Of a stretch of 64,000 bases of DNA, positions 1-64,000 are shown piece after piece. Position numbers and translations under genes: made by a program. The notes below the pieces were generated by a model. The model had not been told where the DNA came from. It did no database searches and saw nothing but the letters and a program-made list of their open reading frames with translations. Source of the DNA: a virus (taxonomy: Duplodnaviria; Heunggongvirae; Uroviricota; Caudoviricetes); IMG/VR virus record IMGVR_UViG_3300029705_000018; one strand, written 5' to 3'. Each line of letters starts with the position of its first letter. Positions within the stretch are counted from its first letter, which is position 1.

Positions 1-9093: not shown

Positions 9094-9169
9094 GGTGGGC
9101 CAGGGCGGGATTGAACCGCCGACACGTGGATTTTCAGTCCACTGCTACTACCTGCTGAGCTACCGGCCC
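9094..9169 (-). tRNA. tRNA-Phe (anticodon GAA)
   Basis: Reverse complement GGGCCGG TA GCTCAGCAGGTAGTAGC A GTGGA-CTGAAAA-TCCAC G TGTC GGCGGTTCAATCCCGCC CTGGCCC A CCA. Confidence 0.7.
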
Positions 9170-9193
9170 ATATACAAGACACATTGTTTGTTT

Positions 9194-9266
9194 TGCAAAA
9201 TGTTGGACTCGAACCAACGACCTATTGTTTATCAGACAATTGCTCACCCATCTGAGCTAATCTCGC
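9194..9266 (-). tRNA. tRNA-Ile (anticodon GAT), second copy; acceptor has two G.U pairs and no encoded CCA
   Basis: Reverse complement GCGAGAT TA GCTCAGATGGGTGAGC A ATTGT-CTGATAA-ACAAT AGGTC GTTGGTTCGAGTCCAAC ATTTTGC A. Confidence 0.5.
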
Positions 9267-9332
9267 TACAAAGCTATTTGCTGTGAGTGTCTTTATGAAC
9301 ACAAACGAAAGGAGAATCATTATGATTCTGGT

Positions 9333-9403
9333 TGCGTGGGGTCGGACTCGAACCGACAATCTCTAGCTTATGAGGCTAGTGAGTTACCATTTCTCTACCC
9401 CGC
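9333..9403 (-). tRNA. tRNA with anticodon CAT (Met, fMet or Ile2); acceptor has two mismatches
   Basis: Reverse complement GCGGGGT AG AGAAATGGTAACTC A CTAGC-CTCATAA-GCTAG AGATT GTCGGTTCGAGTCCGAC CCCACGC A. Confidence 0.45.
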
Positions 9404-9406
9404 AAT

Positions 9407-9478
9407 GGGTGCAGCCGGAGGATTCGAACCTCGTATCCAGGTTATGAGCCTAGTGTCCTACCATTAGACGACCACTGC
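9407..9478 (-). tRNA. tRNA with anticodon CAT (second of three)
   Basis: Reverse complement GCAGTGG TC GTCT-AATGGTAG-GGAC A CTAGG-CTCATAA-CCTGG ATAC GAGGTTCGAATCCTC CGGCTGC A. There are mismatches in the T and acceptor stems. Confidence 0.4.
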
Positions 9479-9650
9479 AATATCTAAGGGGGAGTTTTTT
9501 CCGGTCGGAGCCCCCACGACCGCACATGAAAGGAAATGAACCGCAAAGTAGCGGGTGGCAAAGCGGAGAATATTTTATCGCAACAGTTTGCAACCCATTT
9601 TGAGAACTTCTCTTTGGCTATCCAGTACCAACGCGTATGACTGGCGCTTC

Positions 9651-9726
9651 TGGTCCCTCGAGCTGGACTCGAACCAGCGACATCCCGGGTATGAACCGAG
9701 TGCTCTACCAGCTGAGCTATCGAGGG
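9651..9726 (-). tRNA. tRNA with anticodon CAT (third; cleanest cloverleaf)
   Basis: Reverse complement CCCTCGA TA GCTCAGCTGGTAGAGC A CTCGG-TTCATAC-CCGGG ATGTC GCTGGTTCGAGTCCAGC TCGAGGG A CCA. Confidence 0.65.
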
Positions 9727-9922
9727 ATATTGACTAGGTACAGTCCTGCGTTTCCTGTTTTAAGCCTGACTAACTATTCTAAGGGGGCAGTCCCTTGAAT
9801 TCCAAAAATCCAGGAGCCTAGTCATCTGGTAAGTAGAGAAACTGTTCTTGAAACCTCATGCATTTTTTACAAGGCTTTCAGTTTTTTATAGTCCGGACTG
9901 GGTTAGCTCAATCCCTCTACAA

Positions 9923-9999
<77 letters not shown>

Positions 10000-10166
10000 A
10001 AATAAATGATGTTGGACAGCTATCCTTTAATATGCTCTTAAGCCCTAGGGTCATATCAACACCCAAAGCAGTTTCACCACCAAAACTTGCTACTTAAAAA
10101 AGCGATTCTTTCGTCTCCTCTTCCACGCCCAGGTTTTCCGCTACGAGGTACTGGGAACATACCTTA

Positions 10167-10242
10167 TGGCAGCTTCGACGGGGATCGAACCCGCGATCTT
10201 CAGTGTGACAGACTGACGAGCACTCCACTGCTCCACGAAGCT
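10167..10242 (-). tRNA. tRNA-Asp (anticodon GTC), second copy with a different body
   Basis: Reverse complement AGCTTCG TG GAGCAGTGGAGTGCTC G TCAGT-CTGTCAC-ACTGA AGATC GCGGGTTCGATCCCCGT CGAAGCT G CCA. Confidence 0.6.
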
Positions 10243-10391
10243 ATATTAGTAAGTTTACTTTGCTTCCTTATATAGCGTTTTCCACTAAGCCACATATCTA
10301 AGGCATCAGTATTGCTCTGCGTATCCCTAGCCGGTGGTAGTTTAACTTACAAATCCATGTTAACGCTTTTACATAAAGCGGCCAAGCCGCA

Positions 10392-10467
10392 TGGTGACCC
10401 CGCCGGGATTCGAACCCGGATTATCGGCGTGAGAGGCCGACCTCCTAAACCGTTAGAGGACGGGGCC
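10392..10467 (-). tRNA. tRNA-Glu (anticodon CTC)
   Basis: Reverse complement GGCCCCG TC CTCTAACGGTTTAGGAGG TCGGC-CTCTCAC-GCCGA TAATC CGGGTTCGAATCCCGG CGGGGTC A CCA. Confidence 0.65.
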
Positions 10468-10742
10468 ATATGTGGCGCCGGTTGCCAGCGCCTTTGGGTG
10501 GACCAGGGTCTTTCGACCAGCCCAGGATTGCAGATGATATTCGCGACTATCATTTTAACGGGCCTGCTCATTTGTTTTTCTCGCCCGGTTGGTTATAGGT
10601 AACACTCTTAAACCACCGCTTTACGTCCCTTACTCGTGCTGCGGCCGCACGCAACCTGTATTTCTTAGCCCAGTTTAGGCAAAGGTTTCGCCCCGGTATT
10701 TCCAGTTTTTTCTGGTTTTCCTTCTCCTGGTGGCTTACCATC

Positions 10743-10819
10743 TGGTGATCCCACGGAGGCTCGAACTCCGATTTCCACCTTGAAAGGGTGGTGTCCTATG
10801 CCGGTTAGACGATGGGACC
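10743..10819 (-). tRNA. tRNA-Glu (anticodon TTC)
   Basis: Reverse complement GGTCCCA TC GTCTAACCGGCATAGGAC A CCACC-CTTTCAA-GGTGG AAATC GGAGTTCGAGCCTCC GTGGGATC A CCA. Confidence 0.7.
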
Positions 10820-11129
10820 ATTATTCTTCATAAAGATAACGAGGGTCTTCCATAGCATCATTCCATCCCTGGATTTCTGCCAGTTCATCAGATTGAATCT
10901 GAGTAGTGAAATCATCAAACATATTTCATTTACCTCTCTTTCTTTATCTTACATAAATATTATAACATATTTTTTTATAAAAATCAAGAAAGATTTTTTA
11001 GTTAGAATTGGCGCTAGCAACCAATATTGACGGCATCTTAGGTACCGACGCATAATGAAGACCATGCATTGAAGCCTACAACTGTTGTACTCGCACCGTT
11101 GTCGCGCCTGGTGTATTCTTGTCGATCCC

Positions 11130-11390
11130 ACCTAGGAACCAGGCTCACCGTGAGCCAATGGTGGATCATATCGGATTCGAACCGATCTGATATCCTGTCT
11201 GCCAGACAGGTGGCCACCCCAAGCAGCCCCATAACCCATATAAAAGTGATTTTCAAGCAACGAGTAAAATCACAACCCCGTTGCGGCCAGTAGAGTTGTC
11301 AGCGGTACTCTGCCCATGGCGCTTCCCCGTAAGTACTAGGTCTTTAACTTATACCCGCAGTGACGGTACCTACTCAAACATCTGCGGTGC
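11130..11390 (-). other. ORF-free structured region with a tRNA 3'-half-like element (T-arm plus CCACCA at ~11161-11200) and no matching 5' half
   Basis: ATCGG-TTCGAAT-CCGAT ATGATCC A CCA on the minus strand. Upstream there is a perfect 7-bp hairpin CCTGTCTGGCAGACAGG but no pairing 5' acceptor strand. The six-frame ORFs here (11038..11256, 11069..11293, 11281..11493) overlap each other and the tRNA-like element, and are probably spurious. Confidence 0.3.
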
Positions 11391-11393
11391 TGG

Positions 11394-11477
11394 TGGGGAT
11401 AGTGGGACTCGAACCCACACGACCTCTCGGCCATCAGATTTTGAGTCTGACACGTCTACCGATTCCATCATATCCCC
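11394..11477 (-). tRNA. tRNA-Leu (anticodon CAA), class II
   Basis: Reverse complement GGGGATA TG ATGGAATCGGTAGACGTG TCAGA-CTCAAAA-TCTGA plus long variable arm TGGCCGAGAGGTCGTGT, GGGTTCGAGTCCC ACTATCCCC A CCA. Confidence 0.65.
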
Positions 11478-11867
11478 ATGTGGCGGATTTTGATCCGAAT
11501 TCCGCGAACTCTCATTCAAGAAAAACGCATTTCAGGGTGTGCACCCCCATCCGCAGCATCACGGGTCCGGTTTCCATTTCTGGCTGAAGCCGATAACAAA
11601 TAAATTACCCTCTATTCTTAGCACCCGATGTGGGCCGTTTGCCTCTCTCGGCGGGCAACCTGCGAAAGTGTTTCTGGTTGACACATAACCTCCCAGTTTC
11701 GTTCAGAAGTTTTAGTTTTAGTCCAAACTTCTAAGCCAACACCCCTGCGAAAAATACTTGTAAATGACCAAACAACTTTAAGCCCAGTTTATAACAGAGT
11801 TATTGTCGTTATCCATAATCATAATAATAACCCCTCACCGGATAACTGGTTATAAAAAAACCGGAGA

Positions 11868-11937
11868 TTTCCCATACTGGATTCGAACCAGTATCACACC
11901 TATTACTTCGTGCGTTCTGCCATTAAACTAATGGGAC
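11868..11937 (-). other. tRNA-like gene with a disrupted anticodon stem (possible pseudogene)
   Basis: Acceptor GTCCCAT/ATGGGAA, D-arm and T-arm (ACTGG-TTCGAAT-CCAGT) fold well. The anticodon region GCACGAAGTAATAGGTGTG cannot form a 5-bp stem. Confidence 0.3.
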
Positions 11938-11952
11938 TTTCATCTACATATG

Positions 11953-12021
11953 TGTTCCTTATGGGACTCGAACCCACATCTCTTGCCCTCAAGCCATTCT
12001 CCCTACTTAAACTAAAGGAAC
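11953..12021 (-). other. tRNA-like gene of 69 nt with a perfect acceptor and T-arm but a 4-bp/4-nt anticodon hairpin (possible pseudogene)
   Basis: Reverse complement GTTCCTT TA ... CTTG-AGGG-CAAG ... GTGGG-TTCGAGT-CCCAT AAGGAAC A. Confidence 0.3.
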
Positions 12022-12023
12022 TA

Positions 12024-12100
12024 TGGTGGACCCAACCGGATTCGAACCGGTAACCCCCTGCTTGCAAGGCAGGCGCTCTCCCAGTTGGAGCTATGAGCCC
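12024..12100 (-). tRNA. tRNA-Ala (anticodon TGC) with the G3.U70 identity pair
   Basis: Reverse complement GGGCTCA TA GCTCCAACTGGGAGAGC G CCTGC-CTTGCAA-GCAGG GGGTT ACCGGTTCGAATCCGGT TGGGTCC A CCA. Confidence 0.75.
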
Positions 12101-12200
12101 AAATATCGCAACTTATTTATGTTCTGATGGAGTTGCCAACCACCCAGACTTTCAATTAGTAGCCGATAATCTAAAAGAACTGCTCGGTTCCACGAGCGTG

Positions 12201-12286
12201 TGGTGAGGATAGAGGGACTCGAACCCGTCACCCCTTGCGGGACCGGAGCCTAAATCCGGCGCGTCTACCAATTCCGCCATATCCCC
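12201..12286 (-). tRNA. tRNA-Leu (anticodon TAG), class II
   Basis: Reverse complement GGGGATA TG GCGGAATTGGTAGACGCG CCGGA-TTTAGGC-TCCGG plus long variable arm TCCCGCAAGGGGTG, ACGGGTTCGAGTCCCTC TATCCTC A CCA. Confidence 0.7.
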
Positions 12287-12456
12287 AAATGAGTGCCCCA
12301 CGAGTTTTATTATACTCTCGACTCTGGGGCCGTAATTGAGAGTGCCATGGCTTATATTTACGAGAAACTACATGGCTGAAACCTCGGTGGTCCATATTTA
12401 GGGAGTACCACAGGCCCGAGTATTATTTTTTGAAAAGGTCTTAATACTTGACCTCT

Positions 12457-12532
12457 TGGCGAACGGTGAGGGACTTGAACCCCCGACAGGTAGGTTAACA
12501 GCCTACTGCTCTACCGACTGAGCTAACCGTCC
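12457..12532 (-). tRNA. tRNA-Asn (anticodon GTT)
   Basis: Reverse complement GGACGGT TA GCTCAGTCGGTAGAGC A GTAGG-CTGTTAA-CCTAC C TGTC GGGGGTTCAAGTCCCTC ACCGTTC G CCA. Confidence 0.7.
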
Positions 12533-12785
12533 ATATGTGTTGTAAGGTGAGAACATGACAGTGAGTCGATATACTATCAGCTATTCTTCCCATTCCGTGA
12601 GAGGTTCTCAAAATACATTTTTCTGCCGATGTTCCTCGCCCCAGGACTTCGCTGATAGACGGCCTGGGCACTTCACAAAGGGATACTCTTTGTATTTCCT
12701 TTACCTTACATATATATTATAACATATTTTTTTTTGAAAATCAAATATGTTATATTTACTTAGCTTCAAGACGGAGTTTTTTCGA

Positions 12786-12816
12786 TCTTACGCTGCTCTA
12801 CCAATCTAAGCTACAC
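12786..12816 (-). other. 5' tRNA fragment (acceptor plus D-arm only; His/Gly-like GGGTGTAGCTTAGATTGGTAGAGC)
   Basis: Matches the first ~25 nt of the tRNAs at 6518..6595 and 6754..6829, but no anticodon arm or T-arm follows. Probably a truncated duplicate. Confidence 0.3.
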
Positions 12817-12874
12817 CCTTCATATCAGGGAACCGAAGTTCCCCTTAGTAGTCACCTACGCCACCTTGCCAGGT

Positions 12875-12915
12875 GAGGGAAGGGTGGTTGGACTCGAACC
12901 AACGACCTGCGGCAC
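12875..12915 (-). other. tRNA 3'-half-like fragment (GTTGG-TTCGAGT-CCAAC plus CACCCTT tail)
   Basis: Canonical T-arm on the minus strand with no complementary 5' acceptor. Confidence 0.25.
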
Positions 12916-13061
12916 CACAAGCTAATCTTTGAATCGCTGTTACCGTCTTTTATGGAAAAGGTTGTGTATGGAGAAAGAAAGTGAACCGTGCATTTCGCTT
13001 TCTTTACCTTACATATATATTATAACATATTTTTTTTTGAAAGTCAAAAAGAATTTTTGAC

Positions 13062-13433
13062 TTAGATTTCAGAGGCTCTTGCCTGAGTCTCTTCCTCTTC
13101 TTCCAAAATAAAGGAATGCTGCTCATATTCCTTAGATTCCAGGAAACTCTCTTCTACGATGCGTTCATTAGCGCCCTCGCCAGTAGTGACCAAACCCTTG
13201 GGGAACTCACCACCGAAGATTTCTTCGGAGAGATCAACCCAGGTGCCATAGGGATAGATAGCCTGGTCCACGTAACCCTCGGACAGCTCGCAGACCTCGT
13301 CGATATCATAAACACCGCCGCAACAGGCGCAGATGATAGTGTCGCCAAAAGCGATACCGGTAATCCAAGAGCCGGGTTCATCAATGTCATGGAACATGAC
13401 CTGAGTAGGAGTATCAAAATGAGGCTTGTTCAT
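13062..13433 (-). CDS. hypothetical acidic protein
   Basis: ORF of 123 aa. Conserved promoter copy at 13455-13515. Confidence 0.5.
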   Translation of the reverse strand: MNKPHFDTPTQVMFHDIDEPGSWITGIAFGDTIICACCGGVYDIDEVCELSEGYVDQAIYPYGTWVDLSEEIFGGEFPKGLVTTGEGANERIVEESFLESKEYEQHSFILEEEEETQARASEI

Positions 13434-13530
13434 AGTATCATTTCCTTTCTCAATCGTCTTTCTTTATCTTACATAAATATTATAACATATTTTTTTATAA
13501 AAATCAAGAAAGATTTTTTATCTAATTTTG

Positions 13531-13605
13531 TGGCAGGGCGACTAGGATTCGAACCTAGATACACAGTTTTGGAGACTGTAGTCCTAGCCGTTGAACGATC
13601 ACCCT
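13531..13605 (-). tRNA. tRNA-Trp (anticodon CCA)
   Basis: Reverse complement AGGGTGA TC GTTCAACGGCTAGGAC T ACAGT-CTCCAAA-ACTGT G TATC TAGGTTCGAATCCTA GTCGCCCT G CCA. Close to a canonical bacterial tRNA-Trp, with G73. Confidence 0.7.
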
Positions 13606-13968
13606 GTATTTCGTGCGGGCGTCCCCGCACTATCCGAGTCTTCAAGATTAGATGGCGTAAATCTCGGCTTCCATCTGAGCCTGCTTGACGAGTTGAGCCC
13701 ACCAAGCATTCATCATCTTCTGGATCTTCTTCATTGAGAAAAACCCCCTTTTTCAATTTTATTTGGGAGGCAATGGGATATCGGCACTACCTCCAAAACT
13801 CAATTTACGAGTTTGATTTTCTCTAAAATATTTTAGATTCATAAGATAATCTCTTATCTTGTATATATATTATAACAAATTTTTTATAAAAAATCAAATT
13901 TGTCACAATTAGCGAAGTAATATTTTTGAAAAGTCTGTGAGATAAATTGGGCGTTTCCGCCCAAAGTA

Positions 13969-14283
13969 TCACAGACCGAGACGCCGCATCAAATCATTGA
14001 CGCGCTCTCTTTCCTCAGTAGTAATTTCTGCTGGCTGGAATGCTCCGGCCGCAACCACTACATTAGGAGCATCATCTTCAAAGTTGAAATCTCCAGTAGT
14101 GGGATTATCAGAAATTGCCACAGGAACCTTAGGACAGGTCAAAGACAGTGCAATTTGAATTCGCTCACCGTTTTCTGTCGCCCACACATACAGTTTTTTG
14201 TCGTAAGTTCCAATGAAATCAGAACCGAACGCTTCTTTTATTTTTTGTTCCACATTATTTTTTGCAATTTGCCCACGAGCCAT
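13969..14283 (-). CDS. hypothetical protein
   Basis: ORF of 104 aa. Promoter copy at ~13845-13900 (which would drive 13469..13756; the real gene there is doubtful). Oriented with its neighbours. Confidence 0.45.
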   Translation of the reverse strand: MARGQIAKNNVEQKIKEAFGSDFIGTYDKKLYVWATENGERIQIALSLTCPKVPVAISDNPTTGDFNFEDDAPNVVVAAGAFQPAEITTEERERVNDLMRRLGL

Positions 14284-14296
14284 ATAAATTCTCCTT

Positions 14297-15019
14297 TTAC
14301 ACTAAAAATGTTTCTCCAAAAATCATTTCATAATTCATATTATCATATTCCCAATATGGAATTCGAACCAATGGAATATTATTTATAATAGCATAATTAT
14401 TTTTTTCTGCATCTGATGCTTGAGTACGAGACAATTTACTACGCTCCCAATTACTTTCATGATAATGTTGTTCACCATCATACTCAACTAGACGAATAAT
14501 TTTATTACTATTATCTAAAATGGCAAAATCAAAGCGTTTTTGACCTAAATTTTCTGGTTTATATTCTCTAATATAAGAAATATGATATTCTTCTAAAATA
14601 TCAATAATTTTTTGTTCACCTTTTGAAATCCTAGAAAAACATCCACAGCTAGTTGTATTACCAGTTCGTAAGTCTGATCCACTAATTGATTTTATATTAC
14701 CACATTCACATTTACAAATCCATTTTATACGACCAAAATTATCCCTTTCTGAGTCCATCTCAAGAACAGTAAGTTTACCGTAAACATTACCTTTTTCATC
14801 TTTAGCTAATGCTTCAAAAACTTTTTCATTTCTCAAGCAACCACAACTTTTCGTTGCTCCATTTTTGAGACTTAAACCAGCAATGGTTTTTATATTACCA
14901 CATTCACATTTACAATCCCAGTATGGTCGTTTATGTCGTTTTGATGCTTCTATATTTTTTGATAAAACAGTAAGTCTATGATAGGTATTACCAACAAGAT
15001 TTTCACCAGTTTTTGGCAT
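14297..15019 (-). CDS. double zinc-ribbon protein with a C-terminal PD-(D/E)XK-like nuclease-type domain (paralog of 18768..19520)
   Basis: Two repeats of the type CKCECGNIK...SCGC. The C-terminus ...RFDFAILDNSNKIIRLVEYDGEQHY... shares the F-DF...IEYDG-QHY motif with the small gene at 53213..53569. Confidence 0.5.
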   Translation of the reverse strand: MPKTGENLVGNTYHRLTVLSKNIEASKRHKRPYWDCKCECGNIKTIAGLSLKNGATKSCGCLRNEKVFEALAKDEKGNVYGKLTVLEMDSERDNFGRIKWICKCECGNIKSISGSDLRTGNTTSCGCFSRISKGEQKIIDILEEYHISYIREYKPENLGQKRFDFAILDNSNKIIRLVEYDGEQHYHESNWERSKLSRTQASDAEKNNYAIINNIPLVRIPYWEYDNMNYEMIFGETFLV

Positions 15020-15094
15020 AAAAATATCACTCTCCTTCTATCTTTTATGATTTTTCAGATAAAAAGATTGAAAATTTTTACCCAGAACTTTTTA

Positions 15095-16516
15095 TCAAAA
15101 ATATTTTTTATTCCTTCCGCCTTCATTCCTATTTTCGTAGCAATGAGGACATAAATATGTTTCAGTTTCTTCACAGTAAATCTTATCTGAGTTGTAATAT
15201 ATGTAATCACACTCTTCGCAGCGGAAACACTCTGTGTCATAACACTGTTGACAGATCAATTCTTCATTATCTCCAGCCACATATGCATCATCCACATACA
15301 TACGACGACCGCAACAAGCGCAATGAGTATAATTTTCATTCTCTTCTACGCCATATGCCAACTCGCAATTATCACATCGCATTGTTTCTGAATTATCTAC
15401 CCAGTCTTTGCCGCAATGTAGACAAGGCACAGAACCGCCCACTACAATGGGCTTTTCAATCAACTTTCTTACACCGCTTCGGCTCAAAGTATTATTGAAA
15501 ATCGCATAATAAGGATAGCGATAACAAGTAGAACGAAGAATGTCATTATAATTACGAGCATATCTGCCTTCTACAACTACCTCTTGGAGTGGAGCTAAGA
15601 ATCCGTTGACGATTACATACTGACAATTTAATGCCCGAGGATTGTCCTCAGGATTAGCATCATGCGGGACATAACTGTCGATATAGTCATCTTTCCAGTT
15701 GAAATACTTATAATAGCCGAATGGATGTTCTTGTTGAATCAGATTATTATAAATATTCAGTACGGTATCAATTCCACTTTTAGAGCTAAATGGATACTGG
15801 CGTCCCGCAAACATGATAGTGCTGTCTTCATGCTCATGAATCAACATACGCCACTTCTTAGAGTTCCACTTTACAGAACCAAAGTTAGGAAGTTCTGCTT
15901 CATCCATGCCTTTGAGATAAACCATAAAGGTAGTGCGGTCAGTCATATAACTCAGATTACCAGCACGATATTCTCCATCGAGGGCATGGCAACTGCGCCA
16001 GTTATATGTGTTCTCGCTACTGGACAGAAAATCCAAAGGATGAACTGAAAAACATAACTTACCCTTGATTTTATTCTCTTGGATAAGCTGGCTCGCTGCG
16101 TCCTGAATATTTCTCAGGGTTATGGGATTATGTTCAAAATACTTAAATGCCTTCAGTAGCTTCATTCCCTTTGGAATGTCACTACCTTCACATACATTTA
16201 CAACTTTATTTTCAAAAAATCCATCCAGATTTTCATCAATAAACTCAGCCAAAACAGGATTATTGAAAGTATCATAAACCTGGGTAGCAAAATCAGCTGC
16301 CCGACATCTCTTTTCCTTTTCATCCAAAGTAAATTCAATGGGTTCCGGCCATTCATAAATCAAACCGCCGAATCTCTCAATAAACTTTTCCTTGGCAAGC
16401 TCCCAGTCGTGGAATAGAGCATCCACCTGGGGATCGGGAATTGATTGAGAATAACGAATTACTTCGCAGAACTGTTCTTTGATTCTGTCGATTTCTCGCA
16501 TATTACCTCCGCACAA
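15095..16516 (-). CDS. large protein of unknown function with C-terminal multi-CxxC zinc-ribbon cluster (paralog A)
   Basis: 473 aa. Shares the blocks KGKLCFSVHPLDFLSSSENTYNWRSC, WRMLIH and GRQYPF with 20122..21717. The last ~110 aa contain at least 8 CxxC pairs. Confidence 0.55.
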   Translation of the reverse strand: MCGGNMREIDRIKEQFCEVIRYSQSIPDPQVDALFHDWELAKEKFIERFGGLIYEWPEPIEFTLDEKEKRCRAADFATQVYDTFNNPVLAEFIDENLDGFFENKVVNVCEGSDIPKGMKLLKAFKYFEHNPITLRNIQDAASQLIQENKIKGKLCFSVHPLDFLSSSENTYNWRSCHALDGEYRAGNLSYMTDRTTFMVYLKGMDEAELPNFGSVKWNSKKWRMLIHEHEDSTIMFAGRQYPFSSKSGIDTVLNIYNNLIQQEHPFGYYKYFNWKDDYIDSYVPHDANPEDNPRALNCQYVIVNGFLAPLQEVVVEGRYARNYNDILRSTCYRYPYYAIFNNTLSRSGVRKLIEKPIVVGGSVPCLHCGKDWVDNSETMRCDNCELAYGVEENENYTHCACCGRRMYVDDAYVAGDNEELICQQCYDTECFRCEECDYIYYNSDKIYCEETETYLCPHCYENRNEGGRNKKYF

Positions 16517-17445
16517 ATCTTACAAATTTTCTTATCTTTGGCGGGGTCCTCAATCTCATATGCCTCGCCGCACAAATCGCACCATTCAACATTACCAACG
16601 ATGCAATCGGGACAGTAGAACTTAGTCTTTCTATCAATGCCGATTACAGGGAATAATTCATATTCACTGTATAACTTTTTACATTTACCGCAATGCTGAC
16701 CATACACTACAGCACTTCTCCACCAACTAGCAGAAGAGAATACCATTTCATCATACTCAAAATCCGGAATCTCAGTTTCACACAACATCTTCTGGACTTT
16801 CGCAATGGTATCATATAATGGAGCAATATGAAGAGTTTCTACTTCACTATGCTCATCTTCATAACCAACAGACAGATTGACACCACAAATATTCCACTGA
16901 GGCATCAAGAAGCTAATGTCAGAGAATGAACCATATGCTTCACAGAAGCCGAAGCTTTCAACGTAGTCATAGAAGTCTTCATTGAAGCACTCGTAAAATA
17001 CACAATCGTTAGTACCATGACGATCTAACTGAATCATATATTTCAGATTGGGAATGGGGCAATCTCTGCTTCCCAATGCAGTTGCTCCTAAACCGCCTTT
17101 CTCTTCATCGGTAGTGAAAATAATGGCTGGCCGCAATCCACTCTGGATAATTTTCAAAATGGCAAAAATACCAGCTCGGTCATCGGCGCCAAGACCCTGT
17201 GGACTCCACAGAACGCCTTTTCGCTGGTCATAATATAAATCAGCTACGGGATTTTTGAACACAGTATCCATATGAGCGACCAGCGCAATTGGAATATCTC
17301 CAATAGCAACGATATAATCTTTCGTAACGATTACTTTCTCATACTTCTCTTTTAGGTATTGTGCCATAGCCTGGTGCAATCCTTTTTGTGTCAACGATAC
17401 TAAGCGTTCAAATAATCTATAATCTTGATTACTTAGGACTCGCAC
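16459..17445 (-). CDS. M42/M20-type metallopeptidase (aminopeptidase-like) fused to a C-terminal zinc ribbon
   Basis: Motifs VAHMDTV, GADDRAGIFAILKI, FTTDEEKGGLGA (metal-ligand pattern of the M42/M28/M20 clan). The C-terminus has CGKCKK...CPDC...CDLC...CKIC. Confidence 0.55.
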   Translation of the reverse strand: MRVLSNQDYRLFERLVSLTQKGLHQAMAQYLKEKYEKVIVTKDYIVAIGDIPIALVAHMDTVFKNPVADLYYDQRKGVLWSPQGLGADDRAGIFAILKIIQSGLRPAIIFTTDEEKGGLGATALGSRDCPIPNLKYMIQLDRHGTNDCVFYECFNEDFYDYVESFGFCEAYGSFSDISFLMPQWNICGVNLSVGYEDEHSEVETLHIAPLYDTIAKVQKMLCETEIPDFEYDEMVFSSASWWRSAVVYGQHCGKCKKLYSEYELFPVIGIDRKTKFYCPDCIVGNVEWCDLCGEAYEIEDPAKDKKICKICAEVICEKSTESKNSSAK

Positions 17446-17490
17446 AAAGTATCCTCCTTCTTTTCTTTATATTATATTATACCATTTTTT

Positions 17491-18294
17491 TTATTTATTG
17501 TCAATTGCGGACTCTTTGATGCGCTCACCGTGGACTTTACGCAACTGATCGGCAAACCGTAGTGCGCTTTCGCACAAATGGCAAGTGCCGGTCTCCATGC
17601 AGCGCTGGCCGCAATTCACACGACGAGGACCAAGATCTTCAACAATGGCACGATTATCCACATTGAAGTTCAATTCGCTCAACAACAAATTCAAATTGCC
17701 AGGCCAAATACCTTTCTGATAAACTTCCAAAAGAACTTCTTCAGTCTTGAGCTTATCATCCTTATTGTAGAACTCCATCACTTCAATGAAATCCTCATAA
17801 TGCTTTACATCTTCTGGACGAATCCAAGGACCGCAGAAGTTCGGAGCATCGGTCATATGGGTCAGATAACTGGGAACAGCCAAGTTAGGAGTGAAACGAA
17901 TCGGAGTCTTAGTGATTTTCTTCACCTGCGCCAACTCAAAGCACAAAGGTGCGCCAAGCACAATGTAACAAGGGTTCATCGCAATGATCCAACGCAACTC
18001 ATAATAAGTTGTGATTGGGAAAGGCCAGAACCATTTGACGCCAGCTTCATCCATTTCCTTTGCCATATGTAAGTTGCTGATAGCTACACAGAATTGTGGG
18101 AACTTCTCCTGATACATCTCCCAGGTCTTTTTCTCGATCGGGGCAATTTGACTGTCAACTTCTAAAATAATTCTTTTATCTGGAATTTGTTCAACAAAAT
18201 CCATAATGCGGTCTCTGTCACGATAGGCGACCCGCACTTCATCAGCCTGCTTTAGAATAGAATAAGGCTGACGACCTGATACACAGTATTTCAC
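17491..18294 (-). CDS. hypothetical protein
   Basis: ORF of 267 aa oriented with its neighbours. Confidence 0.5.
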   Translation of the reverse strand: MKYCVSGRQPYSILKQADEVRVAYRDRDRIMDFVEQIPDKRIILEVDSQIAPIEKKTWEMYQEKFPQFCVAISNLHMAKEMDEAGVKWFWPFPITTYYELRWIIAMNPCYIVLGAPLCFELAQVKKITKTPIRFTPNLAVPSYLTHMTDAPNFCGPWIRPEDVKHYEDFIEVMEFYNKDDKLKTEEVLLEVYQKGIWPGNLNLLLSELNFNVDNRAIVEDLGPRRVNCGQRCMETGTCHLCESALRFADQLRKVHGERIKESAIDNK

Positions 18295-18447
18295 TTATAT
18301 CATCTCCTTTATAATAATTATATCAATTTTTTTCTTCTTTTTCAACTTTTGGAGGAAAAAATTTCTAAGTCGACTTTTCGTTTGGGGCTGTCGGTTCATG
18401 CGCCCAGGGCCGGCCGGAGCAGGCTAATGAAAAAATGGTGGAGGATT

Positions 18448-18738
18448 TTACTCCTCCACCTTCATGTGATAATCCATAGAGCCCCATCCGCCGTTCGCCC
18501 ATCCAGAAGTTAGAGGCTTACAGCAGTATCTGTAAAAAGCTCCCATTGCAGTTCCTCGGCCATGAGAATACTTCATAACCTTTTCATTGTTTACATATAC
18601 GCTACCCCATTCCTTAGGATTCTCTTGGATAACCCTGTCACAGAACTCGGTTAGCATCATCGGAGACGTAACAGAGATATTGTAAGTGGTAGTTGCATCA
18701 CCATTATCTCTGACACGGACGAAATTTACACCTTTCAT
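18448..18738 (-). CDS. hypothetical protein
   Basis: ORF of 96 aa. Confidence 0.4.
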   Translation of the reverse strand: MKGVNFVRVRDNGDATTTYNISVTSPMMLTEFCDRVIQENPKEWGSVYVNNEKVMKYSHGRGTAMGAFYRYCCKPLTSGWANGGWGSMDYHMKVEE

Positions 18739-18767
18739 ATTTCCTCCTTTATATGCGGCCGCCCCGG

Positions 18768-19520
18768 TCAGCCGATTGCTGAACCGGGTTCGCGCAATAA
18801 ATATTTTGATGTTTTAGGTTGAAGCATTTCCAAAGTTATATTATCTAATTCAGTATAAGGAATGCGAATAATTGGAATGCTATGTTGATGACAATATTGA
18901 TTTTTTATTTGATCATGTTCTCTCGTTTTTATAAACTTTTCTTTGTTATCATATACTCCATTACCTTGGATAAAATGTTGTCTACCATCATATTCAATAA
19001 TATAAGAATTATTTACATAAAAATCAAATCTAGCAGGGTTTTTAGTATCCTCGAATACTAAATCACTAAAACGCTTTTCTTGAATAAAAGGAATGTTATT
19101 CTGCTCTAATATTTCTTTTATTTTTCGACTACCTTTTGATTCAACTAAGCACCCACATGATTCTTGATGATGAAGATTGTCAGTCTGAATAATGGCATTT
19201 TCATTACCGCATAAATTACAGCGACAACGCCATTTATGTCTTTCTTGTCCTTTACTTCCCATGATAGACTCTAGTACAGTAAAGTTTCCAATGGTTTGTC
19301 CAACTAAATTTTTTGTAGAAGCTTCACTAGTTCTTATTTTTTGGTAACATCCACAACTTTTAGTTTTTCCATTCCGTAAAGACGCTCCTTTTACTATAGT
19401 CATTTTTCCGCACTTACATTTACATAGCCACTGGGCTCGTCCAGAAGCATCATTCTAGGCTCGGTCTATAACTTCTAAAAATTCATATATATTTCCACGT
19501 TCGTCAATTATTTTTGACAT
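18768..19520 (-). CDS. double zinc-ribbon plus PD-(D/E)XK-like domain protein (paralog of 14297..15019) with an in-frame TAG
   Basis: The six-frame ORF 18768..19403 extends upstream in the same frame through a TAG at 19455-19457 to the ATG at 19518-19520 (AGAAGGAG ribosome-binding site). The extension gives ...VIDRA-(TAG)-NDASGRAQWLCKCKCGKM..., which matches the N-terminal W-CKC-CG repeat of the paralog. Confidence 0.5.
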
Positions 19521-19614
19521 AAAATCAACTCCTTCTAATATATATGAAAAAGAGGGATAGAAATCTATCCCTCTTTGACCAAAATTATGCGACTTTACTG
19601 ACAGTTGTCCGCGA

Positions 19615-20031
19615 TTAGTCTCGAGCAATCAATCGGTAAGCCATAACCTTTCTTGCCTTAGAGCCCGCGCTGGCAGGAATGGTAACCTGAGTCTTTTCAG
19701 CGGTCTCTGCTTCAACCAGCTTGTTCAAGCGATACTGAACCTTGGAAACGGTGGCATCAGCATTGGTTTCCGCAACAGCGGCAGCGATATCAGCGATGAC
19801 CTGGAACTCATCGGTCAGAACAGCCTCGACCTGATCCATCAGAACATCAGCCTCAGCCTTCTTGGCAGCGGCACGCTCCTTAGCCTTAGCGGCCTTGGCG
19901 TCCAGAGAAGCGATCTCCTTTTCACAGAAAGCCACAACAGTGGCGGCGTCGAACTTGCAGGAGCCGGTCTCGAAAGTCTCCTTGATAGCCTCATACATCT
20001 CACGCTTAGTAATCTTTTCCATAGTTTTCAC
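19615..20031 (-). CDS. hypothetical protein
   Basis: 138 aa with an Ala/Lys/Glu-rich helical region. Promoter copy at 20060-20115 and an AAGGTG ribosome-binding site. Confidence 0.5.
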   Translation of the reverse strand: MKTMEKITKREMYEAIKETFETGSCKFDAATVVAFCEKEIASLDAKAAKAKERAAAKKAEADVLMDQVEAVLTDEFQVIADIAAAVAETNADATVSKVQYRLNKLVEAETAEKTQVTIPASAGSKARKVMAYRLIARD

Positions 20032-20121
20032 CTTATACCTTTCAAAATTTTTTTATTTCTTGTGTAAGGATTTCCTTTACCTTACATATATATTATATAA
20101 TATTTTTTTTGAAAAATCAAA

Positions 20122-21717
20122 TTAGAGTTTTTCGATTAGAGCATCCCGCTCTTCTTCCGTAGAAGCATTGCGGATTGCCACCAACAAATCTACGGTTCGA
20201 TAATCCAGGTCAACACCCAGAGCATCTTCGTCAATATTGCGAAGGTCAAACGCAAGACGCTCGATACCGTATTCGTCCTTTACGAGAAGAACCTCGCCAT
20301 ATTCTTTCTTATAGCAACCATGCTGATAGCAGTAGTTACAGATGGAGATATAGTATCTCCAATTATCGAATGTTTCTACTCCTGGCATTTGGATGTAGAT
20401 GTGGCGCATATCAGATTCACTGGTGTGATCATCACAGCACTCACATCTTTCCAACTCATTGTAGTAGCAATACTCACAATAGAGTCTTCCATCTCCGCCA
20501 GTATAGCACTCTCCACCGGACCATTCGCCGCAGTGAGAGCAATAGAAGTAACCATTACAACGGCGGCAACGCACGTCGCAAGGATCAACTTCTTTTGGCT
20601 CAATAACCTCTCCGCATCCAGTGCAGATTGCGGGTCCAGACACGTTGAGATAGAACCGATCATTCTTGGCGAAATACTCAGGTGCCACATAAGCCAAACG
20701 CTGATTATAAATATCATTATACATATAATCCATATTCAGACTTACATAAACCCGGTTACCGCCAAAGACATTATTCTTGAAATTCTCAATCTGGCAAGTC
20801 TCTTCTGCGTAGGGGCCATAAGGCTTACAAGGAGTCATCAGCTCCCGCAACCACTTGATAGTAGTTCCCTGGAGGACGTCGCTGTTATAAGGATATTGGC
20901 GATTACCAAGAATCATTTCCGGAGAAACCACATACAACTGGCGCCAACGCTTGTTGTTCCAGGTATCTCCGTTATATTCCAAAGACATAGGTTCCTTAGC
21001 TTCCACATAGGCGATAACAACGCAGGGAGAGTTCATCATTTCGATGGTTCCCAGTCGATAATCGCCCGGCTCATCCATCCAGCTCATACAGGAACCCCAG
21101 TTAGAAGCATTATCGCTCATGGTCAAAAAGTCCAGAGGATGAATACTCAAACACAGATTACCTCTAATCTGCTTCTGGTTCAGAACCTGGGAGTGAGCCT
21201 GTCGGAAAGCCTCATAGTGCTCAGCGCAGTTAAGAGCTTCGGCAATCTTACCAAGCATCTTACTGGCCTTACAGTTCTGGTTGACCTGCAAGGGGCGACC
21301 AGTCACGGTAAAAATTGCCGGAATGGTAATAGCAGGTCCGTCATAAATATTTTTTACCAGCATCGCGTAGTCATCTACGAAACGCTTCATGTTGTAATAT
21401 TCATCGGTATAGGGAGGAAATACTGTCCTTATACGATTCTTGAATTCATTTCGGAAGAGAGCAGCAACAGGACAGCCATAGCGCAGAGTGTCTTCCATCT
21501 CTTCTTCCATGTCTTCACAAGGCTTATCAAAACAAACAGCCTTTTTGATGATAAAGTTTTCACCAAAAGCCTCGTAGAAAGGCTGTTTAGCAGTATCCCA
21601 ATAACGAAGGAAATAGTTCATTTCCTCACGGGGGAGAGGGCTTCCTCCGCTATAAAGATCCAGGTATTTCCACAGCGTGTCAACATCAACAGTTGGCAAC
21701 TTATCATACAAACTCAT
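20122..21717 (-). CDS. large protein of unknown function with C-terminal zinc-ribbon cluster (paralog B)
   Basis: 531 aa. Shares the blocks RGNLCLSIHPLDFLTMSDNASNWGSC, WRQLYV and GNRQYPY with 15095..16516. The C-terminus has many CxxC pairs. The antisense 518-aa ORF on the plus strand is a shadow ORF. Confidence 0.55.
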   Translation of the reverse strand: MSLYDKLPTVDVDTLWKYLDLYSGGSPLPREEMNYFLRYWDTAKQPFYEAFGENFIIKKAVCFDKPCEDMEEEMEDTLRYGCPVAALFRNEFKNRIRTVFPPYTDEYYNMKRFVDDYAMLVKNIYDGPAITIPAIFTVTGRPLQVNQNCKASKMLGKIAEALNCAEHYEAFRQAHSQVLNQKQIRGNLCLSIHPLDFLTMSDNASNWGSCMSWMDEPGDYRLGTIEMMNSPCVVIAYVEAKEPMSLEYNGDTWNNKRWRQLYVVSPEMILGNRQYPYNSDVLQGTTIKWLRELMTPCKPYGPYAEETCQIENFKNNVFGGNRVYVSLNMDYMYNDIYNQRLAYVAPEYFAKNDRFYLNVSGPAICTGCGEVIEPKEVDPCDVRCRRCNGYFYCSHCGEWSGGECYTGGDGRLYCEYCYYNELERCECCDDHTSESDMRHIYIQMPGVETFDNWRYYISICNYCYQHGCYKKEYGEVLLVKDEYGIERLAFDLRNIDEDALGVDLDYRTVDLLVAIRNASTEEERDALIEKL

Positions 21718-21817
21718 TTGCTTTTTACCTCTTTTTCATATCTTGTATATATATTATACAAAATATTTTATAAAAAATCAAGTAAGCTCCTCTGCTCCAA
21801 GCAGAGGAGCCTTATGA

Positions 21818-22999
21818 TTAGTTATGGTTGCCGCAGTTACCACCGCAGTTGCACTCATGTGCGGGTGCGGGATTGAAGGCGCCCATCATCATGGCCAGAG
21901 CCATGGGATCAACGTTCTCCTTGCCCATCAGACAGTAGAACATCATGGGGTTCATGGTATTCATGCCGCCGTTAGCCATCACCATGAAGGGCAGCAGCTC
22001 CTTCATGTCGTTGTTCTCATCGCCCAGGGCCATCAACATCCACATATTACCAAAGGGGTTCTCGGCAGTTGCCTCACCGCTGAACATACCGCCCAGCAGG
22101 TTGATAACCTTGGTGGCGAAGTGGAAACCGAAGGGGGAACGGGTCAGCATGATCTCCTTGCGCTCACCGACCACAGGGTCGACCGCAAACAGAGCCTTCT
22201 TATCTTCGGAAATGCCCACAACGAACATGGGAACATTCTGGTGGACAATGGTATCGCCGATAGCGATGTCCTTGATAGCGACAGGCATCTTCCAGATGTA
22301 CTTGGCGCCGTCGAAGTTCAGAACGTCAACGTCGACGATCTCATCATTTTTGGCATCGTAGGACACGAAAGTGCCGGTCTTATTCTTGATGGCCAGGCCA
22401 TACATGGACATTCTCACAACAGCGGGATTGACAGGACCGAAATCAAAATTGAAACCCTTCATAGTAGTATTCTCCTTTTTATCTTCTTCGTTTGTATTGA
22501 TTTTACTTTCCAGAGCGGCGACACGCTCTTCAATGTGATTGACGGCGGAAATGTCCGCCTTGGTGTTTAAGCCCATGATTTCCACAGTGGGCTCGGTGTG
22601 GTCGGAAGCAATGATACCGACCTTGGCTTCACTCAAAGCCTTTTTCATGTCTCCTTCAAACGCGCCCCTTATTACTTCGTCGCGCCAGTTGGGGGCAGGG
22701 TAATAGGAGGAGTAGTATCCATCTTCGTATCTTTCCCAGTCCATACAGTAATCATCCATCATAAATTGTCCGAAACTATTGTCGTCGGCCTCAAAGTGAT
22801 GAACCGTATTACCTAGGATAATATCGACACCCCAATTGTCCCACTCAACGAGAACATCCTTGACGGGCTCGGAGGGATGTGTCATTTGTCGCCACATATT
22901 ATATGGCATCTTCTGCAGAACTTTTTCATCGACGAGCTTGGAGAAGTCACCCATGATGATCTGCAGTTCGTGAAAAGTCAATTCATATGACCTTACCAT
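21818..22999 (-). CDS. hypothetical protein with a Met/Gly-rich C-terminus
   Basis: ORF of 393 aa. Promoter copy at ~21725-21780. Confidence 0.5.
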   Translation of the reverse strand: MVRSYELTFHELQIIMGDFSKLVDEKVLQKMPYNMWRQMTHPSEPVKDVLVEWDNWGVDIILGNTVHHFEADDNSFGQFMMDDYCMDWERYEDGYYSSYYPAPNWRDEVIRGAFEGDMKKALSEAKVGIIASDHTEPTVEIMGLNTKADISAVNHIEERVAALESKINTNEEDKKENTTMKGFNFDFGPVNPAVVRMSMYGLAIKNKTGTFVSYDAKNDEIVDVDVLNFDGAKYIWKMPVAIKDIAIGDTIVHQNVPMFVVGISEDKKALFAVDPVVGERKEIMLTRSPFGFHFATKVINLLGGMFSGEATAENPFGNMWMLMALGDENNDMKELLPFMVMANGGMNTMNPMMFYCLMGKENVDPMALAMMMGAFNPAPAHECNCGGNCGNHN

Positions 23000-23283
23000 C
23001 TCTTTGCGACCTCTTTCTCAATATATTCTATCTCTGCATCAGTCAAGCAATCGAGAGAATAACCAAAAATCTGCCGAGCGAGACTACGCTGAACCTCGTA
23101 ATCATTAGGATCAGGGCATGCCGCCAGGGCATTGATATAATCTTCAATCTCTTGCTGATGAAAAGCATACGCAGAAAAAGCGACATTTGTCACTTTGTTA
23201 CGATGATCGGGTGCCCATAAATCATACGGGCAATCATCTCTTACACAGGGGTTATCCCCGCAAGTCCAACTCATACACGCCAC
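22993..23283 (-). CDS. hypothetical protein
   Basis: 96 aa. Start codon overlaps the neighbouring gene, consistent with operon organisation. Confidence 0.4.
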   Translation of the reverse strand: MACMSWTCGDNPCVRDDCPYDLWAPDHRNKVTNVAFSAYAFHQQEIEDYINALAACPDPNDYEVQRSLARQIFGYSLDCLTDAEIEYIEKEVAKRW

Positions 23284-23582
23284 CTCGTCTGACTAGATTC
23301 CCACAGAAGATCAAAGGCTTCTGCATAAGTGTATCCCTCTGGAGCGATAGCAAAACCGCCGACATAGCCAAACAGCCAATCTACCAGAGCATCGTCCAGC
23401 TTTTCAGCGGGGCCGACATAATCGATCAGGCAGAAACCCCGGATATCGTAAGTCTCGGTATGAGGCTTACCCAGCTTTTCCAGAAGGAAGCGGGCATTCT
23501 CAAAGGTCTCGCCCTCTTCAGTGGCGAACATAGAATCATGGTTGTCATCATCCAGGGCCAGAACACGAATTACCTTATCCAT
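23271..23582 (-). CDS. hypothetical protein
   Basis: 103 aa. Confidence 0.4.
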   Translation of the reverse strand: MDKVIRVLALDDDNHDSMFATEEGETFENARFLLEKLGKPHTETYDIRGFCLIDYVGPAEKLDDALVDWLFGYVGGFAIAPEGYTYAEAFDLLWESSQTRWRV

Positions 23583-23592
23583 AATTTCCTCC

Positions 23593-23874
23593 TTAGCGAT
23601 AAAAGTCGGCGGGCTTCAGTCCGTTGCAGAAGTAATCCATCAGATCCAGAGTGTTACTGTAATCACACTCGCCGCACTCGATATCAATATCCAGGCAGGC
23701 GGTAGGAAACTCCTTTTTCAGCTCATTGAATGCATTGCACAGAGTGGCAACCAATTCATTGTAGCGAGCCTCCTTACGAGCATTACGCTCTTTGACGATT
23801 GCGGCTTCCATCTTCTGGAGCTCTTCAAAAGTCAGACCGGAAAAATCGTATTCCATAGTATCAATTCCTTTCAA
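23593..23874 (-). CDS. hypothetical protein
   Basis: 93 aa. Confidence 0.4.
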   Translation of the reverse strand: MKGIDTMEYDFSGLTFEELQKMEAAIVKERNARKEARYNELVATLCNAFNELKKEFPTACLDIDIECGECDYSNTLDLMDYFCNGLKPADFYR

Positions 23875-24100
23875 AGTGAGTACAAGGTGGATTCACGCAC
23901 CACCTCTTGAATTCTCGCGGCTAACCTCCCTAATTTCTGTGGCGCTACGGTTGCCTTAGCGCGGGGACGATGCCCCAGGGTTTTCACCCCTCTACAGCTC
24001 ATTACAGCGTGTAGTAGGCCGGGTTTTGAAGTTTTTCCTTACTTGTAAGGTTTTCTTCCTTTACCTTACATATATATTATATCATATTTTTTTTGAAAAA

Positions 24101-25267
24101 TCAATTAGCGACCGTATTGCTGCGAATATGGCTTGCTGCGACGGCCGCAGCATCCCTCAGTTCAACATACATCTTCCGCAGGTTGTTGTATTCCTCTTCA
24201 TTTGCCTTGAGCTGGCGCTGCAGGATATCGACATCAGATTCCAGTCGACGAGTCTGGTCTTCCCAATACTCGGCATTGGCATGGTTGCTGGCAGACTGCT
24301 CATATAGAGCATCGTAAGAGTTCTTCATTCTCTTGGCTTCTTCCTCAGCCGCCAGAGCTTCATGATGGAACTGCTTTGCCAGGTCGACATTGTCAGAAGC
24401 GATGCGCTTCCAACGCTCTACCTCTTCCTGCAGGCTCTGAATTACGGCTTCGTAATTGATGATGGTGCTCTTCTGATCATTGGCCACCTGAGCCCACTCT
24501 TCATTCTTATTTCGCAGCCACTCAACCTGCTTTTCCAGTTCGTCGATTCGACAGTCACGCTCCATCAGTTCCAGATGCAGGTCTTCGGCTTCGGTTCGAG
24601 CAGTGTCTCGTTCATTGCGAGCATTCACCACCATATCAGCCAGTTCGGAAGTGGCGCGGACGGCGATGTCATTGGTCTTATCCTTCTCAGCCATGCGAGC
24701 GCGCAGACGCTCATTTTCAGCGATGGTGATATTCCGATCAGTCTTCAGCTCCTGGATTTCAGTAGCCATCTCGGCAATGGTGCGGTTGGCTTCATCAACT
24801 TCCTGACCCAGGTCTTCACGGAACTCCTGCAGATTGGCGATGGTTTGCTTAGCAGTATCCAGCTCATATGCAGCATCTTCAGCTCGCTTTTCCGCACGGT
24901 CAACCTGCATCCGCAGACCACGGTTTTCGCGCTGAAGCTCTTCAATCTGCTTGTGGAGCATATCCCAGCCCATCTCACGCAGAGTTGCGTTCTTCTTGGC
25001 GATTACCAGAGCATCTTCTGCATCCTTGCGAGTGGTTTCACTGGCCTCGATCTGGTCATTCAGCTCCTGAATCAGAGCTGCTTGCTGATCTCGTTTGGTA
25101 ATCAGGTCCAGAATCTTGCCCTGATCTTCAGCGTGCCAGCCTCTATACAGAGCCAGGTCATGGCGCATATCTTCCATTTCTTTCAGCATGGAAGAATACT
25201 TGTCAGCGGTCAGCATCACAGTAGGCTTCTTAAAATTTACTTTTACCTTCATTGAGTGTTCCTCCAT
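24101..25267 (-). CDS. coiled-coil protein (SMC/myosin-tail-like heptad repeats)
   Basis: 388 aa, almost entirely E/K/R/L/Q-rich heptads. Promoter copy at 25285-25335. Confidence 0.55.
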   Translation of the reverse strand: MEEHSMKVKVNFKKPTVMLTADKYSSMLKEMEDMRHDLALYRGWHAEDQGKILDLITKRDQQAALIQELNDQIEASETTRKDAEDALVIAKKNATLREMGWDMLHKQIEELQRENRGLRMQVDRAEKRAEDAAYELDTAKQTIANLQEFREDLGQEVDEANRTIAEMATEIQELKTDRNITIAENERLRARMAEKDKTNDIAVRATSELADMVVNARNERDTARTEAEDLHLELMERDCRIDELEKQVEWLRNKNEEWAQVANDQKSTIINYEAVIQSLQEEVERWKRIASDNVDLAKQFHHEALAAEEEAKRMKNSYDALYEQSASNHANAEYWEDQTRRLESDVDILQRQLKANEEEYNNLRKMYVELRDAAAVAASHIRSNTVAN

Positions 25268-25381
25268 AACTTTGTTTCATTTCTCTCTCAACCTTACATA
25301 TATATTATATCATATTTTTTTATAAAAATCAAAAAAGCCTCTCTGCGCTAGGAGGCTTCTTATTATAACGATAATCAGATA

Positions 25382-25765
25382 TTATTCTTTCTTTCCGATT
25401 AGCTCTTCACGCACACCATATTCCAGCAGACGAACTGCTCGTTTATGTGCTGCAATAAGCTCGTCCGCAGGCCTGCCACTCAGATCTTCCACAATCTGAC
25501 GCAGGATAGCATTTTCGCTCTTGGCTTCGATCGCGGCGTTCATGAACTTATTACTTTCCGCGGTAATGCGGAGAGCCGCAGCTTCTTTTTCTCGATGAAT
25601 CATATTCTGATCATCCAGCTGCTTCTGGAGTTCTTTATTCTTTTTATCGGACTCCAGCCAGCTGTGGCGGTAATGAGAAACGTCCTGTTCAGCTTCATCC
25701 AGATCACAGACATATTGGGCAATTTCTCGCTCATGACGAGCCTTGGTCATAAAAAACATATTCAC
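25382..25765 (-). CDS. coiled-coil protein
   Basis: 127 aa. Confidence 0.45.
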   Translation of the reverse strand: MNMFFMTKARHEREIAQYVCDLDEAEQDVSHYRHSWLESDKKNKELQKQLDDQNMIHREKEAAALRITAESNKFMNAAIEAKSENAILRQIVEDLSGRPADELIAAHKRAVRLLEYGVREELIGKKE

Positions 25766-25771
25766 TCCTCC

Positions 25772-26200
25772 TTACAGATGATCCAGCTCTTCCAGATACT
25801 CGGCCTCAGAGATTTCTACAATCTCACAGCCGCACTCCTGGTAGTACATTTCTTCATACTCTTCTTCGTCTTCGTAGCCGAAGGTTTCATAGTCAGCCGG
25901 GTCGAACCATTCGGCAGCGCAGTCAGCCATCAGATCGTCGGGTAAGCCGGAAGCGAGAACCTCATGTTCGCTCTCACCCTTGGCGACCGCAGTCAGCTCC
26001 TCACCACAGTAAGGAGTATAAGCACGTAAACGGAAATACTTCATTTTCTTTTCCTCCTTCTTAGGAGCCCACATAGCTTGGACTGCCTTTTCAATAGCTT
26101 CTTTCATTTCTTCAGAGAGGGGAGGTTTTCCCATTCCCACAATAATCACAGGCCCATGAAAACTCATTCCTCTACCTCCACGATAAAGTCCAGGCCGCAA
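25772..26200 (-). CDS. hypothetical acidic protein
   Basis: 142 aa. Confidence 0.45.
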   Translation of the reverse strand: MRPGLYRGGRGMSFHGPVIIVGMGKPPLSEEMKEAIEKAVQAMWAPKKEEKKMKYFRLRAYTPYCGEELTAVAKGESEHEVLASGLPDDLMADCAAEWFDPADYETFGYEDEEEYEEMYYQECGCEIVEISEAEYLEELDHL

Positions 26201-26445
26201 TCATCACACCAGAACTCAGCTTCATTGCCGAAGCCACTCAGCAGGATACAGGTCTTGCCGCACTCGGGACAGTTGGCATAGGGCGGATATTGGCGCACTT
26301 CACCCAGGTCCTGAATATGGATACTGTCCAACAGGAAACCCCAGTCCTGCAAGAAACTCAGAAGTTCTTGCTGACCTTTATCCAGGTCCATGGTGACTTC
26401 GCGTTCACCATCTTCATTGTAAAACCCGAAGCATCTCTTAGCCAT
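26164..26445 (-). CDS. small zinc-ribbon protein
   Basis: 93 aa with CPECGK...CDDCG. Promoter copy at 26465-26515. Confidence 0.45.
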   Translation of the reverse strand: MAKRCFGFYNEDGEREVTMDLDKGQQELLSFLQDWGFLLDSIHIQDLGEVRQYPPYANCPECGKTCILLSGFGNEAEFWCDDCGLDFIVEVEE

Positions 26446-26552
26446 AACTTTTACCAGCCCTTTCCTCTCTCTTTATCTTACATAAATATTATATCATATT
26501 TTTTTATAAAAATCAAAAAACCTCCTGTGAACCAGGAGGTTTGATAATTGTG

Positions 26553-26738
26553 TTATTTGATTGATCCAATCGTGATGGCGGTCGCGCAACCAAGAGGGCA
26601 AAGGATAATGCACAGGATCATAACATCCCAAGCACATTCCAACAGAGCAATGAAAATGCCTATGCCGCAAACGCAGGCTATTACAATGCTTAGAATGAAG
26701 ATGAAATTGAGAATCAGACGGGCAAAGAATTCTTTCAT
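26553..26738 (-). CDS. small two-helix membrane protein
   Basis: 61 aa, hydrophobic. Confidence 0.4.
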   Translation of the reverse strand: MKEFFARLILNFIFILSIVIACVCGIGIFIALLECAWDVMILCIILCPLGCATAITIGSIK

Positions 26739-26786
26739 TAGTTGATTTTCCTTTCTTATTTTTGTATAATTTATTTAGAAAAGAAA

Positions 26787-27158
26787 TCAATCGCAGAAGC
26801 AATCTGCGTCGTCATCATCATATATGCCATCTTCATCTTCTTCATCAAGGAGGACACCATCATGAACGGGAATTACCTTATAAGTAATCCAACCTTCGAC
26901 TTCTTCAGTCATGCGATCATCAACATCCTCGGGATCAACCTGTTCGATGTCGCCATCATACAGTTCATCAGCAATTTCCTGGCGCATGGAATCCCAGGTA
27001 TAAAGGCCATGATAGCCGCCATAGGATTCATACTCTTCCATTGCCAGTTCACGAGCATACTGCTCAGCGTCAGCATGATCAATGAACTCATCGGTGCAAT
27101 GATAGTGAGCACCGCCAAAACCACCGGACAAACCGGCATAAATCTTAAACTTGGGCAT
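26787..27158 (-). CDS. hypothetical acidic protein
   Basis: 123 aa, very Asp/Glu-rich. Confidence 0.45.
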   Translation of the reverse strand: MPKFKIYAGLSGGFGGAHYHCTDEFIDHADAEQYARELAMEEYESYGGYHGLYTWDSMRQEIADELYDGDIEQVDPEDVDDRMTEEVEGWITYKVIPVHDGVLLDEEDEDGIYDDDDADCFCD

Positions 27159-27519
27159 ATCTTACATCCTCTCCGACTACAGGGCAGTCACGCCGCACAC
27201 ATTCCACGACTACCTTAGGCCATGTGTCTAATTCAGAACCGTCTTCAAATGCGATGGTCCAAACGGGACATTCACCGCACCACTGGCAAGGGCGCACAGT
27301 GCGGGCGGCAATGCGCTCGATAGTATGGACCGCCGCATAATTACCAGCAAAACCAATGCCAGCCATCGCCGCAGTTAGTTCGCTCTTGGGCTTATCGTTG
27401 AACGCTTTTTTCCATTCTTCAGAGCCGATGCATTTGATCATCTGCTCCATGAACTCATCTCGATAAACGAGAACCTTATCCTTCTCCATAGAAGTTATCT
27501 CCATGCAGAGTGAAGTCAA
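27145..27519 (-). CDS. hypothetical protein
   Basis: 124 aa, with CQWCGEC. Confidence 0.4.
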   Translation of the reverse strand: MTSLCMEITSMEKDKVLVYRDEFMEQMIKCIGSEEWKKAFNDKPKSELTAAMAGIGFAGNYAAVHTIERIAARTVRPCQWCGECPVWTIAFEDGSELDTWPKVVVECVRRDCPVVGEDVRYAQV

Positions 27520-27907
27520 TGGTATTCAGCTTGGCAATATCCTCCGCAGGATAGAACCAACCATTCCACTTGCTTTCGGAGGCCGCAATCACTTTTTCGT
27601 AGGCTTCGTTATAAGTATTGACCTTGTCGTAATAGTCGTATCGCACATATTCATTATCAGAATATACAACGGTATTGTAATACAGCATCAGGTCGTCATA
27701 ACGAACAGTCAGATAATTCAGGTCGCTCTTGGCCGCGGCGTTCAGGGCGATGCAGAAGATAGCAAAGATGATTGCGACAACCAATGCACCACTGACGATA
27801 CCCTTAGCGAGCTTAGTGGGATGAAGCCAAATAGAGATGGCTGCGACAGTCATTACTACGATTGCGCCCAGTAGAATAAAAAAAGGAATCATATTCAATC
27901 TCTCCAA
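27476..27907 (-). CDS. membrane protein
   Basis: 143 aa. N-terminal transmembrane helix and a second hydrophobic segment. Confidence 0.4.
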   Translation of the reverse strand: MERLNMIPFFILLGAIVVMTVAAISIWLHPTKLAKGIVSGALVVAIIFAIFCIALNAAAKSDLNYLTVRYDDLMLYYNTVVYSDNEYVRYDYYDKVNTYNEAYEKVIAASESKWNGWFYPAEDIAKLNTIDFTLHGDNFYGEG

Positions 27908-28368
27908 TTCGTTTTTTGATTTTTACAACCGCAACCTTCTTGTTTGCGGCAGAATGTATTTGTATCCAGACCATCTTCATTGAAGCACTCGCACTTGGCG
28001 CAGGTTGCCATGACTCGCTTCGGATTCATGATCTGTGTCTGCATAATCATATTGCCTTGTCGCACTTCATGCATGATGAATGGTGGCTCTTGGCAGGTAT
28101 GATCGGTCTGGAAGTAGCAAACATTTGCGCGGGTGCAGGTTTCGCATGGGGTTGCGCTGAGACAGTTGCGGCAAATGATATGAGTATTGCCATCTTGATC
28201 GTAATCAATGATTGGCTGGCTCATGATGATGTTGCCGCAAAGAGCGCATTTAGTTATCGTGGTTGAGAAGATGGGGCATCCCGGTGTTTCGACCGGCATT
28301 TCTCGTCCAAAGACAGGACACTTCCCGTCTTGAAGCGCCTTATAGGCGCACTCGCCGCAAATTTTCAT
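27895..28368 (-). CDS. Cys-rich hypothetical protein
   Basis: 157 aa with more than 20 Cys. Confidence 0.45.
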   Translation of the reverse strand: MKICGECAYKALQDGKCPVFGREMPVETPGCPIFSTTITKCALCGNIIMSQPIIDYDQDGNTHIICRNCLSATPCETCTRANVCYFQTDHTCQEPPFIMHEVRQGNMIMQTQIMNPKRVMATCAKCECFNEDGLDTNTFCRKQEGCGCKNQKTNWRD

Positions 28369-28586
28369 GCTGTCAACATCTCCTTGAAAAATTCCATCTT
28401 ATCATCGGGGATCTCAAAGTAGGAATCGAATGCTTGAATATCAATGCGCACTGACCCGGGAAATTCATCTTCAATTTCATGGCAGGCTTCAGCAATAGAA
28501 TTTGCAAAAGTGAAGCCATTATAGTGTTTTATAACATCTGTCTCGTAGAAATATACTGTATAGAGAATCGCGTATGCCTTGCCCAT
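28365..28586 (-). CDS. hypothetical protein
   Basis: 73 aa. Confidence 0.35.
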   Translation of the reverse strand: MGKAYAILYTVYFYETDVIKHYNGFTFANSIAEACHEIEDEFPGSVRIDIQAFDSYFEIPDDKMEFFKEMLTA

Positions 28587-28789
28587 TACTTTACACCATT
28601 CTTTCTGATAGACTCTTCCATCAAATCCATCAAGCGATTGAAATAAATGGAAGCCATAGTTTCATCGTCAGCCTGATACTTGTTGGTGCTGTCGTCCAGC
28701 CAGGTGATAACGATCTTGTCGCCATCAAGACCAATGTCTTTGATGTTTTTGACATTGATACCCCAGTTCTTATTTACTCTTGCAATCAT
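28586..28789 (-). CDS. hypothetical protein
   Basis: 67 aa. Confidence 0.35.
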   Translation of the reverse strand: MIARVNKNWGINVKNIKDIGLDGDKIVITWLDDSTNKYQADDETMASIYFNRLMDLMEESIRKNGVK

Positions 28790-28792
28790 TGG

Positions 28793-29227
28793 TTATACCT
28801 CCTTCCGGCATACTCCGTAGATGTCTACGGGTTCGTTGTCATAGTCGCAGAGGAAACAATTCAGAATCTCATCGTAGAAACAATGAGCACAGAGTTCACA
28901 ACTGCGCTGGTCGTCGGGGATTTTGAGGATACAATCCCGACGAATAATCTTGGCGAGAGCAGGATCTTGCTTCTTTACATCACTCCAACGCTCCCAGTGA
29001 TACTCGGGGTTGTCGGTGATGTCGCCGGTAATATCGTAAATGCGGCCTTCGATTTCAGTTGCGAAGTGATTGGCCACCTGGTCATACATGATGGGGCAGT
29101 GGAGCGATCCGAAGCGATGCCGCAGAATAACTGTGAAGTGAAAGCACATTCCATTGGAAAATGCATTTTCTGCGCCCAAGTCTCGGAACTGCTTGATGAA
29201 ATCGAGGATCAGTTCTTGTTTAGTCAT
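28793..29227 (-). CDS. hypothetical protein
   Basis: 144 aa. Confidence 0.45.
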   Translation of the reverse strand: MTKQELILDFIKQFRDLGAENAFSNGMCFHFTVILRHRFGSLHCPIMYDQVANHFATEIEGRIYDITGDITDNPEYHWERWSDVKKQDPALAKIIRRDCILKIPDDQRSCELCAHCFYDEILNCFLCDYDNEPVDIYGVCRKEV

Positions 29228-29232
29228 AACGA

Positions 29233-29484
29233 TTACCTCCGCTGAATACCGGTTTTGAGGATGGGTAAAGAAGGAGAACGATGGAGAACCCAGTATGCTT
29301 CATCCAGTTTCCCTTGGTTTTCCTTAGCAGTGCCGGTGATAGGATAAGTAATGCTCTGGCCTTTGTATTCGATACTGACGACGGCATACTCGGGATTGAT
29401 AGCTTCACAGATTTCAATGGATTCAATGAAGTCCATGTTGAAATCCCGTCCCGCAATACGAATGAAATTACGATAACGATTCAT
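29233..29484 (-). CDS. hypothetical protein
   Basis: 83 aa. Confidence 0.35.
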   Translation of the reverse strand: MNRYRNFIRIAGRDFNMDFIESIEICEAINPEYAVVSIEYKGQSITYPITGTAKENQGKLDEAYWVLHRSPSLPILKTGIQRR

Positions 29485-29485
29485 A

Positions 29486-29755
29486 TTAGAAACCTCCTGC
29501 GAAATTCAAACAGATGTGATGAAGGTGACGATTTTCGATCCAAGCGAAAGATACGGATGCGCCGGAATTATCGGGGTAGGGATCAACGATCTCATTCCAC
29601 TGGAAGAGAGGATCTTCATATTCCAAATTTTCAAAGTATTCTTCAACGACATGAAGGGCGTCTTTGGTATATTCTTTGGAAGACACAAGATGGTCTACCT
29701 GCTCGCAGATGTTATATACTTCATCTTCAATAACAGACGGGGTGAAGCCTACCAT
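29486..29755 (-). CDS. hypothetical protein
   Basis: 89 aa. First gene downstream of the promoter copy at 29870-29920. Confidence 0.4.
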   Translation of the reverse strand: MVGFTPSVIEDEVYNICEQVDHLVSSKEYTKDALHVVEEYFENLEYEDPLFQWNEIVDPYPDNSGASVSFAWIENRHLHHICLNFAGGF

Positions 29756-29944
29756 AATTCTTTTACCTCCTGGCGTATTATTCAGTCTTACTCAGTAAGA
29801 TTTTGTATTACGCTCGGTACACGGAATTTTACTTTTCTGACGGAGCGCATTACCTTTTCTTTTACTATCTTTTCCTTTACTTTACATATATATTATATCA
29901 TAAAATTTTTACAAAATCAATTAAGATACAATTAATTAGAATAT

Positions 29945-29995
29945 AAATGTAATACGTTGTAATACAGTGTAGGACAACGTAATACAATTTTTCTT
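29945..29995. promoter_or_regulatory. direct-repeat operator-like element (TGTAATAC x3 plus a degenerate copy) in a divergent promoter region
   Basis: aaatGTAATACgttGTAATACagtGTAGGACaacGTAATACaa lies between the leftward early promoter copy and the rightward ribbon-helix-helix gene. Confidence 0.45.
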
Positions 29996-30029
29996 TCCTA
30001 ATTTTCAATAATCATACGGAGGTGATTAT

Positions 30030-30167
30030 ATGACCGTTATTACTGTAAGACTTGATGATATTGAAAAGCAATTATTACAGCAATATGCAGAAGATGAAGA
30101 TCTATCTGTGTCATAGATTATAAGACGTCTAATAAAAGAATTTTTAGACGAGAAAGTTAGAAACTAA
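30030..30167 (+). CDS. ribbon-helix-helix (CopG/Arc/MetJ-type) DNA-binding protein with an in-frame TAG
   Basis: ACGGAGGTG ribosome-binding site then ATG. The product MTVITVRLDDIEKQLLQQYAEDEDLSVS-(TAG)-IIRRLIKEFLDEKVRN has the classic beta-strand plus two-helix RHH pattern. TAG at 30114-30116. Confidence 0.55.
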
Positions 30168-30182
30168 AAAGGAGCTTGTGAA

Positions 30183-30362
30183 ATGCCAAATTCAAAAGTA
30201 AAAATTGTATACTCTTTAAGAATCCATATTGGTTTACAACAATTAGGATTTTCTTATATAACAGAAATGAAGAATCCCAAGAATCCGCATCTGAATTGTT
30301 GGGTGTATCAAGAGACTCCCGCACTTCTGAAAGCGTTTGACTCCTTGGTAAAGGAGGGGTAA
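30183..30362 (+). CDS. hypothetical small protein
   Basis: 59 aa. AAAGGAG ribosome-binding site. Confidence 0.35.
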   Translation: MPNSKVKIVYSLRIHIGLQQLGFSYITEMKNPKNPHLNCWVYQETPALLKAFDSLVKEG

Positions 30363-30751
30363 TGATGAGCGCTATTGAAACATTTGTGGTTCACAAAGAA
30401 TGGTTAGATAGTATTGCTGGATTACCCTGTGAGACTCAGGATAGAATCATTGCGGAGTTCGTTCGATATGGCTGTGGACTGGACCCTGCGCACCCTGAGG
30501 ACGCAATCGCGCAGTCTTTTGTGAATATTTTGAAAAATAGAATTGATTATAGTAAGGATCAATATGCAAAGAAAGTTGCAATGGGAAAAACTGCTGGGGC
30601 TAAGAAGAAAATTGATGACAGACAAATTTATGAGTTGGCGCAAGAAGGAAAAACTGCAACTGAAATTGCAACAATTTTGAATATATCTAAATCTTCTGTT
30701 GACCACAGTGATGGTTGGAGAAAGAGAAGAGAAAACGAATTTGTATTTTGA
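30362..30751 (+). CDS. DNA-binding protein with C-terminal helix-turn-helix
   Basis: 129 aa. The C-terminal IYELAQEGKTATEIATILNISKSSV is a typical HTH (sigma region-4 / LuxR-like). Confidence 0.5.
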   Translation: MMSAIETFVVHKEWLDSIAGLPCETQDRIIAEFVRYGCGLDPAHPEDAIAQSFVNILKNRIDYSKDQYAKKVAMGKTAGAKKKIDDRQIYELAQEGKTATEIATILNISKSSVDHSDGWRKRRENEFVF

Positions 30752-30754
30752 TTT

Positions 30755-30925
30755 GCAAAATTTGTTGCAAAGTTGCAAAAATTGTAACAATATATTCGTG
30801 CAAAGTTTGCATTTTGCATTGCATTGTACAAATCTAACTTATAACTTACAAATGCAACAATTTTGCAAATTGAATTGCAATTTTGCAACTTAATTTTTGC
30901 AATAAATTGCAAAAATTTTAGGGGA
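30755..30925. repeat. TTGCAA(A) iteron array (about 14 copies in 170 bp)
   Basis: aTTTGCAAAatttgTTGCAAAgTTGCAAAAatTGTAACaa...GTGCAAAgTTTGCATTTTGCATTGCATTGTACAAA...ACAAATGCAACAATTTTGCAAATTGAATTGCAATTTTGCAAC...TTTTTGCAATAAATTGCAAAAA, followed by a GGGGACCCCTCCGGGGATCCCC hairpin. Confidence 0.6.
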
Positions 30926-30964
30926 CCCCTCCGGGGATCCCCATCATAAAGGAGATAATGGAGA

Positions 30965-31192
30965 ATGATATATCAAAGACCGAAAGGTAATGTAAGATTT
31001 GCTTATGGTAGATTTGATGATTTACCATATGGAGCCGAAGAAGTAAAGATATTTATGGTACCTGGGGATCCAGTATTATATGTAGTACCAATTGGAGATA
31101 TTCCATATGCGTATGAGAAAAATGAACCAGAAATTCCAATGTCAGATAGGCAGTGTGAGGAGTTATTGGATTATTTTAGAGAGTACGTATAA
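30965..31192 (+). CDS. hypothetical protein
   Basis: 75 aa. AAAGGAGA ribosome-binding site. Confidence 0.45.
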   Translation: MIYQRPKGNVRFAYGRFDDLPYGAEEVKIFMVPGDPVLYVVPIGDIPYAYEKNEPEIPMSDRQCEELLDYFREYV

Positions 31193-31502
31193 TCTTTATT
31201 TGATTTTATAAAAAAATATTGTTATAATTATTATAGTATAAAAGAAAAGGTGGAAAAGGTTATATGATGCTTGTAGATGAAGGTTATCTTCATGACAATA
31301 CTATCGTGCGCATCGGGGAAGAGATGGGAATCTTTAGAAAACCCGATGAAAGCAAAGTAGAATATGTCATGAGGGTCATTCAAGAACTTCAATTCAAAAA
31401 GCCCTAAGTAGGGGTATTCAAAAAATGAATTGAAAAAATGAAATGAAAACCGAGGAACAAAATAAAAAATGAAATGAAAATCCGATTGAAAGGAAAAGTA
31501 AA

Positions 31503-31958
31503 ATGGTTTTTAGCTATAATAATTTAATGTCTGCCGCAAAGTCTGGTCAGAGACTTGGTAAGTGGAAGGATTTGCCGGTCTTTTCTTGTGATAGAATGGG
31601 ACTGGCGCAAAAAGGCAATGGTGCTTATTATGTCGTCTATGATGATGACAATGCTTTCGTGAAGAAGAGCGGTTCTATGTGGTTCAGATTTGGTTATCTG
31701 GATAAGGAAGGCTCTGTTCATGAGGACACTAAGCGAGAATATTTCCCCATCCGCACAGAGAAGGACAAGGAAGTCTTCTATTATAATGAGAAGAAAGCTA
31801 CAGTGGAGTTTGCGCCTGTACCGACCGTACATACTACTGCTTCTTCTGGAACTACGACTGCGGATGTGAAACTGGAGATTGACGTTGAGGGAACCTTGAA
31901 GAAGGCGAGGGAAATGACTATTGAAGATTTGCTCGCAGGATTCAACTACGGACTCTAA
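31503..31958 (+). CDS. hypothetical protein
   Basis: 151 aa. Confidence 0.5.
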   Translation: MVFSYNNLMSAAKSGQRLGKWKDLPVFSCDRMGLAQKGNGAYYVVYDDDNAFVKKSGSMWFRFGYLDKEGSVHEDTKREYFPIRTEKDKEVFYYNEKKATVEFAPVPTVHTTASSGTTTADVKLEIDVEGTLKKAREMTIEDLLAGFNYGL

Positions 31959-32049
31959 GTGGACTCGCTTCTGGAATAAAGTATTTCCGATCGTTGAGTG
32001 GTTAGAAGATTTGGGGGAGCTTATTGTGCTCTTGGATGATATATTTGAT

Positions 32050-32080
32050 TAAGGAGGACTTCGGTCCTCCTTTTTTTGTT
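32050..32080 (+). terminator. rho-independent terminator
   Basis: AGGAGGAC-TTCG-GTCCTCCT followed by TTTTTTT. Confidence 0.7.
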
Positions 32081-32099
32081 GCTTTTGGAAGAGAATTGT

Positions 32100-33075
32100 G
32101 AGATTGTTCTGGCCGATCGGCCCCTGGACTATCCGATCGCTTTTCCTCGTCACCGTTACCGTTGGGGCATAAAAAAATCCACCCTCATTTTCAGAGGGTG
32201 GGTTCTAAAATTATCTTAGCGTAGCTCTTCTCTTGGTAGTTGTAGCTTAGTCAGAAATCATCTTATGAGAATTTCTTCACAACGAGAATCTTACTTCATA
32301 ATTTGAGCCAAAAATTCCTTTAGAGCTTCATCATCGCTCTTGGCGTGAATGGTGGCGGAACGCTTCTTAGGATTTAGACCAACCAGCTTATCCTCGGGGA
32401 TAGCATCGATTGCGGTCTTCAGTTCCTTCATTGCGCCCATCAGGGCGAAAGTCTGATCCAGGGCCTCAACCAGAGTGTCCAGGTCATCGTCAGTGATTTC
32501 CATCTCATCCATGGCGGTGTTGCCAGTCAGATCAGCGTAATCACGGAACAGGTCGACCATCTTCAGACCCAGATCCTTTTTCTTTGCGGCCAGCTCCACC
32601 TTGGCGACACGCTCTGCCTCGGCCTTACGGGCGGCCTCCTGCTCAGCACAGAAGTCAGACATTGCGGCGTTCATGGCATCTGCCATGGCCTGACCAATTG
32701 CATTGATATCCTGACCATTGCGCAACTGGTCCAGGAAATAGTTCTTATCATAAACCATTGGTATATACCTCACATTTCTTATTTATTGTACTTATATTAT
32801 ATCAAAAAATTTTATAAAAATCAAATCCGATCGGCGCTTTCTGCGTTCTCCGAACGCAGATTGGATTTTTTATAAAAAAAATGTTATAATAAAAAAAAAG
32901 AACATTTTTACCGATCGGGACTTTCAATTCAATGTTTCGCCATATGAGAATTCCCGATCGGCCCTCCGGGGTGGGGTGCTAGATTTCGGGAGAACGGGGC
33001 ATATGCGGAAGTCGCTAGAAGTAGCAGAAAAATTCCATATGGGGTATACCGATCGGAAAATCGGGCCCTGACCTC
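32100..33075. repeat. cluster of six CCGATCG(G) palindromes in ORF-poor DNA
   Basis: Copies at ~32108, 32137, 32825, 32914, 32956 and 33050, often followed by GGCCC. A minus-strand TTGACA-N17-TATAAT promoter at ~33115-33150 reads into the 32880-33110 ORF-free stretch. Confidence 0.5.
32291..32773 (-). CDS. hypothetical helical protein
   Basis: 160 aa. Promoter copy at 32775-32830. Confidence 0.5.
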   Translation of the reverse strand: MRYIPMVYDKNYFLDQLRNGQDINAIGQAMADAMNAAMSDFCAEQEAARKAEAERVAKVELAAKKKDLGLKMVDLFRDYADLTGNTAMDEMEITDDDLDTLVEALDQTFALMGAMKELKTAIDAIPEDKLVGLNPKKRSATIHAKSDDEALKEFLAQIMK

Positions 33076-33182
33076 CGTTCAGGGCCCGTTGAACCACACC
33101 CTTATTATACCACAAGTCGAGGTATTTGTCAACCCCTAAATCAAAAAAAAATCGACTGATTTCTCAGTCGATTTCTAAACAG

Positions 33183-33341
33183 CCATCCCAATGGAAGTGC
33201 GCCGTCACATGGAGGCTTGCACCGCACTCGGGGCAGATTGTGTAGGAAGTGCCGGTGACAAAATCGCCGTTGTCTTCCAGATCGTCGAACTCGTCCACAT
33301 CAAAGGACGCACCGCAGTAAGGACATTCACCCATTTTTCAT
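33183..33341 (-). CDS. small zinc-ribbon protein (52 aa)
   Basis: MGECPYCGASFDVDEFDDLEDNGDFVTGTSYTICPECGASLHVTAHFHWDGCL. Confidence 0.4.
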
Positions 33342-33347
33342 ACCTCC

Positions 33348-33536
33348 TTAGCAATCATAGGTGTAGCAACCTTCGTAGGGGTCGAAGCCGAAGTCATCGT
33401 CAATGTCTTCGGGTTCGTAGTCATCGTCGTACTCACAGGGGGCGGGAGTGCCATCATCGGGATAGTGGCAACGGGGGTATTCTTCGTCCTCGTCCTTCCA
33501 GTAGTAACCGCAATTAGAATCAGCACAGGTAGCCAT
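33348..33536 (-). CDS. small Cys-rich acidic protein
   Basis: 62 aa. Confidence 0.4.
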   Translation of the reverse strand: MATCADSNCGYYWKDEDEEYPRCHYPDDGTPAPCEYDDDYEPEDIDDDFGFDPYEGCYTYDC

Positions 33537-33574
33537 TTTGTTTTCCTCCTTGTTTGATTTTCTTTATTATACCA

Positions 33575-33612
33575 TGTCGGGGGGCATTTGTCAAGCCCCC
33601 CGACAACTTTTT
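33575..33612 (-). promoter_or_regulatory. terminator hairpin with the next gene's -35 box in its loop (class-2 promoter, one of about 20)
   Basis: On the minus strand reads GTCGGGGGGC-TTGACAAAT-GCCCCCCGAC then ATGGTATAAT, i.e. TTGACA-N17-TATAAT with the -35 in the loop of the upstream gene's terminator. Confidence 0.55.
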
Positions 33613-33613
33613 T

Positions 33614-34228
33614 TTAGAAAGGCAGTTCGTCTGCCAGTCCGGCAACCTCATTCCATTCCTCGACAATCGCAGGAATATCGATGAAAGGACGGCTTGCCAT
33701 GTAGTCCGCCATGTGGACACATCTGTCCACATTGGTAAAGGGTCTGTCCTCTTTCTCGGTAGACCACTGACCCATGTGAGCGCAGACAGCGTTCAGAAGC
33801 AGAAAATGGGGTTCGCCGTAACCAGTGACCAGACAGTAATCACGGAAAGCAGTCGCCGCATTTCTGGCGTGATTCTTGTACTCGGCCTTGTCGAAACCAT
33901 CCAGACCATACTTGACAGTATCGTGAATGATACAGGCGACAATGACGAAATCCTTGTATTCTTCCTTCATGTATGCGTAAGAACTCATGCGGAGCAGTTC
34001 TTCGGCGAACATGACAACCGCCTTGGTGTGGCGAACCAGACCGCCAACGCCCTGGGACATCTTGGGGTGATACTTGCCAGAACTGGAAGCACCGTCTGTC
34101 CAGAAGTAGTCGGGAACTCGGTCGATCAGGTATCCCTTGACCGCCATGCGGAGATCCTCGTCCAGGATGAGGGACAGTTCCCTCTCAAAAAGCTTGATGT
34201 TCTTCATGGGTATCAATTCCTCTCTCAT
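33614..34228 (-). CDS. HD-domain phosphohydrolase
   Basis: GKYHP...VRHTKAVV...IVACIIHDTVKYG...D: the H...HD...D metal-binding signature. Confidence 0.6.
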   Translation of the reverse strand: MREELIPMKNIKLFERELSLILDEDLRMAVKGYLIDRVPDYFWTDGASSSGKYHPKMSQGVGGLVRHTKAVVMFAEELLRMSSYAYMKEEYKDFVIVACIIHDTVKYGLDGFDKAEYKNHARNAATAFRDYCLVTGYGEPHFLLLNAVCAHMGQWSTEKEDRPFTNVDRCVHMADYMASRPFIDIPAIVEEWNEVAGLADELPF

Positions 34229-34254
34229 TTGATGTACTCATTATAGCATAGGAT

Positions 34255-34446
34255 TTAGAGTTTGTCAAGTACTTTTTTAGAAAATTCTGTGTATTCAATA
34301 CACATTTTCAAAGTATCTTTTTCAACTGTCACACGCACAGAACTAACAAGGGGATTTTGTATCATCAGTTCGCCGGCCATTTTCTTGACCTCTGAATAGG
34401 GGATACCCTTACCAATTTCAATTCTAGCCATTGTTTTTCCCTCCAT
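34255..34446 (-). CDS. hypothetical protein
   Basis: 63 aa. Confidence 0.35.
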   Translation of the reverse strand: MEGKTMARIEIGKGIPYSEVKKMAGELMIQNPLVSSVRVTVEKDTLKMCIEYTEFSKKVLDKL

Positions 34447-34832
34447 GGTTCTGGGTTACCCCAGAACCACAAAATTTTTGCCGTAGTGGTCGTGAACGCC
34501 TTCTTCTACATTGTAGGTGATGGACAGTTCATCCATGTAAATGACCTTGGAATCACCAAAACCGAGTTCTTCCATGGTCTGAAGCTGGCGGAGCAGTTCA
34601 CTAACAGTAATGCACTTTTTATTCATGGGGGTTACCTCCTCTTGATTTATAATACAATTATACCACCGATTCCGGGAAAATCAAGTTGGAGTATTGCACA
34701 AAAAATGCGCCCCAAAAATTGTTGGAGTTGGTTATTTTGCCGAAAAACCGGCCCGCGCGCACGTAAAGGGCCGGCCGAAATTTGTGCAAATTGCACAAAA
34801 ACGAAGAAAAACCGGGATTTTTCCCGGTTTTT

Positions 34833-35201
34833 CTAACTTTTTGCCTTTCTTTTTGCGATTAAAGTCAATTCGTAGGCATTTTCACCAATTTTGAAGCTAA
34901 TTTGACGAGTTTTGTTGGTGATTTCCACTGAAACGTAGCCTTTTTCCGCTAAAAAGTGGGCGATTTCCGCAATTACAGCCTCTTTTTCCGGATTTTCGGT
35001 GGGTTTTCGTGCGGATTTGGTGGTTTTTGGCGATTTTGTGTCCGCATTAGCGTTTTTCATAGCCAGTTTGTGTGCTTCTGGACTCAAATCAAAGTCCATT
35101 TGCTCTCCCCTGTCGATGCATTTATCATCGGCAAGAATGGCTTCGGCTTCGCTTCTGGAACACTTGAGAGAACGCATGATGCGTTCGATTTGGCTATCCA
35201 T
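34833..35201 (-). CDS. hypothetical protein (cassette copy 1, gene a; paralog of 37891..38247)
   Basis: 122 aa. Shares the N-terminal I-K/R-L-M-K/R-S-L...S-R-E/S-E-A...D-E/D-D-K-R/C-I-D-R-G-E with its paralog. Confidence 0.5.
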   Translation of the reverse strand: MDSQIERIMRSLKCSRSEAEAILADDKCIDRGEQMDFDLSPEAHKLAMKNANADTKSPKTTKSARKPTENPEKEAVIAEIAHFLAEKGYVSVEITNKTRQISFKIGENAYELTLIAKRKAKS

Positions 35202-35300
35202 GGTGGTTGCCCCCTTTCCTTACTTAGTATAGCACATTTGGGGGGATTTGTCAAGAGGAAAGTTTGGGGGAGAATTTCTCCCCCTCTCCCCTCTCTCTGG

Positions 35301-35693
35301 TTAGACCAGAGAGAAGAAAGCCTTTCTCTTGTCCTCGGTTCTCTTGACCTGGCCTGCATCAACCATCTGGCGAACCAGAGCGGACATTCTCTGGTTGGTC
35401 ATGGTGTCAGGCAGGTTGGGAACCTTTTTCAGCAGTTCGGACACGGTGAACAGCTGATTGGGATTGGCTTCCATCACAGCCAGAACACCGGCCTTGATGG
35501 TTGCGTTGGCTTCCTGCTGAGCGGTGGGCTTCTTCTCAGCGGAGTTCTTCTTGGCCAGCAGTTCCTGCTCGTGGGCGATGAACTCAGCCAGCATGGGGTT
35601 GTTGGCGACTTCGGGGATGTTCGCAATCATAGCGAACTTCTGAGCCTTGGTCAGCTTGGTGGATGCGGAAGCGGAAGAAGTAGTGTTAGCCAT
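35301..35693 (-). CDS. hypothetical protein (cassette copy 1, gene b; paralog of 38327..38704)
   Basis: 130 aa. The MANTTSS...LTKAQKFA...DTMTNQRMSALVRQMVDAGQV block is near-identical in the paralog. Confidence 0.5.
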   Translation of the reverse strand: MANTTSSASASTKLTKAQKFAMIANIPEVANNPMLAEFIAHEQELLAKKNSAEKKPTAQQEANATIKAGVLAVMEANPNQLFTVSELLKKVPNLPDTMTNQRMSALVRQMVDAGQVKRTEDKRKAFFSLV

Positions 35694-36051
35694 AGTATCA
35701 ATTCCTTTCGGTTTTAGCGACTTGAACCTGTCGATGATTTATTCTGTAAGAGGTGTTCCTCTTTACATTCTTATTATAGCACATTCGGCTCGGTTTGTCA
35801 AGAACTTTTTTTCTTTTTTTTTCTTGACCTTGGAGGGTTGCCCCTCTCTTTTTGTACCCTCATTGTATCACATCTTGGGCGGTTTGTCAAGAGGTTTTTT
35901 CAACTTTTTTTTTCGCTCGGCTCGCTCTGTCCTGCGTTGTTGCCTGTCCCTCACTGACAAGGGTATTATACCATAGCCAGAAGCGGATTGCAATAGGCAA
36001 AGTATACAAAATCGGGAGAAATAATTTGTGCATTTTTTTCGCATTTTCCTC

Positions 36052-36175
36052 TTGACAAATTGCTGGGGGTATGGTATAATGGAAATTCTGCCCGGGCACA
36101 CTCGCGCCCGGGCCGCCGAAATGTCAATTGGTAATTTTGCACAAAAAAGTGAGGGTTGCCCCTCACTCATTTTTG
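36052..36175 (+). ncRNA. small-RNA-like mini transcription unit (consensus promoter, GC hairpin, terminator)
   Basis: TTGACA at 36052-36057, 17-nt spacer, TATAAT at 36075-36080. Then GCCCGGGCACACTCGCGCCCGGGC hairpin, CCGCCGAAATGTCAATTGGTAATTTTGCACAAAAAAG, and an AGTGAGGGTTGCCCCTCACT-CATTTTTG terminator. No ORF. Confidence 0.45.
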
Positions 36176-36604
36176 AATGACCGTTTCCAGATTGATTCCG
36201 GCGCTGACTTCTTCCCAGTTCTCCACATTGTCAACATGGACAACCTTGTGACAGCCATTGACCATCATCAGAGAATAGGTTGCGTTCTCATAACCGCACA
36301 GAACCTGGACAACCTCTTTGCCGATTGCCATGCCGAAGCCGGCTTCCCATGCCGTACCAGAGTCGGAATACATACCGAAGTTGAGAACCATGACCACATC
36401 ACAGTCATGGATGGCTTCAATGTCCATTTCAAAGACACGCTTTGCCCAGTCAGAGTTCGGCAAGTCCCATGCGTTGGGAACTTCATGCTCCTGGGGTACA
36501 TGAACCGGATAACCTGCGGAGCGCAGACGAGAGATGGTTTCCTTGTAGACTACCAATTCAGTAGCATTGAAGAACGGCGAAGCCAGATAGATTTTCTTTT
36601 TCAT
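36167..36604 (-). CDS. nucleoside 2-deoxyribosyltransferase-like protein (NDT/Rcl family)
   Basis: MKKKIYLASPFF...DSGTAWEAGFGMAIGKEVV matches the YLAGPFF and SGTAFEIG signature motifs. Start taken at the ATG with a GGAAAGGAAC ribosome-binding site (the six-frame track begins further upstream). Confidence 0.6.
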   Translation of the reverse strand: MKKKIYLASPFFNATELVVYKETISRLRSAGYPVHVPQEHEVPNAWDLPNSDWAKRVFEMDIEAIHDCDVVMVLNFGMYSDSGTAWEAGFGMAIGKEVVQVLCGYENATYSLMMVNGCHKVVHVDNVENWEEVSAGINLETVIQK

Positions 36605-36660
36605 AGTGTTCAGTTCCTTTCCTTTTTGTATTCTCATTATACCATGAGAAAAGGCTTTTG

Positions 36661-37005
36661 TCAAGCCTTTTCTACTCGGTAGAAGAAAAATTTATTGACA
36701 ATTCTTTTTGCCTTTTTGTCGTGGCAAAAATAAATACTTCCGAACAGATGTGTGGAATCGTCCATCAATTTGAGATTTTGAATTGCTTCCAATTTCACAG
36801 GCTTGCTTACATTGCGGAAGAGTTTCCAGAAGAAAACGAATGGGAAAAGCAGGATTTCCAGAATAATTTCCAGAATACCAGTGATGAGCAGATAGGGAAG
36901 CTGGATGAAGTTCATCCATCTCTGGCCCCACAGTTCTTCGTGAATGAAAGACAGGATAATGTATCCGGCAAGAATACCTAATAAGAAATTCAACATTTTA
37001 CACAC
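36661..37005 (-). CDS. membrane protein
   Basis: 114 aa, several hydrophobic helices. Confidence 0.4.
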   Translation of the reverse strand: MCKMLNFLLGILAGYIILSFIHEELWGQRWMNFIQLPYLLITGILEIILEILLFPFVFFWKLFRNVSKPVKLEAIQNLKLMDDSTHLFGSIYFCHDKKAKRIVNKFFFYRVEKA

Positions 37006-37060
37006 CTCATTTGTTTTTCTTTATTATAGCATGAATTGGGGGTTTTGTCAACCCCCAATT

Positions 37061-37387
37061 TTACGGAAGTTCATCGGGATAGCAGAAGCATTCCCATGCG
37101 ATACTCTCCCAAGTTTCCATACACTTGGAAGTGTTGCACAGCCAGATCGTGACAAAGAAAGTATTGACAACAGGCAGACCAATCATCAAAGCGCACTGGA
37201 TGAGACTGATGAAAGTCTTTGCCCAGTTCGTAGGCTGTTTGACCCTGACCATGCCCTTGGCCTTGCACTCCTTAAAAGTGGGAATCATAGCCAGACTGGC
37301 GAACACGAACAGATACAGGAAAGCCAGAATTGCGCTTGCGACATAGACCCAGAAGAAAATTTCTAACATAACATTTACCTCACTCAT
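37061..37387 (-). CDS. membrane protein
   Basis: 108 aa. Confidence 0.4.
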   Translation of the reverse strand: MSEVNVMLEIFFWVYVASAILAFLYLFVFASLAMIPTFKECKAKGMVRVKQPTNWAKTFISLIQCALMIGLPVVNTFFVTIWLCNTSKCMETWESIAWECFCYPDELP

Positions 37388-37441
37388 TTAATTTTCTTTA
37401 TTATAACATAGGTTTGCGAATTTGTCAAGAGTTATTTTGTA

Positions 37442-37654
37442 TCAAAGGGACATTTTCTGTCCCCAGATACAACGCTCAAAGGCAGGCTTGTAGACATTGT
37501 TCCAAATGAACTCCATCTCGTTGTAAGCTTCTCTGTCCTCCACAATCATTGCGTAGAACTGAACTGCTCCGAACGCCTGATGAATCCACAGTTCTTTGCC
37601 GTCCTTCTGGCACTGAGCCAAAAGCCAATCGATGTGCTGTTTCAGTTTATCCAT
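37442..37654 (-). CDS. hypothetical protein
   Basis: Start taken at MDKLKQ with a CAAGGAGGTAATC ribosome-binding site. Its own TTGACA-N17-TATAAT promoter is at ~37690-37725. A GC-hairpin module with a further upstream promoter lies at 37745-37830. Confidence 0.45.
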   Translation of the reverse strand: MDKLKQHIDWLLAQCQKDGKELWIHQAFGAVQFYAMIVEDREAYNEMEFIWNNVYKPAFERCIWGQKMSL

Positions 37655-37890
37655 GGTGATTACCTCCTTGATTTGTACCCTAATTATAGCATAGGTTTCG
37701 GGATTTGTCAAGGGGTTTTGCAAAAATAATTTTTGCAAGAAAAATTGCTGAAATAGGGGGTTAGTAGCGAAATGCCGGGCGCCACACTCGTCAGCGCCCG
37801 GCCATTATACCACATTCTTTTGAAAATGTCAAGCATTATTTTTTCGTCAAAATGCACAAAAAATCTGTCCGCGCTGGGCGGACAGATTTC

Positions 37891-38247
37891 TCAGGAGCGG
37901 GGACACGCAAGGGTGACTTTGTACTTCGTGCCGTTGTGGGTGAACAGGAACTCACGCTCGGCATTGGTGACATTGAACTCGGTGATTCCCAGTCCATTCA
38001 GACCTTCCATCATTGCGGAACACAGCTCTGCCTTTTCCGGCTTGGCTTTCTTCTCTCTTTTGGTGGTGGTCTGCTTGCGGTCTGCCTGTCGTGCTTTCTT
38101 TGCGCCCGCTTCCAGTTCGGGGTCAAGCTCAAACAACTTTTCGCCCCTGTCGATTCGCTTGTCTTCGTCCATCAGTTCGATGGCTTCCTCACGGCTGATG
38201 TTCAGCGACTTCATCAGCTTCTGGATTTTCTCTTCCATCGGGGTCAT
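37891..38247 (-). CDS. hypothetical protein (cassette copy 2, gene a)
   Basis: 118 aa paralog of 34833..35201. Confidence 0.5.
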   Translation of the reverse strand: MTPMEEKIQKLMKSLNISREEAIELMDEDKRIDRGEKLFELDPELEAGAKKARQADRKQTTTKREKKAKPEKAELCSAMMEGLNGLGITEFNVTNAEREFLFTHNGTKYKVTLACPRS

Positions 38248-38326
38248 CTCCTTTCTGTACTAAGTATAGCACAGATTGCTGGATTTGTCAAGGGGAAATT
38301 TTGGGGGAGTTTCCTCCCCCATCGGG

Positions 38327-38704
38327 TTACGCAATGGCGAAGAACGCCTTGCGCTTGTCCTCGGAGCGGACAACCTGACCCGCATCGACCATCTGACGGA
38401 CGAGTGCGCTCATGCGCTGATTGGTCATGGTGTCGGGCAGACCGGGCACTTCCTTGAGCAGTTCGGACACGGTGCGCTTCTTGCCGTCAGCCAGAACCTC
38501 CAGAACGGCGGTCTTGATTACGGCATTTGCCTCCTGCTGGGCAGTGGGCTTCTTGTCGGCGGAGTTCTTCTTTGCCAGAAGCTCAACTTCGTGGGCGATG
38601 AACTCGGACAGCATGGGGTCAGCCTTGACGGCGGGCAGTTCAGCCAGAATGGCGAACTTCTGAGCCTTGGTCAGACGAGCGGAAGAAGAAGTAGTGTTAG
38701 CCAT
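38327..38704 (-). CDS. hypothetical protein (cassette copy 2, gene b)
   Basis: Paralog of 35301..35693. Start taken at MANTTSS (ATG 38702-38704) with a GGAGA ribosome-binding site. Confidence 0.5.
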   Translation of the reverse strand: MANTTSSSARLTKAQKFAILAELPAVKADPMLSEFIAHEVELLAKKNSADKKPTAQQEANAVIKTAVLEVLADGKKRTVSELLKEVPGLPDTMTNQRMSALVRQMVDAGQVVRSEDKRKAFFAIA

Positions 38705-39374
38705 AGTATCGATCTCCAATCTTGCGGTAGGTCGCAACCCAAATTTGATTTATCTGTAAGAGGTGTTCCTCTTTACATTCTTATTGTATCACATCTTGAG
38801 CCAGTTGTCAAGAGGTTTTTTGAATTTTTTTTTGGCTTTCACTCCACCTAGTCCCTAATACAGCCTCGGGATTGGTTCACATTTATATTCCGCACAACGG
38901 AGCGACCGTGCGGTCGAGGACTTTGTCGTCATGGTCTGACACGACTCTCGTGGGTCTTGTCTCAACGACTTCTGCCATGCTTCCCTCTTTTGTACCCTTA
39001 TTATAACACATCTTGGGGAGTTTGTCAAGAGGTTTTTTTTCAGATTTCCTTCTGTTCGGTCATCTTGTGGTCACTTGCTCCGCAAGCCCTACCGCCTCCG
39101 ACCACGGCTAACCTCTTGACTTCTCTTACATTGTATCACAACTTGGGGGATTTGTCAAGGGGTTTCTTGAAGTTTCTTCAAGAAAGTTGCGTGCCGGAAG
39201 GTTGGGTCGTACACAGCCTCTGCCAACAGTTCGACGCCTAGCGTGGGTTTCCCAACTCCCGAGGCGTTCCCTCCCCTTGACACCAATACTATACCACATC
39301 TGCCCCCAGATTGCAATTGGCAAAATACACAAAATCGGGAAAAATAATTATTTATTATTTGTGCAATTTTCCTC

Positions 39375-39470
39375 TTGACAAATTGGCTGGCGGTGTGGTA
39401 TAATAAAATTTCGGCGCCCATCAACCGTGGGCGCCGCGCCGAAAAAGCCACCCCAAAAATGGGGTGGCTT
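39375..39470 (+). ncRNA. small-RNA-like mini transcription unit
   Basis: TTGACA at 39375-39380 and TATAAT at 39399-39404. Then TTTCGGCGCCCATCAACCGTGGGCGCCGCGCCGAAA hairpin with a 3-nt bulge, then AAAAAGCCACCCCAAAAATGGGGTGGCTTT. The same hairpin is the terminator of the minus gene 39476..39904. Confidence 0.4.
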
Positions 39471-39475
39471 TCGTA

Positions 39476-39904
39476 TCAGCTGGGCAGACCTCCGCCCATA
39501 ACCTGAATCACCTTCAAAACCATGTCCTCGGCTGACATACACTCTTCGGGTTCCTCGGGGGGCAGGAGTTCGGCTTTCTGCTGTTCGGCCAGGGCGGACA
39601 TGACCTCGAAAATGTTGGGGATGATTTCTCGCTCGACCTCGAGTTCGGGTTCGGGGATGGGTTCCTCGTCCTGTTCCCAGAGGTGCTTCATCAGCACCCC
39701 CAGAATCATCAGAGAGAACTCGTCCGTGGCGAACTGGTCGGGGTGGTTCACCAGAGCCAGAACCTCGCCGGTGTAGCCGTCGCACACATGGGCATGATTG
39801 CCGTTCGTGTCAGCTCTCAGCAGTTCCAGGATTGCGATTTCGGGGTCGTCAGTCTTGACAGTGACCTCAGCGTCGGAGTAAAAAACAGAGATTACATACT
39901 TCAT
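39476..39904 (-). CDS. hypothetical acidic protein
   Basis: 142 aa. Confidence 0.45.
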   Translation of the reverse strand: MKYVISVFYSDAEVTVKTDDPEIAILELLRADTNGNHAHVCDGYTGEVLALVNHPDQFATDEFSLMILGVLMKHLWEQDEEPIPEPELEVEREIIPNIFEVMSALAEQQKAELLPPEEPEECMSAEDMVLKVIQVMGGGLPS

Positions 39905-40003
39905 AGGTATCAGTTCCTTTCCTTTGTTGTACCAACATTATAACATGGATTAGTTGGTTTGTCAAGAGGTTTTTGAAAAATTTTTTTTAGGGGATGGGGC
40001 GGA

Positions 40004-40684
40004 TTACTCCGCCCACTTGGGGAAACACTTGTTGTATTCCTTGCCCTTGGCATCCCAGCAATGCACATTCTTGGTGAACTTCTTGTGTGTCCGCAGACAG
40101 CGGACAAAAATCTGCATTTCAATCATGGCATCAGCCAGAGCCGTGTGTTCCTCGATGAAGTCGGGGTCGTTAGTGATGAACGCATACACGGCTTCCGCAG
40201 TGGTCGCACAAGTGTTCTTGCTTCTGGACTGGAAGCCATTTGCACGGCAAAACTTGGCATAGCCTTTCTGGTGGCAGATGGTCTGGGTTGCCATCAACCA
40301 AAGGTCGATGAACTCGAACTCCTCAGCCAACGCACGGCAGGCAGTTTTGGTAAGGTCGAAAGCGGAATTGTAAGCACAGATGTACTTGACGCCGTAGAAG
40401 TGGCACAGATTGGAAACAATGCTGACTGCCTCGGCTTCGGTAGTCACCGCAGACATTTCACCGCTTGCCAGTCTCTTGGCATAGATGGGGAAGTTCTTCT
40501 TGGCATAGTCATCGTTGCGGATTTCCTCATAGTGTTCCATCACCAGAAGATTGGTGGTTGCGAAGATGTTACCCTCTCTGTCATGGATGGTACAGCCGAC
40601 ATTGTACATTCCGGAGGGAGTGGAAGCACCGCCTACAGTCTCGGTGTCCAGAGTACAGAAAATTGTCTTATTCATTGGTATCAA
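40004..40684 (-). CDS. DEDDh-type 3'-5' exonuclease (DnaQ/RNase T superfamily)
   Basis: Exo I FCTLDTETVG, Exo II YNSAFD, Exo III HTALADA. Confidence 0.65.
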   Translation of the reverse strand: MIPMNKTIFCTLDTETVGGASTPSGMYNVGCTIHDREGNIFATTNLLVMEHYEEIRNDDYAKKNFPIYAKRLASGEMSAVTTEAEAVSIVSNLCHFYGVKYICAYNSAFDLTKTACRALAEEFEFIDLWLMATQTICHQKGYAKFCRANGFQSRSKNTCATTAEAVYAFITNDPDFIEEHTALADAMIEMQIFVRCLRTHKKFTKNVHCWDAKGKEYNKCFPKWAE

Positions 40685-40743
40685 TTCCTTTCCTTTGATG
40701 AACTTATTGTATCACAAAATAGCCGGTTTGTCAAGGGATTTTT

Positions 40744-41193
40744 TTAGAATCCCTGACACATTTTTTCCAGCTTCGCCCAGTTGACGGAGAAGACATTGCG
40801 GAAACCCTCAAACTCCATCTCGGCGTAGTCCATGAAGTTCCGCAGTTCAGAGTAGCAGGGCAGATGGCCATCGAACCGCAGACCGAACTCACGAGCCAGC
40901 TTCTTGCACCACAGTTCATCCAACTGGTCTTCGGTGAACTTCTCGTGGGTCTTGGGGTTGATAACCACACGGACTTCCTTGTGGTAGGTAGTCTTCTCAG
41001 TGCGGACGACCTGCACCAGACCATACTCCCGGGCAGTTTCCAGACAGACGGAAGCGGAATAGGGATAGCGACCATCGGAGAAGCGGTCACGAACCTCATT
41101 GAACTGCTTCTTGGTGAACTCAACAGGCAGAGCCTTGAAGGTTTCACGAGTCTTGGGAGCCAGTGCCATCATAGAAGAGAAATTGTGTGCCAT
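40744..41193 (-). CDS. hypothetical protein
   Basis: 149 aa. Confidence 0.45.
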   Translation of the reverse strand: MAHNFSSMMALAPKTRETFKALPVEFTKKQFNEVRDRFSDGRYPYSASVCLETAREYGLVQVVRTEKTTYHKEVRVVINPKTHEKFTEDQLDELWCKKLAREFGLRFDGHLPCYSELRNFMDYAEMEFEGFRNVFSVNWAKLEKMCQGF

Positions 41194-41654
41194 AATATTT
41201 TACCTCATTTCATTTATTTGGTGGGGCTTACCATCGTTTCCCTCACCTTGTATTTGTATTATAGCATAGATTGTTTGGTTTGTCAAGAGGTTTTCTCAAA
41301 AAATTCCGGACTTTTTTGATTATCTCCGATACTTCTTGCCTCAAAAGACCTGTTTTAGATTGTTGCCCCAGCTCATTCCTTGTACCCTCGGGCAAGGACT
41401 ATGTCAGTCCGCAACTTCTCTCTTTCCGCTTTCTCTTGGCGATTTTCTCCGTCGAGGTTCCCCTCTTGACACAGTCATTGTACCACAGATTTTGGGATTT
41501 GTCAACTCGTTAAAATACACAAATAATCGCCGAAAATAAATGCCTAGGTTGGTTATTGTGCCAAATTCGGCGCGCCTGGACCGTGGGCGCGCCGCCGAAC
41601 TTTTGTGCAAAATGACGAAAAATCCCTTTCCATTTCTGGAAAGGGATTCCAAAA

Positions 41655-42026
41655 TCAAATCACATTGAAAAGGACAATCTTTTCGGGAATGTCCTTCCAC
41701 TCGTTCCGACCGACCTGGATGCGGAGGGTGCGTCCGGTGATGAACTCAGTGCGCTGGACTGCGCCGACCTTGACCAGCTTCCGCACATTCTGAGAAATCA
41801 GCTGAACAGTGGGAGCATGATACTCGGGGTTGTACTTCTCCATCGGGTAGCCGTAAGACTCCCATCTCTTTCTGCCGACTACCTCGGCAATCTGTGTGGC
41901 AGTAGCACCGCACTCGCCGAAACCAGATAAGGCGCTCAGAATGTCGGACAGGTACTTGTATCTTTTTCGGTTCTCACGGGTAGAACACTCAGCGACAGCA
42001 ACATGGGCAAGATTAGGATTATTCAT
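41655..42026 (-). CDS. hypothetical protein
   Basis: 123 aa. Terminator GGAATCCCTTTCCAGAAATGGAAAGGGATTTTT lies directly downstream. Confidence 0.45.
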   Translation of the reverse strand: MNNPNLAHVAVAECSTRENRKRYKYLSDILSALSGFGECGATATQIAEVVGRKRWESYGYPMEKYNPEYHAPTVQLISQNVRKLVKVGAVQRTEFITGRTLRIQVGRNEWKDIPEKIVLFNVI

Positions 42027-42101
42027 AGTATCAATTCCTTTCAGTTCTCTTTTGTTGTAATTATTGTATCATAGGTTTTCGGATTTGTCAAGAGGAAATT
42101 C

Positions 42102-42542
42102 TCAGATTTCTCTGAGAATTTCCATGATGTTCTGTACATCGTGGGGGATGCCAGTCCATCCAGTTCTGTTCCGTTCCTCATCATCGAACAGAATGTCGAG
42201 AGGGGTTCGGCAGAACATTTCCTTAGGAGTGCCATAGGGAACGATGTTGATTTCATCCCAATGGACGGAGGGCAGATGTTCCGCAAGCCAGACCTTTTTG
42301 ACTTCGGTAACTCTTGCGTTGTACTCTTTGCTTCCGCTCTTGGAAGTCCAGGAGATAACGGAGAGCCGATAGCCTTGCTTCTGGAGTGCGTTCAGCTTGC
42401 GAGCCAGAGCGGAGAGGTTCAGCAGAGGTTTTGCGATTGCGTAGGGAGTGGTATCTTCAGCTTCCAGATAGGGGAGCCAGTTCTTGACACCGTAGAGGTC
42501 AGCGATTGTGCCGTCCATGTCGAAGTTAATTGTAACAGTCAT
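42102..42542 (-). CDS. HAD-superfamily 5'(3')-deoxyribonucleotidase-like protein
   Basis: N-terminal INFDMDGTIADL (HAD motif I, DxDGT). Size ~150 aa is typical of phage/NT5C-type nucleotidases. Confidence 0.55.
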   Translation of the reverse strand: MTVTINFDMDGTIADLYGVKNWLPYLEAEDTTPYAIAKPLLNLSALARKLNALQKQGYRLSVISWTSKSGSKEYNARVTEVKKVWLAEHLPSVHWDEINIVPYGTPKEMFCRTPLDILFDDEERNRTGWTGIPHDVQNIMEILREI

Positions 42543-42592
42543 TTGATTCAGTTCCTTTCCTTTTTTGTACCTTAATTATAACACGGAATACC

Positions 42593-42793
42593 TCATTTGT
42601 CAAGAGGTATTCCAACAATTTTTCTGATTTCTTCATCTTTTTTGTAGTGTGTGAAAGACTTGTCAAAGCAACATTCCACGATCCACAAATCATCTCCGGT
42701 GGAGTAGTTCACGACTTTCCACATTGTACCATGTTCGGGGAACACCAGACCGCACCGCACATGAGTCAGGGATCTACATTTAATTTTATCCAT
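42593..42793 (-). CDS. hypothetical protein
   Basis: 66 aa. Confidence 0.35.
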   Translation of the reverse strand: MDKIKCRSLTHVRCGLVFPEHGTMWKVVNYSTGDDLWIVECCFDKSFTHYKKDEEIRKIVGIPLDK

Positions 42794-42848
42794 TTATCTC
42801 ACCTCTTGATTATTGTATCATAGTTTGGAGATTTTGTCAAGCCCTTTT

Positions 42849-43410
42849 TTAGTAGGGCTTGGCAACTCTCTTTGCTTCCTTGGGGTCAATCAGAACACCA
42901 ACAAAGCGGTCATTCAGCTGATAGGCTTCTTCATACTTGCCGATGAAATAAGCACGCATCCGACTTTCACAGGCGATTGTGGCGGAGAGGTTGTGGCAGG
43001 GTTCGCACATTACAACTTCAAGCCGAACTTTTGCACCTGCCAACTTTTCATACTCGGCGACTTCCTGCTGAAATCTTTCCTGCGGTTGTTCGCTTGTACC
43101 AATCTTGCTTGCGTACAGCAGACCAGATTCCACAAAGTACACATGGAGCAGATAGCAAGCAGAGCCGAACACTTCCCGCACCTTCCAATCAATGTAATGC
43201 TTGGTGTGGTTGGTTCTACCTCTTCCGCACTTAAAAGCGACCTTGTCTTTTTCCTTGACGGTGAACCGCTTCATCCATGCTTCATACTGATTTGCCTTGT
43301 AAGCGGTCAGAACTGCTTTCCATGCCTTCTGGATGTGTCCTGCGGACAAGCCTGCGTTCTTACGGCGATTGTATTCTTTTACCAGACCCTCAAAAATAAC
43401 CTCATTCATT
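42849..43410 (-). CDS. hypothetical protein
   Basis: Start taken at MNEVIFEGL with a GGAAAGAGGAAC ribosome-binding site. Confidence 0.4.
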
Positions 43411-43528
43411 TTGTGTTCCTCTTTCCGGGTTGCCCCTTGATTTATAAGCCTAGTATACACTATAAATCACGATTTGTCAAGCATTATTTTGGGATTTTTC
43501 AAAAAAAGTTTTTTGTGCAAATTGCCTA

Positions 43529-43625
43529 TTGACAAATTGGCTGGGCTGTGGTATAATGGAAATAACGCGCCGGCTGGGTCGTGGGCGGCGCGCCGAAAAA
43601 TAAAGTGAGAATTTCTTCTCACTTT
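43529..43625 (+). ncRNA. small-RNA-like mini transcription unit
   Basis: TTTTGTGCAAATTGCC, then TTGACA at 43529-43534, 17-nt spacer, TATAAT at 43552-43557. Then AACGCGCCGGCTGGGTCGTGGGCGGCGCGCC hairpin, GAAAAATAA, and AAGTGAGAATTTCTTCTCACTTT terminator. Confidence 0.45.
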
Positions 43626-43857
43626 ACAGCTTGGTTCCAGAAGGTGACCGGAAAATCATTTCAGTTTTCTTGTATGTGATTTCTGCGGTGGCTCCGCAAC
43701 CACATTTGAATTTGCGATACAGCTGATGGGAAGTTTCTCCCTCGTAAACTACCTTGAACTGTGCGGTGCTTCCGCAATTAGGACATCTCTCAACCATTAT
43801 TATCATTTCCTTTCCTTTTGTTGTACTTATTATACCATGTAATTGGGGATTTGTCAA
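43624..43857 (-). CDS. small zinc-ribbon protein
   Basis: 77 aa with CPNCGS...CGCG. Confidence 0.4.
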   Translation of the reverse strand: MTNPQLHGIISTTKGKEMIIMVERCPNCGSTAQFKVVYEGETSHQLYRKFKCGCGATAEITYKKTEMIFRSPSGTKL

Positions 43858-44180
43858 TCCCCAATTTCACAACATTCGTAAGTATTTTGCGGGATGATGC
43901 AGTCCATCACATCAAACTTCTGTGCGTTGCCATGAATGAGATAGACATGAGCATTGGGAAACTCCCTCTGAATGTCTTCCAGATAATTGTAGAAGCCATT
44001 ACACAGTTGTTCAAACCGTTCCTGTCTTTCGTCAATGCGTTCCTCGCACATCTGAGCGAGTGCCCGCAACTGTTCTTTGTTCATGTTTTTGACATTGTCG
44101 CAGAGGTCTGCGAATCTAACTGGATTCAACATGGTATCATTCTCCTTTCTTGAACTTCTGGCGATTGTATCGCTTGCCAC
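43854..44180 (-). CDS. hypothetical protein
   Basis: 108 aa. Confidence 0.4.
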   Translation of the reverse strand: MASDTIARSSRKENDTMLNPVRFADLCDNVKNMNKEQLRALAQMCEERIDERQERFEQLCNGFYNYLEDIQREFPNAHVYLIHGNAQKFDVMDCIIPQNTYECCEIGD

Positions 44181-44361
44181 TTTCTACCTTGCTTCCTCTC
44201 TTGCGGAAGTTCAGCCACTGCTGAAGTTCTTCGCCCTCTTTCTTGAATACTCGGCGATCCAGTTCCTTTTTCTTCTTTGCCATTGTTGTCAACTCCTTTG
44301 TTTTTCTATAAATATTATAACATACTTTTTATTTATTGTCAAGGGGAATTTTTCATTCCCC

Positions 44362-44676
44362 TTACATTCTCAGCAGAAACGCATACTTTTCATTGTTCTT
44401 GCGGACTCTGTTCTTCAATGCCACAGGCATCTTTTCATTGTAGTAGAAGGAAGAAACCTGAGCCATCGTTCCCATGTATCCGGTGATGAGGGTATCATCC
44501 TTGACTACCAAAATGATTCCGGTATCAGTCAGCTTTCTGGTTGCGTATTCGCCATGCCGGTAGCTTGTCTGTTCTCTGATGATTTCATTGAATCCCAGAT
44601 GTTGGATGCAAGCGGTGAGTCTGTCAATCCGTTCTTCCTTAGCGTGGTAGGTCATTTCAAATCTCATAGTAGCCAT
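44362..44676 (-). CDS. hypothetical protein
   Basis: 104 aa. Confidence 0.4.
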   Translation of the reverse strand: MATMRFEMTYHAKEERIDRLTACIQHLGFNEIIREQTSYRHGEYATRKLTDTGIILVVKDDTLITGYMGTMAQVSSFYYNEKMPVALKNRVRKNNEKYAFLLRM

Positions 44677-45009
44677 TGTTTTTATCTCCTTTTGTTTTCC
44701 TTTTTTGTACCTTTATTATAACATGAGTTTCGGGATTTGTCAAGGGGTTTTTTATTTATTTTTCAAAACCCCATCAGACAGAACAGAATCATAACAACCA
44801 GACCTGTGAGGGTCAGACCCAAGGCCGCAAGGAAGTTTTCAAACATTTGCTTGTAATTCTTGCGATTGTCCACAGGACACCAGTCTGCGTAATAGATGTT
44901 CCGGCAGATGCGGAAGCGGATGTATTTGAACAGTTTCTTCATGGCTCTTGGCTCCTCTCTTTTGTTGTCTTCATTATAACACAAAAGAGGCTTGTTGTCA
45001 AGCCCCTTT

Positions 45010-45345
45010 TTAGAAAATTCTAATAATTTCATCGTCGTAAATGTCATTTGTACCCATGTCATCAAACTCAATCCAGACCTGCTGCCCCAGTTCGAAGGAT
45101 TCTCCCTCTTCCAGTTCCCAGACCCAGACCTCGCCAGAAGCATCCTCAAAAGCAACAGCCTCTGCATTGACTTCGCACACAGTAGCACTTACTTCATTAG
45201 CATCACTGTAGAGACAGTCTACGAGCATCCATCCGCACACCATAGCCAGAGCCAGCATTCCTACGCACAGTACTTTTCTAATCATTGTCATTATCTCCTT
45301 CGTTGTTTGTACCTGTATTGTATCATGAATTATGGGATTTGTCAA
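45010..45345 (-). CDS. putative secreted protein or lipoprotein (signal-peptide-like N-terminus; true start probably the internal MTMIRK)
   Basis: The hydrophobic stretch VLCVGMLALAMVCGW comes after an internal Met. A TTGACA-N17-TACAAT promoter lies upstream on the minus strand. Confidence 0.4.
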   Translation of the reverse strand: MTNPIIHDTIQVQTTKEIMTMIRKVLCVGMLALAMVCGWMLVDCLYSDANEVSATVCEVNAEAVAFEDASGEVWVWELEEGESFELGQQVWIEFDDMGTNDIYDDEIIRIF

Positions 45346-45449
45346 TCGTCAAAATACACAAAAGAATTGCGTTTTTTATTTGCTGAGTTGTGCATTTCGC
45401 CGAAGTCTAGGCAGGTGGCGGTCGTGTGCGGAGACAAGTAAAGGTCTGC

Positions 45450-45668
45450 TTATTTGCAGACCTTCATGATTAGTCTCTCATAGCTTAGTCCTGCCACAGC
45501 ACACAGAGACCGCAGGTTCTCTTTGACGTACAGCTTCTCTGCATAGGCAAGTGTGCCCTTCGGCTTGTCCATCATGCGCATGATGTAGTTGTACTGATAG
45601 GTCTCGCGCAGGCTAGGCTTGCGCTCTGTGATGATGTCGAGCATCTTGTTGATGGCTGTCTTGTTCAT
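45450..45668 (-). CDS. hypothetical protein
   Basis: 72 aa. Terminator AAAGGTCTGCTTATTTGCAGACCTT lies downstream. Confidence 0.4.
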   Translation of the reverse strand: MNKTAINKMLDIITERKPSLRETYQYNYIMRMMDKPKGTLAYAEKLYVKENLRSLCAVAGLSYERLIMKVCK

Positions 45669-46022
45669 TGTGTGTGCCTCCTTTACTTGATGGTGATGGT
45701 GGTGTGCTTGGTGTACTTGCTAGTCTTTACATCTACGATGGTATCCTGGTAGGCTCTGTTGCTGATGCTGTGGAACTCTACGGTGGTGTTCTTGTCTTCT
45801 ACCTTGTTCAGCAGAGCGATCAGTTCAGCGACGGTCATGGTGTTCTTCATAGTGTGTATCTCCTTTACTCTTGGGTTGTGTCCCTCTCTCTTTGTGTCTT
45901 TATTATAACATTACAGGAGTTATTTGTCAAGCTTTTTTTTATTATTTTACACACTTTTTTTTCTACAGCCTAGCCCTACGGGCCAGTTAGGGAGCCTGTG
46001 GGTCGTGGTCGGTGGCTACTCC

Positions 46023-46394
46023 TTACAGAGTAGCCATTACCTTAGCAAGCTCTTCAGTACTCATGCTCTTGTAGTGTTCCATGATAGCCTTGAGCATCTT
46101 GTTGCGCTTAGTCTCTTCTTCTCTCTCTGTGTTGCGCTGTGCTCTGTACTCGTCACGCTCAGCCTCTGTGTCGAACCACGTGTACTGTCCGTAGAGGTAG
46201 CCAACCTTCTTGCCCTGTGCGGTGTAGATGTTGATGATGCCTTTGTTGTTGTTGATGTACATGACCTCGGACCAACCACCTTCGTTGTGGATGTCATAGA
46301 TGTTACGCTTGGGGATGTTGTGGGCTTCGATGTAGTCCTTGGTGTAGAGCTTCTGTCCGTTGATGTGGTACAGTTCGTTTACGTTGTGCATCAT
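46023..46394 (-). CDS. hypothetical protein
   Basis: 123 aa. Confidence 0.45.
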   Translation of the reverse strand: MMHNVNELYHINGQKLYTKDYIEAHNIPKRNIYDIHNEGGWSEVMYINNNKGIINIYTAQGKKVGYLYGQYTWFDTEAERDEYRAQRNTEREEETKRNKMLKAIMEHYKSMSTEELAKVMATL

Positions 46395-46832
46395 AGTGAT
46401 TATCTCCTTTACTTTGTGAGGTGTGTTCCTCTGTTTTTTGTAGCTTTATTATAACACACGGGTGAGAGTTTGTCAAGGGGTTTTAGGAAATTTTTTTATT
46501 ATTTTTTTTCTTTGGAATGTGGCAAAATTTTCTCGAACCTCTCAAGATAACGCAAAATCGGCTCTGCGCGCACGTCGCCGAGCCGAGCAATTAGGGGGTG
46601 CTTTGTAGGGGGTGGGTATCTGTCATGTGTCAGAGAGTTTAGAGACATGGACAATAGACTCTGTATTTTCTGCCGGATGAAAAACCGGGGGTGTATTTCG
46701 GGAAAAACTTTTTTTTCGATAGGCCAAAACTTTTGCGCTGGGCAATACAATCTTGAAATCAATTTTCAATTTCGGAATACGATTCTGGGATAAAAAAAAG
46801 GAGAACGGTATTTTACCATTCTCCTCAAATTT

Positions 46833-47336
46833 TTACTGGCGCGCAAATGTGACTGCCGTCGCACTGGTTGGGTCGGCGCAATTGCTTGTAACATATGTAA
46901 TTGTATCGTTCATAACGCTCCAATTAGCCTCTGTGTTTCCCAAGATTCGTCTCAATACTTCCTCGTCCAATGTTACACTGAAGGAGTCCCCTGGCATCGC
47001 GTAGGCAGAGGCCGCCGCAAGCGTCTCTTCTTCTCTTGGATCTTCAAAGACAGTATTCATTCTGGCAAAATAGTGCCAAACATATCCATATCTATCTTCG
47101 CAAGTTCCAATGTAGTCGCAATCCATCCAAACCTCGTCCGGTAAATCCCAACCGGTACCCCAGGCCACAATATCCCAACTTCTCTTGGCGTGGCGATTAT
47201 TGCCATCCAAATCTACAACACCCCAGACCGTTGGTAAATTATCCTGGAGTCCTACATGCAGCCAATCAATAACATGGTCATTGATAGTCACAACTTCGCC
47301 ATCTCTTGGCAGTCTATACTTATAAATTTTCTGCAT
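46833..47336 (-). CDS. hypothetical protein
   Basis: 167 aa. Confidence 0.45.
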   Translation of the reverse strand: MQKIYKYRLPRDGEVVTINDHVIDWLHVGLQDNLPTVWGVVDLDGNNRHAKRSWDIVAWGTGWDLPDEVWMDCDYIGTCEDRYGYVWHYFARMNTVFEDPREEETLAAASAYAMPGDSFSVTLDEEVLRRILGNTEANWSVMNDTITYVTSNCADPTSATAVTFARQ

Positions 47337-47574
47337 TTTGCTTTTCCCTTTCAGCCTCAGTTGCTTCTTTATCCAATCTTACACATAAAAACCAGCTATT
47401 GTCAATAAAAGCAGTAAAATATTCTACTCTATCGCCAATTTCAATTTGGAACTTATTTCTCAAATGCGCCGGGATGATAATTCGACCAGAACCGTCAACC
47501 TTGTAATTCATGTTCTCAGGAATCAACTGAACACCATTAATCCATCCGCTTTGTGGCATTGGTACAACCTCCAT
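47320..47574 (-). CDS. AbrB/MazE/SpoVT-type swapped-hairpin DNA-binding protein
   Basis: KVDGSGRIIIPAHLRNKFQIEIGDRVEY matches the AbrB-family beta-barrel motif. Confidence 0.5.
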   Translation of the reverse strand: MEVVPMPQSGWINGVQLIPENMNYKVDGSGRIIIPAHLRNKFQIEIGDRVEYFTAFIDNSWFLCVRLDKEATEAEREKQNAENL

Positions 47575-47848
47575 TCTTATAGAAAATACACATCATGCTA
47601 CAGTTTCCATCGCCTGTTTCGCACGGACTGTAACCATATTGTTCTATTAGATCCAGAATGTGCGGACAGCGCTCCACAAACATCCGGAAGTAATCATATC
47701 CATACATATCTAAAATGCGGCGAGCCTTATAAAAATCTCGTTCTCGTCTGTAATCCTCGGTCATTGGATACCATGCGGCCGACATACGCTCACGAGATCC
47801 TTCCCACATTTCTTCCACTTCTAATAAAATACTTACCCACTTATCCAT
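47537..47848 (-). CDS. hypothetical protein
   Basis: 103 aa. Confidence 0.4.
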   Translation of the reverse strand: MDKWVSILLEVEEMWEGSRERMSAAWYPMTEDYRRERDFYKARRILDMYGYDYFRMFVERCPHILDLIEQYGYSPCETGDGNCSMMCIFYKNGGCTNATKRMD

Positions 47849-48620
47849 CCTTAAGCTCCTTAGCTTTCACAACATTTTCCAAGAGAGCCAATCGTGTCAA
47901 TAAACCAACACCTCCGGGGACTGGAGTTACATTGCGCCCCTCGGTATTGTAACAATCTCCAACTAGCTTTCCATCTACAAAATTTATGCCCACATCGACA
48001 ACTGGAACATGAATTGGATAACAATTCAAAAATCCCGGTTTGCCGACGGCGCTTACAATCAAATCACTACTATACAAATGATTTGACAATTTGGAATGAC
48101 TATGACACAAGGTGACCGTTGCGTCCCTATCAGTCATCATTTTTGCGAGAGGCTTACCGACAATATCACTTCTGCCGATAATCATGACTTCTTTACCTTC
48201 AAAATTGAAACCACAATAATCCAAATAATTCATAATTCCAAGAGGAGTTGCGGGTTGGAATAAACTATCACATCTAAATCCATCCACATCTTTTTCTCTG
48301 GGGATTGCGGCCTGCGCGACCTTGACGCGGATATGGGGCGGGAGTGGTAGTTGCACTATGACGCCGTCATAAAATTCAACCATATGCTCTAATTGGTCAT
48401 CTAATTCAAATTCAGTGGTTTCTGTGGGATAAAAATAAGTGTGTGCGGTGATGCCGATTTCATCACAATCTTTCATCTTATTTCTAATATAACGATTTGA
48501 TGCTTCATTCTCACCAACTTGGACAATTGCTAGGGTGGGAGGAAATTCCATTTTAGAAACTTTTTCCTTCAACTCTTGTTTGCGTTCATTTACATAACTC
48601 TTAATATCCTTTAGCTCCAT
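47841..48620 (-). CDS. folD: bifunctional 5,10-methylene-tetrahydrofolate dehydrogenase/cyclohydrolase
   Basis: LAIVQVGENEASNRYIRNK...GVIVQLPLP...DVDGF...ATPLGIMNYL...GKEVMIIGRSDIVGKPLAKMM...VTLCHSHS...VVDVGIN...VTPVPGGVGLLT. These FolD motifs lie along the full length of the 259-aa protein. Confidence 0.8.
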   Translation of the reverse strand: MELKDIKSYVNERKQELKEKVSKMEFPPTLAIVQVGENEASNRYIRNKMKDCDEIGITAHTYFYPTETTEFELDDQLEHMVEFYDGVIVQLPLPPHIRVKVAQAAIPREKDVDGFRCDSLFQPATPLGIMNYLDYCGFNFEGKEVMIIGRSDIVGKPLAKMMTDRDATVTLCHSHSKLSNHLYSSDLIVSAVGKPGFLNCYPIHVPVVDVGINFVDGKLVGDCYNTEGRNVTPVPGGVGLLTRLALLENVVKAKELKDG

Positions 48621-48825
48621 CGTCGCTCCATCCTTCCGGTAAAAAACAATCTAAAAGTGCCTCAAGCACATTTGCGGCCGCGAATATTGGGCCACCAATA
48701 ATGAAAATCAATCCTACTGCCAATCTATCACCTTCCGATAAATCTTTACACAAAGGTGCATATTCAATCATTGCCAGGAGCGACATAACAGCCCATAAAA
48801 TGGTAATCACTATCGTTTGTGCCAT
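48601..48825 (-). CDS. small two-transmembrane membrane protein (possible holin-like, speculative)
   Basis: 74 aa. Two hydrophobic helices and an acidic C-terminus. Located at the early/late boundary. A second ~50-aa membrane ORF (48828..48978) overlaps upstream. Confidence 0.3.
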   Translation of the reverse strand: MAQTIVITILWAVMSLLAMIEYAPLCKDLSEGDRLAVGLIFIIGGPIFAAANVLEALLDCFLPEGWSDDGAKGY

Positions 48826-49106
48826 ATATATCCTTCCTTCGGAGTATACTCAGAAGTTACACTAAGATTATCGTAGGTATTTTTTGGCACTCTTGAAGTC
48901 CAAAAATAAAAAGCCGTTGCGGCGACCGTTATAAACATCCATAAGATTATTGTAATCTCCACTCTTACACTCCTTTTATTATTTTCTTATAATTATTATA
49001 TCAAAAAATTTTTTCTTTGTCAAGTTTCTTGTCCGAGGTCAAAACCTGTTTATCAAAAAATATTCTCTTTCATAAATAAAAAGTGTCAAAATTTTTCCGG
49101 AAAAAC

Positions 49107-49135
49107 TTGACAATGAAAAATTTTTCTGGTATAAT
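49107..49135 (+). promoter_or_regulatory. consensus sigma-70-type promoter in front of the late module
   Basis: TTGACA at 49107-49112, 17-nt spacer, TATAAT at 49130-49135. GGAGG ribosome-binding site and ATG at 49166. Confidence 0.55.
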
Positions 49136-49165
49136 AATATCAATGAGACTGGAGGTAAGATAATC

Positions 49166-50218
49166 ATGTTGAAATTAGATTATACTTTAGAATCTCCAGA
49201 AGAGAGAAGAGAATTGGTTGAAAAAATTCTAGCTGAAACCCCTAATCCCTCAGAGGCGTATCTAGAAACTTTAGCTGATTATCTAGTTCTCTGTATGGAG
49301 AAACAAGAGAAAAAGGAGCGCAAACTATTAACTGATAACCGTATGGCTACAGTCAATAAGCGAGAAACTTCTTATGAAGGTCTTGTTTCCCAGCTAGAGA
49401 ATGGCGAAGACGGCATTTATAATATGATAACTAATAATAAGAATACGATTTTCCAGCCAAAAGTAATGATAACTAAACAAGATGTAGAAGAAATACCCGG
49501 TATGTAGCAATTGCGCGACGCCATCAAAATGTGGGAAACAAAATTAAAGAGTGCCTCCGGGCGAGAAGCATTTATTATTAAGAGTACAATTATTGAATTG
49601 CGAAAAGATCAATATGTTTTGAAGAACGCTTATCGTAAACCAATTGTACCAACTAAAATCACTCGTTCAAGACACGATATTCCTTTAGATGATGATTTCT
49701 GGTTTGATGACGAAGGCTATATTGTTCCAGAGGGTGTTTCTTTATGTAATCCAAAAGTAGTCTCAGCAATTCTTTGTAACTACTCCTTATGTAAACAAGA
49801 AAGTTGGGGAGAGTTTGAAAAAGATTTATGGTACTTGATGGATGACTTTGACAGAGTTGCGGATGCTGCTTTGAAAAATTATCCATTGTATGAACGAATT
49901 GTTGAGTATAAAATTGATGGATTACAAAATATTGATATTCAAGAAAAAATCCAAATGGAGTTTGGGATCAAGCATAGTTTGGAATATATCTCAAGTTTAT
50001 GGCGTAATAAAATTCCAAAGATCATTGCGTCCGAGGCGGAAGATAGACTCTTAAATTGGTACTTCATGAATGAAATGAAGGGCAAATACAAAAAGTGCAG
50101 TCGTTGCGGGCAAGTCAAATTAGCTCACAATAAATACTTTAGTAAAAATAAGACAAGCCGAGATGGTTTTTATAGCATTTGCAAATGCTGTAGAAATGCG
50201 AAGGCCAAAAGCGTGTAA
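49166..50218 (+). CDS. hypothetical protein with an in-frame TAG at 49508-49510
   Basis: ORFs 49166..49507 and 49511..50218 are in the same frame, separated only by a TAG. A C-terminal CSRCG...CKCC zinc ribbon is present. Confidence 0.5.
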
Positions 50219-50262
50219 TTCCTCGCTGCTATTTTCATATTTTGTAAAGGAGGAATTTATAT

Positions 50263-51462
50263 ATGGCCCAAGAATCTTATTACTGTGAAAAATGTAATAG
50301 AACAATGGCGGCCGACCAGTTCTACGGTACTAATAATTTAGAAAAATATCCTGATGGTAAATTGCGCATTTGTAAGAAATGTATGACAATGCACGTAGAC
50401 AATTTCAATCCGGATACTTATTTATGGATTTTACAAGAATGCGATGTTCCATATATTCCAGAAGAATGGAATAAATTATTGGCATCATATGGTAAAGACC
50501 GCAGTAAACTGACTGGTCTGTCAATTATTGGTAGATATCTATCAAAAATGAAATTGAAGCAATTCCGAGATTATCGCTGGGAACACACCGAGCATCTTCA
50601 AGAAGTTGCGAATAAGAAAATTGAAGAGACGATGAAGCGTCAAGGATATGACGCAGTTGAAATCGCTCAAGCTGTCGCTCAGGCGACTGTCCCCGTCCCG
50701 CAGGGCATCATCGAACAACCAAAGTATGAAGAACCTAATCCATTCTTGGCATCTGGTGAAGAAGATTATTTTTCAGAGCAAAATGGTGGTCAAGATGACT
50801 TTGTTGATGATTTGACTGAAGAGGATAAAACCTATTTGCGTTTGAAATGGGGAAAAACTTATAAACCCGAAGAATGGGTTCGATTAGAACAGCTATATGA
50901 AGAAATGATGGCATCATATGATATTCAAGGTGCCGGACACATCGATACACTAAAATTGGTATGTAAGACATCTCTAAAGGCGAATCAATTAATCGACATT
51001 GGCGATATTGAAGGCTTCCAAAAGATGAGCAAAGTTTATGATAGTTTGATGAAGTCTGGTAAGTTCACCGCACAACAGAATAAAGCTGAAAGTGGTGACT
51101 TCGTTGATTCAATTGGCGAACTAATTGAAATGTGCGAAAAACAAGGATATATTGAAAGATATTATATTGAATCTCCAAAAGATAGAGTTGATATGACAAT
51201 TGCGGATATGCAGAGATATACTAAAACTCTGGTTGAAGAAGAAACCAATTTGTCAATCATGGTTGAAAAGGCTCTACGTGATATTGAGAAAGAAGATAAG
51301 GCTGAAGCTGAAAATACTGAAGATACAATTATCGATGATATTGATTTGAGTCTTGAGGATTTGGAAAAGACCTTGAAAGATCAAGATTATGTGGATTTCC
51401 AAGACTTCTTAGATGAAGAAGCTGAAGCTGACTCTGATTACTTGAATCGAGGTAGACGGTAA
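50263..51462 (+). CDS. hypothetical protein (N-terminal zinc ribbon CEKCN...CKKC; position suggests small terminase or DNA-packaging accessory)
   Basis: 399 aa with an acidic C-terminus. Immediately precedes the putative terminase large subunit. Confidence 0.4.
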   Translation: MAQESYYCEKCNRTMAADQFYGTNNLEKYPDGKLRICKKCMTMHVDNFNPDTYLWILQECDVPYIPEEWNKLLASYGKDRSKLTGLSIIGRYLSKMKLKQFRDYRWEHTEHLQEVANKKIEETMKRQGYDAVEIAQAVAQATVPVPQGIIEQPKYEEPNPFLASGEEDYFSEQNGGQDDFVDDLTEEDKTYLRLKWGKTYKPEEWVRLEQLYEEMMASYDIQGAGHIDTLKLVCKTSLKANQLIDIGDIEGFQKMSKVYDSLMKSGKFTAQQNKAESGDFVDSIGELIEMCEKQGYIERYYIESPKDRVDMTIADMQRYTKTLVEEETNLSIMVEKALRDIEKEDKAEAENTEDTIIDDIDLSLEDLEKTLKDQDYVDFQDFLDEEAEADSDYLNRGRR

Positions 51463-53201
51463 TGGCTTTACAAGATTTACTTGATTTATCAACATCCCGG
51501 AGAAAGATTGGTCTTTCTCCGGAACGTGTTGAGGCTGTTATGCCTACAATACGAAAGTACATAGCCTTTTGGAGAGAATATCCTGATTTATTCGTTGACT
51601 TTATGGTACGTGGAACTAGTACCGAAGTAAAAGATGGAGAATTCTGTTTTTATTTCTATCAAAGAGTTTTCCTTCGTTGCGTTATGAGATATTAGTATGT
51701 GTATGCGGTTTTTCCTCGTGCATATTCTAAATCTTTCTTGACTGTTATGGCATTGATGTGCCGTTGTATTTTATATCCCAATGCTCACTTGTTTGTCACT
51801 TCTGGTGGTAAGGAGCAGGGTGCTTCTATTCTACAAAGTAAAGTAGAAGAAATTTGTAAATTGATTCCCAGCTTTGAAAGAGAAATTGACTGGGGACGAG
51901 GTAAGACTTTAACTGGTAAAGATAAAGTCCGATATGTATTTAAGAATGGTTCTGTTCTGGATAACCTTGCGGCCCGTGAATCTACGCGTGGTCAGCGTCG
52001 TCATGGCGGCGTAATGGAGGAATGTGTTGGTATTGATGACCAAATCCTTCGCGAAGTTATTATCCCTGTTATGGCTATCTCTCGTCGTGCGAAAGATGGT
52101 ACTACTAATGAAAAAGAACCTTTGAATAAATCTCAGATTTATATTACAACTGCTGGATATAAAGGAACTTATCCATATGATAGATTGATTGGTTTCTTGG
52201 TTCGTATGGTCACTCAGCCCGATCGCTGTATTGTGCTTGGTGGTACTTGGAGAACGCCAGTGGCAATGGGATTACAGAGTAAAACATTCATTACCGACCA
52301 GAAGAATGAAGGTACTTATAATGAAGCCTCTTTCGAGCGTGAGTATGAGTCTAAGTGGTCTGGTACTGTTGAAGATGCATTCTTCAATGGAGAACATTTT
52401 ACTCGTAATAGAAAATTATTACAACCTGAATATGAACATTCCGGAAGGTCTGCGGCCGGCGCTTATTATGTGCTATCAGTCGACGTAGGTCGTAAGGGAT
52501 GTGATTCTGTTGTTTGTGTATTCAAGGTGACGCCGCAGGCGCAAGGCCCTGCTATCAAGTCTTTGGTAAATATTTATACAATGGCTGATGAACACTTTGA
52601 AGATCAAGCAATTAAGCTGAAAAAACTGTTCTATAAGTATAAAGCTAGAACTCTCGTAATCGACGGTAATGGTGTTGGTTTGGGTCTAATTGATTATATG
52701 ATTAAATCTTAGAATGATGAAAATGGAGACTTCTATCCTGACTTTGGCGTTCAAAACGACGATGAAGGTTATTATAAAAAGTATAGAACAGCTAATACTG
52801 AATATGATGCTATGTATATTATCAAGGCAAATGCGCCAATCAATACAGAGTGTCACGCAAACGCACAAAGCCAACTTGCGGCCGGTAAGGTAAAATTCTT
52901 GATTGATGAAAGAACAGCAAGAGAAAAATTACTGGGAACCGCAAAAGGTTAGAAAATGAAGCCTGAGGAAAGGGCAGAATACCTTCAACCATTTACCCTA
53001 ACTTCCATATTGAAAGAGGAAATGATGAATTTGCGTGAAGAAAATGAAGGCATAAATATCATTTTGAAACAAGCAAATCGTGGAATTAGGAAGGATAAGT
53101 TTTCTGCGTTTGAATATGGTTTGTATTATATAAAACAAGAAGAAGATAAAAAGAAGAAGAAAAAGAGATTTAACGCTGCTGATTGGGCGTTTTATAATTA
53201 A
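51462..53201 (+). CDS. putative terminase large subunit with three in-frame TAG codons
   Basis: ORFs 51462..51695, 51699..52712 and 52956..53201 are in one frame, joined through TAGs at 51696, 52713 and 52950. The C-terminal half has RNaseH-like nuclease motifs (YVLSVDVGRKGCDSVVCVF, LVIDGNGVGLGLID). The gene is followed by an endonuclease-like insert and the portal gene. Confidence 0.55.
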
Positions 53202-53212
53202 GGAGGGTTGAC

Positions 53213-53569
53213 ATGAGAGCATCTCGCGGTGAGATTAAGATTGAAGAAATCTTAAAAGAAGCTGAGCTTACTTTTAAGATGGAATATATCTTCCCTGACT
53301 TAAAGAGCCCCAATGGTCGCCCTTTAAGATTTGATTTTGTCGTTTTTGATGATGATGGTAAAATTGATTTTATTATTGAATATCAAGGAAAACAGCACTA
53401 TGAACCAAGTGCGAAGTTCGGTGGTAAAAAAGGATTTTATCAACAGCAATACAATGATAATCAAAAGCGACGCTTTTGTGCTTTACATGATTTTCGTTTA
53501 ATTGAAATACCATATACAGATGAAAACTTGATCTCTTATGACTATATCATGAAATTAGCAGGATATTAA
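53213..53569 (+). CDS. small PD-(D/E)XK-like endonuclease-domain protein (possible free-standing homing endonuclease)
   Basis: RFDFVVFDDDGKIDFIIEYQGKQHY, the same motif as the C-termini of 14297..15019 and 18768..19520. Sits between the terminase and portal genes, a classic homing-endonuclease location. Confidence 0.4.
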   Translation: MRASRGEIKIEEILKEAELTFKMEYIFPDLKSPNGRPLRFDFVVFDDDGKIDFIIEYQGKQHYEPSAKFGGKKGFYQQQYNDNQKRRFCALHDFRLIEIPYTDENLISYDYIMKLAGY

Positions 53570-53583
53570 AAGGAGGTGGAGTT

Positions 53584-55182
53584 TTGGATAAGTTAACTAG
53601 ACAAGAAGAAATTCGTGCCAAAGGTTTTGACATGGGTGGAACTACCTATGGTAAAATTAAAATTGGAACTAAAACACTTGAAGATGCCGTTTTGAATTTA
53701 GGTTCAATTCAAAAGGAAACTAGAAACATCATCAATAAAGGCGTTATTTATCGTGCGCTTGCGGATAATGATGTTGAGAAGTTAAGAGAGATTTCTAATT
53801 ACTTCTATAAGACCAGCGGTATCTATCAAAGAGTATGTAATTATTTCGCTACTATGTATCGTTATGATTGGTATGTTGTTCCAGAAGTATACGATGAAAG
53901 TATCAAAGAAGAAAAGATTGTTGGAGATTTCCATAAGGTCTTGAACTTCTTAGATAATTCATATGTCAAAAAAGTTTGCGGTGATATGGCTCTTGGCGTT
54001 ATCAAGAATGGCGCTTATTATGGATATATCGTTCCCACCTCAAAAGGAATTATTATTCAAGAGTTGCCTGTAAATTATTGCCGTTCTCGTTTTAGTTTGA
54101 ATAATTTACCAACTGTTGAGTTCAATATGAAGTTTTTTGATGTTATGTTCCCAGATACTGGATACAGAATGAAAGTATTGAATTTGTTCCCAGAAGAGTT
54201 CAAGAAGGGATATGCTGCTTACAAGAGTGGTAAGTTACTTCCTGAAAGTCCATGGGATAGAGATAGTGGTTGGTATTTGTTGGACCCAGAGAAAACCGTG
54301 AAATTTAGTTTTAGTAATGGTGGATTCGGCGGTGTCGATTTACCATTATTTATCAATGCGATTCCTCTTATTTTGGATTTGGATGCGGCTCAGGATTTGG
54401 ATCGTAGAAAGCAAATGCAAAAGTTATTGAAAATTGTAGTTCAGAAACTCCCATTAGATAAAAATGGTGATTTGATTTTTGACGTCGATGAAGCAAGAGA
54501 TATTCATAATAATGCTGTTTAGATGTTGAAGCGTGCGGTTGGTGTTGACGTATTGACTACTTTCGCTGATATTGAAAGTATTGATATGTCTGATAAGAAT
54601 ACTACTACTACTCAAGATGACTTGATGAAAGTTGAGCGTAGTGTATATAATGCTTTTGGTGTTCCGCAAAGTTTATTTAACTCTGATAGTAATTTAGCAA
54701 TGAATTTATCTGTGCTAAATGATGAAGGTGCGGTCCGCACCTTGTTGCTACAATTTGGTGTTTTCTTTGATAGACTAACACAGAATTTTGGTGCGAATAA
54801 AAAGAAATACAATTTTAGATTCTATATGCTTGAGACTACTCAGTATAACTACAAAGAGTTGTCTAAGATGTATAAAGAATGTGTTCAGTTAGGATATTCT
54901 AAGATGTTGCCTCAAATTGCTTTAGGCCATTCTCAGAGTGCTATCTTGAATACTGCTTACTTTGAAAATGAAGTTTTACATTTGAGTGAAGTTATGATTC
55001 CTCCGCTGATGTCTTCTACTATGAATATGCAAGACTTAAAGGGCAATTCTAATCAAACTCAAACTAACAAAACTCAAACTAAATCAGGAGGATAGTCTTC
55101 TGAGAAGTCTGCGGGCCGACCGGAGAAACCAGACAATCAAAAGAGCGATAAGACTATCCAAAATAAAGAATCTATGAGCTAA
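53584..55182 (+). CDS. putative portal protein with two in-frame TAG codons
   Basis: ORFs 53584..54522 and 54523..55095 are contiguous in frame through a TAG at 54520. The frame continues through a TAG at 55093 to a TAA at 55180. About 530 aa, directly downstream of the terminase large subunit. Confidence 0.5.
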
Positions 55183-55193
55183 GGAGGAGCAAG

Positions 55194-56720
55194 ATGCATA
55201 CAAGTATTAAGTTAGATACACCTGTTGAGTTTATCAACATTACTCCTCTCAATCCTTTGATTTCTAAATGTCAGATTAAGGTGTGCTACGTAAGCGATGA
55301 ACCAAATCGTAACCGTAGTATCATCACCAAAGAAGTTGCAAAGCAAATGGCTAATTCATTGCCAGGATGCCCTATCGTTGGTTTTTATAATGAAGATAAG
55401 GGCGACTTTGAGGAGCACAATCGTATCATTGATATTTCCAATGGAAAGTTCGAGATCAAGGATACTACTCGCCCATACGGTTTCGTTGATTTGAGTGCGA
55501 AAGTTTGGTTCCAAAAGTTCTTGGATGATGGAATGACTGAGCGAGAGTATATGATGACTGAGGGCTGGTTATGGACCGGCCAATATCCAGAGTGCCGCAG
55601 AATCCTGGCACATGGAAATAATCAATCCATGGAATTGGATGAAGGTACATTAGATGCTCATTGGTCAAAAGATGGTAATGGAGATCCCAAATTCTTTATT
55701 ATCAATGAAGCAATTATTTCAAAACTTTGTACTCTTGGTGAAAGTAATGAACCCTGCTTCGAGGGTGCCAACATTACTGCACCTACCATTCAATTCGCTT
55801 TTGAAGATGGCTTTAAAGAGCAACTATTCTCTATGATGAACGAATTGAAAGAATATTTGAATAAAGGAGGAGAAAAAGTGTTTACTAGATATGCTGTTGA
55901 AATCGGTGACGCTTTATGGACCGCTCTTTATAGTCGCGTTGAAGATGCTTACGTTATTGAGAGCGTATGTGAAGATGGTGAGCAGAAGTTCGCTGTTGTT
56001 ACTGCCGATGATAAGTATTACCGTTTAGATTTCTCCATCGCTGAAGACGGCGTAATTGAGTTCGCTGCTGAACCTGTTTTGATGGAAGAGTATACTCCAT
56101 CTGAAGAGCCTCAGTTTGATCCTGTCGCTGTTGATGAATATGCCAAGTCTAAGAAGGCCGCCAAGAAGGATGAAGATGATGACGAGCCTGAAAAGAAAGA
56201 TGGCGAAGGCGAGGAAGAAAAGTGCCCTAAGTGCGGCAAGCCTAAGTCTGAGTGTGAATGCGAAGACGAAGATGACGACGATAAAAAGAAAAAGGGCAAG
56301 AAAGAAAAATACAATCTTGATGAAATTCAAGAATATGTAGAGCTAAGCTCCAAATATTCTGACTTGGAGACTAATTATAATGCTGCTCAGGAAAAAATCG
56401 CTGACCTAGAAGCTCAGATTGGTGAGTTGACTGCATTTAAGAAGTCCATTGAAAAGGCAGAAAAAGAGAAAATGATTGACAGTTTCTATATGCTGTCTGA
56501 TGATGACAAGAAGGATGTTATTGAGAACATCGATACTTATTCTCTGGATGATATTGAAGCTAAGCTATCAATTATTTGTGTTCGCAACAAGGTCAGTTTC
56601 AACCTTGATGATGATAAGAACAATGGCGTAACCACCTATAATTTGGATGGTGGAGTTCCTGCGGACGAGACTGTTCCCGCTTGGATTAAAGCCTTGCGTT
56701 CTGTTGCGAGTGAAATGTAA
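55194..56720 (+). CDS. putative prohead protease/scaffolding protein
   Basis: 508 aa. N-terminal globular domain, then a long acidic/Lys-rich coiled-coil region with an embedded CPKCGK...CEC. Sits between the portal and major capsid genes. Confidence 0.35.
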   Translation: MHTSIKLDTPVEFINITPLNPLISKCQIKVCYVSDEPNRNRSIITKEVAKQMANSLPGCPIVGFYNEDKGDFEEHNRIIDISNGKFEIKDTTRPYGFVDLSAKVWFQKFLDDGMTEREYMMTEGWLWTGQYPECRRILAHGNNQSMELDEGTLDAHWSKDGNGDPKFFIINEAIISKLCTLGESNEPCFEGANITAPTIQFAFEDGFKEQLFSMMNELKEYLNKGGEKVFTRYAVEIGDALWTALYSRVEDAYVIESVCEDGEQKFAVVTADDKYYRLDFSIAEDGVIEFAAEPVLMEEYTPSEEPQFDPVAVDEYAKSKKAAKKDEDDDEPEKKDGEGEEEKCPKCGKPKSECECEDEDDDDKKKKGKKEKYNLDEIQEYVELSSKYSDLETNYNAAQEKIADLEAQIGELTAFKKSIEKAEKEKMIDSFYMLSDDDKKDVIENIDTYSLDDIEAKLSIICVRNKVSFNLDDDKNNGVTTYNLDGGVPADETVPAWIKALRSVASEM

Positions 56721-56747
56721 TAAAAACTAATAAGGAGGAAAATAGAA

Positions 56748-57566
56748 ATGCTTAGAGAATTATTGAAGAAGCATATTAAGTCTCAGGCAGAGTTCGTAGA
56801 AGTCGGCTACGGTCAGGTTGAACCCAACCACCTAAGCGCTCAGAGAACTGCTCAGATTTATGCTCAGTTGCCTGCTGATCCTGCTATTAAGGTTCTAGAG
56901 CAGGGACAGTTTGTTAAGTATGACTATGCAGCTGGCCTTGTAAACTTTACTGGTGCAGGCGAGTGGATGCTTGTTTATAACGAAATCAAGTTGTATCGTG
57001 AGCATCAGTTAGATTGCGAGTTCGCAATGTTAAAAGACAATTATCAGGCTCGTGTTTATAGCCCATTGGATCACACCAAGCCTGAGGAGATGTACGGTCC
57101 TACCCGTTTCATGAACGGCGTAAGAGAGCGTTATAATCCTACTACCGGCGCTTTCGAGCAGTTGGATGAAATCAAGAATCCTGAGACTGGCGAAGTTGCT
57201 GATTACAGCGTTATTTCTAGCGTACATGACTACTATGAGATGAACGACATCAACAATCCTGAAATCGAGGGAGACGCTCGTAAGAGATTGTTCATGAAGT
57301 TGCGTGATTACCAGGAGAAGATGATGCCCGCAGGTACTACTATGGTTCCTCGTGTATTCAAGACTAATGTTGGTGACCACTACACTACCAACCTAATCCA
57401 TGCTGAACCCGGCTCTTTGAAGGAGTTCGATCTATTGGCTCCTCGTGCTGCCGATGGTATCTTAGAGCCTGTTGCTGATGCTTCTGGCGATATGGTATGG
57501 CAGGTTGCTAAGGTTTACACTATGCCTGACCACCAGCCTGGTGTCAAGGTTATTAGAATTAAGTAA
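56748..57566 (+). CDS. hypothetical structural protein
   Basis: 272 aa. AAGGAGG ribosome-binding site. Confidence 0.4.
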   Translation: MLRELLKKHIKSQAEFVEVGYGQVEPNHLSAQRTAQIYAQLPADPAIKVLEQGQFVKYDYAAGLVNFTGAGEWMLVYNEIKLYREHQLDCEFAMLKDNYQARVYSPLDHTKPEEMYGPTRFMNGVRERYNPTTGAFEQLDEIKNPETGEVADYSVISSVHDYYEMNDINNPEIEGDARKRLFMKLRDYQEKMMPAGTTMVPRVFKTNVGDHYTTNLIHAEPGSLKEFDLLAPRAADGILEPVADASGDMVWQVAKVYTMPDHQPGVKVIRIK

Positions 57567-57585
57567 TTGAAAGGAGAGAAGTATA

Positions 57586-58725
57586 ATGGCTTTAGATAAG
57601 AAAAATTTAGTACAGCTGGCAAAGACTGTAGCAAAAGCTGACCCTTCTGCTCCTGTTTCTTACAGCTTCAATGGCGAAAGTTTTAACTATGAGACTCTAA
57701 ATGAGACTCTACGCCGTGAATTCAATGAGATTGCTGGTACTTACGCTTTGTATCGTGAGAACAAGCACCTGATCTTCGCAGTTATCGAAGAGACTATGGA
57801 CGAGGTTCTGCCTAAGAAGGTTGAGCAGGCTTATATGCAGTTTGCTGAGACCAAGCAGTTCGCTCAGGGCGACAAGCCTATTTTCCGTCGTAAGAGAGAC
57901 GTTCGTCAGCGCGCTAAGCAGTTCGTAACTCGCGTTGGTCTAGCAGGTATTTACGAAGTCTTCAAGCTAGGTCCTAGTGAAGAAGAGAGCTTCGAAGTCC
58001 GCACTAGCGCCATCGGTGGAGCTGCTCAGATCGGCTTCGAAGAGTTCTTGGATGGACGTGTTGACTTCGCTGAAGTAACTAATATCGTCATGGAAGGCAT
58101 GAACGAGTTGATCATGAAGGAAGTTGGTCATGCACTAGCTGCTTCTATCAATCAGTTGCCTCCTGCTAATATCGCTGTTGTTAATGGTTTCGACGAGCAG
58201 GAATTCGATCGCTTGTTGGTTATCGCTTCTGCTTACGGTGAGCCTACCATTTACTGCACTTACGAGTTTGCCGTAAAGATGGTTCCTACCGAGGGTTGGA
58301 GATACACTGAGTCCATGAAGCAGCAGTTGTGGGATACTGGTCACTTGGCTACTTACAAGGGACGTAAGGTTGTTATTCTACCCCAGGGCTTAGAGGATGA
58401 GACCAATATGCGCAAGGTAATCAATCCTGGTTACTGCTACATCATCCCCGCTGGTGCTGACACCAAGCCTGTGAAGATTGCTTTCGAGGGTAATACCATT
58501 GTTGACGAGTTCAATAACTATGACCGTTCTCGTGATATTCACGTCTATAAGAAGGTCGGCGTTCTAGCTATGTTGGCTAACAACATCTGCGCTTACGCTG
58601 ATGCTAGCTTGTTGGGTCAGATGGATATTGCTGGCTCTGTTTGGGATAGCACTGCTTATGTAAGTGAAGTTAAGGCTTATGCTGAGTCCACTTACAATCC
58701 TAACTACGAGTTCCCAAAGGTTTAA
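57586..58725 (+). CDS. putative major capsid protein
   Basis: 379 aa. Strong GGAGAG ribosome-binding site. Followed by the strongest terminator in the window. Downstream of the scaffold/protease gene. Confidence 0.45.
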   Translation: MALDKKNLVQLAKTVAKADPSAPVSYSFNGESFNYETLNETLRREFNEIAGTYALYRENKHLIFAVIEETMDEVLPKKVEQAYMQFAETKQFAQGDKPIFRRKRDVRQRAKQFVTRVGLAGIYEVFKLGPSEEESFEVRTSAIGGAAQIGFEEFLDGRVDFAEVTNIVMEGMNELIMKEVGHALAASINQLPPANIAVVNGFDEQEFDRLLVIASAYGEPTIYCTYEFAVKMVPTEGWRYTESMKQQLWDTGHLATYKGRKVVILPQGLEDETNMRKVINPGYCYIIPAGADTKPVKIAFEGNTIVDEFNNYDRSRDIHVYKKVGVLAMLANNICAYADASLLGQMDIAGSVWDSTAYVSEVKAYAESTYNPNYEFPKV

Positions 58726-58749
58726 TTTAATATAAAATAATTAGTTTAG

Positions 58750-58790
58750 AGGGGGAAGAGGGGATATCCCCACTTCCCCCTATTTTTTAT
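58750..58790 (+). terminator. rho-independent terminator
   Basis: GGGGGAAGAGGGGATATCCCCACTTCCCCC followed by TATTTTTT. Confidence 0.7.
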
Positions 58791-58813
58791 TATGAGAAAA
58801 AGGAGATAATACA

Positions 58814-59398
58814 ATGGCTATTTTTAATGTAAAGAACAGAGGTGCTAGTTGGGTCACCTATAAGATTCCAGAAGACGGAATCCGCAGAAGTTTTGCTCCC
58901 GGCGAAGTAAAGAAAGTTAGCGATGTTGAATTGGAAAAGCTAACTTATCAGCCTGGTGGTATGGTTATTCTTTCCCAGTTCCTTCAGATTCAAGACGAAG
59001 TTGCTCTAAGAAATTTGAATATTCGTACTGAGCCTGAGTATCATATGAGCGAAGCAGATGTTGCTGCTTTGATTAGAACTGGTTCTTTAGATGCTTTCTT
59101 AGATGCTCTTGATTTTGCTCCAGCTGGAGTTATTGATTTGATCAAGAAGTTGAGCTTGGAAATTCCTCTAATGGATTTGGGTAAGAGAAAGGCTTTGAAA
59201 GATAAGACTGGTCTTGATGTCGATGCTGCTCTAAAGAACAGAGAAGCTGAGAAGGAAGACGAGAATGGTGGAAATACCATCCTAAAGCAGACTGAGCGTA
59301 GAGTGAAGACTGAGGAAGTCGCTCCTGGTCGTCGTACCACTACTCCTAAGTACAATATTATTAAGACAGAGCCAGCAGCTGATAAAGCTACTGAATAA
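58814..59398 (+). CDS. hypothetical structural protein
   Basis: 194 aa. Confidence 0.4.
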   Translation: MAIFNVKNRGASWVTYKIPEDGIRRSFAPGEVKKVSDVELEKLTYQPGGMVILSQFLQIQDEVALRNLNIRTEPEYHMSEADVAALIRTGSLDAFLDALDFAPAGVIDLIKKLSLEIPLMDLGKRKALKDKTGLDVDAALKNREAEKEDENGGNTILKQTERRVKTEEVAPGRRTTTPKYNIIKTEPAADKATE

Positions 59399-59420
59399 TA
59401 AAATATAAGGAGGCAATTAT

Positions 59421-59999
59421 ATGACATTATTTTCGTCTGTCTATAATCGCTTTCTTGGACAAGTTACCGATGACCTCTATCTAGAGCTCACTCCAGAAGA
59501 TACATTAAGAGATTTACAAAATCTTTTGCTTAATGCAATTCCGGGTTTTGAATTTCCTAGACAAAATCTTTATGATTATACTCTTAATTTGACAGAAAAG
59601 CTGGAAAGTGATGTAACCCCTGATGAATTTATTTTAGGTACTATCTGGGGTAATTTAGATGGAGAATTATTAGAAACTCCTAAAGTCCTAGTAGATAATT
59701 CACATTTTAATGTTGAACTTACTGCTGAGGAAATTAATATCTTGGCGCTTTTAATGAAACAAGGTTGGGTTCAGCGTCAAGTAACTTCAATTGAAAATAC
59801 TCGTATGAAATATAGTGGAAGCGATTTTAAAATGACTTCTCAAGCTAATCATTTATCTAAGTTATTAGCTTTGTTAGAAGAGAGTCGAAGAGATTCTTTC
59901 CATATGCAAAGACTATATAAGCGTCGTAAATTTACGGCCGATGGTAAATATGCCTCCAACTGGGGCAGTTTAATGGAGACTAGTGCTCTTGATTACTAA
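59421..59999 (+). CDS. hypothetical structural protein
   Basis: 192 aa. Confidence 0.4.
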   Translation: MTLFSSVYNRFLGQVTDDLYLELTPEDTLRDLQNLLLNAIPGFEFPRQNLYDYTLNLTEKLESDVTPDEFILGTIWGNLDGELLETPKVLVDNSHFNVELTAEEINILALLMKQGWVQRQVTSIENTRMKYSGSDFKMTSQANHLSKLLALLEESRRDSFHMQRLYKRRKFTADGKYASNWGSLMETSALDY

Positions 60000-60210
60000 G
60001 TATGGTTTTGAATTTCGTGTGTATGATATTGAAGTAAATGTTCGTCGCTTAACCAACCAATTATGGAAGCTAATTCCAATGCGCGAACACGAAGAAGATT
60101 GGCTGAAACAATTAGATACAGTAACTATTGAGATTGCGGGACTGAATGAAATTTTTACAGGCCCGCAATTTTTACAGATGTTATGTAAATTAGAGGGATT
60201 AAAGACCTAG
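59983..60210 (+). CDS. hypothetical protein (GTG start)
   Basis: 75 aa, overlapping the upstream stop codon. Confidence 0.3.
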   Translation: MLLITKYGFEFRVYDIEVNVRRLTNQLWKLIPMREHEEDWLKQLDTVTIEIAGLNEIFTGPQFLQMLCKLEGLKT

Positions 60211-60277
60211 GAAACAGAATTTGAGCTATATCGCAAAACTGTGTTTGAATGCATTAGTTTATTGTAGGAGCTAAACC

Positions 60278-61324
60278 ATGGCATCAGGTTATGATTTAAG
60301 TAGTCAAATCCCTTTTAGATTGATGAAAGGCCGATTAGGAGTTTATGATAAAAGAAAGTTTGATCCAAAGAAGAGTGGGGTTGATGGAGTTCTTCATCAA
60401 TCAGCTCGTATGGGACAAGCTGGCGGTAATCTATAGCAAGAGCGAATGATTAAAGATAAACGTCGTTCTTTAGACCATGCGGTTTGGTATTCTTATCAAG
60501 GTGCAAAAGTTATTCCTGTAGATGCGAGCGATCGGACGCCGATCCGCGCACTTATCAATCCGAATAAGTTGAAAATGGATTATGATGATAAAATTATTTC
60601 AGTGGGCTATGAATATAACTTTGCTCCTGGAACGGTTTTTGAGTGGGTTGGTACAGGAACTTATTGGATTGTACAATTACAAGATTTAACTGAATTAGCT
60701 TATTTTCGTGGAGATATAAGAAGATGCCGTTATGAAATTGCTTGGGAAGATGAAAACGGTAAGCATAAAACTTATGCGGCTGTTAGAGGTCCCGTTGAAA
60801 CGAAAATCAATTATATTCAAAAGCATGGAATAAGTGTTGATACTCCTAATCTTTCGCTGAATCTTTATTTACCATTAAATGAAGATACAAAAAATTATTT
60901 CAAACGTTATTCTAAATTTTATTTGTAGAATGATGATACTTGTTGGCGTGTTGAAGCTCTTGATTGGATTTCTACTCCTGGTATTTTAGAGATTGCCGCA
61001 GTTGAATATTATGCAAATGAATTTGAAGATGATGTTGAAAATGGTGTTGTAGATGGATTAATTGAAGAAATTCCAGATCCAAATGTAGCTGGTGGTAAGA
61101 TTATTGGTGATACCTTCATTAAAATTAGACAACCTGCTGTGTTTAAATTTGATGGTAATATTGGAGCAGTCTGGGAAGTGGATAAAAAATATCCTGTGAC
61201 CTTAGATATTGATAAAGATGATCCTCGTATAGTAGTAGTTACCTGGGAAGGATCATTCAGCGGTTAGTTTGAATTGAGATATTCAAAATATAGTAAGACT
61301 ATTGTAGTAGAATCTCTATTTTAA
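60278..61324 (+). CDS. hypothetical tail-region protein with three in-frame TAG codons
   Basis: ATG at 60278 (GGAG ribosome-binding site). The six-frame ORF 60446..60928 is in the same frame. TAGs at 60434, 60926 and 61265. The frame ends at TAA 61322-61324. Invisible to a standard-code ORF scan. Confidence 0.45.
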
Positions 61325-61350
61325 GAACTAAGAGTAAAAGGAGTGTTTAT

Positions 61351-61941
61351 ATGAAAATTGAAACTTATACATATCCTAAGTCTAGTTTTTTAGCTTTAGA
61401 AAAGGATATGGGTATTATTGTTTAGATGATTATGAAAAATGATCGTTTAAAGAAAATGCTTTATTACACAACCAAGGATTGTTTAGATAGACCAAAACTA
61501 ACTAAAATGTAGACCAATAGTTTATTTGGAGAGCAAATAAAAATTGTTCCAAAATTATATATAGATCATTCTGTATTAAATTATATTATCGTTAGTTTTG
61601 ATAATTTTGTACCAAATCGTACTAATCCAGAATTTAGAGATAATATTATTGAATTTGATATTATTTGTCATTATGATCAATGGCATATGAAAGATTTTGA
61701 ATTGCGTCCATATAAAATTGCAGCAGAATTAGATTCTATGTTTAGTGAATAGCATTTAACTGGCATTGGTAAATTAGAATTTAATGGTGCTAATCAAATT
61801 TTACTTACCGATGAATATGCTGGTTTATGTATTACTTTTAGAGCAATCCATGGAGAAGAAGATAAAAAATTTATGCCGAATCCAATGGATGAAGAGGCAT
61901 TTATTGAGAACTTTAATGCAATTTTTAATGAGGATAAATAA
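61351..61941 (+). CDS. hypothetical protein with three in-frame TAG codons
   Basis: AAAGGAG ribosome-binding site and ATG at 61351. About 196 codons read continuously once TAG is treated as sense. No standard-code ORF exists here. Confidence 0.4.
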
Positions 61942-61943
61942 TT

Positions 61944-62669
61944 ATGGATACTAGATTAGCTCTAATGTGTGGAGCTGATTATCCAGTTCCAGAATTATAG
62001 ATTACAGTTCATTAGCCTCAAATAAAAGAAATTGCATATATTGGGGAGACAGATTTTTTCTCAGGAGTTCAATGTTTGTGTTTGAATAAATCTATGTTTG
62101 TAAAGGACGAAAGTGATTTACTCAATACGAGCAACTTTTAGATATTTATGACGATAATGTCAGAAAAAGAAGCGGCAGATAAAAAAAGAGCTGTTTAGCA
62201 AGTTTGTTCTTTGTTTTTTCCAAAACATAGATTGCTGATGACACCACGCTCTGTGCTATTAAGTGATGGCTCAGCAAATATTCAAATTGATGAAACTAAC
62301 TTTGAATTTTTACAAAATGCTATATCAACTATTTGCTGTTTAAAAACTGGCCCTATGGATCAGACAACTTTCAATCCCGCAGATGCTAAAGCGAGAGAGA
62401 TCGCTGAAAAACTTATGCGAGGACGTTAGAGAGTTGCGGCTCAAAAGGGCGAAACTAACACAAGTATATTTAGCCAATATCTTTCAATCATTACTGTAGG
62501 ACTACATTCAATGTCTCTACAAGACGCGACTGAATTGACCATGTTCCAATTATACGATTTAGTTGAAAGATATATGCTATATATTAATTGGGATATGGAT
62601 ATTCGGTCTCGGTTGGCTGGCGCAAAGCCGGATTCTTAGCCGGATAACTGGATGAAAAATATCCACTAA
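61944..62669 (+). CDS. hypothetical protein with six in-frame TAG codons
   Basis: ATG at 61944 overlaps the upstream stop. The six-frame ORF 62211..62429 is in the same frame. 241 codons up to TAA at 62667. Confidence 0.4.
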
Positions 62670-62692
62670 TATTTTTAAGGAGGATACTACCT

Positions 62693-63745
62693 ATGAAATT
62701 TGGCGTTCGCGAAATTTGTGATGTCGTTCTAAAGGCAAAGGCCGCTCAGAAGGTTGGTAATAAAGTCTTCTATAAGAATGAGCCTGTTATTTATTTCGAC
62801 ACTTTGAAGACTTCCAGCATGGAAGGTACTGCTACTACTTCTTACGCACAGGGCGGTCGTGGTAACTCTCGTCTAATCGCTTGGGAAGGTGAGAGAACTG
62901 TTACTTTCACTATGGAAGATGCATTGATCTCTCCCGCTGGCTTCATGATTCTATCTGGTGCTGGCTTGGTTGAGGCTACTTCTAAGAACACTCTAAAGGT
63001 TCACACTACTGAGCAGACTAATAAGGTTAGAGTTGAAGGTACTGAAGTTCAGATTGTTTTGACTCAAAAGCCTTACGTTGGTAAAATGAATGCTGATGGT
63101 GCTTTAGTTGGTGCTCATGAAGATTTAATTTATGTTATGAAGTTAGATAATGGCGAAGTTGCTACTGAACCATATATTCCTGATCACAATGCTGTTACCG
63201 CTGTTGTCTTTGATGAAGAGAGCGATTGGTATGCACCTATGGCTGATGGTACTTCTGAAGACGAGGCCGATGGTTGGATGATTGTATTGAATGGTGCCGC
63301 TGTCACTGGCGCAAGACCTTCTCGTGAAGCTAACCCTGGTTTTGATGAAGTAAATGTATTTGCTAACGAAGATGTCGTATTGGTCGACTATTATGTTGAA
63401 CACGCATCTGCCGCACAGCAGATTGAGATTACTCCCGACAAGTTCGGTGGTAACTACTACTTAGAGGCTTCTACTCTATTCCGTGATACTAACGGTGTTG
63501 ATATGCCTGCTGAGTTCATCATTCCTAACTGCAAGATTCAGTCTAACTTCACTTTCACCATGGCTTCTTCTGGTGATCCATCTACTTTCACCTTCACCAT
63601 GGACGCATTCCCAGACTACACTCGCTTCGATCCTACTAAGAAGGTTCTAGCTGCTATCCAGATCATCCAGACTGGTAACGCTGCTGAAGTCGGAGCACGT
63701 ACTCGTACTTCTCACGATCCTGCTCACGAGAAGTATTTGATGTAA
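62693..63745 (+). CDS. putative major tail protein (tube or sheath)
   Basis: 350 aa. AAGGAGG ribosome-binding site. Ser/Thr/Gly-rich beta-type composition. Followed by a strong terminator. Confidence 0.35.
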   Translation: MKFGVREICDVVLKAKAAQKVGNKVFYKNEPVIYFDTLKTSSMEGTATTSYAQGGRGNSRLIAWEGERTVTFTMEDALISPAGFMILSGAGLVEATSKNTLKVHTTEQTNKVRVEGTEVQIVLTQKPYVGKMNADGALVGAHEDLIYVMKLDNGEVATEPYIPDHNAVTAVVFDEESDWYAPMADGTSEDEADGWMIVLNGAAVTGARPSREANPGFDEVNVFANEDVVLVDYYVEHASAAQQIEITPDKFGGNYYLEASTLFRDTNGVDMPAEFIIPNCKIQSNFTFTMASSGDPSTFTFTMDAFPDYTRFDPTKKVLAAIQIIQTGNAAEVGARTRTSHDPAHEKYLM

Positions 63746-63765
63746 TTTACAATTAAATAACTTTT

Positions 63766-63805
63766 TAGGGGAGAGATAAGAAATTATCTCTCCCCTTTTT
63801 TGTTT
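63766..63805 (+). terminator. rho-independent terminator
   Basis: GGGGAGAGATAAGAAATTATCTCTCCCC followed by TTTTTTG. Confidence 0.7.
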
Positions 63806-63829
63806 TATCCGGAGAGAAAGGAGAAAATA

Positions 63830-64000
63830 ATGGGTATTGGTAGTGAATTTGCTAGAAGAAATATTATTGAAGGATATGCCGATAAAAATCCTTTTTGGGA
63901 CCCTTATAGCGGAACTCCATAGTATTCTTTATTAAACCAAGTTTCAGTGCCAGATAACACTGCAATTAGAAACTATTAGATTGCAAAAATTCGTGAATGT
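63830..64000 (+). CDS. hypothetical protein (5' part; continues beyond the window) with in-frame TAGs
   Basis: AAAGGAGAAAATAATG start. The frame reads MGIGSEFARRNIIEGYADKNPFWDPYSGTP-(TAG)-YSLLNQVSVPDNTAIRNY-(TAG)-IAKI... Confidence 0.35.

What the first reader, a model, noticed from the sequence alone, without database searches (positions are those of the whole stretch)
11130..11860. Second ORF-poor structured stretch between tRNAs, with an orphan tRNA 3' half
About 700 bp between tRNA-Glu(TTC) and the tRNA-like gene at 11868. It has only short overlapping ORFs on both strands. It contains a perfect T-arm plus ATGATCC-A-CCA acceptor tail (11161-11200) with no 5' partner. A complete tRNA-Leu(CAA) lies at 11394..11477, and GC-rich hairpins follow. 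It could be a split or permuted tRNA, an intron-containing tRNA, or another structured RNA.
Basis: seen in the sequence. Interest (0 to 1): 0.5.

Follow-up and report, generated by a model that had tools for sequence, protein, structure and literature searches.

The report
New structured RNAs between phage tRNAs
The "orphan tRNA half" is a complete alanine tRNA, and the long gaps around the neighbouring leucine tRNA hold two conserved, folded, non-coding RNAs that match no described family; one of them sits directly in front of the same leucine tRNA in a large family of animal-gut phages.

Summary
All features lie on the minus strand, inside one phage tRNA operon.

The "orphan 3' half" is a complete tRNA-Ala(GGC) at 11237..11159. 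It has a 7-bp acceptor stem with G3:U70 and a 7-nt variable loop.

tRNA-Leu(CAA) at 11477..11391 is confirmed, and the interval holds no credible gene.

**Element A (11769..11524, about 245 nt).** It is a closing helix around seven hairpins.
- A covariance model finds one full-length copy in each of 17 distinct related contigs, about 10 lineages.
- 92% of pair cells are paired, against 37-49% in shifted controls.
- 25 of 47 pairs show double compensatory changes.
- It always lies 1-6 or 40-48 nt upstream of tRNA-Leu(CAA).

**Element B (11390..11238, 153 nt).**
- It varies about as little as the flanking tRNAs.
- Its folded model has four compensatory pairs, all from one diverged homolog.
- Two overlapping 3' helices exist; one is terminator-like.

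**Known families.** Neither element matches any Rfam 15 family. No relatives were found in IMG/VR or GenBank phages.

**Best reading.** These are new structured RNAs co-transcribed with the tRNAs and released by tRNA processing. A is coupled to tRNA-Leu(CAA). Function is unknown.

The same array also carries ROOL, a YrlA-like Y RNA and a DUF3800-XI motif.

The parts
11159..11237 (-). Complete tRNA-Ala(GGC). Layout: acceptor GGGUUAU/AUGAUCC with G3:U70, D stem GGCU/GGCC, anticodon stem CCUGU/ACAGG, loop CUGGCAG, 7-nt variable loop AUAUCAG, T stem AUCGG/CCGAU, discriminator A and an encoded CCA.
   Evidence: ARAGORN. Called in the relatives that carry it. Compensatory changes in the anticodon and T stems. 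82.7% identical to tRNA-Ala of phage Astolliot. Below the Rfam tRNA threshold.
11238..11390 (-). Element B, a 153-nt conserved non-coding RNA that starts right after the CCA of tRNA-Leu(CAA).

Model:
- Long hairpin 11373-11362 / 11342-11329.
- Candidate pseudoknot CCGCAG 11387-11382 with CUGCGG 11360-11355.
- Middle domain 11320-11315 / 11290-11286, enclosing hairpin 11311-11307 / 11296-11292.
- Helix S1 11284-11277 / 11264-11257.
- Overlapping helix S2 11273-11266 / 11253-11246, followed by UUUU at 11245-11242.
   Evidence: Few variable sites among the nine window-like sequences. Diverged homolog in L028: 125 bits by nhmmer, 169 bits by CM. 43 pairs are 99.7% paired, with 4 double changes against 0 in slid controls. 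S1 is -11.6 and S2 is -5.5 kcal/mol.
11391..11477 (-). tRNA-Leu(CAA), a class II tRNA with a long variable arm and an encoded CCA. It is the constant 3' neighbour of element A.
   Evidence: ARAGORN and Rfam, 57.6 bits. An A homolog lies directly upstream of tRNA-Leu(CAA) in all 17 distinct sequences.
11483..11505 (-). Optional hairpin He (GCGG...CCGC) between element A and tRNA-Leu. It is present in window, L012, L014, L017, L023, L028, L086 and L087, and absent in L006, L015, L016, L030, L036, L025, L010, L029 and L083.
   Evidence: Read from the alignment and sequences. It explains the two classes of A-to-tRNA distance, 1-6 nt and 40-48 nt.
11524..11769 (-). Element A core, about 245 nt.

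Helices (5' strand / 3' strand):
- Closing helix P1: 11768-11762 / 11532-11527.
- Pa: 11749-11745 / 11696-11692, enclosing H1 at 11734-11725 / 11712-11703 (loop begins GGAC).
- H2: 11684-11681 / 11671-11668.
- Hc: 11658-11654 / 11643-11639.
- H3: 11635-11632 / 11626-11623.
- Hd: 11592-11588 / 11572-11568 (loop motif CCRGAAR).
- H6: 11564-11561 / 11554-11551 (loop GAUGCU).
- H7: 11548-11544 / 11539-11535 (loop UGCA).

Conserved unpaired motifs: GGUUAU, GCUAAAAUAGAGGG, AAAUGCG.
   Evidence: CM R1. 17 full-length hits at 65-271 bits, one per locus. 92.4% of cells paired against 37-49% when slid; 25 of 47 pairs with changes on both sides; 0 of 500 shuffles reach the observed values. A naive MAFFT plus RNAalifold run already gave 10 compensatory pairs. 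Frameshifting indels among relatives.
11770..11867 (-). A+T-rich, variable 5' extension (A0) between the tRNA-like element and the A core. By eye it has a hairpin CCGG...CCGG and a helix GGGUUAU...AUAACUC, with counterparts in L006, L023, L083, L086 and L087. It is absent in L025, L028 and L029.
   Evidence: Sequences. No consensus structure came out of MAFFT plus RNAalifold, so this part is weakly supported.
11868..11937 (-). tRNA-like element at the 5' flank of A0/A. It has a cloverleaf acceptor, D arm and T arm. The anticodon arm is a 4-bp stem with a conserved 10-nt loop GRAGUAAUAG, and there is no encoded CCA. It is a likely processing signal for the 5' side of element A.
   Evidence: Rfam tRNA 40.8 bits; not called by ARAGORN. 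Acceptor, T-stem and anticodon-stem covariation read in L006, L083 and L087.
12716..12744 (-). Promoter of the transcription unit that contains the interval (TTGATT-17-TATAAT with an extended TG). It belongs to a nine-copy phage promoter family.
   Evidence: No other promoter copy lies between it and 10987.
10959..10987 (-). Next copy of the same promoter. It drives the 33-aa ORF 10922..10821 and tRNA-Glu, and so marks the 3' limit of the unit.
   Evidence: The 64-nt copy at 10937-11000 is identical to the one at 13457-13520.
10990..11158 (-). Spacer C downstream of tRNA-Ala(GGC). It is lineage-specific: window and L012 share one version, and L006, L014, L015, L016 and L017 carry an unrelated, shorter one. 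It is not part of the conserved elements.
   Evidence: Alignment; folding z-score -0.23.

Best explanation
The interval is part of one polycistronic phage tRNA transcript on the minus strand, running from the promoter at 12744-12716 towards the next promoter at 10987. Between ordinary tRNAs it carries two non-coding RNAs that are under selection for their fold.

**Element A**
- It is a discrete domain of about 245 nt, closed by a terminal helix, with seven hairpins and several invariant unpaired motifs.
- It is genetically fused to tRNA-Leu(CAA).
- I infer that its 3' end is made by RNase P cleavage at the 5' end of that tRNA.
- I infer that its 5' side is set by 3' processing of the upstream tRNA-like element. 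A would then be released as a stable RNA of 250-390 nt, or persist as a 5' extension of pre-tRNA-Leu.

**Element B**
- It is a 153-nt RNA released in the same way between tRNA-Leu and tRNA-Ala(GGC).
- Its 3' end can form either an 8-bp helix or an overlapping terminator-like hairpin with a U tract. This could gate read-through into the next tRNA.

**Shown:** conservation, covariation, strand, non-coding nature, the constant A-to-tRNA-Leu(CAA) adjacency, and the absence of a match to known families.

**Inferred:** expression, processing sites, stability and any function. The function is most likely tied to tRNA-Leu(CAA) supply or use during infection.
For: **tRNAs and transcription unit**
- tRNAs.
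- Repeated promoters bracket a single unit.
- In L029 the same promoter directly precedes tRNA-like, then A, then tRNA-Leu(CAA).

**Element A**
- CM hits in 17 distinct sequences, including four not used to build the model (L036 245.6, L086 153.9, L083 112.1, L087 65.3 bits).
- 25 of 47 pairs with double changes; 92.4% paired against 37-49% when slid; 0 of 500 shuffles.
- Helices with entirely different sequences in different lineages. Pa reads CGUAG/CUACG, UAUCAUU/AAUGAUA, UGUAAAGUU/AACUUUACA and ACUUUUCUUA/UAAGAAAAGU.
- G-U pairs fix the strand, for example U-G in 17 of 17 sequences in H6.
- Frameshifting indels rule out coding.
- The gap to tRNA-Leu +1 is 1-6 nt or 40-48 nt in every lineage.
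- The neighbours on both outer sides change between lineages.

**Element B**
- Few variable sites in the window-like clade, where the A core varies far more.
- Four compensatory pairs and no disruptive change within stems except one pair.
- Energies of the two alternative helices.
Against: - There are no expression data of any kind.
- Folding energies are no better than shuffles.
- The alignment used for the pair counts was fitted to the model.
- P1 has no double compensatory change; it shows only G-U variants and some mismatches.
- B's helices rest on one diverged sequence, L028. B is absent from L023, L025, L083, L086, L087, L010 and L029.
- S2 has only two G-C pairs and was not called by the terminator scan.
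- The constant adjacency of A and tRNA-Leu could reflect shared descent with little recombination, rather than functional coupling.
- Nine of the 17 sequences belong to one clade.
Confidence: 0.6

Rival explanations
1. Element A is a cis-regulatory leader, such as a riboswitch, attenuator or sensor of a tRNA or protein. It would control transcription, processing or stability of tRNA-Leu(CAA) and the downstream tRNAs rather than act as a released RNA. Element B would be a second such switch for the next tRNA.
For: - Strict placement immediately 5' of tRNA-Leu(CAA).
- Many invariant unpaired nucleotides, as in aptamers.
- B has two overlapping helices, each with one compensatory change. One is a hairpin followed by UUUU, 8 nt before tRNA-Ala.
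Against: - A has no terminator or alternative-pairing platform.
- The optional He hairpin lacks a U tract in the window and is absent in about half of the lineages.
- No T-box or other riboswitch model matches.
- S2 is weak, at -5.5 kcal/mol.
- I know of no precedent for a riboswitch in front of a tRNA gene (own knowledge).
Confidence: 0.2
2. The spacers are conserved only because the block was recently exchanged among related phages. On this view it is hitch-hiking or a recombination mosaic, the hairpins are incidental, and the sequences have no function of their own.
For: - Among window-like contigs the block 11770..11158 is far more similar than the flanking coding DNA, which is 77% identical between window and L006.
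- MFE z-scores are unremarkable.
Against: - Distant lineages keep the same helices with different sequences.
- Conservation is uneven within the block: A0 and spacer C are replaced, while the A core and B are kept.
- In the A core, indels and many substitutions fall in loops; in B, substitutions fall in loops and linkers.
Confidence: 0.04
3. The interval encodes one or more small proteins on either strand.
For: ORFs of 41-75 aa exist on both strands.
Against: - The longer ORFs overlap tRNA genes.
- Relatives differ by 1- and 2-nt indels inside the ORFs at 11559-11688.
- There are no PHROG matches.
- No gene is called there in any related contig.
Confidence: 0.02
4. One reading: a split, permuted or intron-containing tRNA, or a group I intron, occupies the interval.
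For: - T-arm-like sequences occur in the array outside called tRNAs.
- A permuted tRNA-shaped RNA does exist 1 kb upstream.
Against: - The 'orphan half' is a contiguous complete tRNA-Ala(GGC).
- No tRNA-half, permuted tmRNA or intron model scores significantly in A or B.
- The A and B sequences contain no T-loop motif.
Confidence: 0.02
5. The conserved sequences act at the DNA level, for example as protein-binding sites, an origin, or homing-endonuclease targets in a tRNA array rich in GIY-YIG and PD-(D/E)XK genes.
For: Homing-endonuclease-type genes (GIY-YIG, PDDEXK_5) sit in the arrays of relatives, and array content is mosaic.
Against: - Compensatory changes that include G-U pairs are strand-specific and indicate RNA pairing.
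- DNA sites would not keep helices while their sequence changes.
Confidence: 0.03

Closest known systems
ROOL and GOLLD RNAs, the large ornate RNAs of phages and prophages
   Same: - Structured non-coding RNAs of unknown function, encoded in phages, typically next to tRNA genes or 'tRNA islands' (PMC5737381; PMC12286853).
- GOLLD can carry tRNAs in its linker (PMC12286853).
- A ROOL copy lies in the same array of this window, at 2984-3609(-), 323 bits.
   Different: - Element A is much smaller: about 245 nt against about 580 and over 800 nt.
- It has no sequence or covariance-model similarity to either.
- It has a fixed partner tRNA, Leu-CAA.
- Oligomer or cage formation is untested here.
Bacteriophage T4 species 1 and species 2 stable RNAs (rnaC, rnaD)
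   Same: From my own knowledge, not checked in the library: small stable RNAs of unknown function, encoded inside the T4 tRNA gene cluster, co-transcribed with the tRNAs and cut out of the same precursors by the tRNA-processing enzymes. This is the mode of biogenesis I propose for A and B.
   Different: - No sequence relation could be tested, because there is no Rfam model hit.
- The T4 RNAs are about 120-140 nt and, as far as I know, are not tied to one tRNA species.
- Expression of A and B is not shown.
tRNA-operon spacer RNAs with a function of their own, such as E. coli 3'ETS-leuZ
   Same: From my own knowledge: pieces of tRNA precursors outside the mature tRNAs can be functional RNAs released by processing.
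   Different: - Those act by short base-pairing as sRNA sponges and are not elaborate folds.
- A and B are defined by conserved multi-helix structure.
YrlA / bacterial Y RNAs
   Same: tRNA-related structured RNAs encoded by phages and bacteria (PMC4201824). One YrlA-like RNA lies in the same array at 12763-12931(-).
   Different: - A and B have no tRNA-like module and no YrlA model match beyond chance.
- No Pfam family, and so no Ro60/TROVE domain, was found for the ten largest ORFs checked.
T-box and other riboswitch leaders
   Same: A long, structured, conserved 5' leader with invariant unpaired nucleotides. B has two mutually overlapping helices, one followed by a U tract.
   Different: - Riboswitch leaders sit upstream of protein-coding genes.
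- A has no expression platform.
- No riboswitch model matches.

Membership tests
Canonical elongator tRNA (for 11159-11237) | Contiguous cloverleaf with a 7-bp acceptor stem, D arm, anticodon arm and T arm, and a 7-nt anticodon loop | tested here: met
   ARAGORN calls tRNA-Ala(GGC) at 11159-11237(-). The arms were read directly from the sequence.
Canonical elongator tRNA (for 11159-11237) | Score at or above the Rfam RF00005 gathering threshold (29 bits) | tested here: not met
   Absent from the gathering-level list. The best clan hit is tRNA-Sec at 21.5 bits, E 0.22. The 7-nt variable loop and G8 are atypical.
Canonical elongator tRNA (for 11159-11237) | Alanine identity pair G3:U70, and stems maintained by compensatory change in relatives | tested here: met
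   GGGUUAU/AUGAUCC gives G3:U70. The anticodon stem changes C-G to U-A in L006 and L014, and the T stem changes A-U to G-C in L014.
Split or circularly permuted tRNA | The 3' half is separated from, or precedes, its 5' half | tested here: not met
   Both halves are contiguous and in normal order. The nearby permuted tRNA-shaped RNA is at 12763-12931, outside the interval.
Group I intron or intron-containing tRNA | Match to the intron covariance model, or a tRNA interrupted in the anticodon loop | tested here: not met
   No intron family at E<=10 in 10800-12100. Both tRNAs are uninterrupted.
ROOL (RF03087) / GOLLD | Match to the family covariance model | tested here: not met
   ROOL matches only 2984-3609. 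There is no ROOL or GOLLD hit in the interval or in the A and B homologs of L028 and L029 at permissive E-values.
Riboswitch or T-box leader | Conserved aptamer plus an expression platform with mutually exclusive terminator and antiterminator helices | tested here: inconclusive
   - A: no platform was found.
- B: helices S1 and S2 overlap topologically, and each has one compensatory change.
- S2 plus UUUU is weak, at -5.5 kcal/mol, and was not called by the terminator scan.
- No riboswitch model matches.
Stable RNAs processed out of phage tRNA precursors (T4 species 1/2 type) | Co-transcription with tRNAs and excision by RNase P and 3'-processing enzymes into a stable species | not testable with these tools
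   Only the layout is shown: same strand, no internal promoter or strong terminator, and tRNA or tRNA-like elements on both sides.
Structured RNA family in the general sense (Rfam-type criteria) | Homologs in several lineages, with base pairs supported by covariation | tested here: met
   - Element A: 17 sequences and 25 of 47 pairs with double changes; the controls fail to reach the observed values.
- Element B: only marginally met, with 4 pairs from a single diverged homolog.

The most novel reading that the evidence does not exclude
Element A is a new class of functional RNA that works together with its covalently linked tRNA-Leu(CAA). Possibilities are:
- a catalytic or ligand-binding domain;
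- a self-assembling particle in the manner of ROOL and GOLLD;
- a decoy or shield that protects or controls this tRNA against a host tRNA-targeting defence.

Element B would then be a genuine conformational switch that gates transcription of a tRNA gene, which would be an unusual target for a riboswitch-like element.
Probability: 0.2. Interest if true: 0.85.

Novelty: new variant of a known kind. Interest (0 to 1): 0.6.

Why it matters
Phage tRNA arrays are usually annotated as tRNAs plus junk spacers. This one array holds at least five kinds of non-tRNA structured RNA:
- ROOL
- a YrlA-like Y RNA
- a DUF3800-XI motif
- element A
- element B

Element A adds a compact, covariation-supported RNA class of about 245 nt with a fixed tRNA partner. 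It occurs in a very abundant but uncultured family of roughly 200-kb animal-gut phages. A conserved protein from near this array has 2370 homologs.

The A-tRNA-Leu unit is small and has clear boundaries. That makes it a tractable object for probing, cryo-EM and RNase P assays. It may also help with the old question of what the stable non-tRNA RNAs of phage tRNA clusters are for.

For annotation, the result shows that a tRNA with a 7-nt variable loop can be misread as a fragment.

Tried and rejected
**Searches that found no relatives or no match**
- Thermodynamic test of the three spacers: no signal.
- Exact-pattern scans of IMG/VR with window-specific, clade-invariant and lineage-general patterns: 0 hits.
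- Protein-anchored scans of IMG/VR: no relatives.
- blastn and tblastn against GenBank phages: only tRNA hits and a remote Enterococcus phage protein.
- Metagenome pattern scan: 4 loci, 3 of them useful.
- Genome (GTDB) scan: 52 hits, of which only L036 is real.

**Structure work that led nowhere**
- MAFFT plus RNAalifold on the A0 extension: no consensus structure.
- CM search for remote B homologs in other lineages: none.

**Ideas considered and dropped, by reading the sequences only**
- *RNase P-RNA-like core.* CAGAA and CGGCUU strings occur, but are not conserved across lineages.
- *tmRNA or two-piece tmRNA.* ARAGORN makes no call, and Rfam scores are insignificant.
- *T-box-type specifier and UGGN pairing.* The candidate UUG lies inside a stem in L086.
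- *Ribosome-binding-site mimic.* Not conserved.
- *Kissing between the UGCA and GAUGCU loops.* Cannot be tested with these tools.
Full report
**1. What is at the coordinates**

The window carries a dense tRNA array on the minus strand from 1033 to 13605. ARAGORN finds 31 tRNAs, and Rfam adds a ROOL RNA at 2984-3609.

Within 11130-11860 ARAGORN calls two complete tRNAs:
- tRNA-Ala(GGC) at 11237..11159
- tRNA-Leu(CAA) at 11477..11391

Its 5' acceptor strand GGGUUAT lies at 11237..11231 and pairs fully, including G3:U70.

The gene is atypical, with a 7-nt variable loop and G at position 8. It falls below the Rfam tRNA threshold, which explains why it was misread.

It is nevertheless a real gene:
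- It is called in the relatives that carry it.
- Its anticodon and T stems show compensatory changes.
- It resembles an annotated phage tRNA-Ala.

ORFs in the interval are short. The longer ones overlap the tRNAs, and none has a PHROG match.

**2. Transcription context**

A 50-60-nt promoter family occurs nine times on the minus strand in 1-16000. Its form is TTGAYTTTT..., a 17-nt spacer, then TG-n-TATAAT.

Copies at 12744-12716 and 10987-10959 bracket the interval. No copy and no strong terminator lies in between.

The order on the transcript is therefore:
- promoter
- tRNA-Asn
- tRNA-Leu(TAG)
- tRNA-Ala(TGC)
- two tRNA-like elements (12021-11953 and 11937-11868; Rfam 38.6 and 40.8 bits, with odd anticodon arms)
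- a 390-nt spacer
- tRNA-Leu(CAA)
- a 153-nt spacer
- tRNA-Ala(GGC)
- a 170-nt spacer
- the next promoter

**3. Getting relatives**

IMG/VR and GenBank phages hold nothing related.

Exact-protein look-ups found several sets of contigs:
- Contigs identical to the window in this region: L001-L005.
- Diverged relatives of 84-95% identity: L006, L012, L014-L017.
- Much more distant lineages: L010, L023, L025, L083, L086, L087.

Pattern scans added L028, L029, L030 and L036.

The phages have contigs of about 190-207 kb and come from animal-gut metagenomes; contig names include yak caecum and pig. A conserved 468-aa protein has 2370 homologs, and the 33-aa ORF next to the interval is indexed in 314 blocks.

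**4. Element A (11769..11524)**

Conservation along the 390-nt spacer is uneven among close relatives:
- The A+T-rich first ~95 nt vary and carry indels.
- The next ~245 nt are well conserved.
- The last ~45 nt are present or absent as a block.

Relatives differ by 1- and 2-nt indels inside the only ORFs, so the region does not code.

Distant lineages keep the same set of helices with different sequences:

| Helix | Variants seen (5' strand / 3' strand) |
|---|---|
| Pa | CGCAG/CUGCG; CGUAG/CUACG; UAUCAUU/AAUGAUA; UAUGAAU/AUUCAUA; GUCUUU/AAAGAC; UGUAAAGUU/AACUUUACA; ACUUUUCUUA/UAAGAAAAGU |
| H2 | GUGU/ACAC; GCGU/ACGC; GUGCG/CGCAC; AUACGU/ACGUAU |
| Hc | UUGCC/GGCAA; UUGUC/GACGA; CGGUA/UACCG; GAUUUUUU/AAAAAAUC |
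| Hd | CGGUU/AACCG; GCAACU/AGUUGC; UGGUUU/AAACCA; GACAAC/GUUGUC |
| H6 | C-N-G-U [GAUGCU] G-C-N'-G, with N:N' = C:G, A:U or U:A |
| H7 | GGG-R-N [UGCA] N'-R-CCC, with N:N' = G:C, C:G or U:A |

A naive MAFFT plus RNAalifold run already found 10 compensatory pairs.

A covariance model built with my structure has 247 positions and 47 pairs. It gives the following results:
- It finds exactly one full-length hit in each of 17 distinct loci, at 65-271 bits. Four of these were not used for building.
- It finds no second copy in the window.
- On the model-fitted alignment 92.4% of cells are paired, against 37-49% when partners are slid.
- 25 of 47 pairs have changes on both sides.
- None of 500 shuffles reaches the observed values.

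Frequent G-U pairs place the RNA on the tRNA strand.

P1, the closing helix (G(U)CAUUU / AAAUGC), is conserved but has no double compensatory change. H3 shows only single-side changes (G-U, G-C and A-U at its closing pair).

Invariant unpaired motifs are GGUUAU, GCUAAAAUAGAGGG, CCRGAAR in the Hd loop (with a similar CCAGAAA-like string in the H2 loop), GAUGCU, UGCA and AAAUGCG.

**5. Linkage to tRNA-Leu(CAA)**

In all 17 sequences the A core ends either 1-6 nt or 40-48 nt before position +1 of tRNA-Leu(CAA). The longer class contains an extra hairpin, GCGG...CCGC.

Everything else varies:
- *Upstream neighbour:* one of two kinds of tRNA-like element, with or without the A0 extension. In L029 a promoter directly precedes the tRNA-like element. 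In L025 a tRNA 3' half lies behind a PD-(D/E)XK gene.
- *Downstream of tRNA-Leu(CAA):* element B, tRNA-Leu(AAG), tRNA-Leu(CAG), tRNA-Asn, tRNA-Glu or a promoter.

**6. Element B (11390..11238)**

Few sites vary among the nine window-like sequences, and they fall in predicted loops and linkers. This is about as little variation as in the flanking tRNAs and much less than in the A core.

One diverged homolog exists, in L028. There it follows tRNA-Leu(AAG) and precedes tRNA-Leu(CAG). None was found in the other lineages.

L028 differs at about 16% of positions. Every change inside a proposed stem but one (U-A to U·C at the loop end of the small hairpin 11311-11307 / 11296-11292) is compensated:
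- two pairs in the long hairpin
- one pair in S1
- one pair in S2

The slid controls give zero such pairs.

S1 (11284-11277 / 11264-11257, -11.6 kcal/mol) and S2 (11273-11266 / 11253-11246, -5.5 kcal/mol, followed by UUUUAUAU and then tRNA-Ala) interleave with 3-nt linkers. From general pseudoknot geometry, that is too short for both to be complete at once. The alternatives are a partial pseudoknot or two alternative states.

A second possible pseudoknot, CCGCAG with CUGCGG, is invariant and so untested.

**7. Not a known family**

Rfam 15 at E<=10 gives nothing for A or B in the window, L028 or L029.

The literature held here describes ROOL and GOLLD near tRNA islands (PMC5737381, PMC12286853). 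It also includes large catalogues of candidate phage RNAs built from IMG/VR (PMC10690425). IMG/VR lacks this phage family in my scans. I cannot exclude that an unnamed catalogue entry covers A.

**8. How it most likely works**

Shown:
- A is a conserved, strand-specific RNA fold inside a tRNA operon, and its bond to tRNA-Leu(CAA) is fixed.
- B is as conserved as the flanking tRNAs, but its fold has only thin support.

Inferred:
- The tRNA-processing enzymes define the ends. RNase P would cut at tRNA-Leu +1 and tRNA-Ala +1, and 3' trimming would follow the tRNA-like element and tRNA-Leu.
- A and B would then accumulate as discrete RNAs, as T4 species 1 and 2 RNAs do (own knowledge).

My probabilities:
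- About 0.9 that A is a functional structured RNA.
- About 0.7 that B is one.
- About 0.6 for the processing-and-release model.
- About 0.2 for a purely cis-regulatory role.

The conserved linkage with one tRNA species suggests a function connected with tRNA-Leu(CAA). No tool here can test that.

**9. Verdict**

The interval holds an ordinary, if atypical, tRNA-Ala, a normal tRNA-Leu and two undescribed structured RNAs. The main caveats are the absence of expression data, a limited number of independent lineages (about 10), a model-fitted alignment, and thin support for B.

Noticed in passing
window 12763-12931 (-): - A tRNA-shaped RNA in permuted order: the T arm and 3' acceptor strand come first, then a conserved structured insert of about 55-60 nt, then the 5' acceptor strand and D arm.
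- Rfam YrlA (Y RNA-like) scores 43.7 bits, E 1e-8, which is below the gathering score of 69.
- The two acceptor strands covary across relatives: GAAGGGUG/CACCCUUC, GCGGAGA/UCUCCGC and GGGGGAG/CUCCCUC.
- No Pfam family, so no Ro60/TROVE domain, was found for the ten largest ORFs checked.
   Followed up: partly
window 11868-11937 (-): - A tRNA-like element with normal acceptor, D and T arms.
- Its anticodon arm is a 4-bp stem that covaries (GCAC/GUGU, GCUC/GAGU, CCC/GGG), with a conserved 10-nt loop GRAGUAAUAG.
- There is no encoded CCA.
- It is conserved in L006, L083 and L087.
- The loop contains UAA-UAG, and some relatives encode a release-factor-like protein (PCRF/RF-1).
   Followed up: partly
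window 11953-12021 (-): A second tRNA-like element (Rfam 38.6 bits). Its 'anticodon' loop has only 4 nt in the window. The homologous gene is called tRNA-Pro(TGG) in L006, L015, L016, L017 and L023, tRNA-Pro(AGG) in L028, and tRNA-His(GTG) in L083 and L086.
   Followed up: no
window 2984-3609 (-): A full-length ROOL RNA (323 bits) lies inside the same tRNA array.
   Followed up: no
window 10489-10524 (-); L023 13548-13599: A DUF3800-XI RNA motif scores above the Rfam threshold, placed after tRNA-Glu(CTC) in the window and before it in L023.
   Followed up: no
window 1170-13898 (-), nine copies, e.g. 10933-10988, 12690-12745, 12993-13048, 13453-13508: A repeated phage promoter family of about 55 nt (TTGAYTTTT, 17-nt spacer, TG-n-TATAAT, then ATATATGTAAGRTAAAG). 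The copies at 10937-11000 and 13457-13520 are identical over 64 nt.
   Followed up: partly
window 10821-10922 (-): A 33-aa ORF (MFDDFTTQIQSDELAEIQGWNDAMEDPRYLYEE) with a good ribosome-binding site lies behind a promoter copy. The exact protein is indexed in 314 blocks of the assembly collection. It has no family match.
   Followed up: partly
L023 12700-12820 and L025 11068-11170: A different conserved spacer element lies downstream of tRNA-Leu(CAA) in two distant lineages. It reads ...CAAGAUGGGAGGAAACGAGCAGAGAGUUCUCACCACCC...GCGGCAAAGAAUUCGUAACCGCACUUGUAGUAGGU and is unrelated to element B.
   Followed up: no
L025 10682-10733: A tRNA 3' half ending in CCA lies directly after a PD-(D/E)XK endonuclease gene (10247-10681) and 7 nt before the A core. 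It may be a tRNA gene interrupted by a mobile endonuclease gene.
   Followed up: no

What the first reader, a model, noticed from the sequence alone, without database searches (positions are those of the whole stretch)
29760..30960. Regulatory hub: divergent promoters, TGTAATAC direct repeats, RHH and HTH regulators, and a TTGCAA iteron array
The minus-strand early region ends at 29755. Between it and the first plus-strand gene lies an early-promoter copy facing left and three and a half TGTAATAC direct repeats (29947-29995). To the right come a ribbon-helix-helix gene (30030..30167, containing a TAG), a 59-aa ORF and a 129-aa HTH protein. Immediately after, a 170-bp array holds about 14 TTGCAA(A)/TTGCAT half-palindromes (30755-30925), capped by a GGGGACCCC...GGGGATCCCC hairpin. 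The same TGCAAA core recurs in the TTTGTGCAAAAT boxes of the 34-45 kb modules. This is organised like an origin or partition (iteron/centromere) region or a master operator, with the RHH or HTH protein as the likely binder.
Basis: partly seen in the sequence, partly recalled or inferred. Interest (0 to 1): 0.65.

Follow-up and report, generated by a model that had tools for sequence, protein, structure and literature searches.

The report
Probable jumbo-phage replication origin cassette
A dense cluster of TTGCAA repeats sits directly after a small DNA-binding gene whose relatives are phage replication initiators carrying their origin repeats at the same spot, so this is most likely where a large, uncultivated gut phage starts copying its DNA.

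Summary
A 3-gene rightward operon (RHH, 59-aa protein, 129-aa DUF6291+HTH protein) is followed by about 15 TTGCAA-type hexamers at 30753-30912, then a hairpin.

The array is conserved behind the same gene in about 16 related lineages from ~200-kb phage contigs, with 7 to 35 hexamers. It is always split by a short AT-rich centre.

DUF6291 proved to be the N-terminal domain of a large, undescribed family of phage replisome-organizer-like proteins:
- Some members carry a DnaD-type domain.
- Their next gene is often DnaB helicase, a primase-helicase or SSB.
- 79 of 80 sampled genes carry 11-bp-period iterons immediately 3' of the domain-coding part.

The window's array lies at that homologous position, but outside the gene, because the gene stops after the HTH.

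Best reading (about 0.55): an iteron-type replication origin with its origin-binding protein and a CopG-like RHH regulator. This rests on homology and context, not on any direct assay.

Tests of the alternatives:
- No partition NTPase lies nearby.
- The terminase gene is 20 kb away.
- GC skew is uninformative.

Strand-specific UUCG-capped hairpins show that the array is transcribed rightward. The in-frame TAG encodes Gln. The link to the TTTGTGCAAAAT boxes is unproven.

The parts
29892..29920 (-). Leftward sigma-A-type promoter (TTGATT, 17 nt, TGaTATAAT) of the adjacent minus-strand early block. It forms the divergent partner of the cassette.
   Evidence: One search gives 10/12 matches with an extended -10. 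It belongs to a family of about 18 near-identical promoters. It is conserved in L001, L004, L007, L009, L010 and L011.
29948..29987 (.). Four 10-bp-spaced repeats: TGTAATACGT, TGTAATACAG, TGTAGGACAA, CGTAATACAA. They lie between the leftward promoter and the RHH gene. They are probably an operator of the RHH protein or an upstream promoter element (inferred).
   Evidence: Relatives keep 2-3 units of the GTnGGACAAn type with 10-bp spacing at the same place. No canonical rightward promoter was found here.
30030..30167 (+). Ribbon-helix-helix gene (45 aa; DUF6290 / RHH_1 / RelB- and CopG-like). It has one in-frame TAG at 30114-30116 that is read as Gln.
   Evidence: Pfam DUF6290 E = 5.5e-10 and RHH_1 E = 4e-7. 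NCBIfam gives sub-threshold matches to RelB and to the ORF56 copy-control protein. The TAG aligns with Gln in L004, L010, L011 and L012. The TAG sits at the same codon in L001 and L007.
30183..30362 (+). 59-aa protein, a distant DUF5659-like small alpha/beta protein. Its function is unknown.
30362..30751 (+). 129-aa protein made of a DUF6291 domain (residues 7-82) and a resolvase/LuxR/sigma-r4-like three-helix HTH (about residues 81-115). Proposed origin-binding protein. It corresponds to the DNA-binding portion of a replisome organizer and lacks a DnaD-type C-terminal domain.
30753..30830 (.). Left block of hexamers: TTGCAA x3, TTGTAA, GTGCAA, TTGCAT x3, TTGTAC.
   Evidence: The left block varies from about 4 to more than 20 hexamers among relatives.
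30834..30850 (.). Conserved AT-rich centre CTAACTTATAACTTACA, made of two tandem heptamers TAACTTA. It occurs once in the window. Proposed unwinding region or second-protein site (inferred).
   Evidence: Relatives have CTATCTTATATCTTACA, where both heptamers differ together. Three lineages instead have an AT-only centre such as GCAATATATAATATACA.
30846..30912 (.). Right block of hexamers: TTACAA, ATGCAA, TTGCAA x5.
   Evidence: The right block, with 4-7 hexamers over 60-80 bp, is the best conserved part across lineages.
30921..30942 (+). GC-rich hairpin GGGGACCCC-UCCG-GGGGAUCCCC with a UNCG-type loop. It acts at the RNA level on the rightward transcript. On the + strand it has no U-tract.
   Evidence: A hairpin at this position occurs in 7 of the 8 lineages folded, with unrelated stems. 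CTTCG is present on the + strand in 8 of 16 lineages against 0.9 expected, while the complement CGAAG is present in 1 of 16.
30965..31192 (+). 75-aa ORF that starts right after the hairpin, with a Shine-Dalgarno sequence at 30950-30956. No promoter lies in between, so it is probably co-transcribed through the array. Function unknown.
   Evidence: The next promoter is at 31200-31228.

Best explanation
The region is a compact replication-control cassette of a ~200-kb gut phage that decodes TAG as Gln and probably infects Lachnospiraceae. The cassette is a three-gene rightward operon followed by an iteron-type origin of replication.

Proposed mechanism:
- The 129-aa DUF6291+HTH protein is the DNA-binding portion of a phage replisome organizer. 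It binds as dimers to the palindromic (T)TTGCAA(A) sites.
- The two blocks of bound sites flank a 16-17-bp AT-rich centre, which is distorted or opened there.
- Rightward transcription from the operon passes through the array and ends or pauses at the UNCG-capped hairpin. This may help activation.
- The RHH protein acts like CopG, repressing the operon through the 10-bp repeats upstream.

What is shown: the anatomy, its conservation, the family relationship, and the position of the array relative to the gene.

What is inferred: who binds what, unwinding at the centre, origin activity itself, and the role of the RHH and 59-aa proteins.
For: (1) The array is statistically real. It lies directly 3' of the same gene in every relative examined, about 16 lineages with 49-99% protein identity. 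Copy number ranges from 7 to 35, but the motif is kept.

(2) The array is always bipartite around a short AT-rich centre that lacks hexamers. This matches the architecture reported for SaPI origins: 6-12 penta- or hexanucleotide iterons immediately downstream of rep, with an AT-rich centre (PMC9371898).

(3) A profile search found 963 DUF6291 proteins. Longer members add a DnaD-type DnaB_2 domain or a Phg_2220_C domain. P0200 aligns with the window protein through the HTH and then continues into a repeat-coded linker and a DnaD domain.

(4) In 79 of 80 viral loci with a DUF6291 gene, a tandem array of period 11, 22 or 33 lies at about +215 to +350 nt from the gene start. The background is 0.08 arrays per 600 bp. 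L013, L014 and L095 show the same feature. This is the lambda O / SPP1 gene 38 arrangement, with the origin inside the initiator gene (PMC6316719).

(5) The genes next to ordinary DUF6291 genes are DnaB helicase, Toprim-DnaB_C primase-helicase, SSB and a P-loop NTPase. L013 has integrase, CI, RecT and RusA followed by DUF6291+DnaB_2.

(6) Spacings between neighbouring hexamers peak at 11-12 bp, and the summed periodogram peaks at 10.75 bp.

(7) The most divergent subclade (L012, L118 type) has an altered recognition helix (KDPSSITH in place of SKSSVDH) and altered hexamers (TTTACAA / TTGTAAA).

(8) An RHH gene upstream of an initiator gene, with repeats at its promoter, is the CopG-Rep layout. 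The RHH gives sub-threshold matches to plasmid copy-control and replication-regulator RHH families.
Against: No experiment and no replication-specific signal supports the origin reading.
- GC skew does not single out the site. The window minimum is at 49,098, and both skew switches coincide with gene-strand switches.
- The protein lacks the DnaD-type domain. No helicase, loader, primase or polymerase was recognised within several kb. The step from binding to replisome loading therefore has no candidate.
- The sites are palindromic hexamers in very high copy number, unlike the asymmetric AACC-type 11-bp iterons of ordinary family members.
- Strict helical phasing is significant only in L010.
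- The array is not the most AT-rich segment of the window.
- No DnaA boxes cluster here.
- The strand-specific UUCG hairpins show that an RNA-level feature is under selection. This fits a transcription-control or RNA role equally well.
- In three lineages the centre holds a consensus TATAAT placed 16-17 bp after a hexamer. The array could therefore simply surround a promoter.
Confidence: 0.55

Rival explanations
1. The array is a transcription-control region. It would be a multi-operator array wrapped around a promoter in the AT-rich centre, and around the operon's 3' end. One of the three operon proteins would bind it to time early-to-middle expression or to titrate that protein.
For: - In L217, L218 and L219 the centre contains TATAAT placed 16-17 bp after a TTGCAA, TTGTAA or TTGCAT hexamer, giving 10/12 matches.
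- In the window the centre is flanked by TTGTAC and TTACAA, giving a 9/12 leftward match.
- The hairpins are RNA-type and strand-specific.
- RHH and HTH proteins are typical regulators.
- TGCAA-containing boxes lie just upstream of the -35 element of some promoters at 34-44 kb.
Against: - In the window and in L001, L009 and L010 the promoter-critical -11A or -7T is missing on both strands. No promoter is conserved across the clade.
- Arrays of 15-35 sites are far more than operators need.
- This reading does not explain why the array sits at the position of the internal iterons of a replication-initiator family.
- The TTTGTGCAA boxes differ from the hexamer, reading TGTGCAA.
Confidence: 0.2
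2. The array is a partition (centromere-like) site of a plasmid-like prophage. The RHH protein (ParR- or omega-like) or the HTH protein would bind it.
For: - R1 parC consists of two blocks of iterons flanking a promoter and is bound by an RHH protein. Omega of pSM19035 binds arrays of 7-10 short heptads. Both points rest on established knowledge, not on tests made here.
- An RHH gene is present.
- The array is bipartite.
Against: - No ParA, ParM or TubZ-like gene lies in the operon. No ORF longer than 151 aa lies on the + strand between 30.0 and 32.0 kb. None was found in the seven annotated related loci.
- The array follows the HTH gene rather than preceding an NTPase operon.
- No integrase or plasmid-maintenance genes were detected among the window genes tested.
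- The genome looks like a lytic jumbo phage, with about 55 strong early and middle promoters, 31 tRNAs and its own sigma factor.
Confidence: 0.07
3. The functional entity is an RNA. It would be a structured 3' UTR or short RNA carrying many self-complementary UUGCAA motifs and a UUCG-capped terminal hairpin, acting for example as a protein sponge or a stability element.
For: - CTTCG is strand-specific, in 8 of 16 lineages against 1 of 16 for the complement.
- Hairpins are conserved in position with unrelated stems.
- In the window no promoter lies between the array and the next ORF, so the array is transcribed.
Against: - No Rfam family matches.
- The left block varies from about 4 to more than 20 copies with no conserved secondary structure.
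- The motif is a perfect DNA palindrome with 11-12-bp neighbour spacing, which is typical of duplex-DNA recognition by dimers.
- All three operon proteins have, or resemble, DNA-binding or unknown folds. None is a known RNA binder.
Confidence: 0.08
4. The array is a packaging (pac) or genome-terminus recognition region, with the HTH protein acting as a small terminase.
For: - There are weak HTH-only matches to small-terminase PHROGs, with E = 0.014-0.07.
- Arrays of short repeats occur near T7-type termini (from memory, not tested here).
- One related contig (L009) ends about 580 bp after the gene.
Against: - The large terminase and portal genes are 20 kb away, at 51.5-55.2 kb, in the late block.
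- The two ~200-kb related contigs do not end at this locus.
- The family context is replication, not packaging.
Confidence: 0.03

Closest known systems
Phage replisome-organizer origins that lie inside or beside the initiator gene (lambda O with ori-lambda; SPP1 gp38 with oriL)
   Same: - A cluster of short repeats at about one helical turn spacing lies right after the DNA-binding part of the initiator, next to an AT-rich segment. For SPP1 this is documented as direct repeats plus an AT-rich unwinding element, with oriL inside gene 38 (PMC6316719).
- Palindromic sites bound by dimers and an inverted repeat beside the origin occur in lambda (from memory).
- The wider DUF6291 family shows exactly this layout.
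   Different: - Here the gene ends after the HTH, so the repeats are non-coding.
- No DnaD-type or helicase-recruiting domain or adjacent loader or helicase is present.
- There are 15-35 hexamers instead of 4-9 iterons.
- No sequence relationship to O or gp38 was shown.
SaPI (Staphylococcus aureus pathogenicity island) replication origins
   Same: Short penta- or hexanucleotide iterons lie immediately downstream of the initiator ORF. They are split into two sets by a central AT-rich region (PMC9371898).
   Different: - The SaPI initiator is a self-loading helicase with a winged-helix domain. Here it is a 129-aa DUF6291+HTH protein with no ATPase.
- SaPI has 6-12 iterons pointing in opposite directions. 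Here the hexamer is itself a palindrome and more numerous.
CopG-RepB type copy-control operons of small plasmids (pMV158)
   Same: A small RHH gene lies directly upstream of the initiator gene in one operon, with repeats at the operon's promoter region. The RHH gives sub-threshold matches to plasmid copy-control and replication-regulator RHH families.
   Different: - No HUH rolling-circle Rep is present.
- Binding of the RHH protein to the 10-bp repeats is untested.
- No canonical promoter was identified for the operon.
R1 parC/ParR and pSM19035 omega centromeres
   Same: Arrays of short repeats in two blocks around a central element, together with an RHH protein in the locus.
   Different: No partner NTPase is present (tested, not met). 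The array lies 3' of an HTH gene from a replication-initiator family.

Membership tests
Pfam DUF6291 (PF19808) protein family | Match to the family HMM above the curated gathering score. | tested here: met
   The score is 35.5 bits against a cut-off of 27.2, over residues 7-82. All 57 full-length homologues carry PF19808.
Iteron-type phage origin linked to its initiator gene (lambda O / SPP1 gp38 / SaPI type) | A cluster of several short repeats inside or directly beside the initiator gene. | tested here: met
   There are 8 exact and about 7 variant hexamers within 160 bp, starting 2 bp after the stop codon. The same holds in about 16 related lineages.
Iteron-type phage origin linked to its initiator gene (lambda O / SPP1 gp38 / SaPI type) | The adjacent gene encodes a replication initiator or replisome organizer. 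| tested here: inconclusive
   Family-level evidence is strong: fusions to the DnaB_2 domain, DnaB, primase or SSB genes as neighbours, and internal iterons in 79 of 80 genes. This member, however, has only the DNA-binding portion, and no family member has been studied experimentally.
Iteron-type phage origin linked to its initiator gene (lambda O / SPP1 gp38 / SaPI type) | An AT-rich unwinding element next to or between the repeats. | tested here: inconclusive
   A conserved AT-rich centre of 16-17 bp is present, and the array has 26% GC. It is short, it is not the AT maximum of the window, and unwinding cannot be computed here.
Iteron-type phage origin linked to its initiator gene (lambda O / SPP1 gp38 / SaPI type) | A helicase or helicase-loader recruiting function in the initiator or an adjacent gene. 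| tested here: not met
   No DnaD/DnaB_2, DnaC or DnaB match was found in the operon or in the neighbouring ORFs tested.
Iteron-type phage origin linked to its initiator gene (lambda O / SPP1 gp38 / SaPI type) | The initiator binds the repeats, and the region supports initiation of replication. | not testable with these tools
   This needs EMSA or footprinting, origin cloning, or marker-frequency analysis.
Plasmid-type partition cassette (ParR/parC, omega, TubR/tubC) | A cognate NTPase gene (ParA, ParM or TubZ) in the same cassette. | tested here: not met
   No + strand ORF longer than 151 aa lies between 30.0 and 32.0 kb. The neighbours give no NTPase family match, and none appears in the seven annotated related loci.
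Plasmid-type partition cassette (ParR/parC, omega, TubR/tubC) | A centromere made of repeats and bound by a small RHH or HTH protein. | tested here: inconclusive
   Both the repeats and an RHH gene are present. Binding is untested.
Rho-independent terminator | A GC-rich hairpin followed by a U-tract on the transcribed strand. | tested here: not met
   The hairpin is present, but on the + strand it is followed by ATCATAAAGG. The T-run lies on the opposite strand. L007, L105 and L147 do have T-runs.
Genetic code 15 phages (TAG read as Gln) | In-frame TAG codons in conserved genes that align with Gln in relatives. | tested here: met
   This holds for the RHH gene and the 59-aa gene in the window, L001, L007 and L009. 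All internal stops are TAG. The TerL and portal ORFs become full length only when TAG is read through.
Genetic code 15 phages (TAG read as Gln) | A suppressor tRNA with anticodon CUA. | tested here: not met
   None of the 31 tRNAs in the window has this anticodon. Two odd tRNA-like Rfam hits at 11868-12021 were not resolved. About two thirds of the genome lies outside the window.

The most novel reading that the evidence does not exclude
The cassette is a plasmid-like cop-rep-ori unit in which the switch of genetic code acts as the timer.
- The RHH repressor carries a TAG at the same codon in three lineages.
- It can therefore be made full length only after the phage has switched the cell to reading TAG as Gln.
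- The initiator operon and the origin would then be free early in infection and shut down late.
- In addition, initiation would proceed from a minimal DNA-binding-only organizer with no recognisable helicase-recruiting domain. This would imply an undescribed route to replisome loading, possibly through the transcript that crosses the array.
Probability: 0.15. Interest if true: 0.75.

Novelty: new variant of a known kind. Interest (0 to 1): 0.45.

Why it matters
- If the reading is right, it pins down the replication origin and origin-binding protein of a clade of ~200-kb gut phages that read TAG as Gln. Most genes of this clade that were tested match no family of known function.
- It gives a functional assignment to a Pfam domain of unknown function. 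DUF6291 would be the origin-binding N-terminal domain of a widespread phage initiator family with embedded 11-bp iterons. No held paper mentions this domain.
- The assignment would improve annotation of at least the 519 viral contigs found to carry the gene.
- It provides a simple rule for locating origins in those contigs: the period-11 array directly 3' of the domain.
- The jumbo-phage version separates DNA binding from replisome recruitment. That makes it a useful test case for how origins work without a DnaD-type domain.

Tried and rejected
- **Nucleotide and protein searches of INPHARED phages and PLSDB plasmids.** No match was found, so no annotated relative is available.
- **A single-protein scan of IMG/VR.** No relative was found.
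- **PDB sequence search.** The only hit was a de novo designed repeat protein (8vd6), which is irrelevant. A profile of the wider family hit nothing.
- **Rfam.** Nothing was found in the region.
- **DnaA boxes.** There is no clustering.
- **GC skew and AT maxima.** Neither is informative.
- **Promoter in the centre.** The idea was considered and not adopted, because the critical -10 positions are not conserved across lineages.
- **Resemblance of the centre to pC194/phiX-type nick sites (CTTGATA).** This was recalled from memory only. No HUH protein was seen, so it was dropped.
- **Pfam and PHROGs on large neighbouring ORFs.** They gave mostly no function, so no replication enzymes could be placed near the array.
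- **A metagenome scan with the 17-bp centre.** Most hits were chance matches. Only 13-14 of the 120 loci from that scan belong to the clade.
- **DUF5659 upstream of ordinary DUF6291 genes.** It was found only in L095, not in the 80 IMG/VR loci.
Full report
**What is there.**
The window is part of a large phage genome. It holds:
- 31 tRNA genes at 1-13.6 kb;
- about 55 strong sigma-A-type promoters in two families;
- a late block from 49.1 kb with a phage sigma factor, large terminase, portal and structural genes.

The flagged region lies between two leftward-transcribed blocks.
- The last minus-strand ORF ends at 29755.
- A leftward promoter TTGATT-17-TGaTATAAT lies at 29920..29892.
- Four units spaced exactly 10 bp apart follow at 29948-29987.

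A short rightward operon comes next:
- an RHH gene at 30030-30167 with one in-frame TAG;
- a 59-aa ORF at 30183-30362;
- a 129-aa ORF at 30362-30751.

Two bases after that stop codon the hexamer array begins. It has 8 exact TTGCAA (of 24 in the whole window) and about 7 one-base variants between 30753 and 30912. A Markov model of the local composition gives a mean of 2.0 exact copies, and 2 of 5000 simulations reach 8. A GC-rich hairpin with a UCCG loop follows at 30921-30942 (dG -16.7). The next ORF starts at 30965 with no promoter in between.

**The TAG.**
The in-frame TAG of the RHH gene aligns with Gln in the RHH proteins of L004, L010, L011 and L012. L001 and L007 have a TAG at the same codon. 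L001, L007 and L009 have further in-frame stops in the RHH or 59-aa genes, and all of these are TAG. The terminase and portal ORFs become full length only with TAG read through. This clade therefore reads TAG as Gln, a known phenomenon in gut phages (bioRxiv 10.1101/2021.08.26.457843; PMC9523058). The RHH is a real gene (Pfam DUF6290 E = 5.5e-10, RHH_1 E = 4e-7).

**Conservation.**
No annotated phage or plasmid resembles the region. The 129-aa protein does have homologues on metagenomic contigs of up to 213 kb.

In every related locus the gene order is the same. A minus-strand block is followed by a divergent promoter, an RHH gene (in L009 replaced by a GIY-YIG gene), the 59-aa gene, the DUF6291-HTH gene, a non-coding gap and then small plus-strand genes.

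In every locus the gap holds the array:
- 21 exact TTGCAA in L001, 18 in L007, 23 in L009 and 25 in L010;
- mixed TTGCAT, TTGCAA and TTGTAA in L011;
- TTGCAA plus CTGCAAAA and TTGTTAAAA in L004;
- TTTACAA and TTGTAAAAAC in the most distant subclade, L012 and L118.

A metagenome scan with the 17-bp centre returned mostly chance hits. Every hit that also had an array had the DUF6291-HTH gene directly upstream. The two exceptions are short contigs, one cut before the gene and one holding only its end. Four further loci lie in Lachnospiraceae or Eubacteriales MAGs, which suggests the host clade.

**Fine structure.**
The array is always bipartite. A variable left block of about 4 to more than 20 hexamers and a better conserved right block of 4-7 hexamers flank a 16-17-bp AT-rich centre without hexamers.
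- In most lineages the centre is C-TATCTTA-TATCTTA-CA.
- In the window, L001 and L007 it is C-TAACTTA-TAACTTA-CA, so both heptamers differ together.
- In L217 and L219 the centre is GCAATATATAATATACA, and in L218 AAAACTATAATATATTT.

Neighbour spacings peak at 11-12 bp, with secondary peaks at 7-8 and 22-23 bp. The summed periodogram peaks at 10.75 bp, but only L010 is significant on its own and the window is not.

After the right block, 7 of the 8 lineages folded have a stable hairpin, and the stems are unrelated. CTTCG, the DNA form of a cUUCGg tetraloop, occurs on the plus strand in 8 of 16 lineages against 0.9 expected. Its complement occurs in only 1 of 16. The hairpin therefore works in the rightward RNA, and the array is transcribed.

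**The proteins.**
The 129-aa protein consists of DUF6291 (35.5 bits against a cut-off of 27.2) and a resolvase/LuxR/sigma-r4-like HTH. Its AF2 model (pLDDT 88) gave only generic HTH matches.

The decisive information came from the family.
- A profile search of 1.8 billion representative proteins found 963 DUF6291 proteins.
- Longer members carry a DnaD-type DnaB_2 domain (P0200, P0208-P0210, P0229, P0292, P0295, P0296) or a Phg_2220_C domain.
- P0200 aligns with the window protein through the HTH. It then continues into a repeat-coded linker, an Asp/Asn/Val-rich stretch and the DnaD domain.
- In the temperate phage L013 the gene follows integrase, CI, RecT and RusA genes.
- In a Bacteroides prophage (L014) it precedes a P-loop NTPase.
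- In IMG/VR loci the next gene is DnaB helicase (L016, L042, L054), a Toprim-DnaB_C primase-helicase (L023), SSB (L020) or a P-loop NTPase (L017).

These are replication modules, and the DUF6291 gene holds the replisome-organizer position.

**Iterons in the family.**
In L013 and L014 the part of the gene just after the DUF6291 domain consists of repeats with an 11-bp (or 21-bp) period, of the AACCTAGAAA or AAACCAAAGAA type. I sampled 80 IMG/VR loci out of 519 relatives. In 79 of them TRF finds an array of period 11, 22 or 33 at about +215 to +350 nt from the gene start. Elsewhere in the same loci the rate is 0.08 arrays per 600 bp. Many of the 80 loci are close relatives, but at least four distinct consensus types occur.

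L095 encodes a DUF6291+HTH protein of 303 aa. Its AACCCCACT repeats lie immediately after the HTH-coding part, and two DUF5659 genes lie directly upstream.

The window's 59-aa protein is itself a distant DUF5659 relative. hhalign gives 96.9% probability, and 4 of 22 clade members touch PF18903. The unit 'DUF5659-like gene, DUF6291+HTH gene, repeats' is therefore shared between a small phage and this jumbo clade.

An origin embedded in the initiator gene next to an AT-rich segment is the classical arrangement of SPP1 gene 38 with oriL (PMC6316719), and of lambda O (from memory). Short hexanucleotide iterons immediately downstream of the initiator ORF, split by an AT-rich centre, is the SaPI arrangement (PMC9371898).

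**Interpretation.**
The window's array lies at the position homologous to the internal iterons of a replication-initiator family. It is non-coding because the gene ends after the HTH.

The most economical explanation is an iteron-type origin whose binding protein is the 129-aa DUF6291+HTH protein. One independent contrast fits HTH-hexamer recognition: the L012/L118 subclade has both an altered recognition helix and altered hexamers.

The RHH upstream, with 10-bp repeats at the 5' end of the operon, resembles CopG-Rep copy-control operons. It gives sub-threshold matches to plasmid copy-control and replication-regulator RHH families. Relatives keep 2-3 units of the GTnGGACAAn type there.

I put this explanation at about 0.55, because every step beyond anatomy and homology is inferred.

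**What weakens it.**
- The protein lacks a DnaD-type domain, and no helicase, loader, primase or polymerase was recognised among the neighbours.
- GC skew does not help. The cumulative minimum of the window is at 49,098 and a local minimum is at 28,068. Both fall at gene-strand switches.
- There is no DnaA-box cluster.
- The hexamers are palindromic and far more numerous than ordinary iterons.
- RNA-level selection on the hairpin fits a transcription-control role just as well.
- A consensus TATAAT lies 16-17 bp after a hexamer in L217-L219, which also fits that role.
- In the window and in L001, L009 and L010, however, the critical -10 positions are missing on both strands. A promoter in the centre is therefore not a conserved feature.

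**Rivals.**
- A partition site is unlikely (0.07), because no NTPase gene lies in or near the cassette here or in the seven annotated related loci.
- A packaging site is unlikely (0.03), because the terminase and portal genes are 20 kb away and the complete-length relatives do not end here.
- An RNA element (0.08) would explain the hairpin. It would not explain the variable, palindromic, roughly helically spaced DNA motif, and it has no Rfam match.
- A regulatory multi-operator (0.2) remains the main alternative and is not exclusive of an origin.

**The TTTGTGCAAAAT boxes.**
They are enriched, with 27 matches at up to 2 mismatches against 13.2 +/- 3.6 expected. They lie 5-25 bp upstream of the -35 element of a subset of promoters at 34-44 kb. 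They read TGTGCAA rather than TTGCAA, and nothing ties them to the array.

**Novelty and score.**
Iteron origins beside initiator genes are textbook. Three things are new here:
- the assignment of DUF6291, which no held paper mentions, as the N-terminal domain of a large phage initiator family with embedded period-11 iterons;
- the jumbo-phage variant, which has a DNA-binding-only protein, non-coding palindromic hexamers in 15-35 copies around a conserved AT-rich centre, and transcription into a UNCG-capped hairpin;
- a TAG codon in the putative repressor of the cassette.

I rate this as a new variant of a known kind, with interest 0.45.

Noticed in passing
window 2984-3609 (-): A full-length ROOL RNA (Rfam RF03087, 323 bits against a gathering score of 99) lies inside the phage tRNA array.
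   Followed up: no
window 10489-10524 (-); 11868-11937 and 11953-12021 (-): There is a DUF3800-XI RNA motif hit. Two further tRNA-like Rfam hits were not called by ARAGORN and have atypical anticodon arms. No suppressor tRNA with anticodon CUA is among the 31 called tRNAs, although the phage reads TAG as Gln.
   Followed up: partly
window 30114-30116; also 51462-53201, 53584-55182 and 60278-62669: TAG is used as a sense (Gln) codon. It appears in late genes (TerL has 3, portal has 2) and also in the RHH gene of this early-looking cassette. The TAG lies at the same RHH codon in L001 and L007.
   Followed up: partly
window 1-32.8 kb versus 33-49 kb: There are two sharply distinct promoter families. 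About 18 copies of TTGATTTTtAtAAAAAAATATGtTATAATATATATGTAA lie in the left part. About 35 copies of cctcTTGACAAAtcc...TGnTAyAAT lie at 33-49 kb. Almost all are on the minus strand.
   Followed up: partly
window 36052, 39375, 43529 (+); 34684, 37711, 37832 (-): TTTGTGCAAwTT boxes sit 5-25 bp upstream of the -35 element of a subset of promoters. Three of these are rightward promoters (TTGACAAATTGGCTGG...TGGTATAAT) embedded in a leftward gene block. They could drive antisense or short transcripts.
   Followed up: partly
window 49166-50218 (+): A phage-encoded sigma factor (phrog_5767, E = 1.7e-51) with a C-terminal zinc-ribbon/HNH-like tail opens the late block. The window's cumulative GC-skew minimum (49,098) lies in the divergent promoter region just upstream.
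   Followed up: no
window 15095-16516 (-) and 20122-21717 (-): Two large Cys-rich paralogous proteins (473 and 531 aa) both match phrog_18912. Two smaller paralogues lie at 14297-15019 and 18768-19628 and share CGC zinc-ribbon-type repeats. Their function is unknown.
   Followed up: no
window 31416-31485; L001, L011 and L217 upstream of the homologous gene: A conserved leader with GAAAAAATGAAATGAAAA-type repeats precedes the conserved 145-151-aa gene (window 31503-31958).
   Followed up: no
L009 4241-4807; L011 about 5690-6030: GIY-YIG homing-endonuclease genes are inserted at the edges of the cassette in two relatives. One replaces the RHH gene in L009. The other lies directly after the hairpin in L011.
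   Followed up: no
L216-L219 (genome contigs): Relatives of the cassette occur on contigs binned into Lachnospiraceae or Eubacteriales MAGs. This is the only host clue obtained.
   Followed up: partly
L015-L094 (IMG/VR): In ordinary DUF6291 genes the iteron period is 11 bp, but TRF most often reports 33 bp. This fits an 11-bp DNA repeat constrained by the reading frame, since 11 x 3 = 33.
   Followed up: partly

What the first reader, a model, noticed from the sequence alone, without database searches (positions are those of the whole stretch)
33575..46500. Class-2 promoters: consensus TTGACA-N17-TATAAT with the -35 box presented in the loop of the upstream terminator hairpin
From ~33 kb the early promoter element is replaced by consensus sigma-70 promoters on the minus strand. 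The TTGACAAA box sits between the two arms of a GC-rich inverted repeat, which is also the terminator of the preceding gene:
- GTCGGGGGGC-TTGACAAAT-GCCCCCCGAC
- AATTGGGGG-TTGACAAAA-CCCCCAATT
- AAGGC-TTGACAAAA-GCCTT
About 20 copies are visible on the plus strand as ...tttgtcaag... preceded by tattata[c/g]ca. This very compact terminator/promoter fusion implies a temporal switch (early to middle) and may couple termination to re-initiation.
Basis: seen in the sequence. Interest (0 to 1): 0.5.

Follow-up and report, generated by a model that had tools for sequence, protein, structure and literature searches.

The report
Phage early promoter–hairpin gene cassettes
A 13-kb block of a large gut or rumen phage carries 30 near-perfect host-type promoters, one per small gene, and at six of them the hairpin that closes the previous gene is wrapped around the next promoter's -35 box; this compact promoter/stem-loop cassette is real and conserved, but the same kind of element (PeSLs) is already described in T4-like phages.

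Summary
The sequence observation is real but over-generalised. Between 33,104 and 46,476 the minus strand holds 30 promoters with a perfect TTGACA, a 17-nt spacer and TGnTATAAT, about one per small ORF. Only 6 of the 30 have a hairpin centred on the -35 box. About 15 others carry a hairpin just upstream, and 8 have none.

The -35-centred hairpins are far above chance: 27 of 262 non-redundant promoters against 0.6±0.8 in shuffles. They recur at one orthologous junction in diverged relatives with different arms. They occur where the upstream stop codon lies within about 20 nt of, or inside, the -35 box. G·T pairs outnumber A·C pairs in the stems, which points to a sense-strand RNA hairpin. None has a clean U run, so I read them as attenuators or weak terminators rather than proven terminators.

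The closest known kind is the PeSL (promoter-early stem-loop) of T4-type phages. It has the same parts, including a subclass that overlaps the -35 box.

These consensus promoters drive standard-code ORFans. The other promoter class drives tRNAs and sits among TAG-recoded genes, so class 2 is most likely the earliest. Verdict: a new member of a known kind, of moderate interest.

The parts
33104..46476 (-). Array of 30 class-2 promoters (A-rich upstream tract, TTGACAAA, 17-nt G+C-rich variable spacer, TGnTATAAT). There is about one per small ORF, or one per ~450 bp. This is the putative early, hyperplastic gene module.
   Evidence: Searches give positions and chance expectation. One search shows an SD plus ORF downstream of 28 of the 30. 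One search shows that only about 7 of 28 genes are conserved in relatives.
33575..33605 (-). Hairpin TGTCGGGGGGC / ttgacaaat / GCCCCCCGACA around the -35 box of the promoter at 33566-33594. The stop codon of the HD-domain gene lies 19 nt upstream of the -35 box.
   Evidence: dG -24.2, positions -11..+19; orthologous junction in relatives.
36647..36673 (-). Hairpin AGAAAAGGCTT / gacaa / AAGCCTTTTCT around the -35 box of the promoter at 36636-36664. The upstream ORF ends with the TGA inside T-TGA-CA.
   Evidence: dG -14.3; tail score -4.0 when the stem is trimmed to its G+C core.
37034..37060 (-). Hairpin AATTGGGGGTT / gacaa / AACCCCCAATT around the -35 box of the promoter at 37023-37051. The upstream stop codon (TAA) ends 9 nt before the -35 box.
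   Evidence: dG -16.6.
42584..42614 (-). Hairpin TGGAATACCTC / ttgacaaat / GAGGTATTCCG around the -35 box of the promoter at 42575-42603. The upstream ORF's TGA lies at +8, in the loop/3' arm.
   Evidence: dG -15.6.
43841..43866 (-). Hairpin AATTGGGGATT / gaca / AATCCCCAATT around the -35 box of the promoter at 43829-43857. The upstream open frame ends with the TGA inside TTGACA.
   Evidence: dG -14.7.
44983..45010 (-). Hairpin AAAAGGGGCTTG / acaa / CAAGCCTCTTTT overlapping the -35 box of the promoter at 44973-45001. Its G+C core is followed by TTTTGTGTTAT, the most terminator-like of the six. It is also called as a plus-strand terminator.
   Evidence: dG -15.2; tail -4.75; plus-strand terminator 44989-45004.
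44340..44364 (-). Hairpin TAAGGGGAAT / gaaaa / ATTCCCCTTG whose 3' arm runs into the first bases of the -35 box at 44342.
   Evidence: dG -13.6, -22..+2.
42838..42861 (-). Hairpin CAAGCCCT / actaaaaa / AGGGCTTG whose 3' arm overlaps TTG of the -35 box at 42840. The A-rich upstream tract sits in the loop.
   Evidence: dG -12.2; called as a plus-strand terminator.
40734..40754 (-). Hairpin AGGGATT / ctaaaaa / AATCCCT abutting the -35 box at 40734.
   Evidence: dG -6.8; an alternative of -8.9 spans -24..+5.
46798..46826 (-). Canonical intrinsic terminator (13-bp stem plus TTTTTTTT) at the upstream edge of the array.
   Evidence: tail score -5.24.
41619..41650 (-). Canonical terminator-like hairpin plus T run inside the module.
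37857..37893 (-). Canonical terminator (16-bp stem with a T run) upstream of the promoter at 37832.
34805..34834 (.). Bidirectional terminator (13-bp stem flanked by A and T runs).
   Evidence: called on both strands.
33147..33176 (-). Canonical terminator (13-bp stem plus a T9 run) upstream of the last class-2 promoter at 33132.
   Evidence: The small gene plus this terminator are absent from relative L007, where homology resumes at the -35 box.
36052..36175 (+). Antisense unit 1: a consensus promoter, a G+C hairpin, CGCCGAAA and a terminator hairpin, giving an RNA of about 90 nt. Its terminator (36147-36168) also ends the sense-strand gene 36167-36604.
   Evidence: z = -3.8.
39375..39473 (+). 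Antisense unit 2, with the same design. Both of its hairpins read as tandem terminators on the sense strand after gene 39476-39904.
   Evidence: z = -6.1.
43529..43626 (+). Antisense unit 3, with the same design.
   Evidence: z = -4.4. At least 20 distinct copies occur in relatives.
1196..32890 (.). For contrast, the region holding the class-1 promoter family: TTGATT-TTTCAAAAAAAATATGT-TATAAT-ATATATGTAAGGTAAAG. There are about 16 copies on the minus strand and 2 on the plus strand (31200, 32862). They sit in front of tRNA clusters, the ROOL RNA and larger genes.
26488..26542 (-). Example of the class-1 form of terminator/promoter fusion. The hairpin AAACCTCCTG/gttca/CAGGAGGTTT has a U tract that is the T-rich -35 region (TTTTGATTTTT). 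Similar fusions occur at 25332, 21781, 5815 and +32862.

Best explanation
The block at 33.1-46.5 kb is a hyperplastic module of small early genes in a large phage of Firmicutes that recodes TAG.

**Unit design.** Each ORF is its own transcription unit. It consists of an A-rich UP-like tract, TTGACAAA, a 17-bp spacer, TGnTATAAT, a short leader with a strong Shine-Dalgarno sequence, the ORF, a stop codon and a stem-loop. The promoters are read as ordinary duplex DNA by the host sigma-A holoenzyme.

**Role of the stem-loop.** The stem-loop belongs to the unit upstream. It forms in RNA that reads out of the preceding ORF. It acts as an attenuator or weak intrinsic terminator, and probably also as a protector of the 3' end. 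This insulates very strong promoters that sit only about 450 bp apart.

**Why it wraps the -35 box.** Its position follows the stop codon. Where that stop lies within about 20 nt of the next -35 hexamer, or inside it, there is no room upstream. The stem is then wrapped around the -35 box. The promoter's A tract and the T-containing distal spacer and -10 region serve as its A and U tracts.

**Family and timing.** These are functional analogues of the PeSL (promoter-early stem-loop) cassettes of T4-type phages. Like them, they probably also provide the repeated homology that lets ORFans be shuffled. The class-2 promoters are most likely the earliest class. The TTGATT/AT-spacer class is a later one.

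**Shown:** the sequence architecture, its excess over chance, its conservation with changed arms, its link to stop-codon position, the strand asymmetry of wobble pairs, and the hyperplasticity of the module.

**Inferred:** termination or attenuation, timing, and a role in recombination.
For: **Promoters**
- 30 perfect-TTGACA/N17/TGnTATAAT sites lie on one strand in 13.4 kb.
- The A tract at -10..-5 from the -35 box is present in about 77% of 262 non-redundant promoters.

**Hairpins against chance**
- A hairpin of dG -8 or better lies within -70..+28 of 114 of 262 promoters, against 9.4±3 in shuffles.
- -35-centred hairpins occur at 27 of 262 promoters, against 0.6±0.8.

**Link to the stop codon**
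- In the window the six -35-centred hairpins all have the upstream stop at -22..+8. Hairpins further upstream go with gaps of 31-58 nt.

**Conservation**
- Downstream of the HD-gene orthologue the -35 box is bracketed by GTCGGGGGGC/GCCCCCCGAC (window), GGGGGTT/AACCCCC (L014), TCGCAAAAGGGGT/GCCCCTTTTGCGG (L017), TAAGAAAAGGGGTT/AACCCCTTTTCTTA (L003/L018) and TCAGAAAAGGGGTTG/CAGCCCCTTTTCTGA (L019).
- Across IMG/VR, GGGG-TTGACAA-N1-4-CCCC…TGnTATAAT gives at least 118 stretches, against 7 for a GGGG…GGGG control.
- Bases just outside the fixed arms are complementary in 75, 62 and 47 of 92 cases, against 43, 32 and 30 when permuted.

**RNA, sense strand**
- Internal G·T mismatches number 26 and A·C 8.

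**Terminator-likeness**
- With stems trimmed to the G+C core, 9 of 30 hairpins have a TransTermHP-style tail score of -3.5 or better, against 3% of background positions. The six in the window score -2.7 to -4.75, against -2.2 to -5.2 for the window's canonical terminators.
- Class-1 promoters show an analogous fusion, with the T-rich -35 region as the U tract.

**Precedent**
- PeSLs combine a near-perfect sigma-70 promoter, an AT-rich upstream region and a polyG/polyC stem-loop. The stem-loop position varies and includes overlap with the -35 box. One stem-loop terminated as well as rrnB T1 in a lacZ assay (PMC2839356).
- My own scan of RB49 found one case with the -35 box in the loop and several with the -10 box in the loop.

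**Hyperplasticity**
- Only about 7 of 28 module genes have homologues in relatives.
- Homology breakpoints lie within 40 nt of a promoter in 32% of cases, against 14±3.5% at random.
- One indel is bounded by the -35 box.

**Timing**
- Module genes contain no in-frame TAG, and 24 of 25 end in TAA or TGA.
- The terminase, the portal, a GT2 glycosyltransferase and a C1 peptidase need TAG read-through.
- Recoded proteins are thought to be made only late in infection (PMC9523058).
- Kayvirus RNA-seq shows early promoters with a strong sigma-70 consensus and TRTGN extension, and late promoters with only a TGTTATATTA -10 motif (PMC7698491).
Against: - No transcript data exist for this phage or its uncultured relatives.
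- None of the 18 -35-spanning hairpins counted (the 18 of 262 non-redundant promoters whose best hairpin holds the -35 core in its loop) has at least 5 T in the 8 nt after the full stem, whereas 17 of 66 upstream hairpins do. Some tails are clearly poor, for example GCCCCCCGACA|TGGTATAAT at 33575.
- 8 of the 30 promoters in the window, and 148 of 262 overall, have no perfect-stem hairpin, so insulation cannot depend on it everywhere.
- The T enrichment at +13..+17 in hairpin promoters may only mirror pairing with the universal A tract.
- The breakpoint enrichment is expected for any intergenic feature.
- The timing argument rests on analogy and on codon usage. Both promoter classes carry TGnTATAAT and could be used at the same time.
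Confidence: 0.6

Rival explanations
1. Class-2 promoters are a middle class that takes over from an 'early' TTGATT class. The inverted repeat is an efficient terminator, and termination inside the next promoter hands the polymerase directly to that promoter (coupled re-initiation).
For: - Two promoter classes meet at a sharp boundary near 33 kb.
- The hairpin sits at the 3' end of the upstream gene.
- Bacterial RNAP can stay on DNA after hairpin termination and re-initiate at the nearest promoter ('recycling termination', PMC11347151).
Against: - Consensus sigma-70/sigma-A promoters before ORFans are the early class wherever this has been measured (PMC2839356; PMC7698491).
- Class-2 genes are free of in-frame TAG, while the class-1 region holds tRNAs and recoded genes.
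- Only 6 of the 30 promoters have this arrangement.
- The U tracts are weak.
Confidence: 0.12
2. The hairpins do not terminate. They are 3'-end stabilisers or processing signals on read-through polycistronic early RNA, and they protect each upstream cistron from 3' exonucleases after endonucleolytic cutting.
For: - There is no canonical U run after the -35-spanning or abutting hairpins.
- The wobble-pair asymmetry points to the sense strand.
- Canonical terminators occur only about every 2-4 kb in the module, which would delimit polycistronic blocks.
- From my own knowledge, not checked here: early SP82/SPO1 RNA is processed at intergenic hairpins by Bacillus RNase III.
Against: - Stems of 7-12 bp are short for RNase III.
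- The PeSL stem-loop that was tested did terminate (PMC2839356).
- 9 of 30 hairpins have good tails once trimmed.
- The cultured Enterococcus phage versions have clear A and U tracts.
Confidence: 0.2
3. The hairpins serve the opposite strand. Together with the A tract upstream of the -35 box, which reads as a T run on the plus strand, they are terminators for antisense transcription entering or arising in the module.
For: - 12 of the 26 -35-overlapping hairpins have at least 5 A in the 8 nt before the 5' arm.
- The scan calls plus-strand terminators at 44989-45004 and 42834-42865.
- Antisense promoters exist at 36052, 39375 and 43529, and a plus-strand class-1 promoter at 32862 fires into the module.
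Against: - The A tract is present equally in promoters without hairpins, so it is a promoter feature.
- G·T pairs exceed A·C pairs on the sense strand, the opposite of what an antisense RNA hairpin predicts.
- The antisense units carry their own terminators.
- Three of the six window cases have poor plus-strand T runs.
Confidence: 0.08
4. The inverted repeats act as DNA. They are operators for a dimeric phage regulator that shuts the promoter off, cruciforms that respond to supercoiling, or simply recombination sites, with no RNA role.
For: - The palindromes are centred on the -35 box, where a repressor would compete with sigma.
- PeSLs are proposed recombination sites, with crossovers mapped in or beside the stem-loop (PMC2839356).
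- The module is hyperplastic.
Against: - The arms have no common sequence (GTCGGGGGGC, AATTGGGGG, GGAATACCTC, AGAAAAGGC). What is conserved is pairing, not a motif.
- The wobble asymmetry argues for RNA.
- Hairpin position tracks the stop codon rather than the promoter.
Confidence: 0.07

Closest known systems
PeSLs (promoter-early stem-loops) of T4-type phages RB49/phi1, PST and nt-1 (Arbiol et al. 2010, PMC2839356; Comeau et al. 2014, PMC4122927)
   Same: - A near-perfect TTGACA-N17-TATAAT promoter with an AT-rich tract upstream.
- A stem-loop that often runs polyG…polyC. The nt-1 consensus, A3-4G3-loop-C3T3-4, is nearly the AAAAGGGG…CCCCTTTT seen here.
- The stem-loop sits at variable positions, including overlap with the -35 box.
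- The whole cassette fits between the upstream stop codon and the downstream SD/ATG.
- Cassettes are concentrated in hyperplastic ORFan regions.
- Variants built on a second promoter class exist (PmSL there, class-1 fusions here).
   Different: - The phage lineage and host phylum are unrelated: a Firmicute phage related to phAss-1 and to large Enterococcus phages, with TAG recoding.
- The promoters carry the Gram-positive TG extension.
- Here the stem-loop most often lies upstream of or around the -35 box. In RB49 it lies mostly in the spacer or around the -10 box.
- In four cases the upstream stop codon is the TGA inside TTGACA.
- Termination, early timing and mini-circle recombination were shown for PeSLs and are untested here.
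Early promoters of the SPO1 host-takeover module (terminal redundancy of Bacillus phage SPO1)
   Same: A cluster of small genes of mostly unknown function, each or nearly each with a strong sigma-A promoter (AAAAAGTG-TTGACA…TGnTATAAT) and with hairpins between genes.
   Different: In SPO1 the hairpins are canonical terminators with T runs, lying 30-50 nt upstream of the -35 box. None overlaps the promoter among the 5 strongest promoters I scanned. It is unknown whether the module here lies in a terminal repeat.
Kayvirus (Staphylococcus phage K-like) early and late promoter classes defined by RNA-seq (PMC7698491)
   Same: There are two promoter classes. The early class has TTGACW-N17-TRTGN-TATANT, matching class 2. 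The later class is defined mainly by an extended -10 motif (TGTTATATTA), which compares with TGTTATAATAT in class 1.
   Different: Kayvirus terminators all carry polyT, and no overlap between promoter and hairpin is described. Class 1 here also has a conserved TTGATT, an AT-rich spacer and a conserved transcribed start.
Canonical (L-shaped) intrinsic terminators and bidirectional terminators
   Same: A G+C-rich stem-loop directly after a stop codon. Many copies have an A tract before the stem and some T after it. Several are called as terminators on the opposite strand.
   Different: There is no uninterrupted U tract after the full stem (0 of 18). The loop of 4-13 nt holds a functional promoter element. 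The G+C core is often only 4-7 bp.
Morons of lambdoid phages (promoter-gene-terminator insertions)
   Same: Autonomous single-gene transcription units with their own promoter and terminator, associated with gene gain and loss.
   Different: Morons are isolated insertions without conserved flanks. Here, as in PeSLs, the regulatory cassette is a repeated and conserved sequence shared by tens of tandem units.

Membership tests
PeSL-type composite promoter/stem-loop cassette | Near-consensus sigma-70-type promoter (TTGACA, about 17 nt, TATAAT) | tested here: met
   30 sites have a perfect -35 box, a 17-nt spacer and at most 1 mismatch in the -10 box.
PeSL-type composite promoter/stem-loop cassette | AT-rich tract upstream of the -35 box | tested here: met
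   A frequency is 0.76-0.80 at -9..-5 (0.50 at -10) relative to the -35 box, with a second A tract at -20..-16, in 235 non-hairpin promoters and likewise in the 27 hairpin promoters.
PeSL-type composite promoter/stem-loop cassette | Stable stem-loop, often polyG…polyC, at a variable position relative to the promoter, including overlap with the -35 box | tested here: met
   114 of 262 promoters have a hairpin of dG -8 or better, against 9.4±3 in shuffles. The positional classes are listed. -35-centred hairpins: 27 against 0.6±0.8.
PeSL-type composite promoter/stem-loop cassette | The cassette fills the gap between the upstream stop codon and the downstream SD/start codon | tested here: met
   Leaders are 12-73 nt. 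The upstream stop lies at -69..+20 relative to the -35 box.
PeSL-type composite promoter/stem-loop cassette | Concentrated in hyperplastic regions rich in ORFans | tested here: met
   Only about 7 of 28 module genes have homologues in 11 related loci. Most have no Pfam or PHROG function.
PeSL-type composite promoter/stem-loop cassette | The stem-loop terminates or attenuates transcription from upstream | not testable with these tools
   The sequence proxy is mixed: 0 of 18 have at least 5 T in 8 nt after the full stem, while 9 of 30 score -3.5 or better after trimming.
PeSL-type composite promoter/stem-loop cassette | The promoters are early (host holoenzyme, immediately after infection) | not testable with these tools
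   Support is indirect only: the genes contain no in-frame TAG, and there is analogy with measured systems (PMC2839356, PMC7698491).
PeSL-type composite promoter/stem-loop cassette | Recombination between cassettes causes gene indels or mini-circles | tested here: inconclusive
   Homology breakpoints lie within 40 nt of a promoter in 32% of cases, against 14±3.5% at random. One indel is bounded by the -35 box. Both results are also expected for any intergenic boundary.
PeSL-type composite promoter/stem-loop cassette | Carried by a T4-type (Straboviridae) phage, so that the elements are homologous to the described ones | tested here: not met
   The capsid protein's best matches are phAss-1 (46%) and large Enterococcus phages (40%). 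The element is an analogue, not a homologue.
Canonical intrinsic (Rho-independent) terminator | G+C-rich stem-loop | tested here: met
   Stems are 7-15 bp with dG -9 to -24 kcal/mol.
Canonical intrinsic (Rho-independent) terminator | A U tract immediately 3' of the stem (at least 5 T in 8 nt) | tested here: not met
   0 of 18 -35-spanning hairpins and 0 of 7 abutting hairpins meet this, against 17 of 66 hairpins further upstream.
Sigma-A (sigma-70 family, housekeeping) promoter of Firmicutes | -35 TTGACA, 17±1 nt spacer, -10 TATAAT, frequent TG at -15/-14, A-rich UP region | tested here: met
   Function itself is not testable here.

The most novel reading that the evidence does not exclude
The zero-distance terminator/promoter fusion exploits 'recycling termination'. 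Host RNAP that releases its RNA at a hairpin inside the next promoter stays on the DNA and re-initiates there. A single polymerase would then be passed down a chain of about 30 early units, which would give the phage a head start when free holoenzyme is scarce. The arrangement appears widespread in Firmicute phages: at least 118 IMG/VR stretches and cultured Enterococcus Saphexaviruses carry it. That would make it an unrecognised general design rule rather than a by-product of compaction.
Probability: 0.1. Interest if true: 0.65.

Novelty: new member of a known kind. Interest (0 to 1): 0.35.

Why it matters
- **Independent origin.** Composite promoter/stem-loop cassettes, so far described only in T4-like phages of Gram-negative hosts, have arisen independently in large Firmicute phages. 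They are common in viral metagenomes and in cultured Enterococcus phages.
- **Annotation.** This gives a simple way to mark the early, hyperplastic gene module in uncultured phage genomes. It also helps to order the expression classes of TAG-recoded phages.
- **A test bed.** These cassettes offer a natural case of a terminator-like hairpin with a working promoter element in its loop. Such a case is useful for questions about promoter insulation, weak-U-tract termination and polymerase recycling.
- **Not a new principle.** The finding extends a known kind of element rather than revealing a new mechanism.

Tried and rejected
- **DNA similarity.** Megablast and blastn of 33-47 kb against 50,697 phage records found nothing. 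Relatives had to be found through proteins.
- **Rfam.** A permissive search of 32-50 kb gave only sub-threshold chance hits.
- **Protein families.** Pfam and PHROGs on class-1-region and module genes were mostly uninformative for timing.
- **Pair counting on orthologues.** MAFFT alignment of the five orthologous -35 hairpins put the arms out of register because the loops differ in length. I therefore did not run pair counting on it. I relied instead on the explicit arm listing and on permutation tests.
- **Antisense RNAs.** RNAalifold on 21 copies of the antisense-unit RNA returned no structure, for the same alignment reason.
- **Operator idea.** I rejected a shared protein operator because the arms have no common sequence.
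- **'Presented' -35 box.** I rejected presentation of the -35 box as single-stranded DNA because nothing supports it. Sigma region 4 binds duplex DNA, which is established knowledge.
- **Phage-encoded sigma factor.** I rejected a phage-encoded sigma for class 2 because both hexamers, the spacing and the TG extension match the host housekeeping consensus exactly.
- **SPO1 as closest analogue.** SPO1 is a weaker match, because its terminators do not overlap its promoters.

Full report
**1. What is in the sequence**

TTGACAAA occurs 31 times in the window, against 5.1±2.5 in dinucleotide shuffles. 26 of these copies lie on the minus strand between 33,125 and 46,476.

A stricter scan asked for a perfect TTGACA, a 17-nt spacer and at most 1 mismatch to TATAAT. 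It finds 30 minus-strand promoters from 33,132 to 46,476, and 29 of them have the TG extension. For 28 of them a Shine-Dalgarno sequence and an ORF of 31-226 aa follow within 12-162 nt. The block is therefore a tandem array of single-gene units spaced about 450 bp apart.

Below 33 kb a different and very uniform promoter family takes over. Its consensus is TTGATT-TTTCAAAAAAAATATGT-TATAAT-ATATATGTAAGGTAAAG, with about 18 copies. These sit in front of the tRNA clusters, a ROOL RNA and larger genes.

**2. How general is the -35 box in the loop?**

It is not general. A brute-force hairpin search places a stem-loop centred on the -35 box at six promoters: 33594, 36664, 37051, 42603, 43857 and 45001. 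The arms run from -9/-11 to +16/+19, with dG from -14 to -24 kcal/mol.

At three more promoters (44342, 42840, 40734) the 3' arm runs into the first bases of the hexamer. About twelve have a hairpin further upstream, and two of those are canonical terminators with T runs. Eight have none.

**3. Is the subset more than chance, and is it conserved?**

No DNA match exists in 50,697 phage records. Two module proteins, however, retrieved 23 related IMG/VR loci with 56-99% amino-acid identity. Each carries 14-32 such promoters on the gene strand.

I pooled these into 262 non-redundant promoters.
- 27 have a -35-centred hairpin of dG -8 or better, against 0.6±0.8 (maximum 4) when the flanks are shuffled.
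- 114 have some hairpin in -70..+28, against 9.4±3.

Directly after the HD-domain gene, the one junction that can be followed across lineages, the -35 box is bracketed by different but complementary arms in the window/L007, L014, L017, L003/L018 and L019. In other lineages the junction is replaced by a hairpin over the stop codon (L008) or by a canonical terminator fused to a class-1 promoter (L020).

A non-complementary GGGG…GGGG control gives 7. In 92 unique hits the bases just outside the fixed arms are complementary in 75, 62 and 47 cases, against 43±4, 32±4 and 30±4 when the partners are permuted. Pairing is therefore under selection, and the design is widespread.

**4. What the hairpin belongs to**

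Its position follows the stop codon of the upstream ORF.
- In all six -35-centred cases the stop starts at -22 to +8 relative to the first T of TTGACA.
- At 36664 and 43857, and also at 39158 and 37711, the stop is the TGA inside T-TGA-CA.
- Hairpins that lie further upstream go with gaps of 31-58 nt.

The transcript that starts at the promoter itself does not contain the hairpin. Only RNA coming from upstream does.

Among single internal mismatches in 124 stems, G·T occurs 26 times and A·C 8 times. That is the asymmetry expected if the sense-strand RNA folds. It is not expected for duplex-DNA palindromes or for antisense RNA. The arms share no sequence, which argues against a common protein operator.

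**5. Terminator or not?**

None of the 18 hairpins whose loop holds the -35 core has at least 5 T in the 8 nt after the full stem. 17 of 66 upstream hairpins do. The module also contains about seven canonical terminators. The -35-spanning hairpins are therefore not canonical intrinsic terminators.

The terminal A-U pairs can instead be treated as A and U tracts. Then 9 of 30 have a TransTermHP-style tail score of -3.5 or better, against 3% of background positions. The six in the window score -2.7 to -4.75, which lies within the range of the window's canonical terminators (-2.2 to -5.2).

In a cultured Enterococcus faecalis Saphexavirus the same cassette has clear tracts, for example AAAAAGGGGCTT-gaca-AGGCCTCTTTTT. 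In Staphylococcus phage 6ec the matching sequence is annotated as a terminator.

Class-1 promoters show their own fusion: a hairpin ending 0-3 nt before a T-rich -35 region that serves as the U tract.

I conclude that the hairpins are most likely attenuators or weak terminators, and possibly 3'-end protectors. They insulate the units from one another. This step is inferred, not shown.

**6. Timing**

The phage is a distant relative of phAss-1, a gut phage that reads TAG as Gln (PMC10607447). Several genes in the window become full length, or gain domain coverage, only if TAG is read through:
- the terminase (51462-53201, three TAG);
- the portal (53584-55182, two TAG);
- several other late genes;
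- a GT2 glycosyltransferase (Pfam 63.7 against 34.9 bits);
- a C1 peptidase.

The 25 class-2 genes contain no in-frame TAG, and 24 of them end in TAA or TGA. Recoded proteins are thought to be made only after the code-switch machinery is deployed (PMC9523058).

Measured systems point the same way. In RB49/phi1 the sigma-70-consensus cassettes are early (PMC2839356). In a Kayvirus, RNA-seq shows early promoters with TTGACW-N17-TRTGN-TATANT and late promoters with a TGTTATATTA -10 motif (PMC7698491). The latter resembles the TGTTATAATAT of class 1.

I put this at roughly 70%. It is an inference.

**7. Comparison with what is known**

PeSLs (promoter-early stem-loops) of T4-type phages have all of the following parts:
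- a near-perfect sigma-70 promoter;
- an AT-rich upstream tract;
- a polyG/polyC stem-loop, in five positional subclasses that include overlap with the -35 box;
- a location between the stop codon and the next SD;
- enrichment in hyperplastic ORFan regions.

One stem-loop terminated as well as rrnB T1, and recombination between cassettes shuffles genes (PMC2839356, PMC4122927). My scan of 50 kb of RB49 shows stem-loops mostly in the spacer or around the -10 box, and one around the -35 box.

The module here is likewise hyperplastic. Only about 7 of 28 genes are shared with relatives. Homology breakpoints are enriched at promoters, 32% against 14±3.5%. One indel is bounded by the -35 box. These last two results do not prove cassette-mediated recombination.

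SPO1's host-takeover promoters have ordinary terminators 30-50 nt upstream and no overlap.

The element is therefore an analogue of PeSLs in an unrelated, Gram-positive-type, TAG-recoded phage lineage. It is a new member of a known kind.

**8. Other features inside the region**

Three plus-strand (antisense) units lie at 36052, 39375 and 43529. Each combines a conserved consensus promoter with a short two-hairpin RNA. Their hairpins double as tandem terminators for the sense strand and cut the module into four blocks.

**9. Verdict**

- Observation: partly confirmed.
- Interpretation: partly supported. The fusion is plausible and has precedent. Its generality and the timing labels are not supported.
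- Coupling of termination to re-initiation is not excluded. It has a mechanistic basis in recycling termination of bacterial RNAP (PMC11347151), but it is untested.
- Interest is moderate.

Noticed in passing
window 51462-53201, 53584-55182, 49166-50218, 60278-62669 (+); 7781-8803 and 225-1013 (-): Late and some other genes are interrupted by in-frame TAG and become full length only if TAG is read as an amino acid. Examples are the terminase (3 TAG), the portal (2), a GT2 glycosyltransferase (Pfam score 34.9 rising to 63.7 bits) and a C1 peptidase (TAG inside the domain match). The phage is a distant relative of the code-15 phage phAss-1. No tRNA with a CTA anticodon was found among the 31 tRNAs of the window.
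   Followed up: partly
window 2984-3609 (-): A full-length ROOL RNA (Rfam RF03087, 323 bits, E = 1e-73) lies directly downstream of a class-1 promoter with its -35 box at 3789.
   Followed up: no
window 36052-36175, 39375-39473, 43529-43626 (+): Three copies of an antisense unit lie inside the early module. Each has a conserved promoter (TTGTGCAA…TTGACAAATTGCTGG…TGGTATAATGGAAATTC), a G+C hairpin, CGCCGAAAAA and a terminator hairpin. They predict RNAs of 60-90 nt (z-scores -3.8 to -6.1). At least 20 distinct copies occur in related loci, with arms that differ but stay complementary. There is no Rfam match. This may be a new small RNA or an insulator built from convergent transcription.
   Followed up: partly
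window 1196-32890, e.g. -35 boxes at 3789, 4988, 12744, 13047, 20120, 24104, 25332, 26516 (-) and 31200, 32862 (+): The second promoter family is conserved over about 50 nt, including the AT-rich spacer and the first ~15 transcribed bases (TATAAT-ATATATGTAAGGTAAAG). This is much more than sigma-A recognition needs. It suggests a phage factor, or homogenisation by recombination.
   Followed up: partly
window 11868-11937 and 11953-12021 (-); also 10489-10524 (-): Two tRNA-like genes were found by Rfam (40.8 and 38.6 bits). ARAGORN reports them only with irregular anticodon loops of 4 and 2 bases. A DUF3800-XI RNA motif (47.6 bits) lies next to tRNA-Glu.
   Followed up: partly
window 36661-36663, 43854-43856, 39155-39157, 37708-37710 (-): The stop codon of the upstream open frame is the TGA contained in the -35 hexamer T-TGA-CA of the next promoter. 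Coding sequence and promoter therefore overlap.
   Followed up: yes
window 33040-33098, 37700-37798, 41380-41471 (-): Three class-2 promoters (33132, 37832, 41505) are not followed by an SD/ORF. They are followed by a structured leader or a short hairpin-plus-T-run transcript, for example GGGCCCTGAACGGAGGTCAGGGCCCGATTTT after 33132. The fold z-scores are weak (-1.7, -1.0, 0.0).
   Followed up: partly
window 38327-38704 / 35301-35693 and 37891-38238 / 34833-35201 (-): A two-gene block is duplicated within the module (both first genes start MANTTSS…). Both pairs are among the few module genes conserved in all relatives. The first gene has a weak MarR-like winged-helix hit, which makes it a candidate regulator of the promoter switch.
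   Followed up: no
window 48995-49023 (-) and 49107-49135 (+): A pair of divergent consensus promoters with AT-rich spacers lies at the boundary between the minus-strand genes and the plus-strand structural gene cluster. The minus-strand promoter heads a conventional overlapping-gene operon (46.8-48.9 kb) that includes a FolD-like gene.
   Followed up: no
L152 (Enterococcus phage vB_LilEfe_55, PQ433352) locus positions 3326, 5931, 9011; hits H17-H26: Cultured Enterococcus faecalis Saphexaviruses carry the same cassette with the -35 box in the loop and clear A and U tracts. An example is AAAAAGGGGCTT-gaca-AGGCCTCTTTTT-catgcTATAGT between the DNA polymerase gene and its neighbours. This gives a tractable experimental model.
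   Followed up: partly
L012 and L016 (IMGVR_UViG_3300032167_000002, 402,311 bp): One IMG/VR contig holds two diverged copies of the module about 204 kb apart (75% and 71% identity to the window's HD gene). It is probably a chimeric or concatenated assembly of two related phage genomes.
   Followed up: no

What the first reader, a model, noticed from the sequence alone, without database searches (positions are those of the whole stretch)
33614..48620. Nucleotide/one-carbon metabolism gene set
FolD (47841..48620), a nucleoside 2-deoxyribosyltransferase-like protein (36167..36604), an HD phosphohydrolase (33614..34228), a HAD 5'(3')-deoxyribonucleotidase-like protein (42102..42542), a DEDDh exonuclease (40004..40684) and a GT2 glycosyltransferase (7781..8803) occur together. 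This suggests that the phage remodels dNTP pools and possibly makes a modified base or sugar-decorated DNA. NDT-like and HD enzymes are recurrent in phage DNA-hypermodification pathways.
Basis: partly seen in the sequence, partly recalled or inferred. Interest (0 to 1): 0.5.

Follow-up and report, generated by a model that had tools for sequence, protein, structure and literature searches.

The report
Scattered early nucleotide-supply and nuclease genes
The genes are real, but they are separately promoted early genes of a large gut phage that most likely recycle nucleic acids and support ordinary thymidine synthesis; nothing found points to chemically modified phage DNA.

Summary
All six genes exist, on the minus strand, at the stated coordinates. 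FolD and the nucleoside 2-deoxyribosyltransferase (NDT) are solid calls. The DEDDh exonuclease has no Pfam hit but is supported by invariant motifs and a confident structure model. The HAD protein reaches the NT5C threshold only marginally. The HD protein is a YhaM-type two-metal nuclease domain, not a nucleotide phosphohydrolase.

The GT2 gene lies 25 kb away in a tRNA array and carries an in-frame TAG.

The genes are not an operon. They are spread among about 33 small early ORFs, nearly all with their own consensus sigma-A promoter. The phage is a roughly 183 kb TAG-recoded relative of phAss-1.

HD, exonuclease and HAD recur in all 17 related loci examined. NDT is absent from all of them. 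FolD homologues elsewhere in the lineage sit beside dUTPase and NrdDG.

A close relative encodes adjacent ThyA and DHFR within an otherwise canonical 44 kb replication module, with no hypermodification hallmark.

Verdict: ordinary nucleic-acid recycling and thymidylate support. The DNA-hypermodification reading is not supported. Interest is low to moderate.

The parts
47841..48620 (-). FolD, a bifunctional methylene-THF dehydrogenase / methenyl-THF cyclohydrolase (259 aa). It is the first enzyme gene of the first early operon.
   Evidence: Pfam PF00763 and PF02882. PHROG 7320, E 2e-61. Solved FolD structures at E 3e-44 with catalytic motifs aligned. Scores fall below all NCBIfam equivalog cut-offs, so it is divergent.
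48995..49023 (-). Consensus sigma-A promoter (TTGACAA-N16-TATAAT) driving the FolD operon (48825 down to 46833).
   Evidence: Exact pattern match; sequence read.
42102..42542 (-). Small HAD-superfamily phosphatase with an NT5C-like core (146 aa). Motif I is DMDGT and motif IV is DD. The substrate is unverified.
   Evidence: Pfam NT5C at 25.1 bits against a cut-off of 24.8. PHROG 2643, annotated 5'-3' deoxyribonucleotidase, E 2e-7. Most listed homologues carry a precomputed PF06941 hit. No PDB hit. Own promoter at 42575-42603.
40004..40684 (-). DEDDh (DnaQ-like) 3'-5' exonuclease. The true start is probably the ATG that gives MNKTIF.
   Evidence: D13, E15, D110, H180 and D185 are invariant. AlphaFold pLDDT 89.9. 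Foldseek top hits are Orn/REXO2, ERI3, TREX1 and DnaQ. No Pfam hit.
36167..36604 (-). Nucleoside 2-deoxyribosyltransferase-family enzyme (145 aa). Glu87 is the nucleophile, and Asp81 and Asn116 are of the nucleoside type. It is an accessory gene of this phage species.
   Evidence: PF05014, E 7e-19. PDB 6EVS, E 3e-15. Absent from all related loci. Found in 49 collection blocks; all 24 contigs read show the same context. Own promoter at 36636-36664.
33614..34228 (-). HD-domain protein of the YhaM/Cbf1 type: a two-metal phosphodiesterase/nuclease domain without the OB fold (204 aa).
   Evidence: PF01966. PHROG 5889, function unknown. A profile of 65 homologues hits YhaM structures 9o7t and 9h3f at E 2e-7 and 8e-7. 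Invariant H54, H67, H102, D103, H120, H151 and D175. Family members are fused to RNase H, ExoX_C or HARP. Own promoter at 34240-34268.
33104..49023 (-). Early region. It holds about 33 small ORFs served by 19 minus-strand consensus sigma-A promoters, mostly with a TGn extended -10 element.
   Evidence: 24 exact matches to TTGACAA-N16-18-TATAAT in the window against 0.01 expected; 22 of them lie in this region. Repeat families D1-D8.
34833..38832 (-). Tandem duplication of about 3 kb: a two-gene module (34833-35822 and 37891-38832) that brackets NDT and two membrane ORFs.
   Evidence: Repeats D9, D11, D14 and D18 at 71-81% nucleotide identity. The paralogous proteins are 73% identical.
7781..8803 (-). 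GT2 (GT-A) glycosyltransferase with an in-frame TAG at 8717-8719. It lies in the tRNA array and is judged not to belong to the early gene set.
   Evidence: Translation. With TAG read as Gln, profile matches run across the TAG position: PHROG 841 over residues 3-109 and NCBIfam glycosyltransferase, TuaG and EpsD from residues 2-4.

Best explanation
The five genes are independent, host-RNA-polymerase-transcribed early genes of a roughly 183 kb TAG-recoded siphophage. The phage is distantly related to phAss-1, to Enterococcus phage EF1 and H1, and to SPbeta. Together the genes provision canonical DNA synthesis; they do not build a modified base.

Shown:
- Each gene has its own consensus sigma-A promoter and lacks in-frame TAG.
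- FolD is an intact FolD homologue.
- The HD protein is a YhaM-type two-metal nuclease domain.
- The 226-aa protein has a DEDDh exonuclease fold.
- NDT has the NDT catalytic residues.

Inferred:
- The two 3'-exonucleases break down host DNA or RNA to mononucleotides.
- The HAD phosphatase converts some (d)NMPs to nucleosides.
- NDT swaps bases on deoxynucleosides to rebalance the pool. This step is specific to this phage species.
- FolD regenerates 5,10-methylene-THF from 10-formyl-THF for a phage ThyA, with DHFR completing the thymidylate cycle. ThyA and DHFR were seen only in a close relative.

The GT2 gene is unrelated. Because it contains a TAG, it can be translated only once amber suppression is active.
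For: Promoters: 24 exact consensus sites against 0.01 expected, directly upstream of HD, NDT, HAD and the FolD operon.

Phage identity: major capsid protein 46% identical to phAss-1. Yon-family structural Pfam hits. In-frame TAGs in terminase, portal and tail genes, matching PMC10607447.

FolD. In other lineage members FolD homologues lie directly after dUTPase and NrdD/NrdG. In MT835556 one lies in a module with ThyX.

Close relative IMGVR_UViG_3300024272_000018 carries FolD (64%), HD (75%), HAD (76%) and Exo (39%). It also carries adjacent ThyA (PF00303, E 2e-57; best solved match B. subtilis ThyA, E 1e-36) and DHFR (PF00186, E 5e-44). Around them are GyrB, RNase H, GyrA, LigA, AAA_24 and DnaB by Pfam, and guanylate kinase, NrdD, NrdG and dUTPase by tblastn to annotated homologues. 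PolIII alpha was found by homology to the phAss-1 and H1 polymerases. RuvC-like, primase-like, RecJ-like and RecD-like genes were read from the translations alone.

HD as nuclease: and PMC12107432.

Exonuclease.

Conservation: HD, Exo and HAD occur in 17 of 17 related loci. The order HAD, then one or two small genes, then Exo is kept in phAss-1, Enterococcus phage H1 and the IMG/VR relatives.

NDT: Asp81, Glu87 and Asn116 align with the nucleoside-type positions. The residue roles are recalled from the NDT literature cited in PMC12884076.
Against: None of these enzymes has been assayed.

The NT5C assignment of the HAD protein is at threshold and does not cover the cap, so its substrate could be a nucleic-acid 3'-phosphate end.

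Dephosphorylating dNMPs only to re-phosphorylate them is wasteful, unless NDT is used, and NDT is missing from the relatives.

ThyA and DHFR were seen in a relative, not in this phage; about 119 kb of this genome was not read.

HD homologues also occur in SPO1, SP8, SP82G and CP-51. I recall these as 5-hydroxymethyluracil phages.

The exonucleases could equally act on RNA.
Confidence: 0.62

Rival explanations
1. RNA-end processing module. The YhaM-like HD nuclease and the DEDDh exonuclease, possibly with the HAD protein acting as a 3'-phosphatase, trim or heal RNA 3' ends. The main substrate would be the phage's polycistronic array of about 33 tRNAs. They would not be feeding nucleotide pools.
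For: 28 of 31 tRNA genes in the window encode their 3' CCA. As I recall, that class is matured exonucleolytically in B. subtilis by RNase PH, PNPase, RNase R and YhaM. YhaM is a 3'-5' exoribonuclease and deoxyribonuclease (PMC12107432, PMC11347170). The best fold matches of the exonuclease are oligoribonucleases and ERI3. tRNA arrays and the HAD-Exo pair co-occur across phAss-1, Enterococcus phage H1 and this phage. Weak NCBIfam hits of the HAD protein fall in HAD-IIIA/IIIC, the subfamilies that as I recall include polynucleotide 3'-phosphatases. Family members are fused to RNase H.
Against: HD homologues also occur in small Clostridium perfringens phages of about 52 kb, which are unlikely to carry large tRNA arrays. 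The fold-search TM-scores (0.45-0.54) do not separate RNA-acting from DNA-acting DEDDh enzymes. The genes lie 20-30 kb from the tRNA array. The only family evidence for the HAD protein points to NT5C.
Confidence: 0.18
2. The set supports a non-canonical DNA base. FolD would feed a hydroxymethylase, the HAD protein would act as a dTMP or dNMP phosphatase that excludes the canonical nucleotide, and NDT and HD would act as DmtZ-like and DatZ-like pool editors.
For: An NDT-family enzyme, DmtZ, does work in Z-base DNA synthesis (PMC12884076). HD homologues (33-39% identical) occur in SPO1, SP8, SP82G and CP-51. Most of this phage's genome outside the window was not examined directly.
Against: The HD protein is the YhaM two-metal nuclease type. 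NDT has the nucleoside-type Asp and Asn rather than the nucleotide-type Ser and is absent from relatives. No PurZ, ThyX or ThyA-type gene was found in the window by the motif scan or the partial Pfam scan. The relative's only ThyA homologue keeps the uracil-specifying Asn, is closest to a genuine thymidylate synthase, and is paired with DHFR; as I understand the chemistry, hydroxymethylases do not need DHFR. Lineage members carry thymidine kinase, dUTPase or ThyX. Four-base palindromes such as GATC (141 observed, 249 expected) are under-represented. That is weak evidence, but it is what is expected for DNA exposed to restriction.
Confidence: 0.06
3. Counter-defence enzymes. The HD phosphodiesterase, the Orn-like DEDDh exonuclease and the HAD phosphatase would be early anti-immunity factors. 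They would destroy cyclic or linear nucleotide second messengers of CBASS, type III CRISPR, Pycsar or Thoeris systems.
For: All three are expressed from strong early promoters and are conserved as a trio. The HD profile also weakly matches cyclic-nucleotide phosphodiesterases PDE9 and PDE10 (E about 0.02). The top fold hits of the exonuclease are dinucleotide-degrading Orn/REXO2.
Against: No match to any known anti-defence family was obtained. The PDE matches are not significant. The domain fusions of the HD family (RNase H, ExoX_C, HARP) point to polymeric nucleic acids.
Confidence: 0.07

Closest known systems
phAss-1 / proposed Phassvirus group (OQ749652; PMC10607447) and Enterococcus phages EF1, H1 and VRE9
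   Same: Large siphophage genome. TAG-to-Gln recoding is concentrated in late genes. Long tRNA arrays lie on the early/middle strand, and early regions are made of small genes. The order HAD, small genes, DEDDh exonuclease is kept. The replication module is PolIII-alpha based with NrdDG and dUTPase.
   Different: Only 28-46% protein identity. phAss-1 has ThyX and no FolD, HD or NDT homologue in the stretches examined. This phage is about 183 kb rather than 136 kb. No Sup-CTA tRNA lies inside the window.
Phage thymidylate-cycle genes (T4 td and frd; B. subtilis ThyA, recalled as related to phage phi3T thyP3)
   Same: A phage-encoded thymidylate synthase plus DHFR occur in the close relative. 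The best solved match is B. subtilis ThyA. FolD extends the same folate cycle.
   Different: FolD is a less common addition, although PHROG 7320 exists and Lak phages and gut phage contigs carry it. Here FolD has moved from the dUTPase end of the nucleotide module to the first early operon.
YhaM / Cbf1 3'-5' exonuclease of Bacillota (PDB 9h3f, 9o7t; PMC12107432)
   Same: Same HD subfamily, with the extended two-metal motif and the upstream ASS-GK-H-P signature. The alignment covers the whole ring-forming catalytic domain.
   Different: It lacks the N-terminal OB domain that binds substrate in YhaM. It is 204 aa rather than about 314 aa. Activity is untested.
Nucleoside 2-deoxyribosyltransferases (solved NDT 6EVS; Lactobacillus NDT) and phage NDT PHROGs 7995, 1817 and 355
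   Same: PF05014 fold, the YLASPFF motif, the Glu nucleophile in the DSGTAWE motif, and the nucleoside-type Asp.
   Different: At most 36% identity to any GenBank phage NDT. Unlike DmtZ of Z-base phages (PMC12884076), no PurZ or DutZ partner was detected and no nucleotide-type Ser signature is visible.
NT5C 5'(3')-deoxyribonucleotidases (mdN and cdN; SPbeta YorS, from memory)
   Same: HAD core with DMDGT and DD motifs. Pfam and PHROG hits.
   Different: Only about 50 residues separate motifs I and II, so the cap is much smaller than in mdN. The score is at threshold, and no solved relative is found by sequence.

Membership tests
FolD (bifunctional methylene-THF dehydrogenase/cyclohydrolase) | Both the catalytic and the NAD(P)-binding domains are present and full length. 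| tested here: met
   PF00763 covers residues 7-113 and PF02882 covers residues 119-255.
FolD (bifunctional methylene-THF dehydrogenase/cyclohydrolase) | Conserved catalytic and binding motifs (Y-x3-K, VQLPLP, DVDGF, GRSxIVGKP, PVPGGVG). | tested here: met
   All are aligned to solved FolD 6v6y.
FolD (bifunctional methylene-THF dehydrogenase/cyclohydrolase) | Score above an NCBIfam equivalog cut-off. | tested here: not met
   Best score 192 bits against cut-offs of 333-544. This is a divergent, shortened (259 aa) phage-type FolD.
Nucleoside 2-deoxyribosyltransferase family (PF05014) | Profile match above the gathering score, plus the catalytic Glu nucleophile. | tested here: met
   68.5 bits against 28.8. 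Glu87 in the DSGTAWE motif aligns with the equivalent Glu of 6EVS.
Nucleoside 2-deoxyribosyltransferase family (PF05014) | Nucleoside-specific (5'-OH binding Asp/Asn) rather than dNMP-specific (Ser/Ser). | tested here: inconclusive
   Asp81 lies six residues before the nucleophile, and Asn116 is present. The roles of these residues come from recalled literature (Kaminski and Labesse 2013, cited in PMC12884076). No assay was done.
Z-base (2-aminoadenine) DNA system with DmtZ | PurZ or PurZ0, a dATP-removing enzyme (DatZ or DutZ), and DpoZ alongside the NDT-like gene. | tested here: not met
   No adenylosuccinate-synthetase-like family appeared in the Pfam scans run on window ORFs, which covered only part of them. 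The relative's replication module uses PolIII alpha, not a family A DpoZ. The rest of this genome was not seen.
YhaM/Cbf1 HD exonuclease | Extended two-metal HD motif (H...HD...H...H...D). | tested here: met
   H67, H102-D103, H120, H151 and D175 are invariant in 65 diverse homologues. The profile hits YhaM at E 2e-7. The motif is described in PMC12107432.
YhaM/Cbf1 HD exonuclease | N-terminal OB-fold nucleic-acid-binding domain. | tested here: not met
   The protein is 204 aa, and the match starts at YhaM residue 113-116. It is therefore a domain-only relative, not a YhaM orthologue.
dNTP triphosphohydrolase or 5'-nucleotidase type HD (DatZ, YfbR, SAMHD1-like) | Sequence or profile similarity to those subfamilies. 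| tested here: not met
   None appears among PDB profile hits up to E = 10. There is no NCBIfam hit.
NT5C 5'(3')-deoxyribonucleotidase | Pfam PF06941 above the gathering score, plus HAD motifs I and IV. | tested here: met
   25.1 bits against 24.8, which is marginal. DMDGT at residues 8-12 and DD at residues 118-119 were read from the sequence.
NT5C 5'(3')-deoxyribonucleotidase | Cap domain and substrate specificity for dUMP and dTMP. | not testable with these tools
   The match excludes the cap (profile positions 76-145 only).
DEDDh (DnaQ-like) 3'-5' exonuclease | Exo I (DxE), Exo II (D) and Exo III (H-x4-D) residues on an RNase-H-like fold. | tested here: met
   Invariant D13, E15, D110, H180 and D185. 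pLDDT 89.9. Foldseek probability 1.0 to REXO2, Orn, ERI3, TREX1 and DnaQ. There is no Pfam hit.
Thymidine hypermodification pathway (5-hmdU based) | dUMP hydroxymethylase together with a 5-hmdU DNA kinase, an aGPT-Pplase or a transferase. | tested here: not met
   No ThyA or ThyX signature occurs in the window. In the close relative the single ThyA-family gene is adjacent to DHFR and closest to B. subtilis ThyA. The 44 kb around it holds only canonical genes. About 119 kb of this phage was not examined.
DNA glycosyltransferase (sugar-decorated DNA) | A glycosyltransferase linked to a hydroxymethyl-base pathway. | tested here: not met
   The GT2 best matches envelope-polysaccharide enzymes such as TuaG and EpsD, all far below their cut-offs. 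It sits in the tRNA array, has no hydroxymethylase partner, and carries an in-frame TAG.

The most novel reading that the evidence does not exclude
The conserved early trio is a dedicated nucleic-acid 3'-end processing system. The trio is the OB-less YhaM-type HD nuclease, the DEDDh exonuclease and the small HAD phosphatase. These phages would use it to mature or repair their own large, CCA-encoding tRNA arrays, or to counter tRNA-directed or nucleotide-signal host defences, rather than for nucleotide salvage. The HD family has 1,811 cluster representatives at E <= 0.001, no assigned function and no solved structure. It would then be a new class of phage RNA- or DNA-end nuclease.
Probability: 0.2. 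Interest if true: 0.55.

Novelty: new member of a known kind. Interest (0 to 1): 0.27.

Why it matters
If the main reading holds, this is one more example of a large gut phage carrying its own thymidylate-cycle and salvage enzymes. That is useful for annotation but not surprising.

Three by-products are worth more:
- The 'HD phosphohydrolase' family (PHROG 5889, which includes SPO1 gp32.6) can be re-annotated as a YhaM-type nuclease domain.
- The gene order HAD, small genes, DEDDh exonuclease is conserved from Enterococcus phages to phAss-like phages. That makes it a testable functional pair.
- Phage FolD recurs beside dUTPase and NrdDG in this lineage, which links it to dTMP synthesis.

The result also cautions against inferring DNA hypermodification from generic NDT, HD or HAD domain labels.

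Tried and rejected
1. AlphaFold model of the HD protein from a shallow alignment (71-99% identity). Mean pLDDT was 61, and the Foldseek hits were meaningless, with the best E-value at 0.4. I discarded it in favour of a profile built from 65 diverse homologues.
2. Megablast of the 15 kb region against GenBank phages gave no match.
3. Walking outside the window with the look-up of encoding contigs. About 10 kb beyond each window end was all that could be gained.
4. A scan with phAss-1 NrdD alone and one with a phAss-1/H1 PolIII alignment reached only phAss-1 or distant lineage members, not the close relatives. A lineage dUTPase alignment finally gave L164. Its PolIII linked to the 171 kb relative.
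5. The metagenome scan with that PolIII did not return this phage's own contigs.
6. The genome-contig scan with the HD protein returned only contigs of 1.5-20 kb in MAG bins of discordant taxa (Clostridia, Lentisphaeria, Treponema). No host can be inferred from it.
7. Palindrome avoidance is consistent with unmodified DNA, but it is too generic to carry weight.
8. I considered and rejected TAA or TGA recoding. Only TAG interrupts recognisable genes.
9. I considered and rejected the GT2 as a pseudogene-only explanation. Profile alignments run continuously across the TAG, as they do in the other recoded late genes.

Full report
**What is in the sequence**

Their profile support is as follows.

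| Gene | Coordinates | Evidence |
|---|---|---|
| FolD | 47841-48620 | Both Pfam domains. Solved FolD at E 3e-44 with catalytic motifs intact. Below NCBIfam equivalog cut-offs. |
| NDT | 36167-36604 | PF05014, E 7e-19. PDB 6EVS, E 3e-15. |
| HD | 33614-34228 | PF01966, E 2e-9. |
| HAD | 42102-42542 | NT5C at 25.1 bits against a cut-off of 24.8, core only. PHROG 5'-3' deoxyribonucleotidase, E 2e-7. No solved relative. |
| DEDDh exonuclease | 40004-40684 | No Pfam or NCBIfam family. |
| GT2 | 7781-8803 | PF00535. In-frame TAG at 8717-8719. |

The NDT keeps the YLASPFF motif and the Glu nucleophile in DSGTAWE.

For the exonuclease, D13, E15, D110, H180 and D185 are invariant in 24 homologues. A confident AlphaFold model (pLDDT 89.9) matches Orn/REXO2, ERI3, TREX1 and DnaQ domains.

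The GT2 lies 25 kb from the others, inside a tRNA array.

**Context: which phage this is**

The major capsid protein is 46% identical to that of phAss-1 and 40% identical to those of Enterococcus phages EF1, H1 and VRE9. The structural genes carry the SPbeta-type YonB, YonD, YonG, YomU, YomV and YomW Pfam families.

phAss-1 is the type of a described group of gut siphophages that read TAG as Gln (PMC10607447). The same holds here. Read with TAG as sense, the following become continuous ORFs:
- the ORF 51438-53201, read as the terminase (4 TAGs);
- the ORF 53542-55182, read as the portal protein (2 TAGs);
- three ORFs at 60275-62669, two of which carry the YomW and YomV tail-module families (3, 3 and 6 TAGs).

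Of the early genes, 32 of 33 end in TAA or TGA.

Identical copies of window proteins lie on contigs of up to 183,267 bp, so the window is about one third of the genome.

**Organisation of the finding**

The region 33.1-49.1 kb holds about 33 small minus-strand ORFs. The window contains 24 exact matches to TTGACAA-N16-18-TATAAT, against 0.01 expected. Twenty-two of them lie in this region, mostly with a TGn extended -10 element.

HD, NDT, HAD and the FolD operon each have such a site directly upstream. The exonuclease has a near-consensus variant. These are therefore separately promoted genes that host sigma-A RNA polymerase should transcribe immediately. None contains an in-frame TAG. The GT2 does, so it needs amber suppression to be translated. 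The set is a loose co-location, not an operon or cluster.

**What the HD protein really is**

A single-sequence PDB search found nothing. The shallow-alignment model was poor and its fold search uninformative.

An exhaustive search gave 1,811 cluster representatives at E <= 0.001. A profile of 65 of them, 32-53% identical to the query, has these invariant residues: A47, S48, G51, H54, G63, H67, H102, D103, H120, H151, W155 and D175. That profile hits the YhaM/Cbf1 3'-5' exonuclease structures 9o7t and 9h3f at E 2e-7 and 8e-7, over 143-171 positions.

YhaM binds two metal ions through an extended HD motif and degrades ssDNA and RNA from the 3' end (PMC12107432). The phage protein corresponds to YhaM's catalytic ring domain without the OB domain. 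Longer family members are fused to RNase H, to an ExoX-like C-terminal domain or to HARP. All three fusions point to polymeric nucleic-acid substrates. No dNTPase, DatZ or YfbR-type HD protein appears among the hits.

The 'HD phosphohydrolase acting on nucleotide pools' reading is therefore unlikely.

**Conservation in relatives**

Of 18 IMG/VR loci with an HD homologue, one is a near-identical (99%) fragment of this phage. The other 17, with HD identities of 54-75%, all carry HAD and Exo homologues within 10 kb. FolD (64%) lies on the same contigs, at the same distance as in the window.

The order HAD, then one or two small genes, then Exo is kept in phAss-1 and in Enterococcus phage H1.

NDT is absent from every related locus, although those loci cover the equivalent position. 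The exact NDT protein is listed in 49 blocks of the collection, and all 24 contigs read show the same neighbourhood. In the window it sits between the two copies of a 3 kb tandem duplication. NDT is therefore a species-specific accessory gene, not part of a conserved pathway.

**FolD and the thymidylate cycle**

In four other lineage contigs, FolD homologues follow PolIII, guanylate kinase, NrdD, NrdG and dUTPase directly. The closest GenBank FolD (43% identical, MT835556) ends a module of ThyX, NrdD, NrdG and dUTPase.

I then reached the replication module of the close relative IMGVR_UViG_3300024272_000018 (171,580 bp) and read 99-143 kb of it. Its genes are:
- an SPFH protein, cell-wall hydrolases, GyrB, RNase H, GyrA and NAD-dependent ligase;
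- ThyA and DHFR, adjacent to each other;
- AAA_24, DnaB, and primase-like, RecJ-like and RecD-like proteins;
- PolIII alpha, guanylate kinase, NrdD, NrdG, dUTPase and a RuvC-like resolvase.

Several of these rest on less than a family search. The primase-like, RecJ-like, RecD-like and RuvC-like labels are my reading of the translations. Guanylate kinase, NrdD, NrdG and dUTPase rest on tblastn to annotated homologues.

ThyA scores PF00303 at E 2e-57, and its best solved match is B. subtilis ThyA at E 1e-36. DHFR scores PF00186 at E 5e-44.

A thymidylate synthase paired with DHFR is the signature of reductive methylation. Hydroxymethylases leave the folate reduced and do not need DHFR; this point rests on established enzymology, not on a test made here. 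FolD supplies methylene-THF from 10-formyl-THF. With ThyA and DHFR it makes a phage-encoded thymidylate cycle. That this phage itself carries ThyA and DHFR is an inference from the relative.

**Search for hypermodification partners**

Pfam scans on ten of the window's larger unassigned ORFs gave no DNA-modification family. No ThyX or ThyA signature occurs in the window. In the roughly 240 PolIII- or dUTPase-centred lineage loci held at that point, ThyX appeared only in the phAss-1 group, and a canonical ThyA appeared only in one unrelated contig. The divergent ThyA of the close relative escaped those patterns and was found by reading the ORFs.

Lineage members encode thymidine kinase, dUTPase or ThyX.

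Four-base palindromes are under-represented. For example, GATC occurs 141 times against 249 expected. This is weak evidence, but it is what is expected for DNA exposed to restriction.

An NDT-family enzyme, DmtZ, does act in Z-base DNA synthesis (PMC12884076). Here, however, no PurZ, DutZ or DpoZ partner was found in what was examined. The NDT also has Asp81 and Asn116 at the positions that bind the nucleoside 5'-OH, not the Ser residues of the nucleotide-specific enzymes (residue roles recalled from the literature).

HD homologues occur in SPO1, SP8, SP82G and CP-51, which I recall as hydroxymethyluracil phages. They occur equally in Clostridium phage c-st, in C. perfringens phages of about 52 kb, and in an archaeal virus.

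**Most likely mechanism**

Early after infection, host RNA polymerase transcribes these genes.

Shown: gene identities, catalytic residues, promoters, conservation patterns and the ThyA-DHFR pair in a close relative.

Inferred:
- The two 3'-exonucleases (HD and DEDDh) degrade host nucleic acids to mononucleotides.
- The HAD phosphatase releases nucleosides.
- In this species, NDT exchanges bases among deoxynucleosides to fit the phage's needs.
- FolD keeps methylene-THF available for thymidylate synthesis.

I put this at about 0.6.

The main rival, at about 0.2, is that HD, Exo and perhaps HAD act on RNA 3' ends, notably on the phage's tRNA array. 28 of 31 tRNA genes encode CCA. As I recall, YhaM helps mature that class of tRNA in B. 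subtilis. Hypermodification and anti-defence readings are each below 0.1.

**Comparison with known systems and novelty**

Every component belongs to a known family, and phage thymidylate-cycle and salvage genes are well known. This is a new member of a known kind.

The less ordinary points are:
- the re-assignment of PHROG 5889 (SPO1 gp32.6-like) to the YhaM nuclease subfamily;
- the conserved HAD-Exo synteny;
- the relocation of FolD to the first early operon.

**Limits**

Nothing was assayed. About 119 kb of this phage's own genome was not read. The relative used is only 64-76% identical in the shared proteins. The HAD substrate is unresolved. The host is unknown: the MAG hits are short contigs in bins of discordant taxa.

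Noticed in passing
window 49076-63745 (+), and 7781-8803 (-): TAG is read as a sense codon, presumably Gln as in phAss-1. Read that way, the ORFs 51438-53201 (read as terminase, 4 TAGs), 53542-55182 (read as portal, 2 TAGs), three ORFs at 60275-62669 (3, 3 and 6 TAGs) and the GT2 become continuous. No Sup-CTA tRNA lies within the window.
   Followed up: partly
window 1033-13605 (-): An array of 31 tRNA genes (ARAGORN) on one strand, interspersed with small ORFs. 28 of the 31 encode the 3' CCA.
   Followed up: partly
window 2984-3609 (-): A full-length ROOL RNA (Rfam RF03087, 323 bits, model positions 1-574 of 574) is embedded in the tRNA array.
   Followed up: no
window 11868-11937 and 11953-12021 (-): Two tRNA-like genes are found by Rfam (40.8 and 38.6 bits) but not by ARAGORN. 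Their anticodon arms are abnormal: one is a nucleotide short with poor pairing, the other is reduced to a 4-bp stem with a 4-nt loop.
   Followed up: partly
window 10489-10524 (-): A DUF3800-XI RNA motif (RF02975, 47.6 bits against a gathering score of 37.8) lies between two tRNA-Glu genes.
   Followed up: no
window 36052-36080, 39375-39404 and 43529-43557 (+), with repeats at 39407-39443, 41563-41599 and 43561-43597: Three consensus promoters point against the direction of the early genes. At 39.4 and 43.5 kb each is followed within a few bases by a conserved GC-rich element of about 37 nt. A third copy of that element lies at 41563-41599, with no consensus promoter beside it. They sit in the ORF-free gaps at 35.87-36.17, 39.13-39.47 and 43.47-43.62 kb. 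They may be small antisense RNAs or regulatory elements.
   Followed up: no
window 15095-16516 and 20122-21717 (-): Two large paralogous proteins (473 and 531 aa, 24-27% identical, E 4e-23) share an HPLDFL-x-S-x-N-x3-W-x-SC motif and Cys-rich C-termini. Neither has a Pfam family.
   Followed up: partly
window 14297-15019, 18768-19403 and 2086-2457 (-), and 53213-53569 (+): Several small genes resemble DUF2726 or PDDEXK endonucleases and are probably mobile. One of them, read by eye from its shared sequence motif, is inserted between the terminase and portal genes.
   Followed up: no
window 16459-17445 (-) and 225-803 (-): An M28/M20-like metallopeptidase with a C-terminal zinc ribbon, and a papain-like Peptidase_C1 protein, are encoded among the middle genes and the tRNA array.
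   Followed up: no
L164 5293-5862 and 10531-11016; L380 5926-6918: In the close relative, in-frame TAGs also occur in non-structural genes: guanylate kinase (4), the RuvC-like gene (3) and a GIY-YIG-like protein (9). Recoding is therefore not confined to virion and lysis genes.
   Followed up: no
L380 7194-8099: The relative's ThyA departs from the canonical motifs. It has LAPCAF where LPPCH is usual, and GPGGINEIQY where LGVPFNIASY is usual. It keeps the catalytic Cys and the uracil-specifying Asn.
   Followed up: partly
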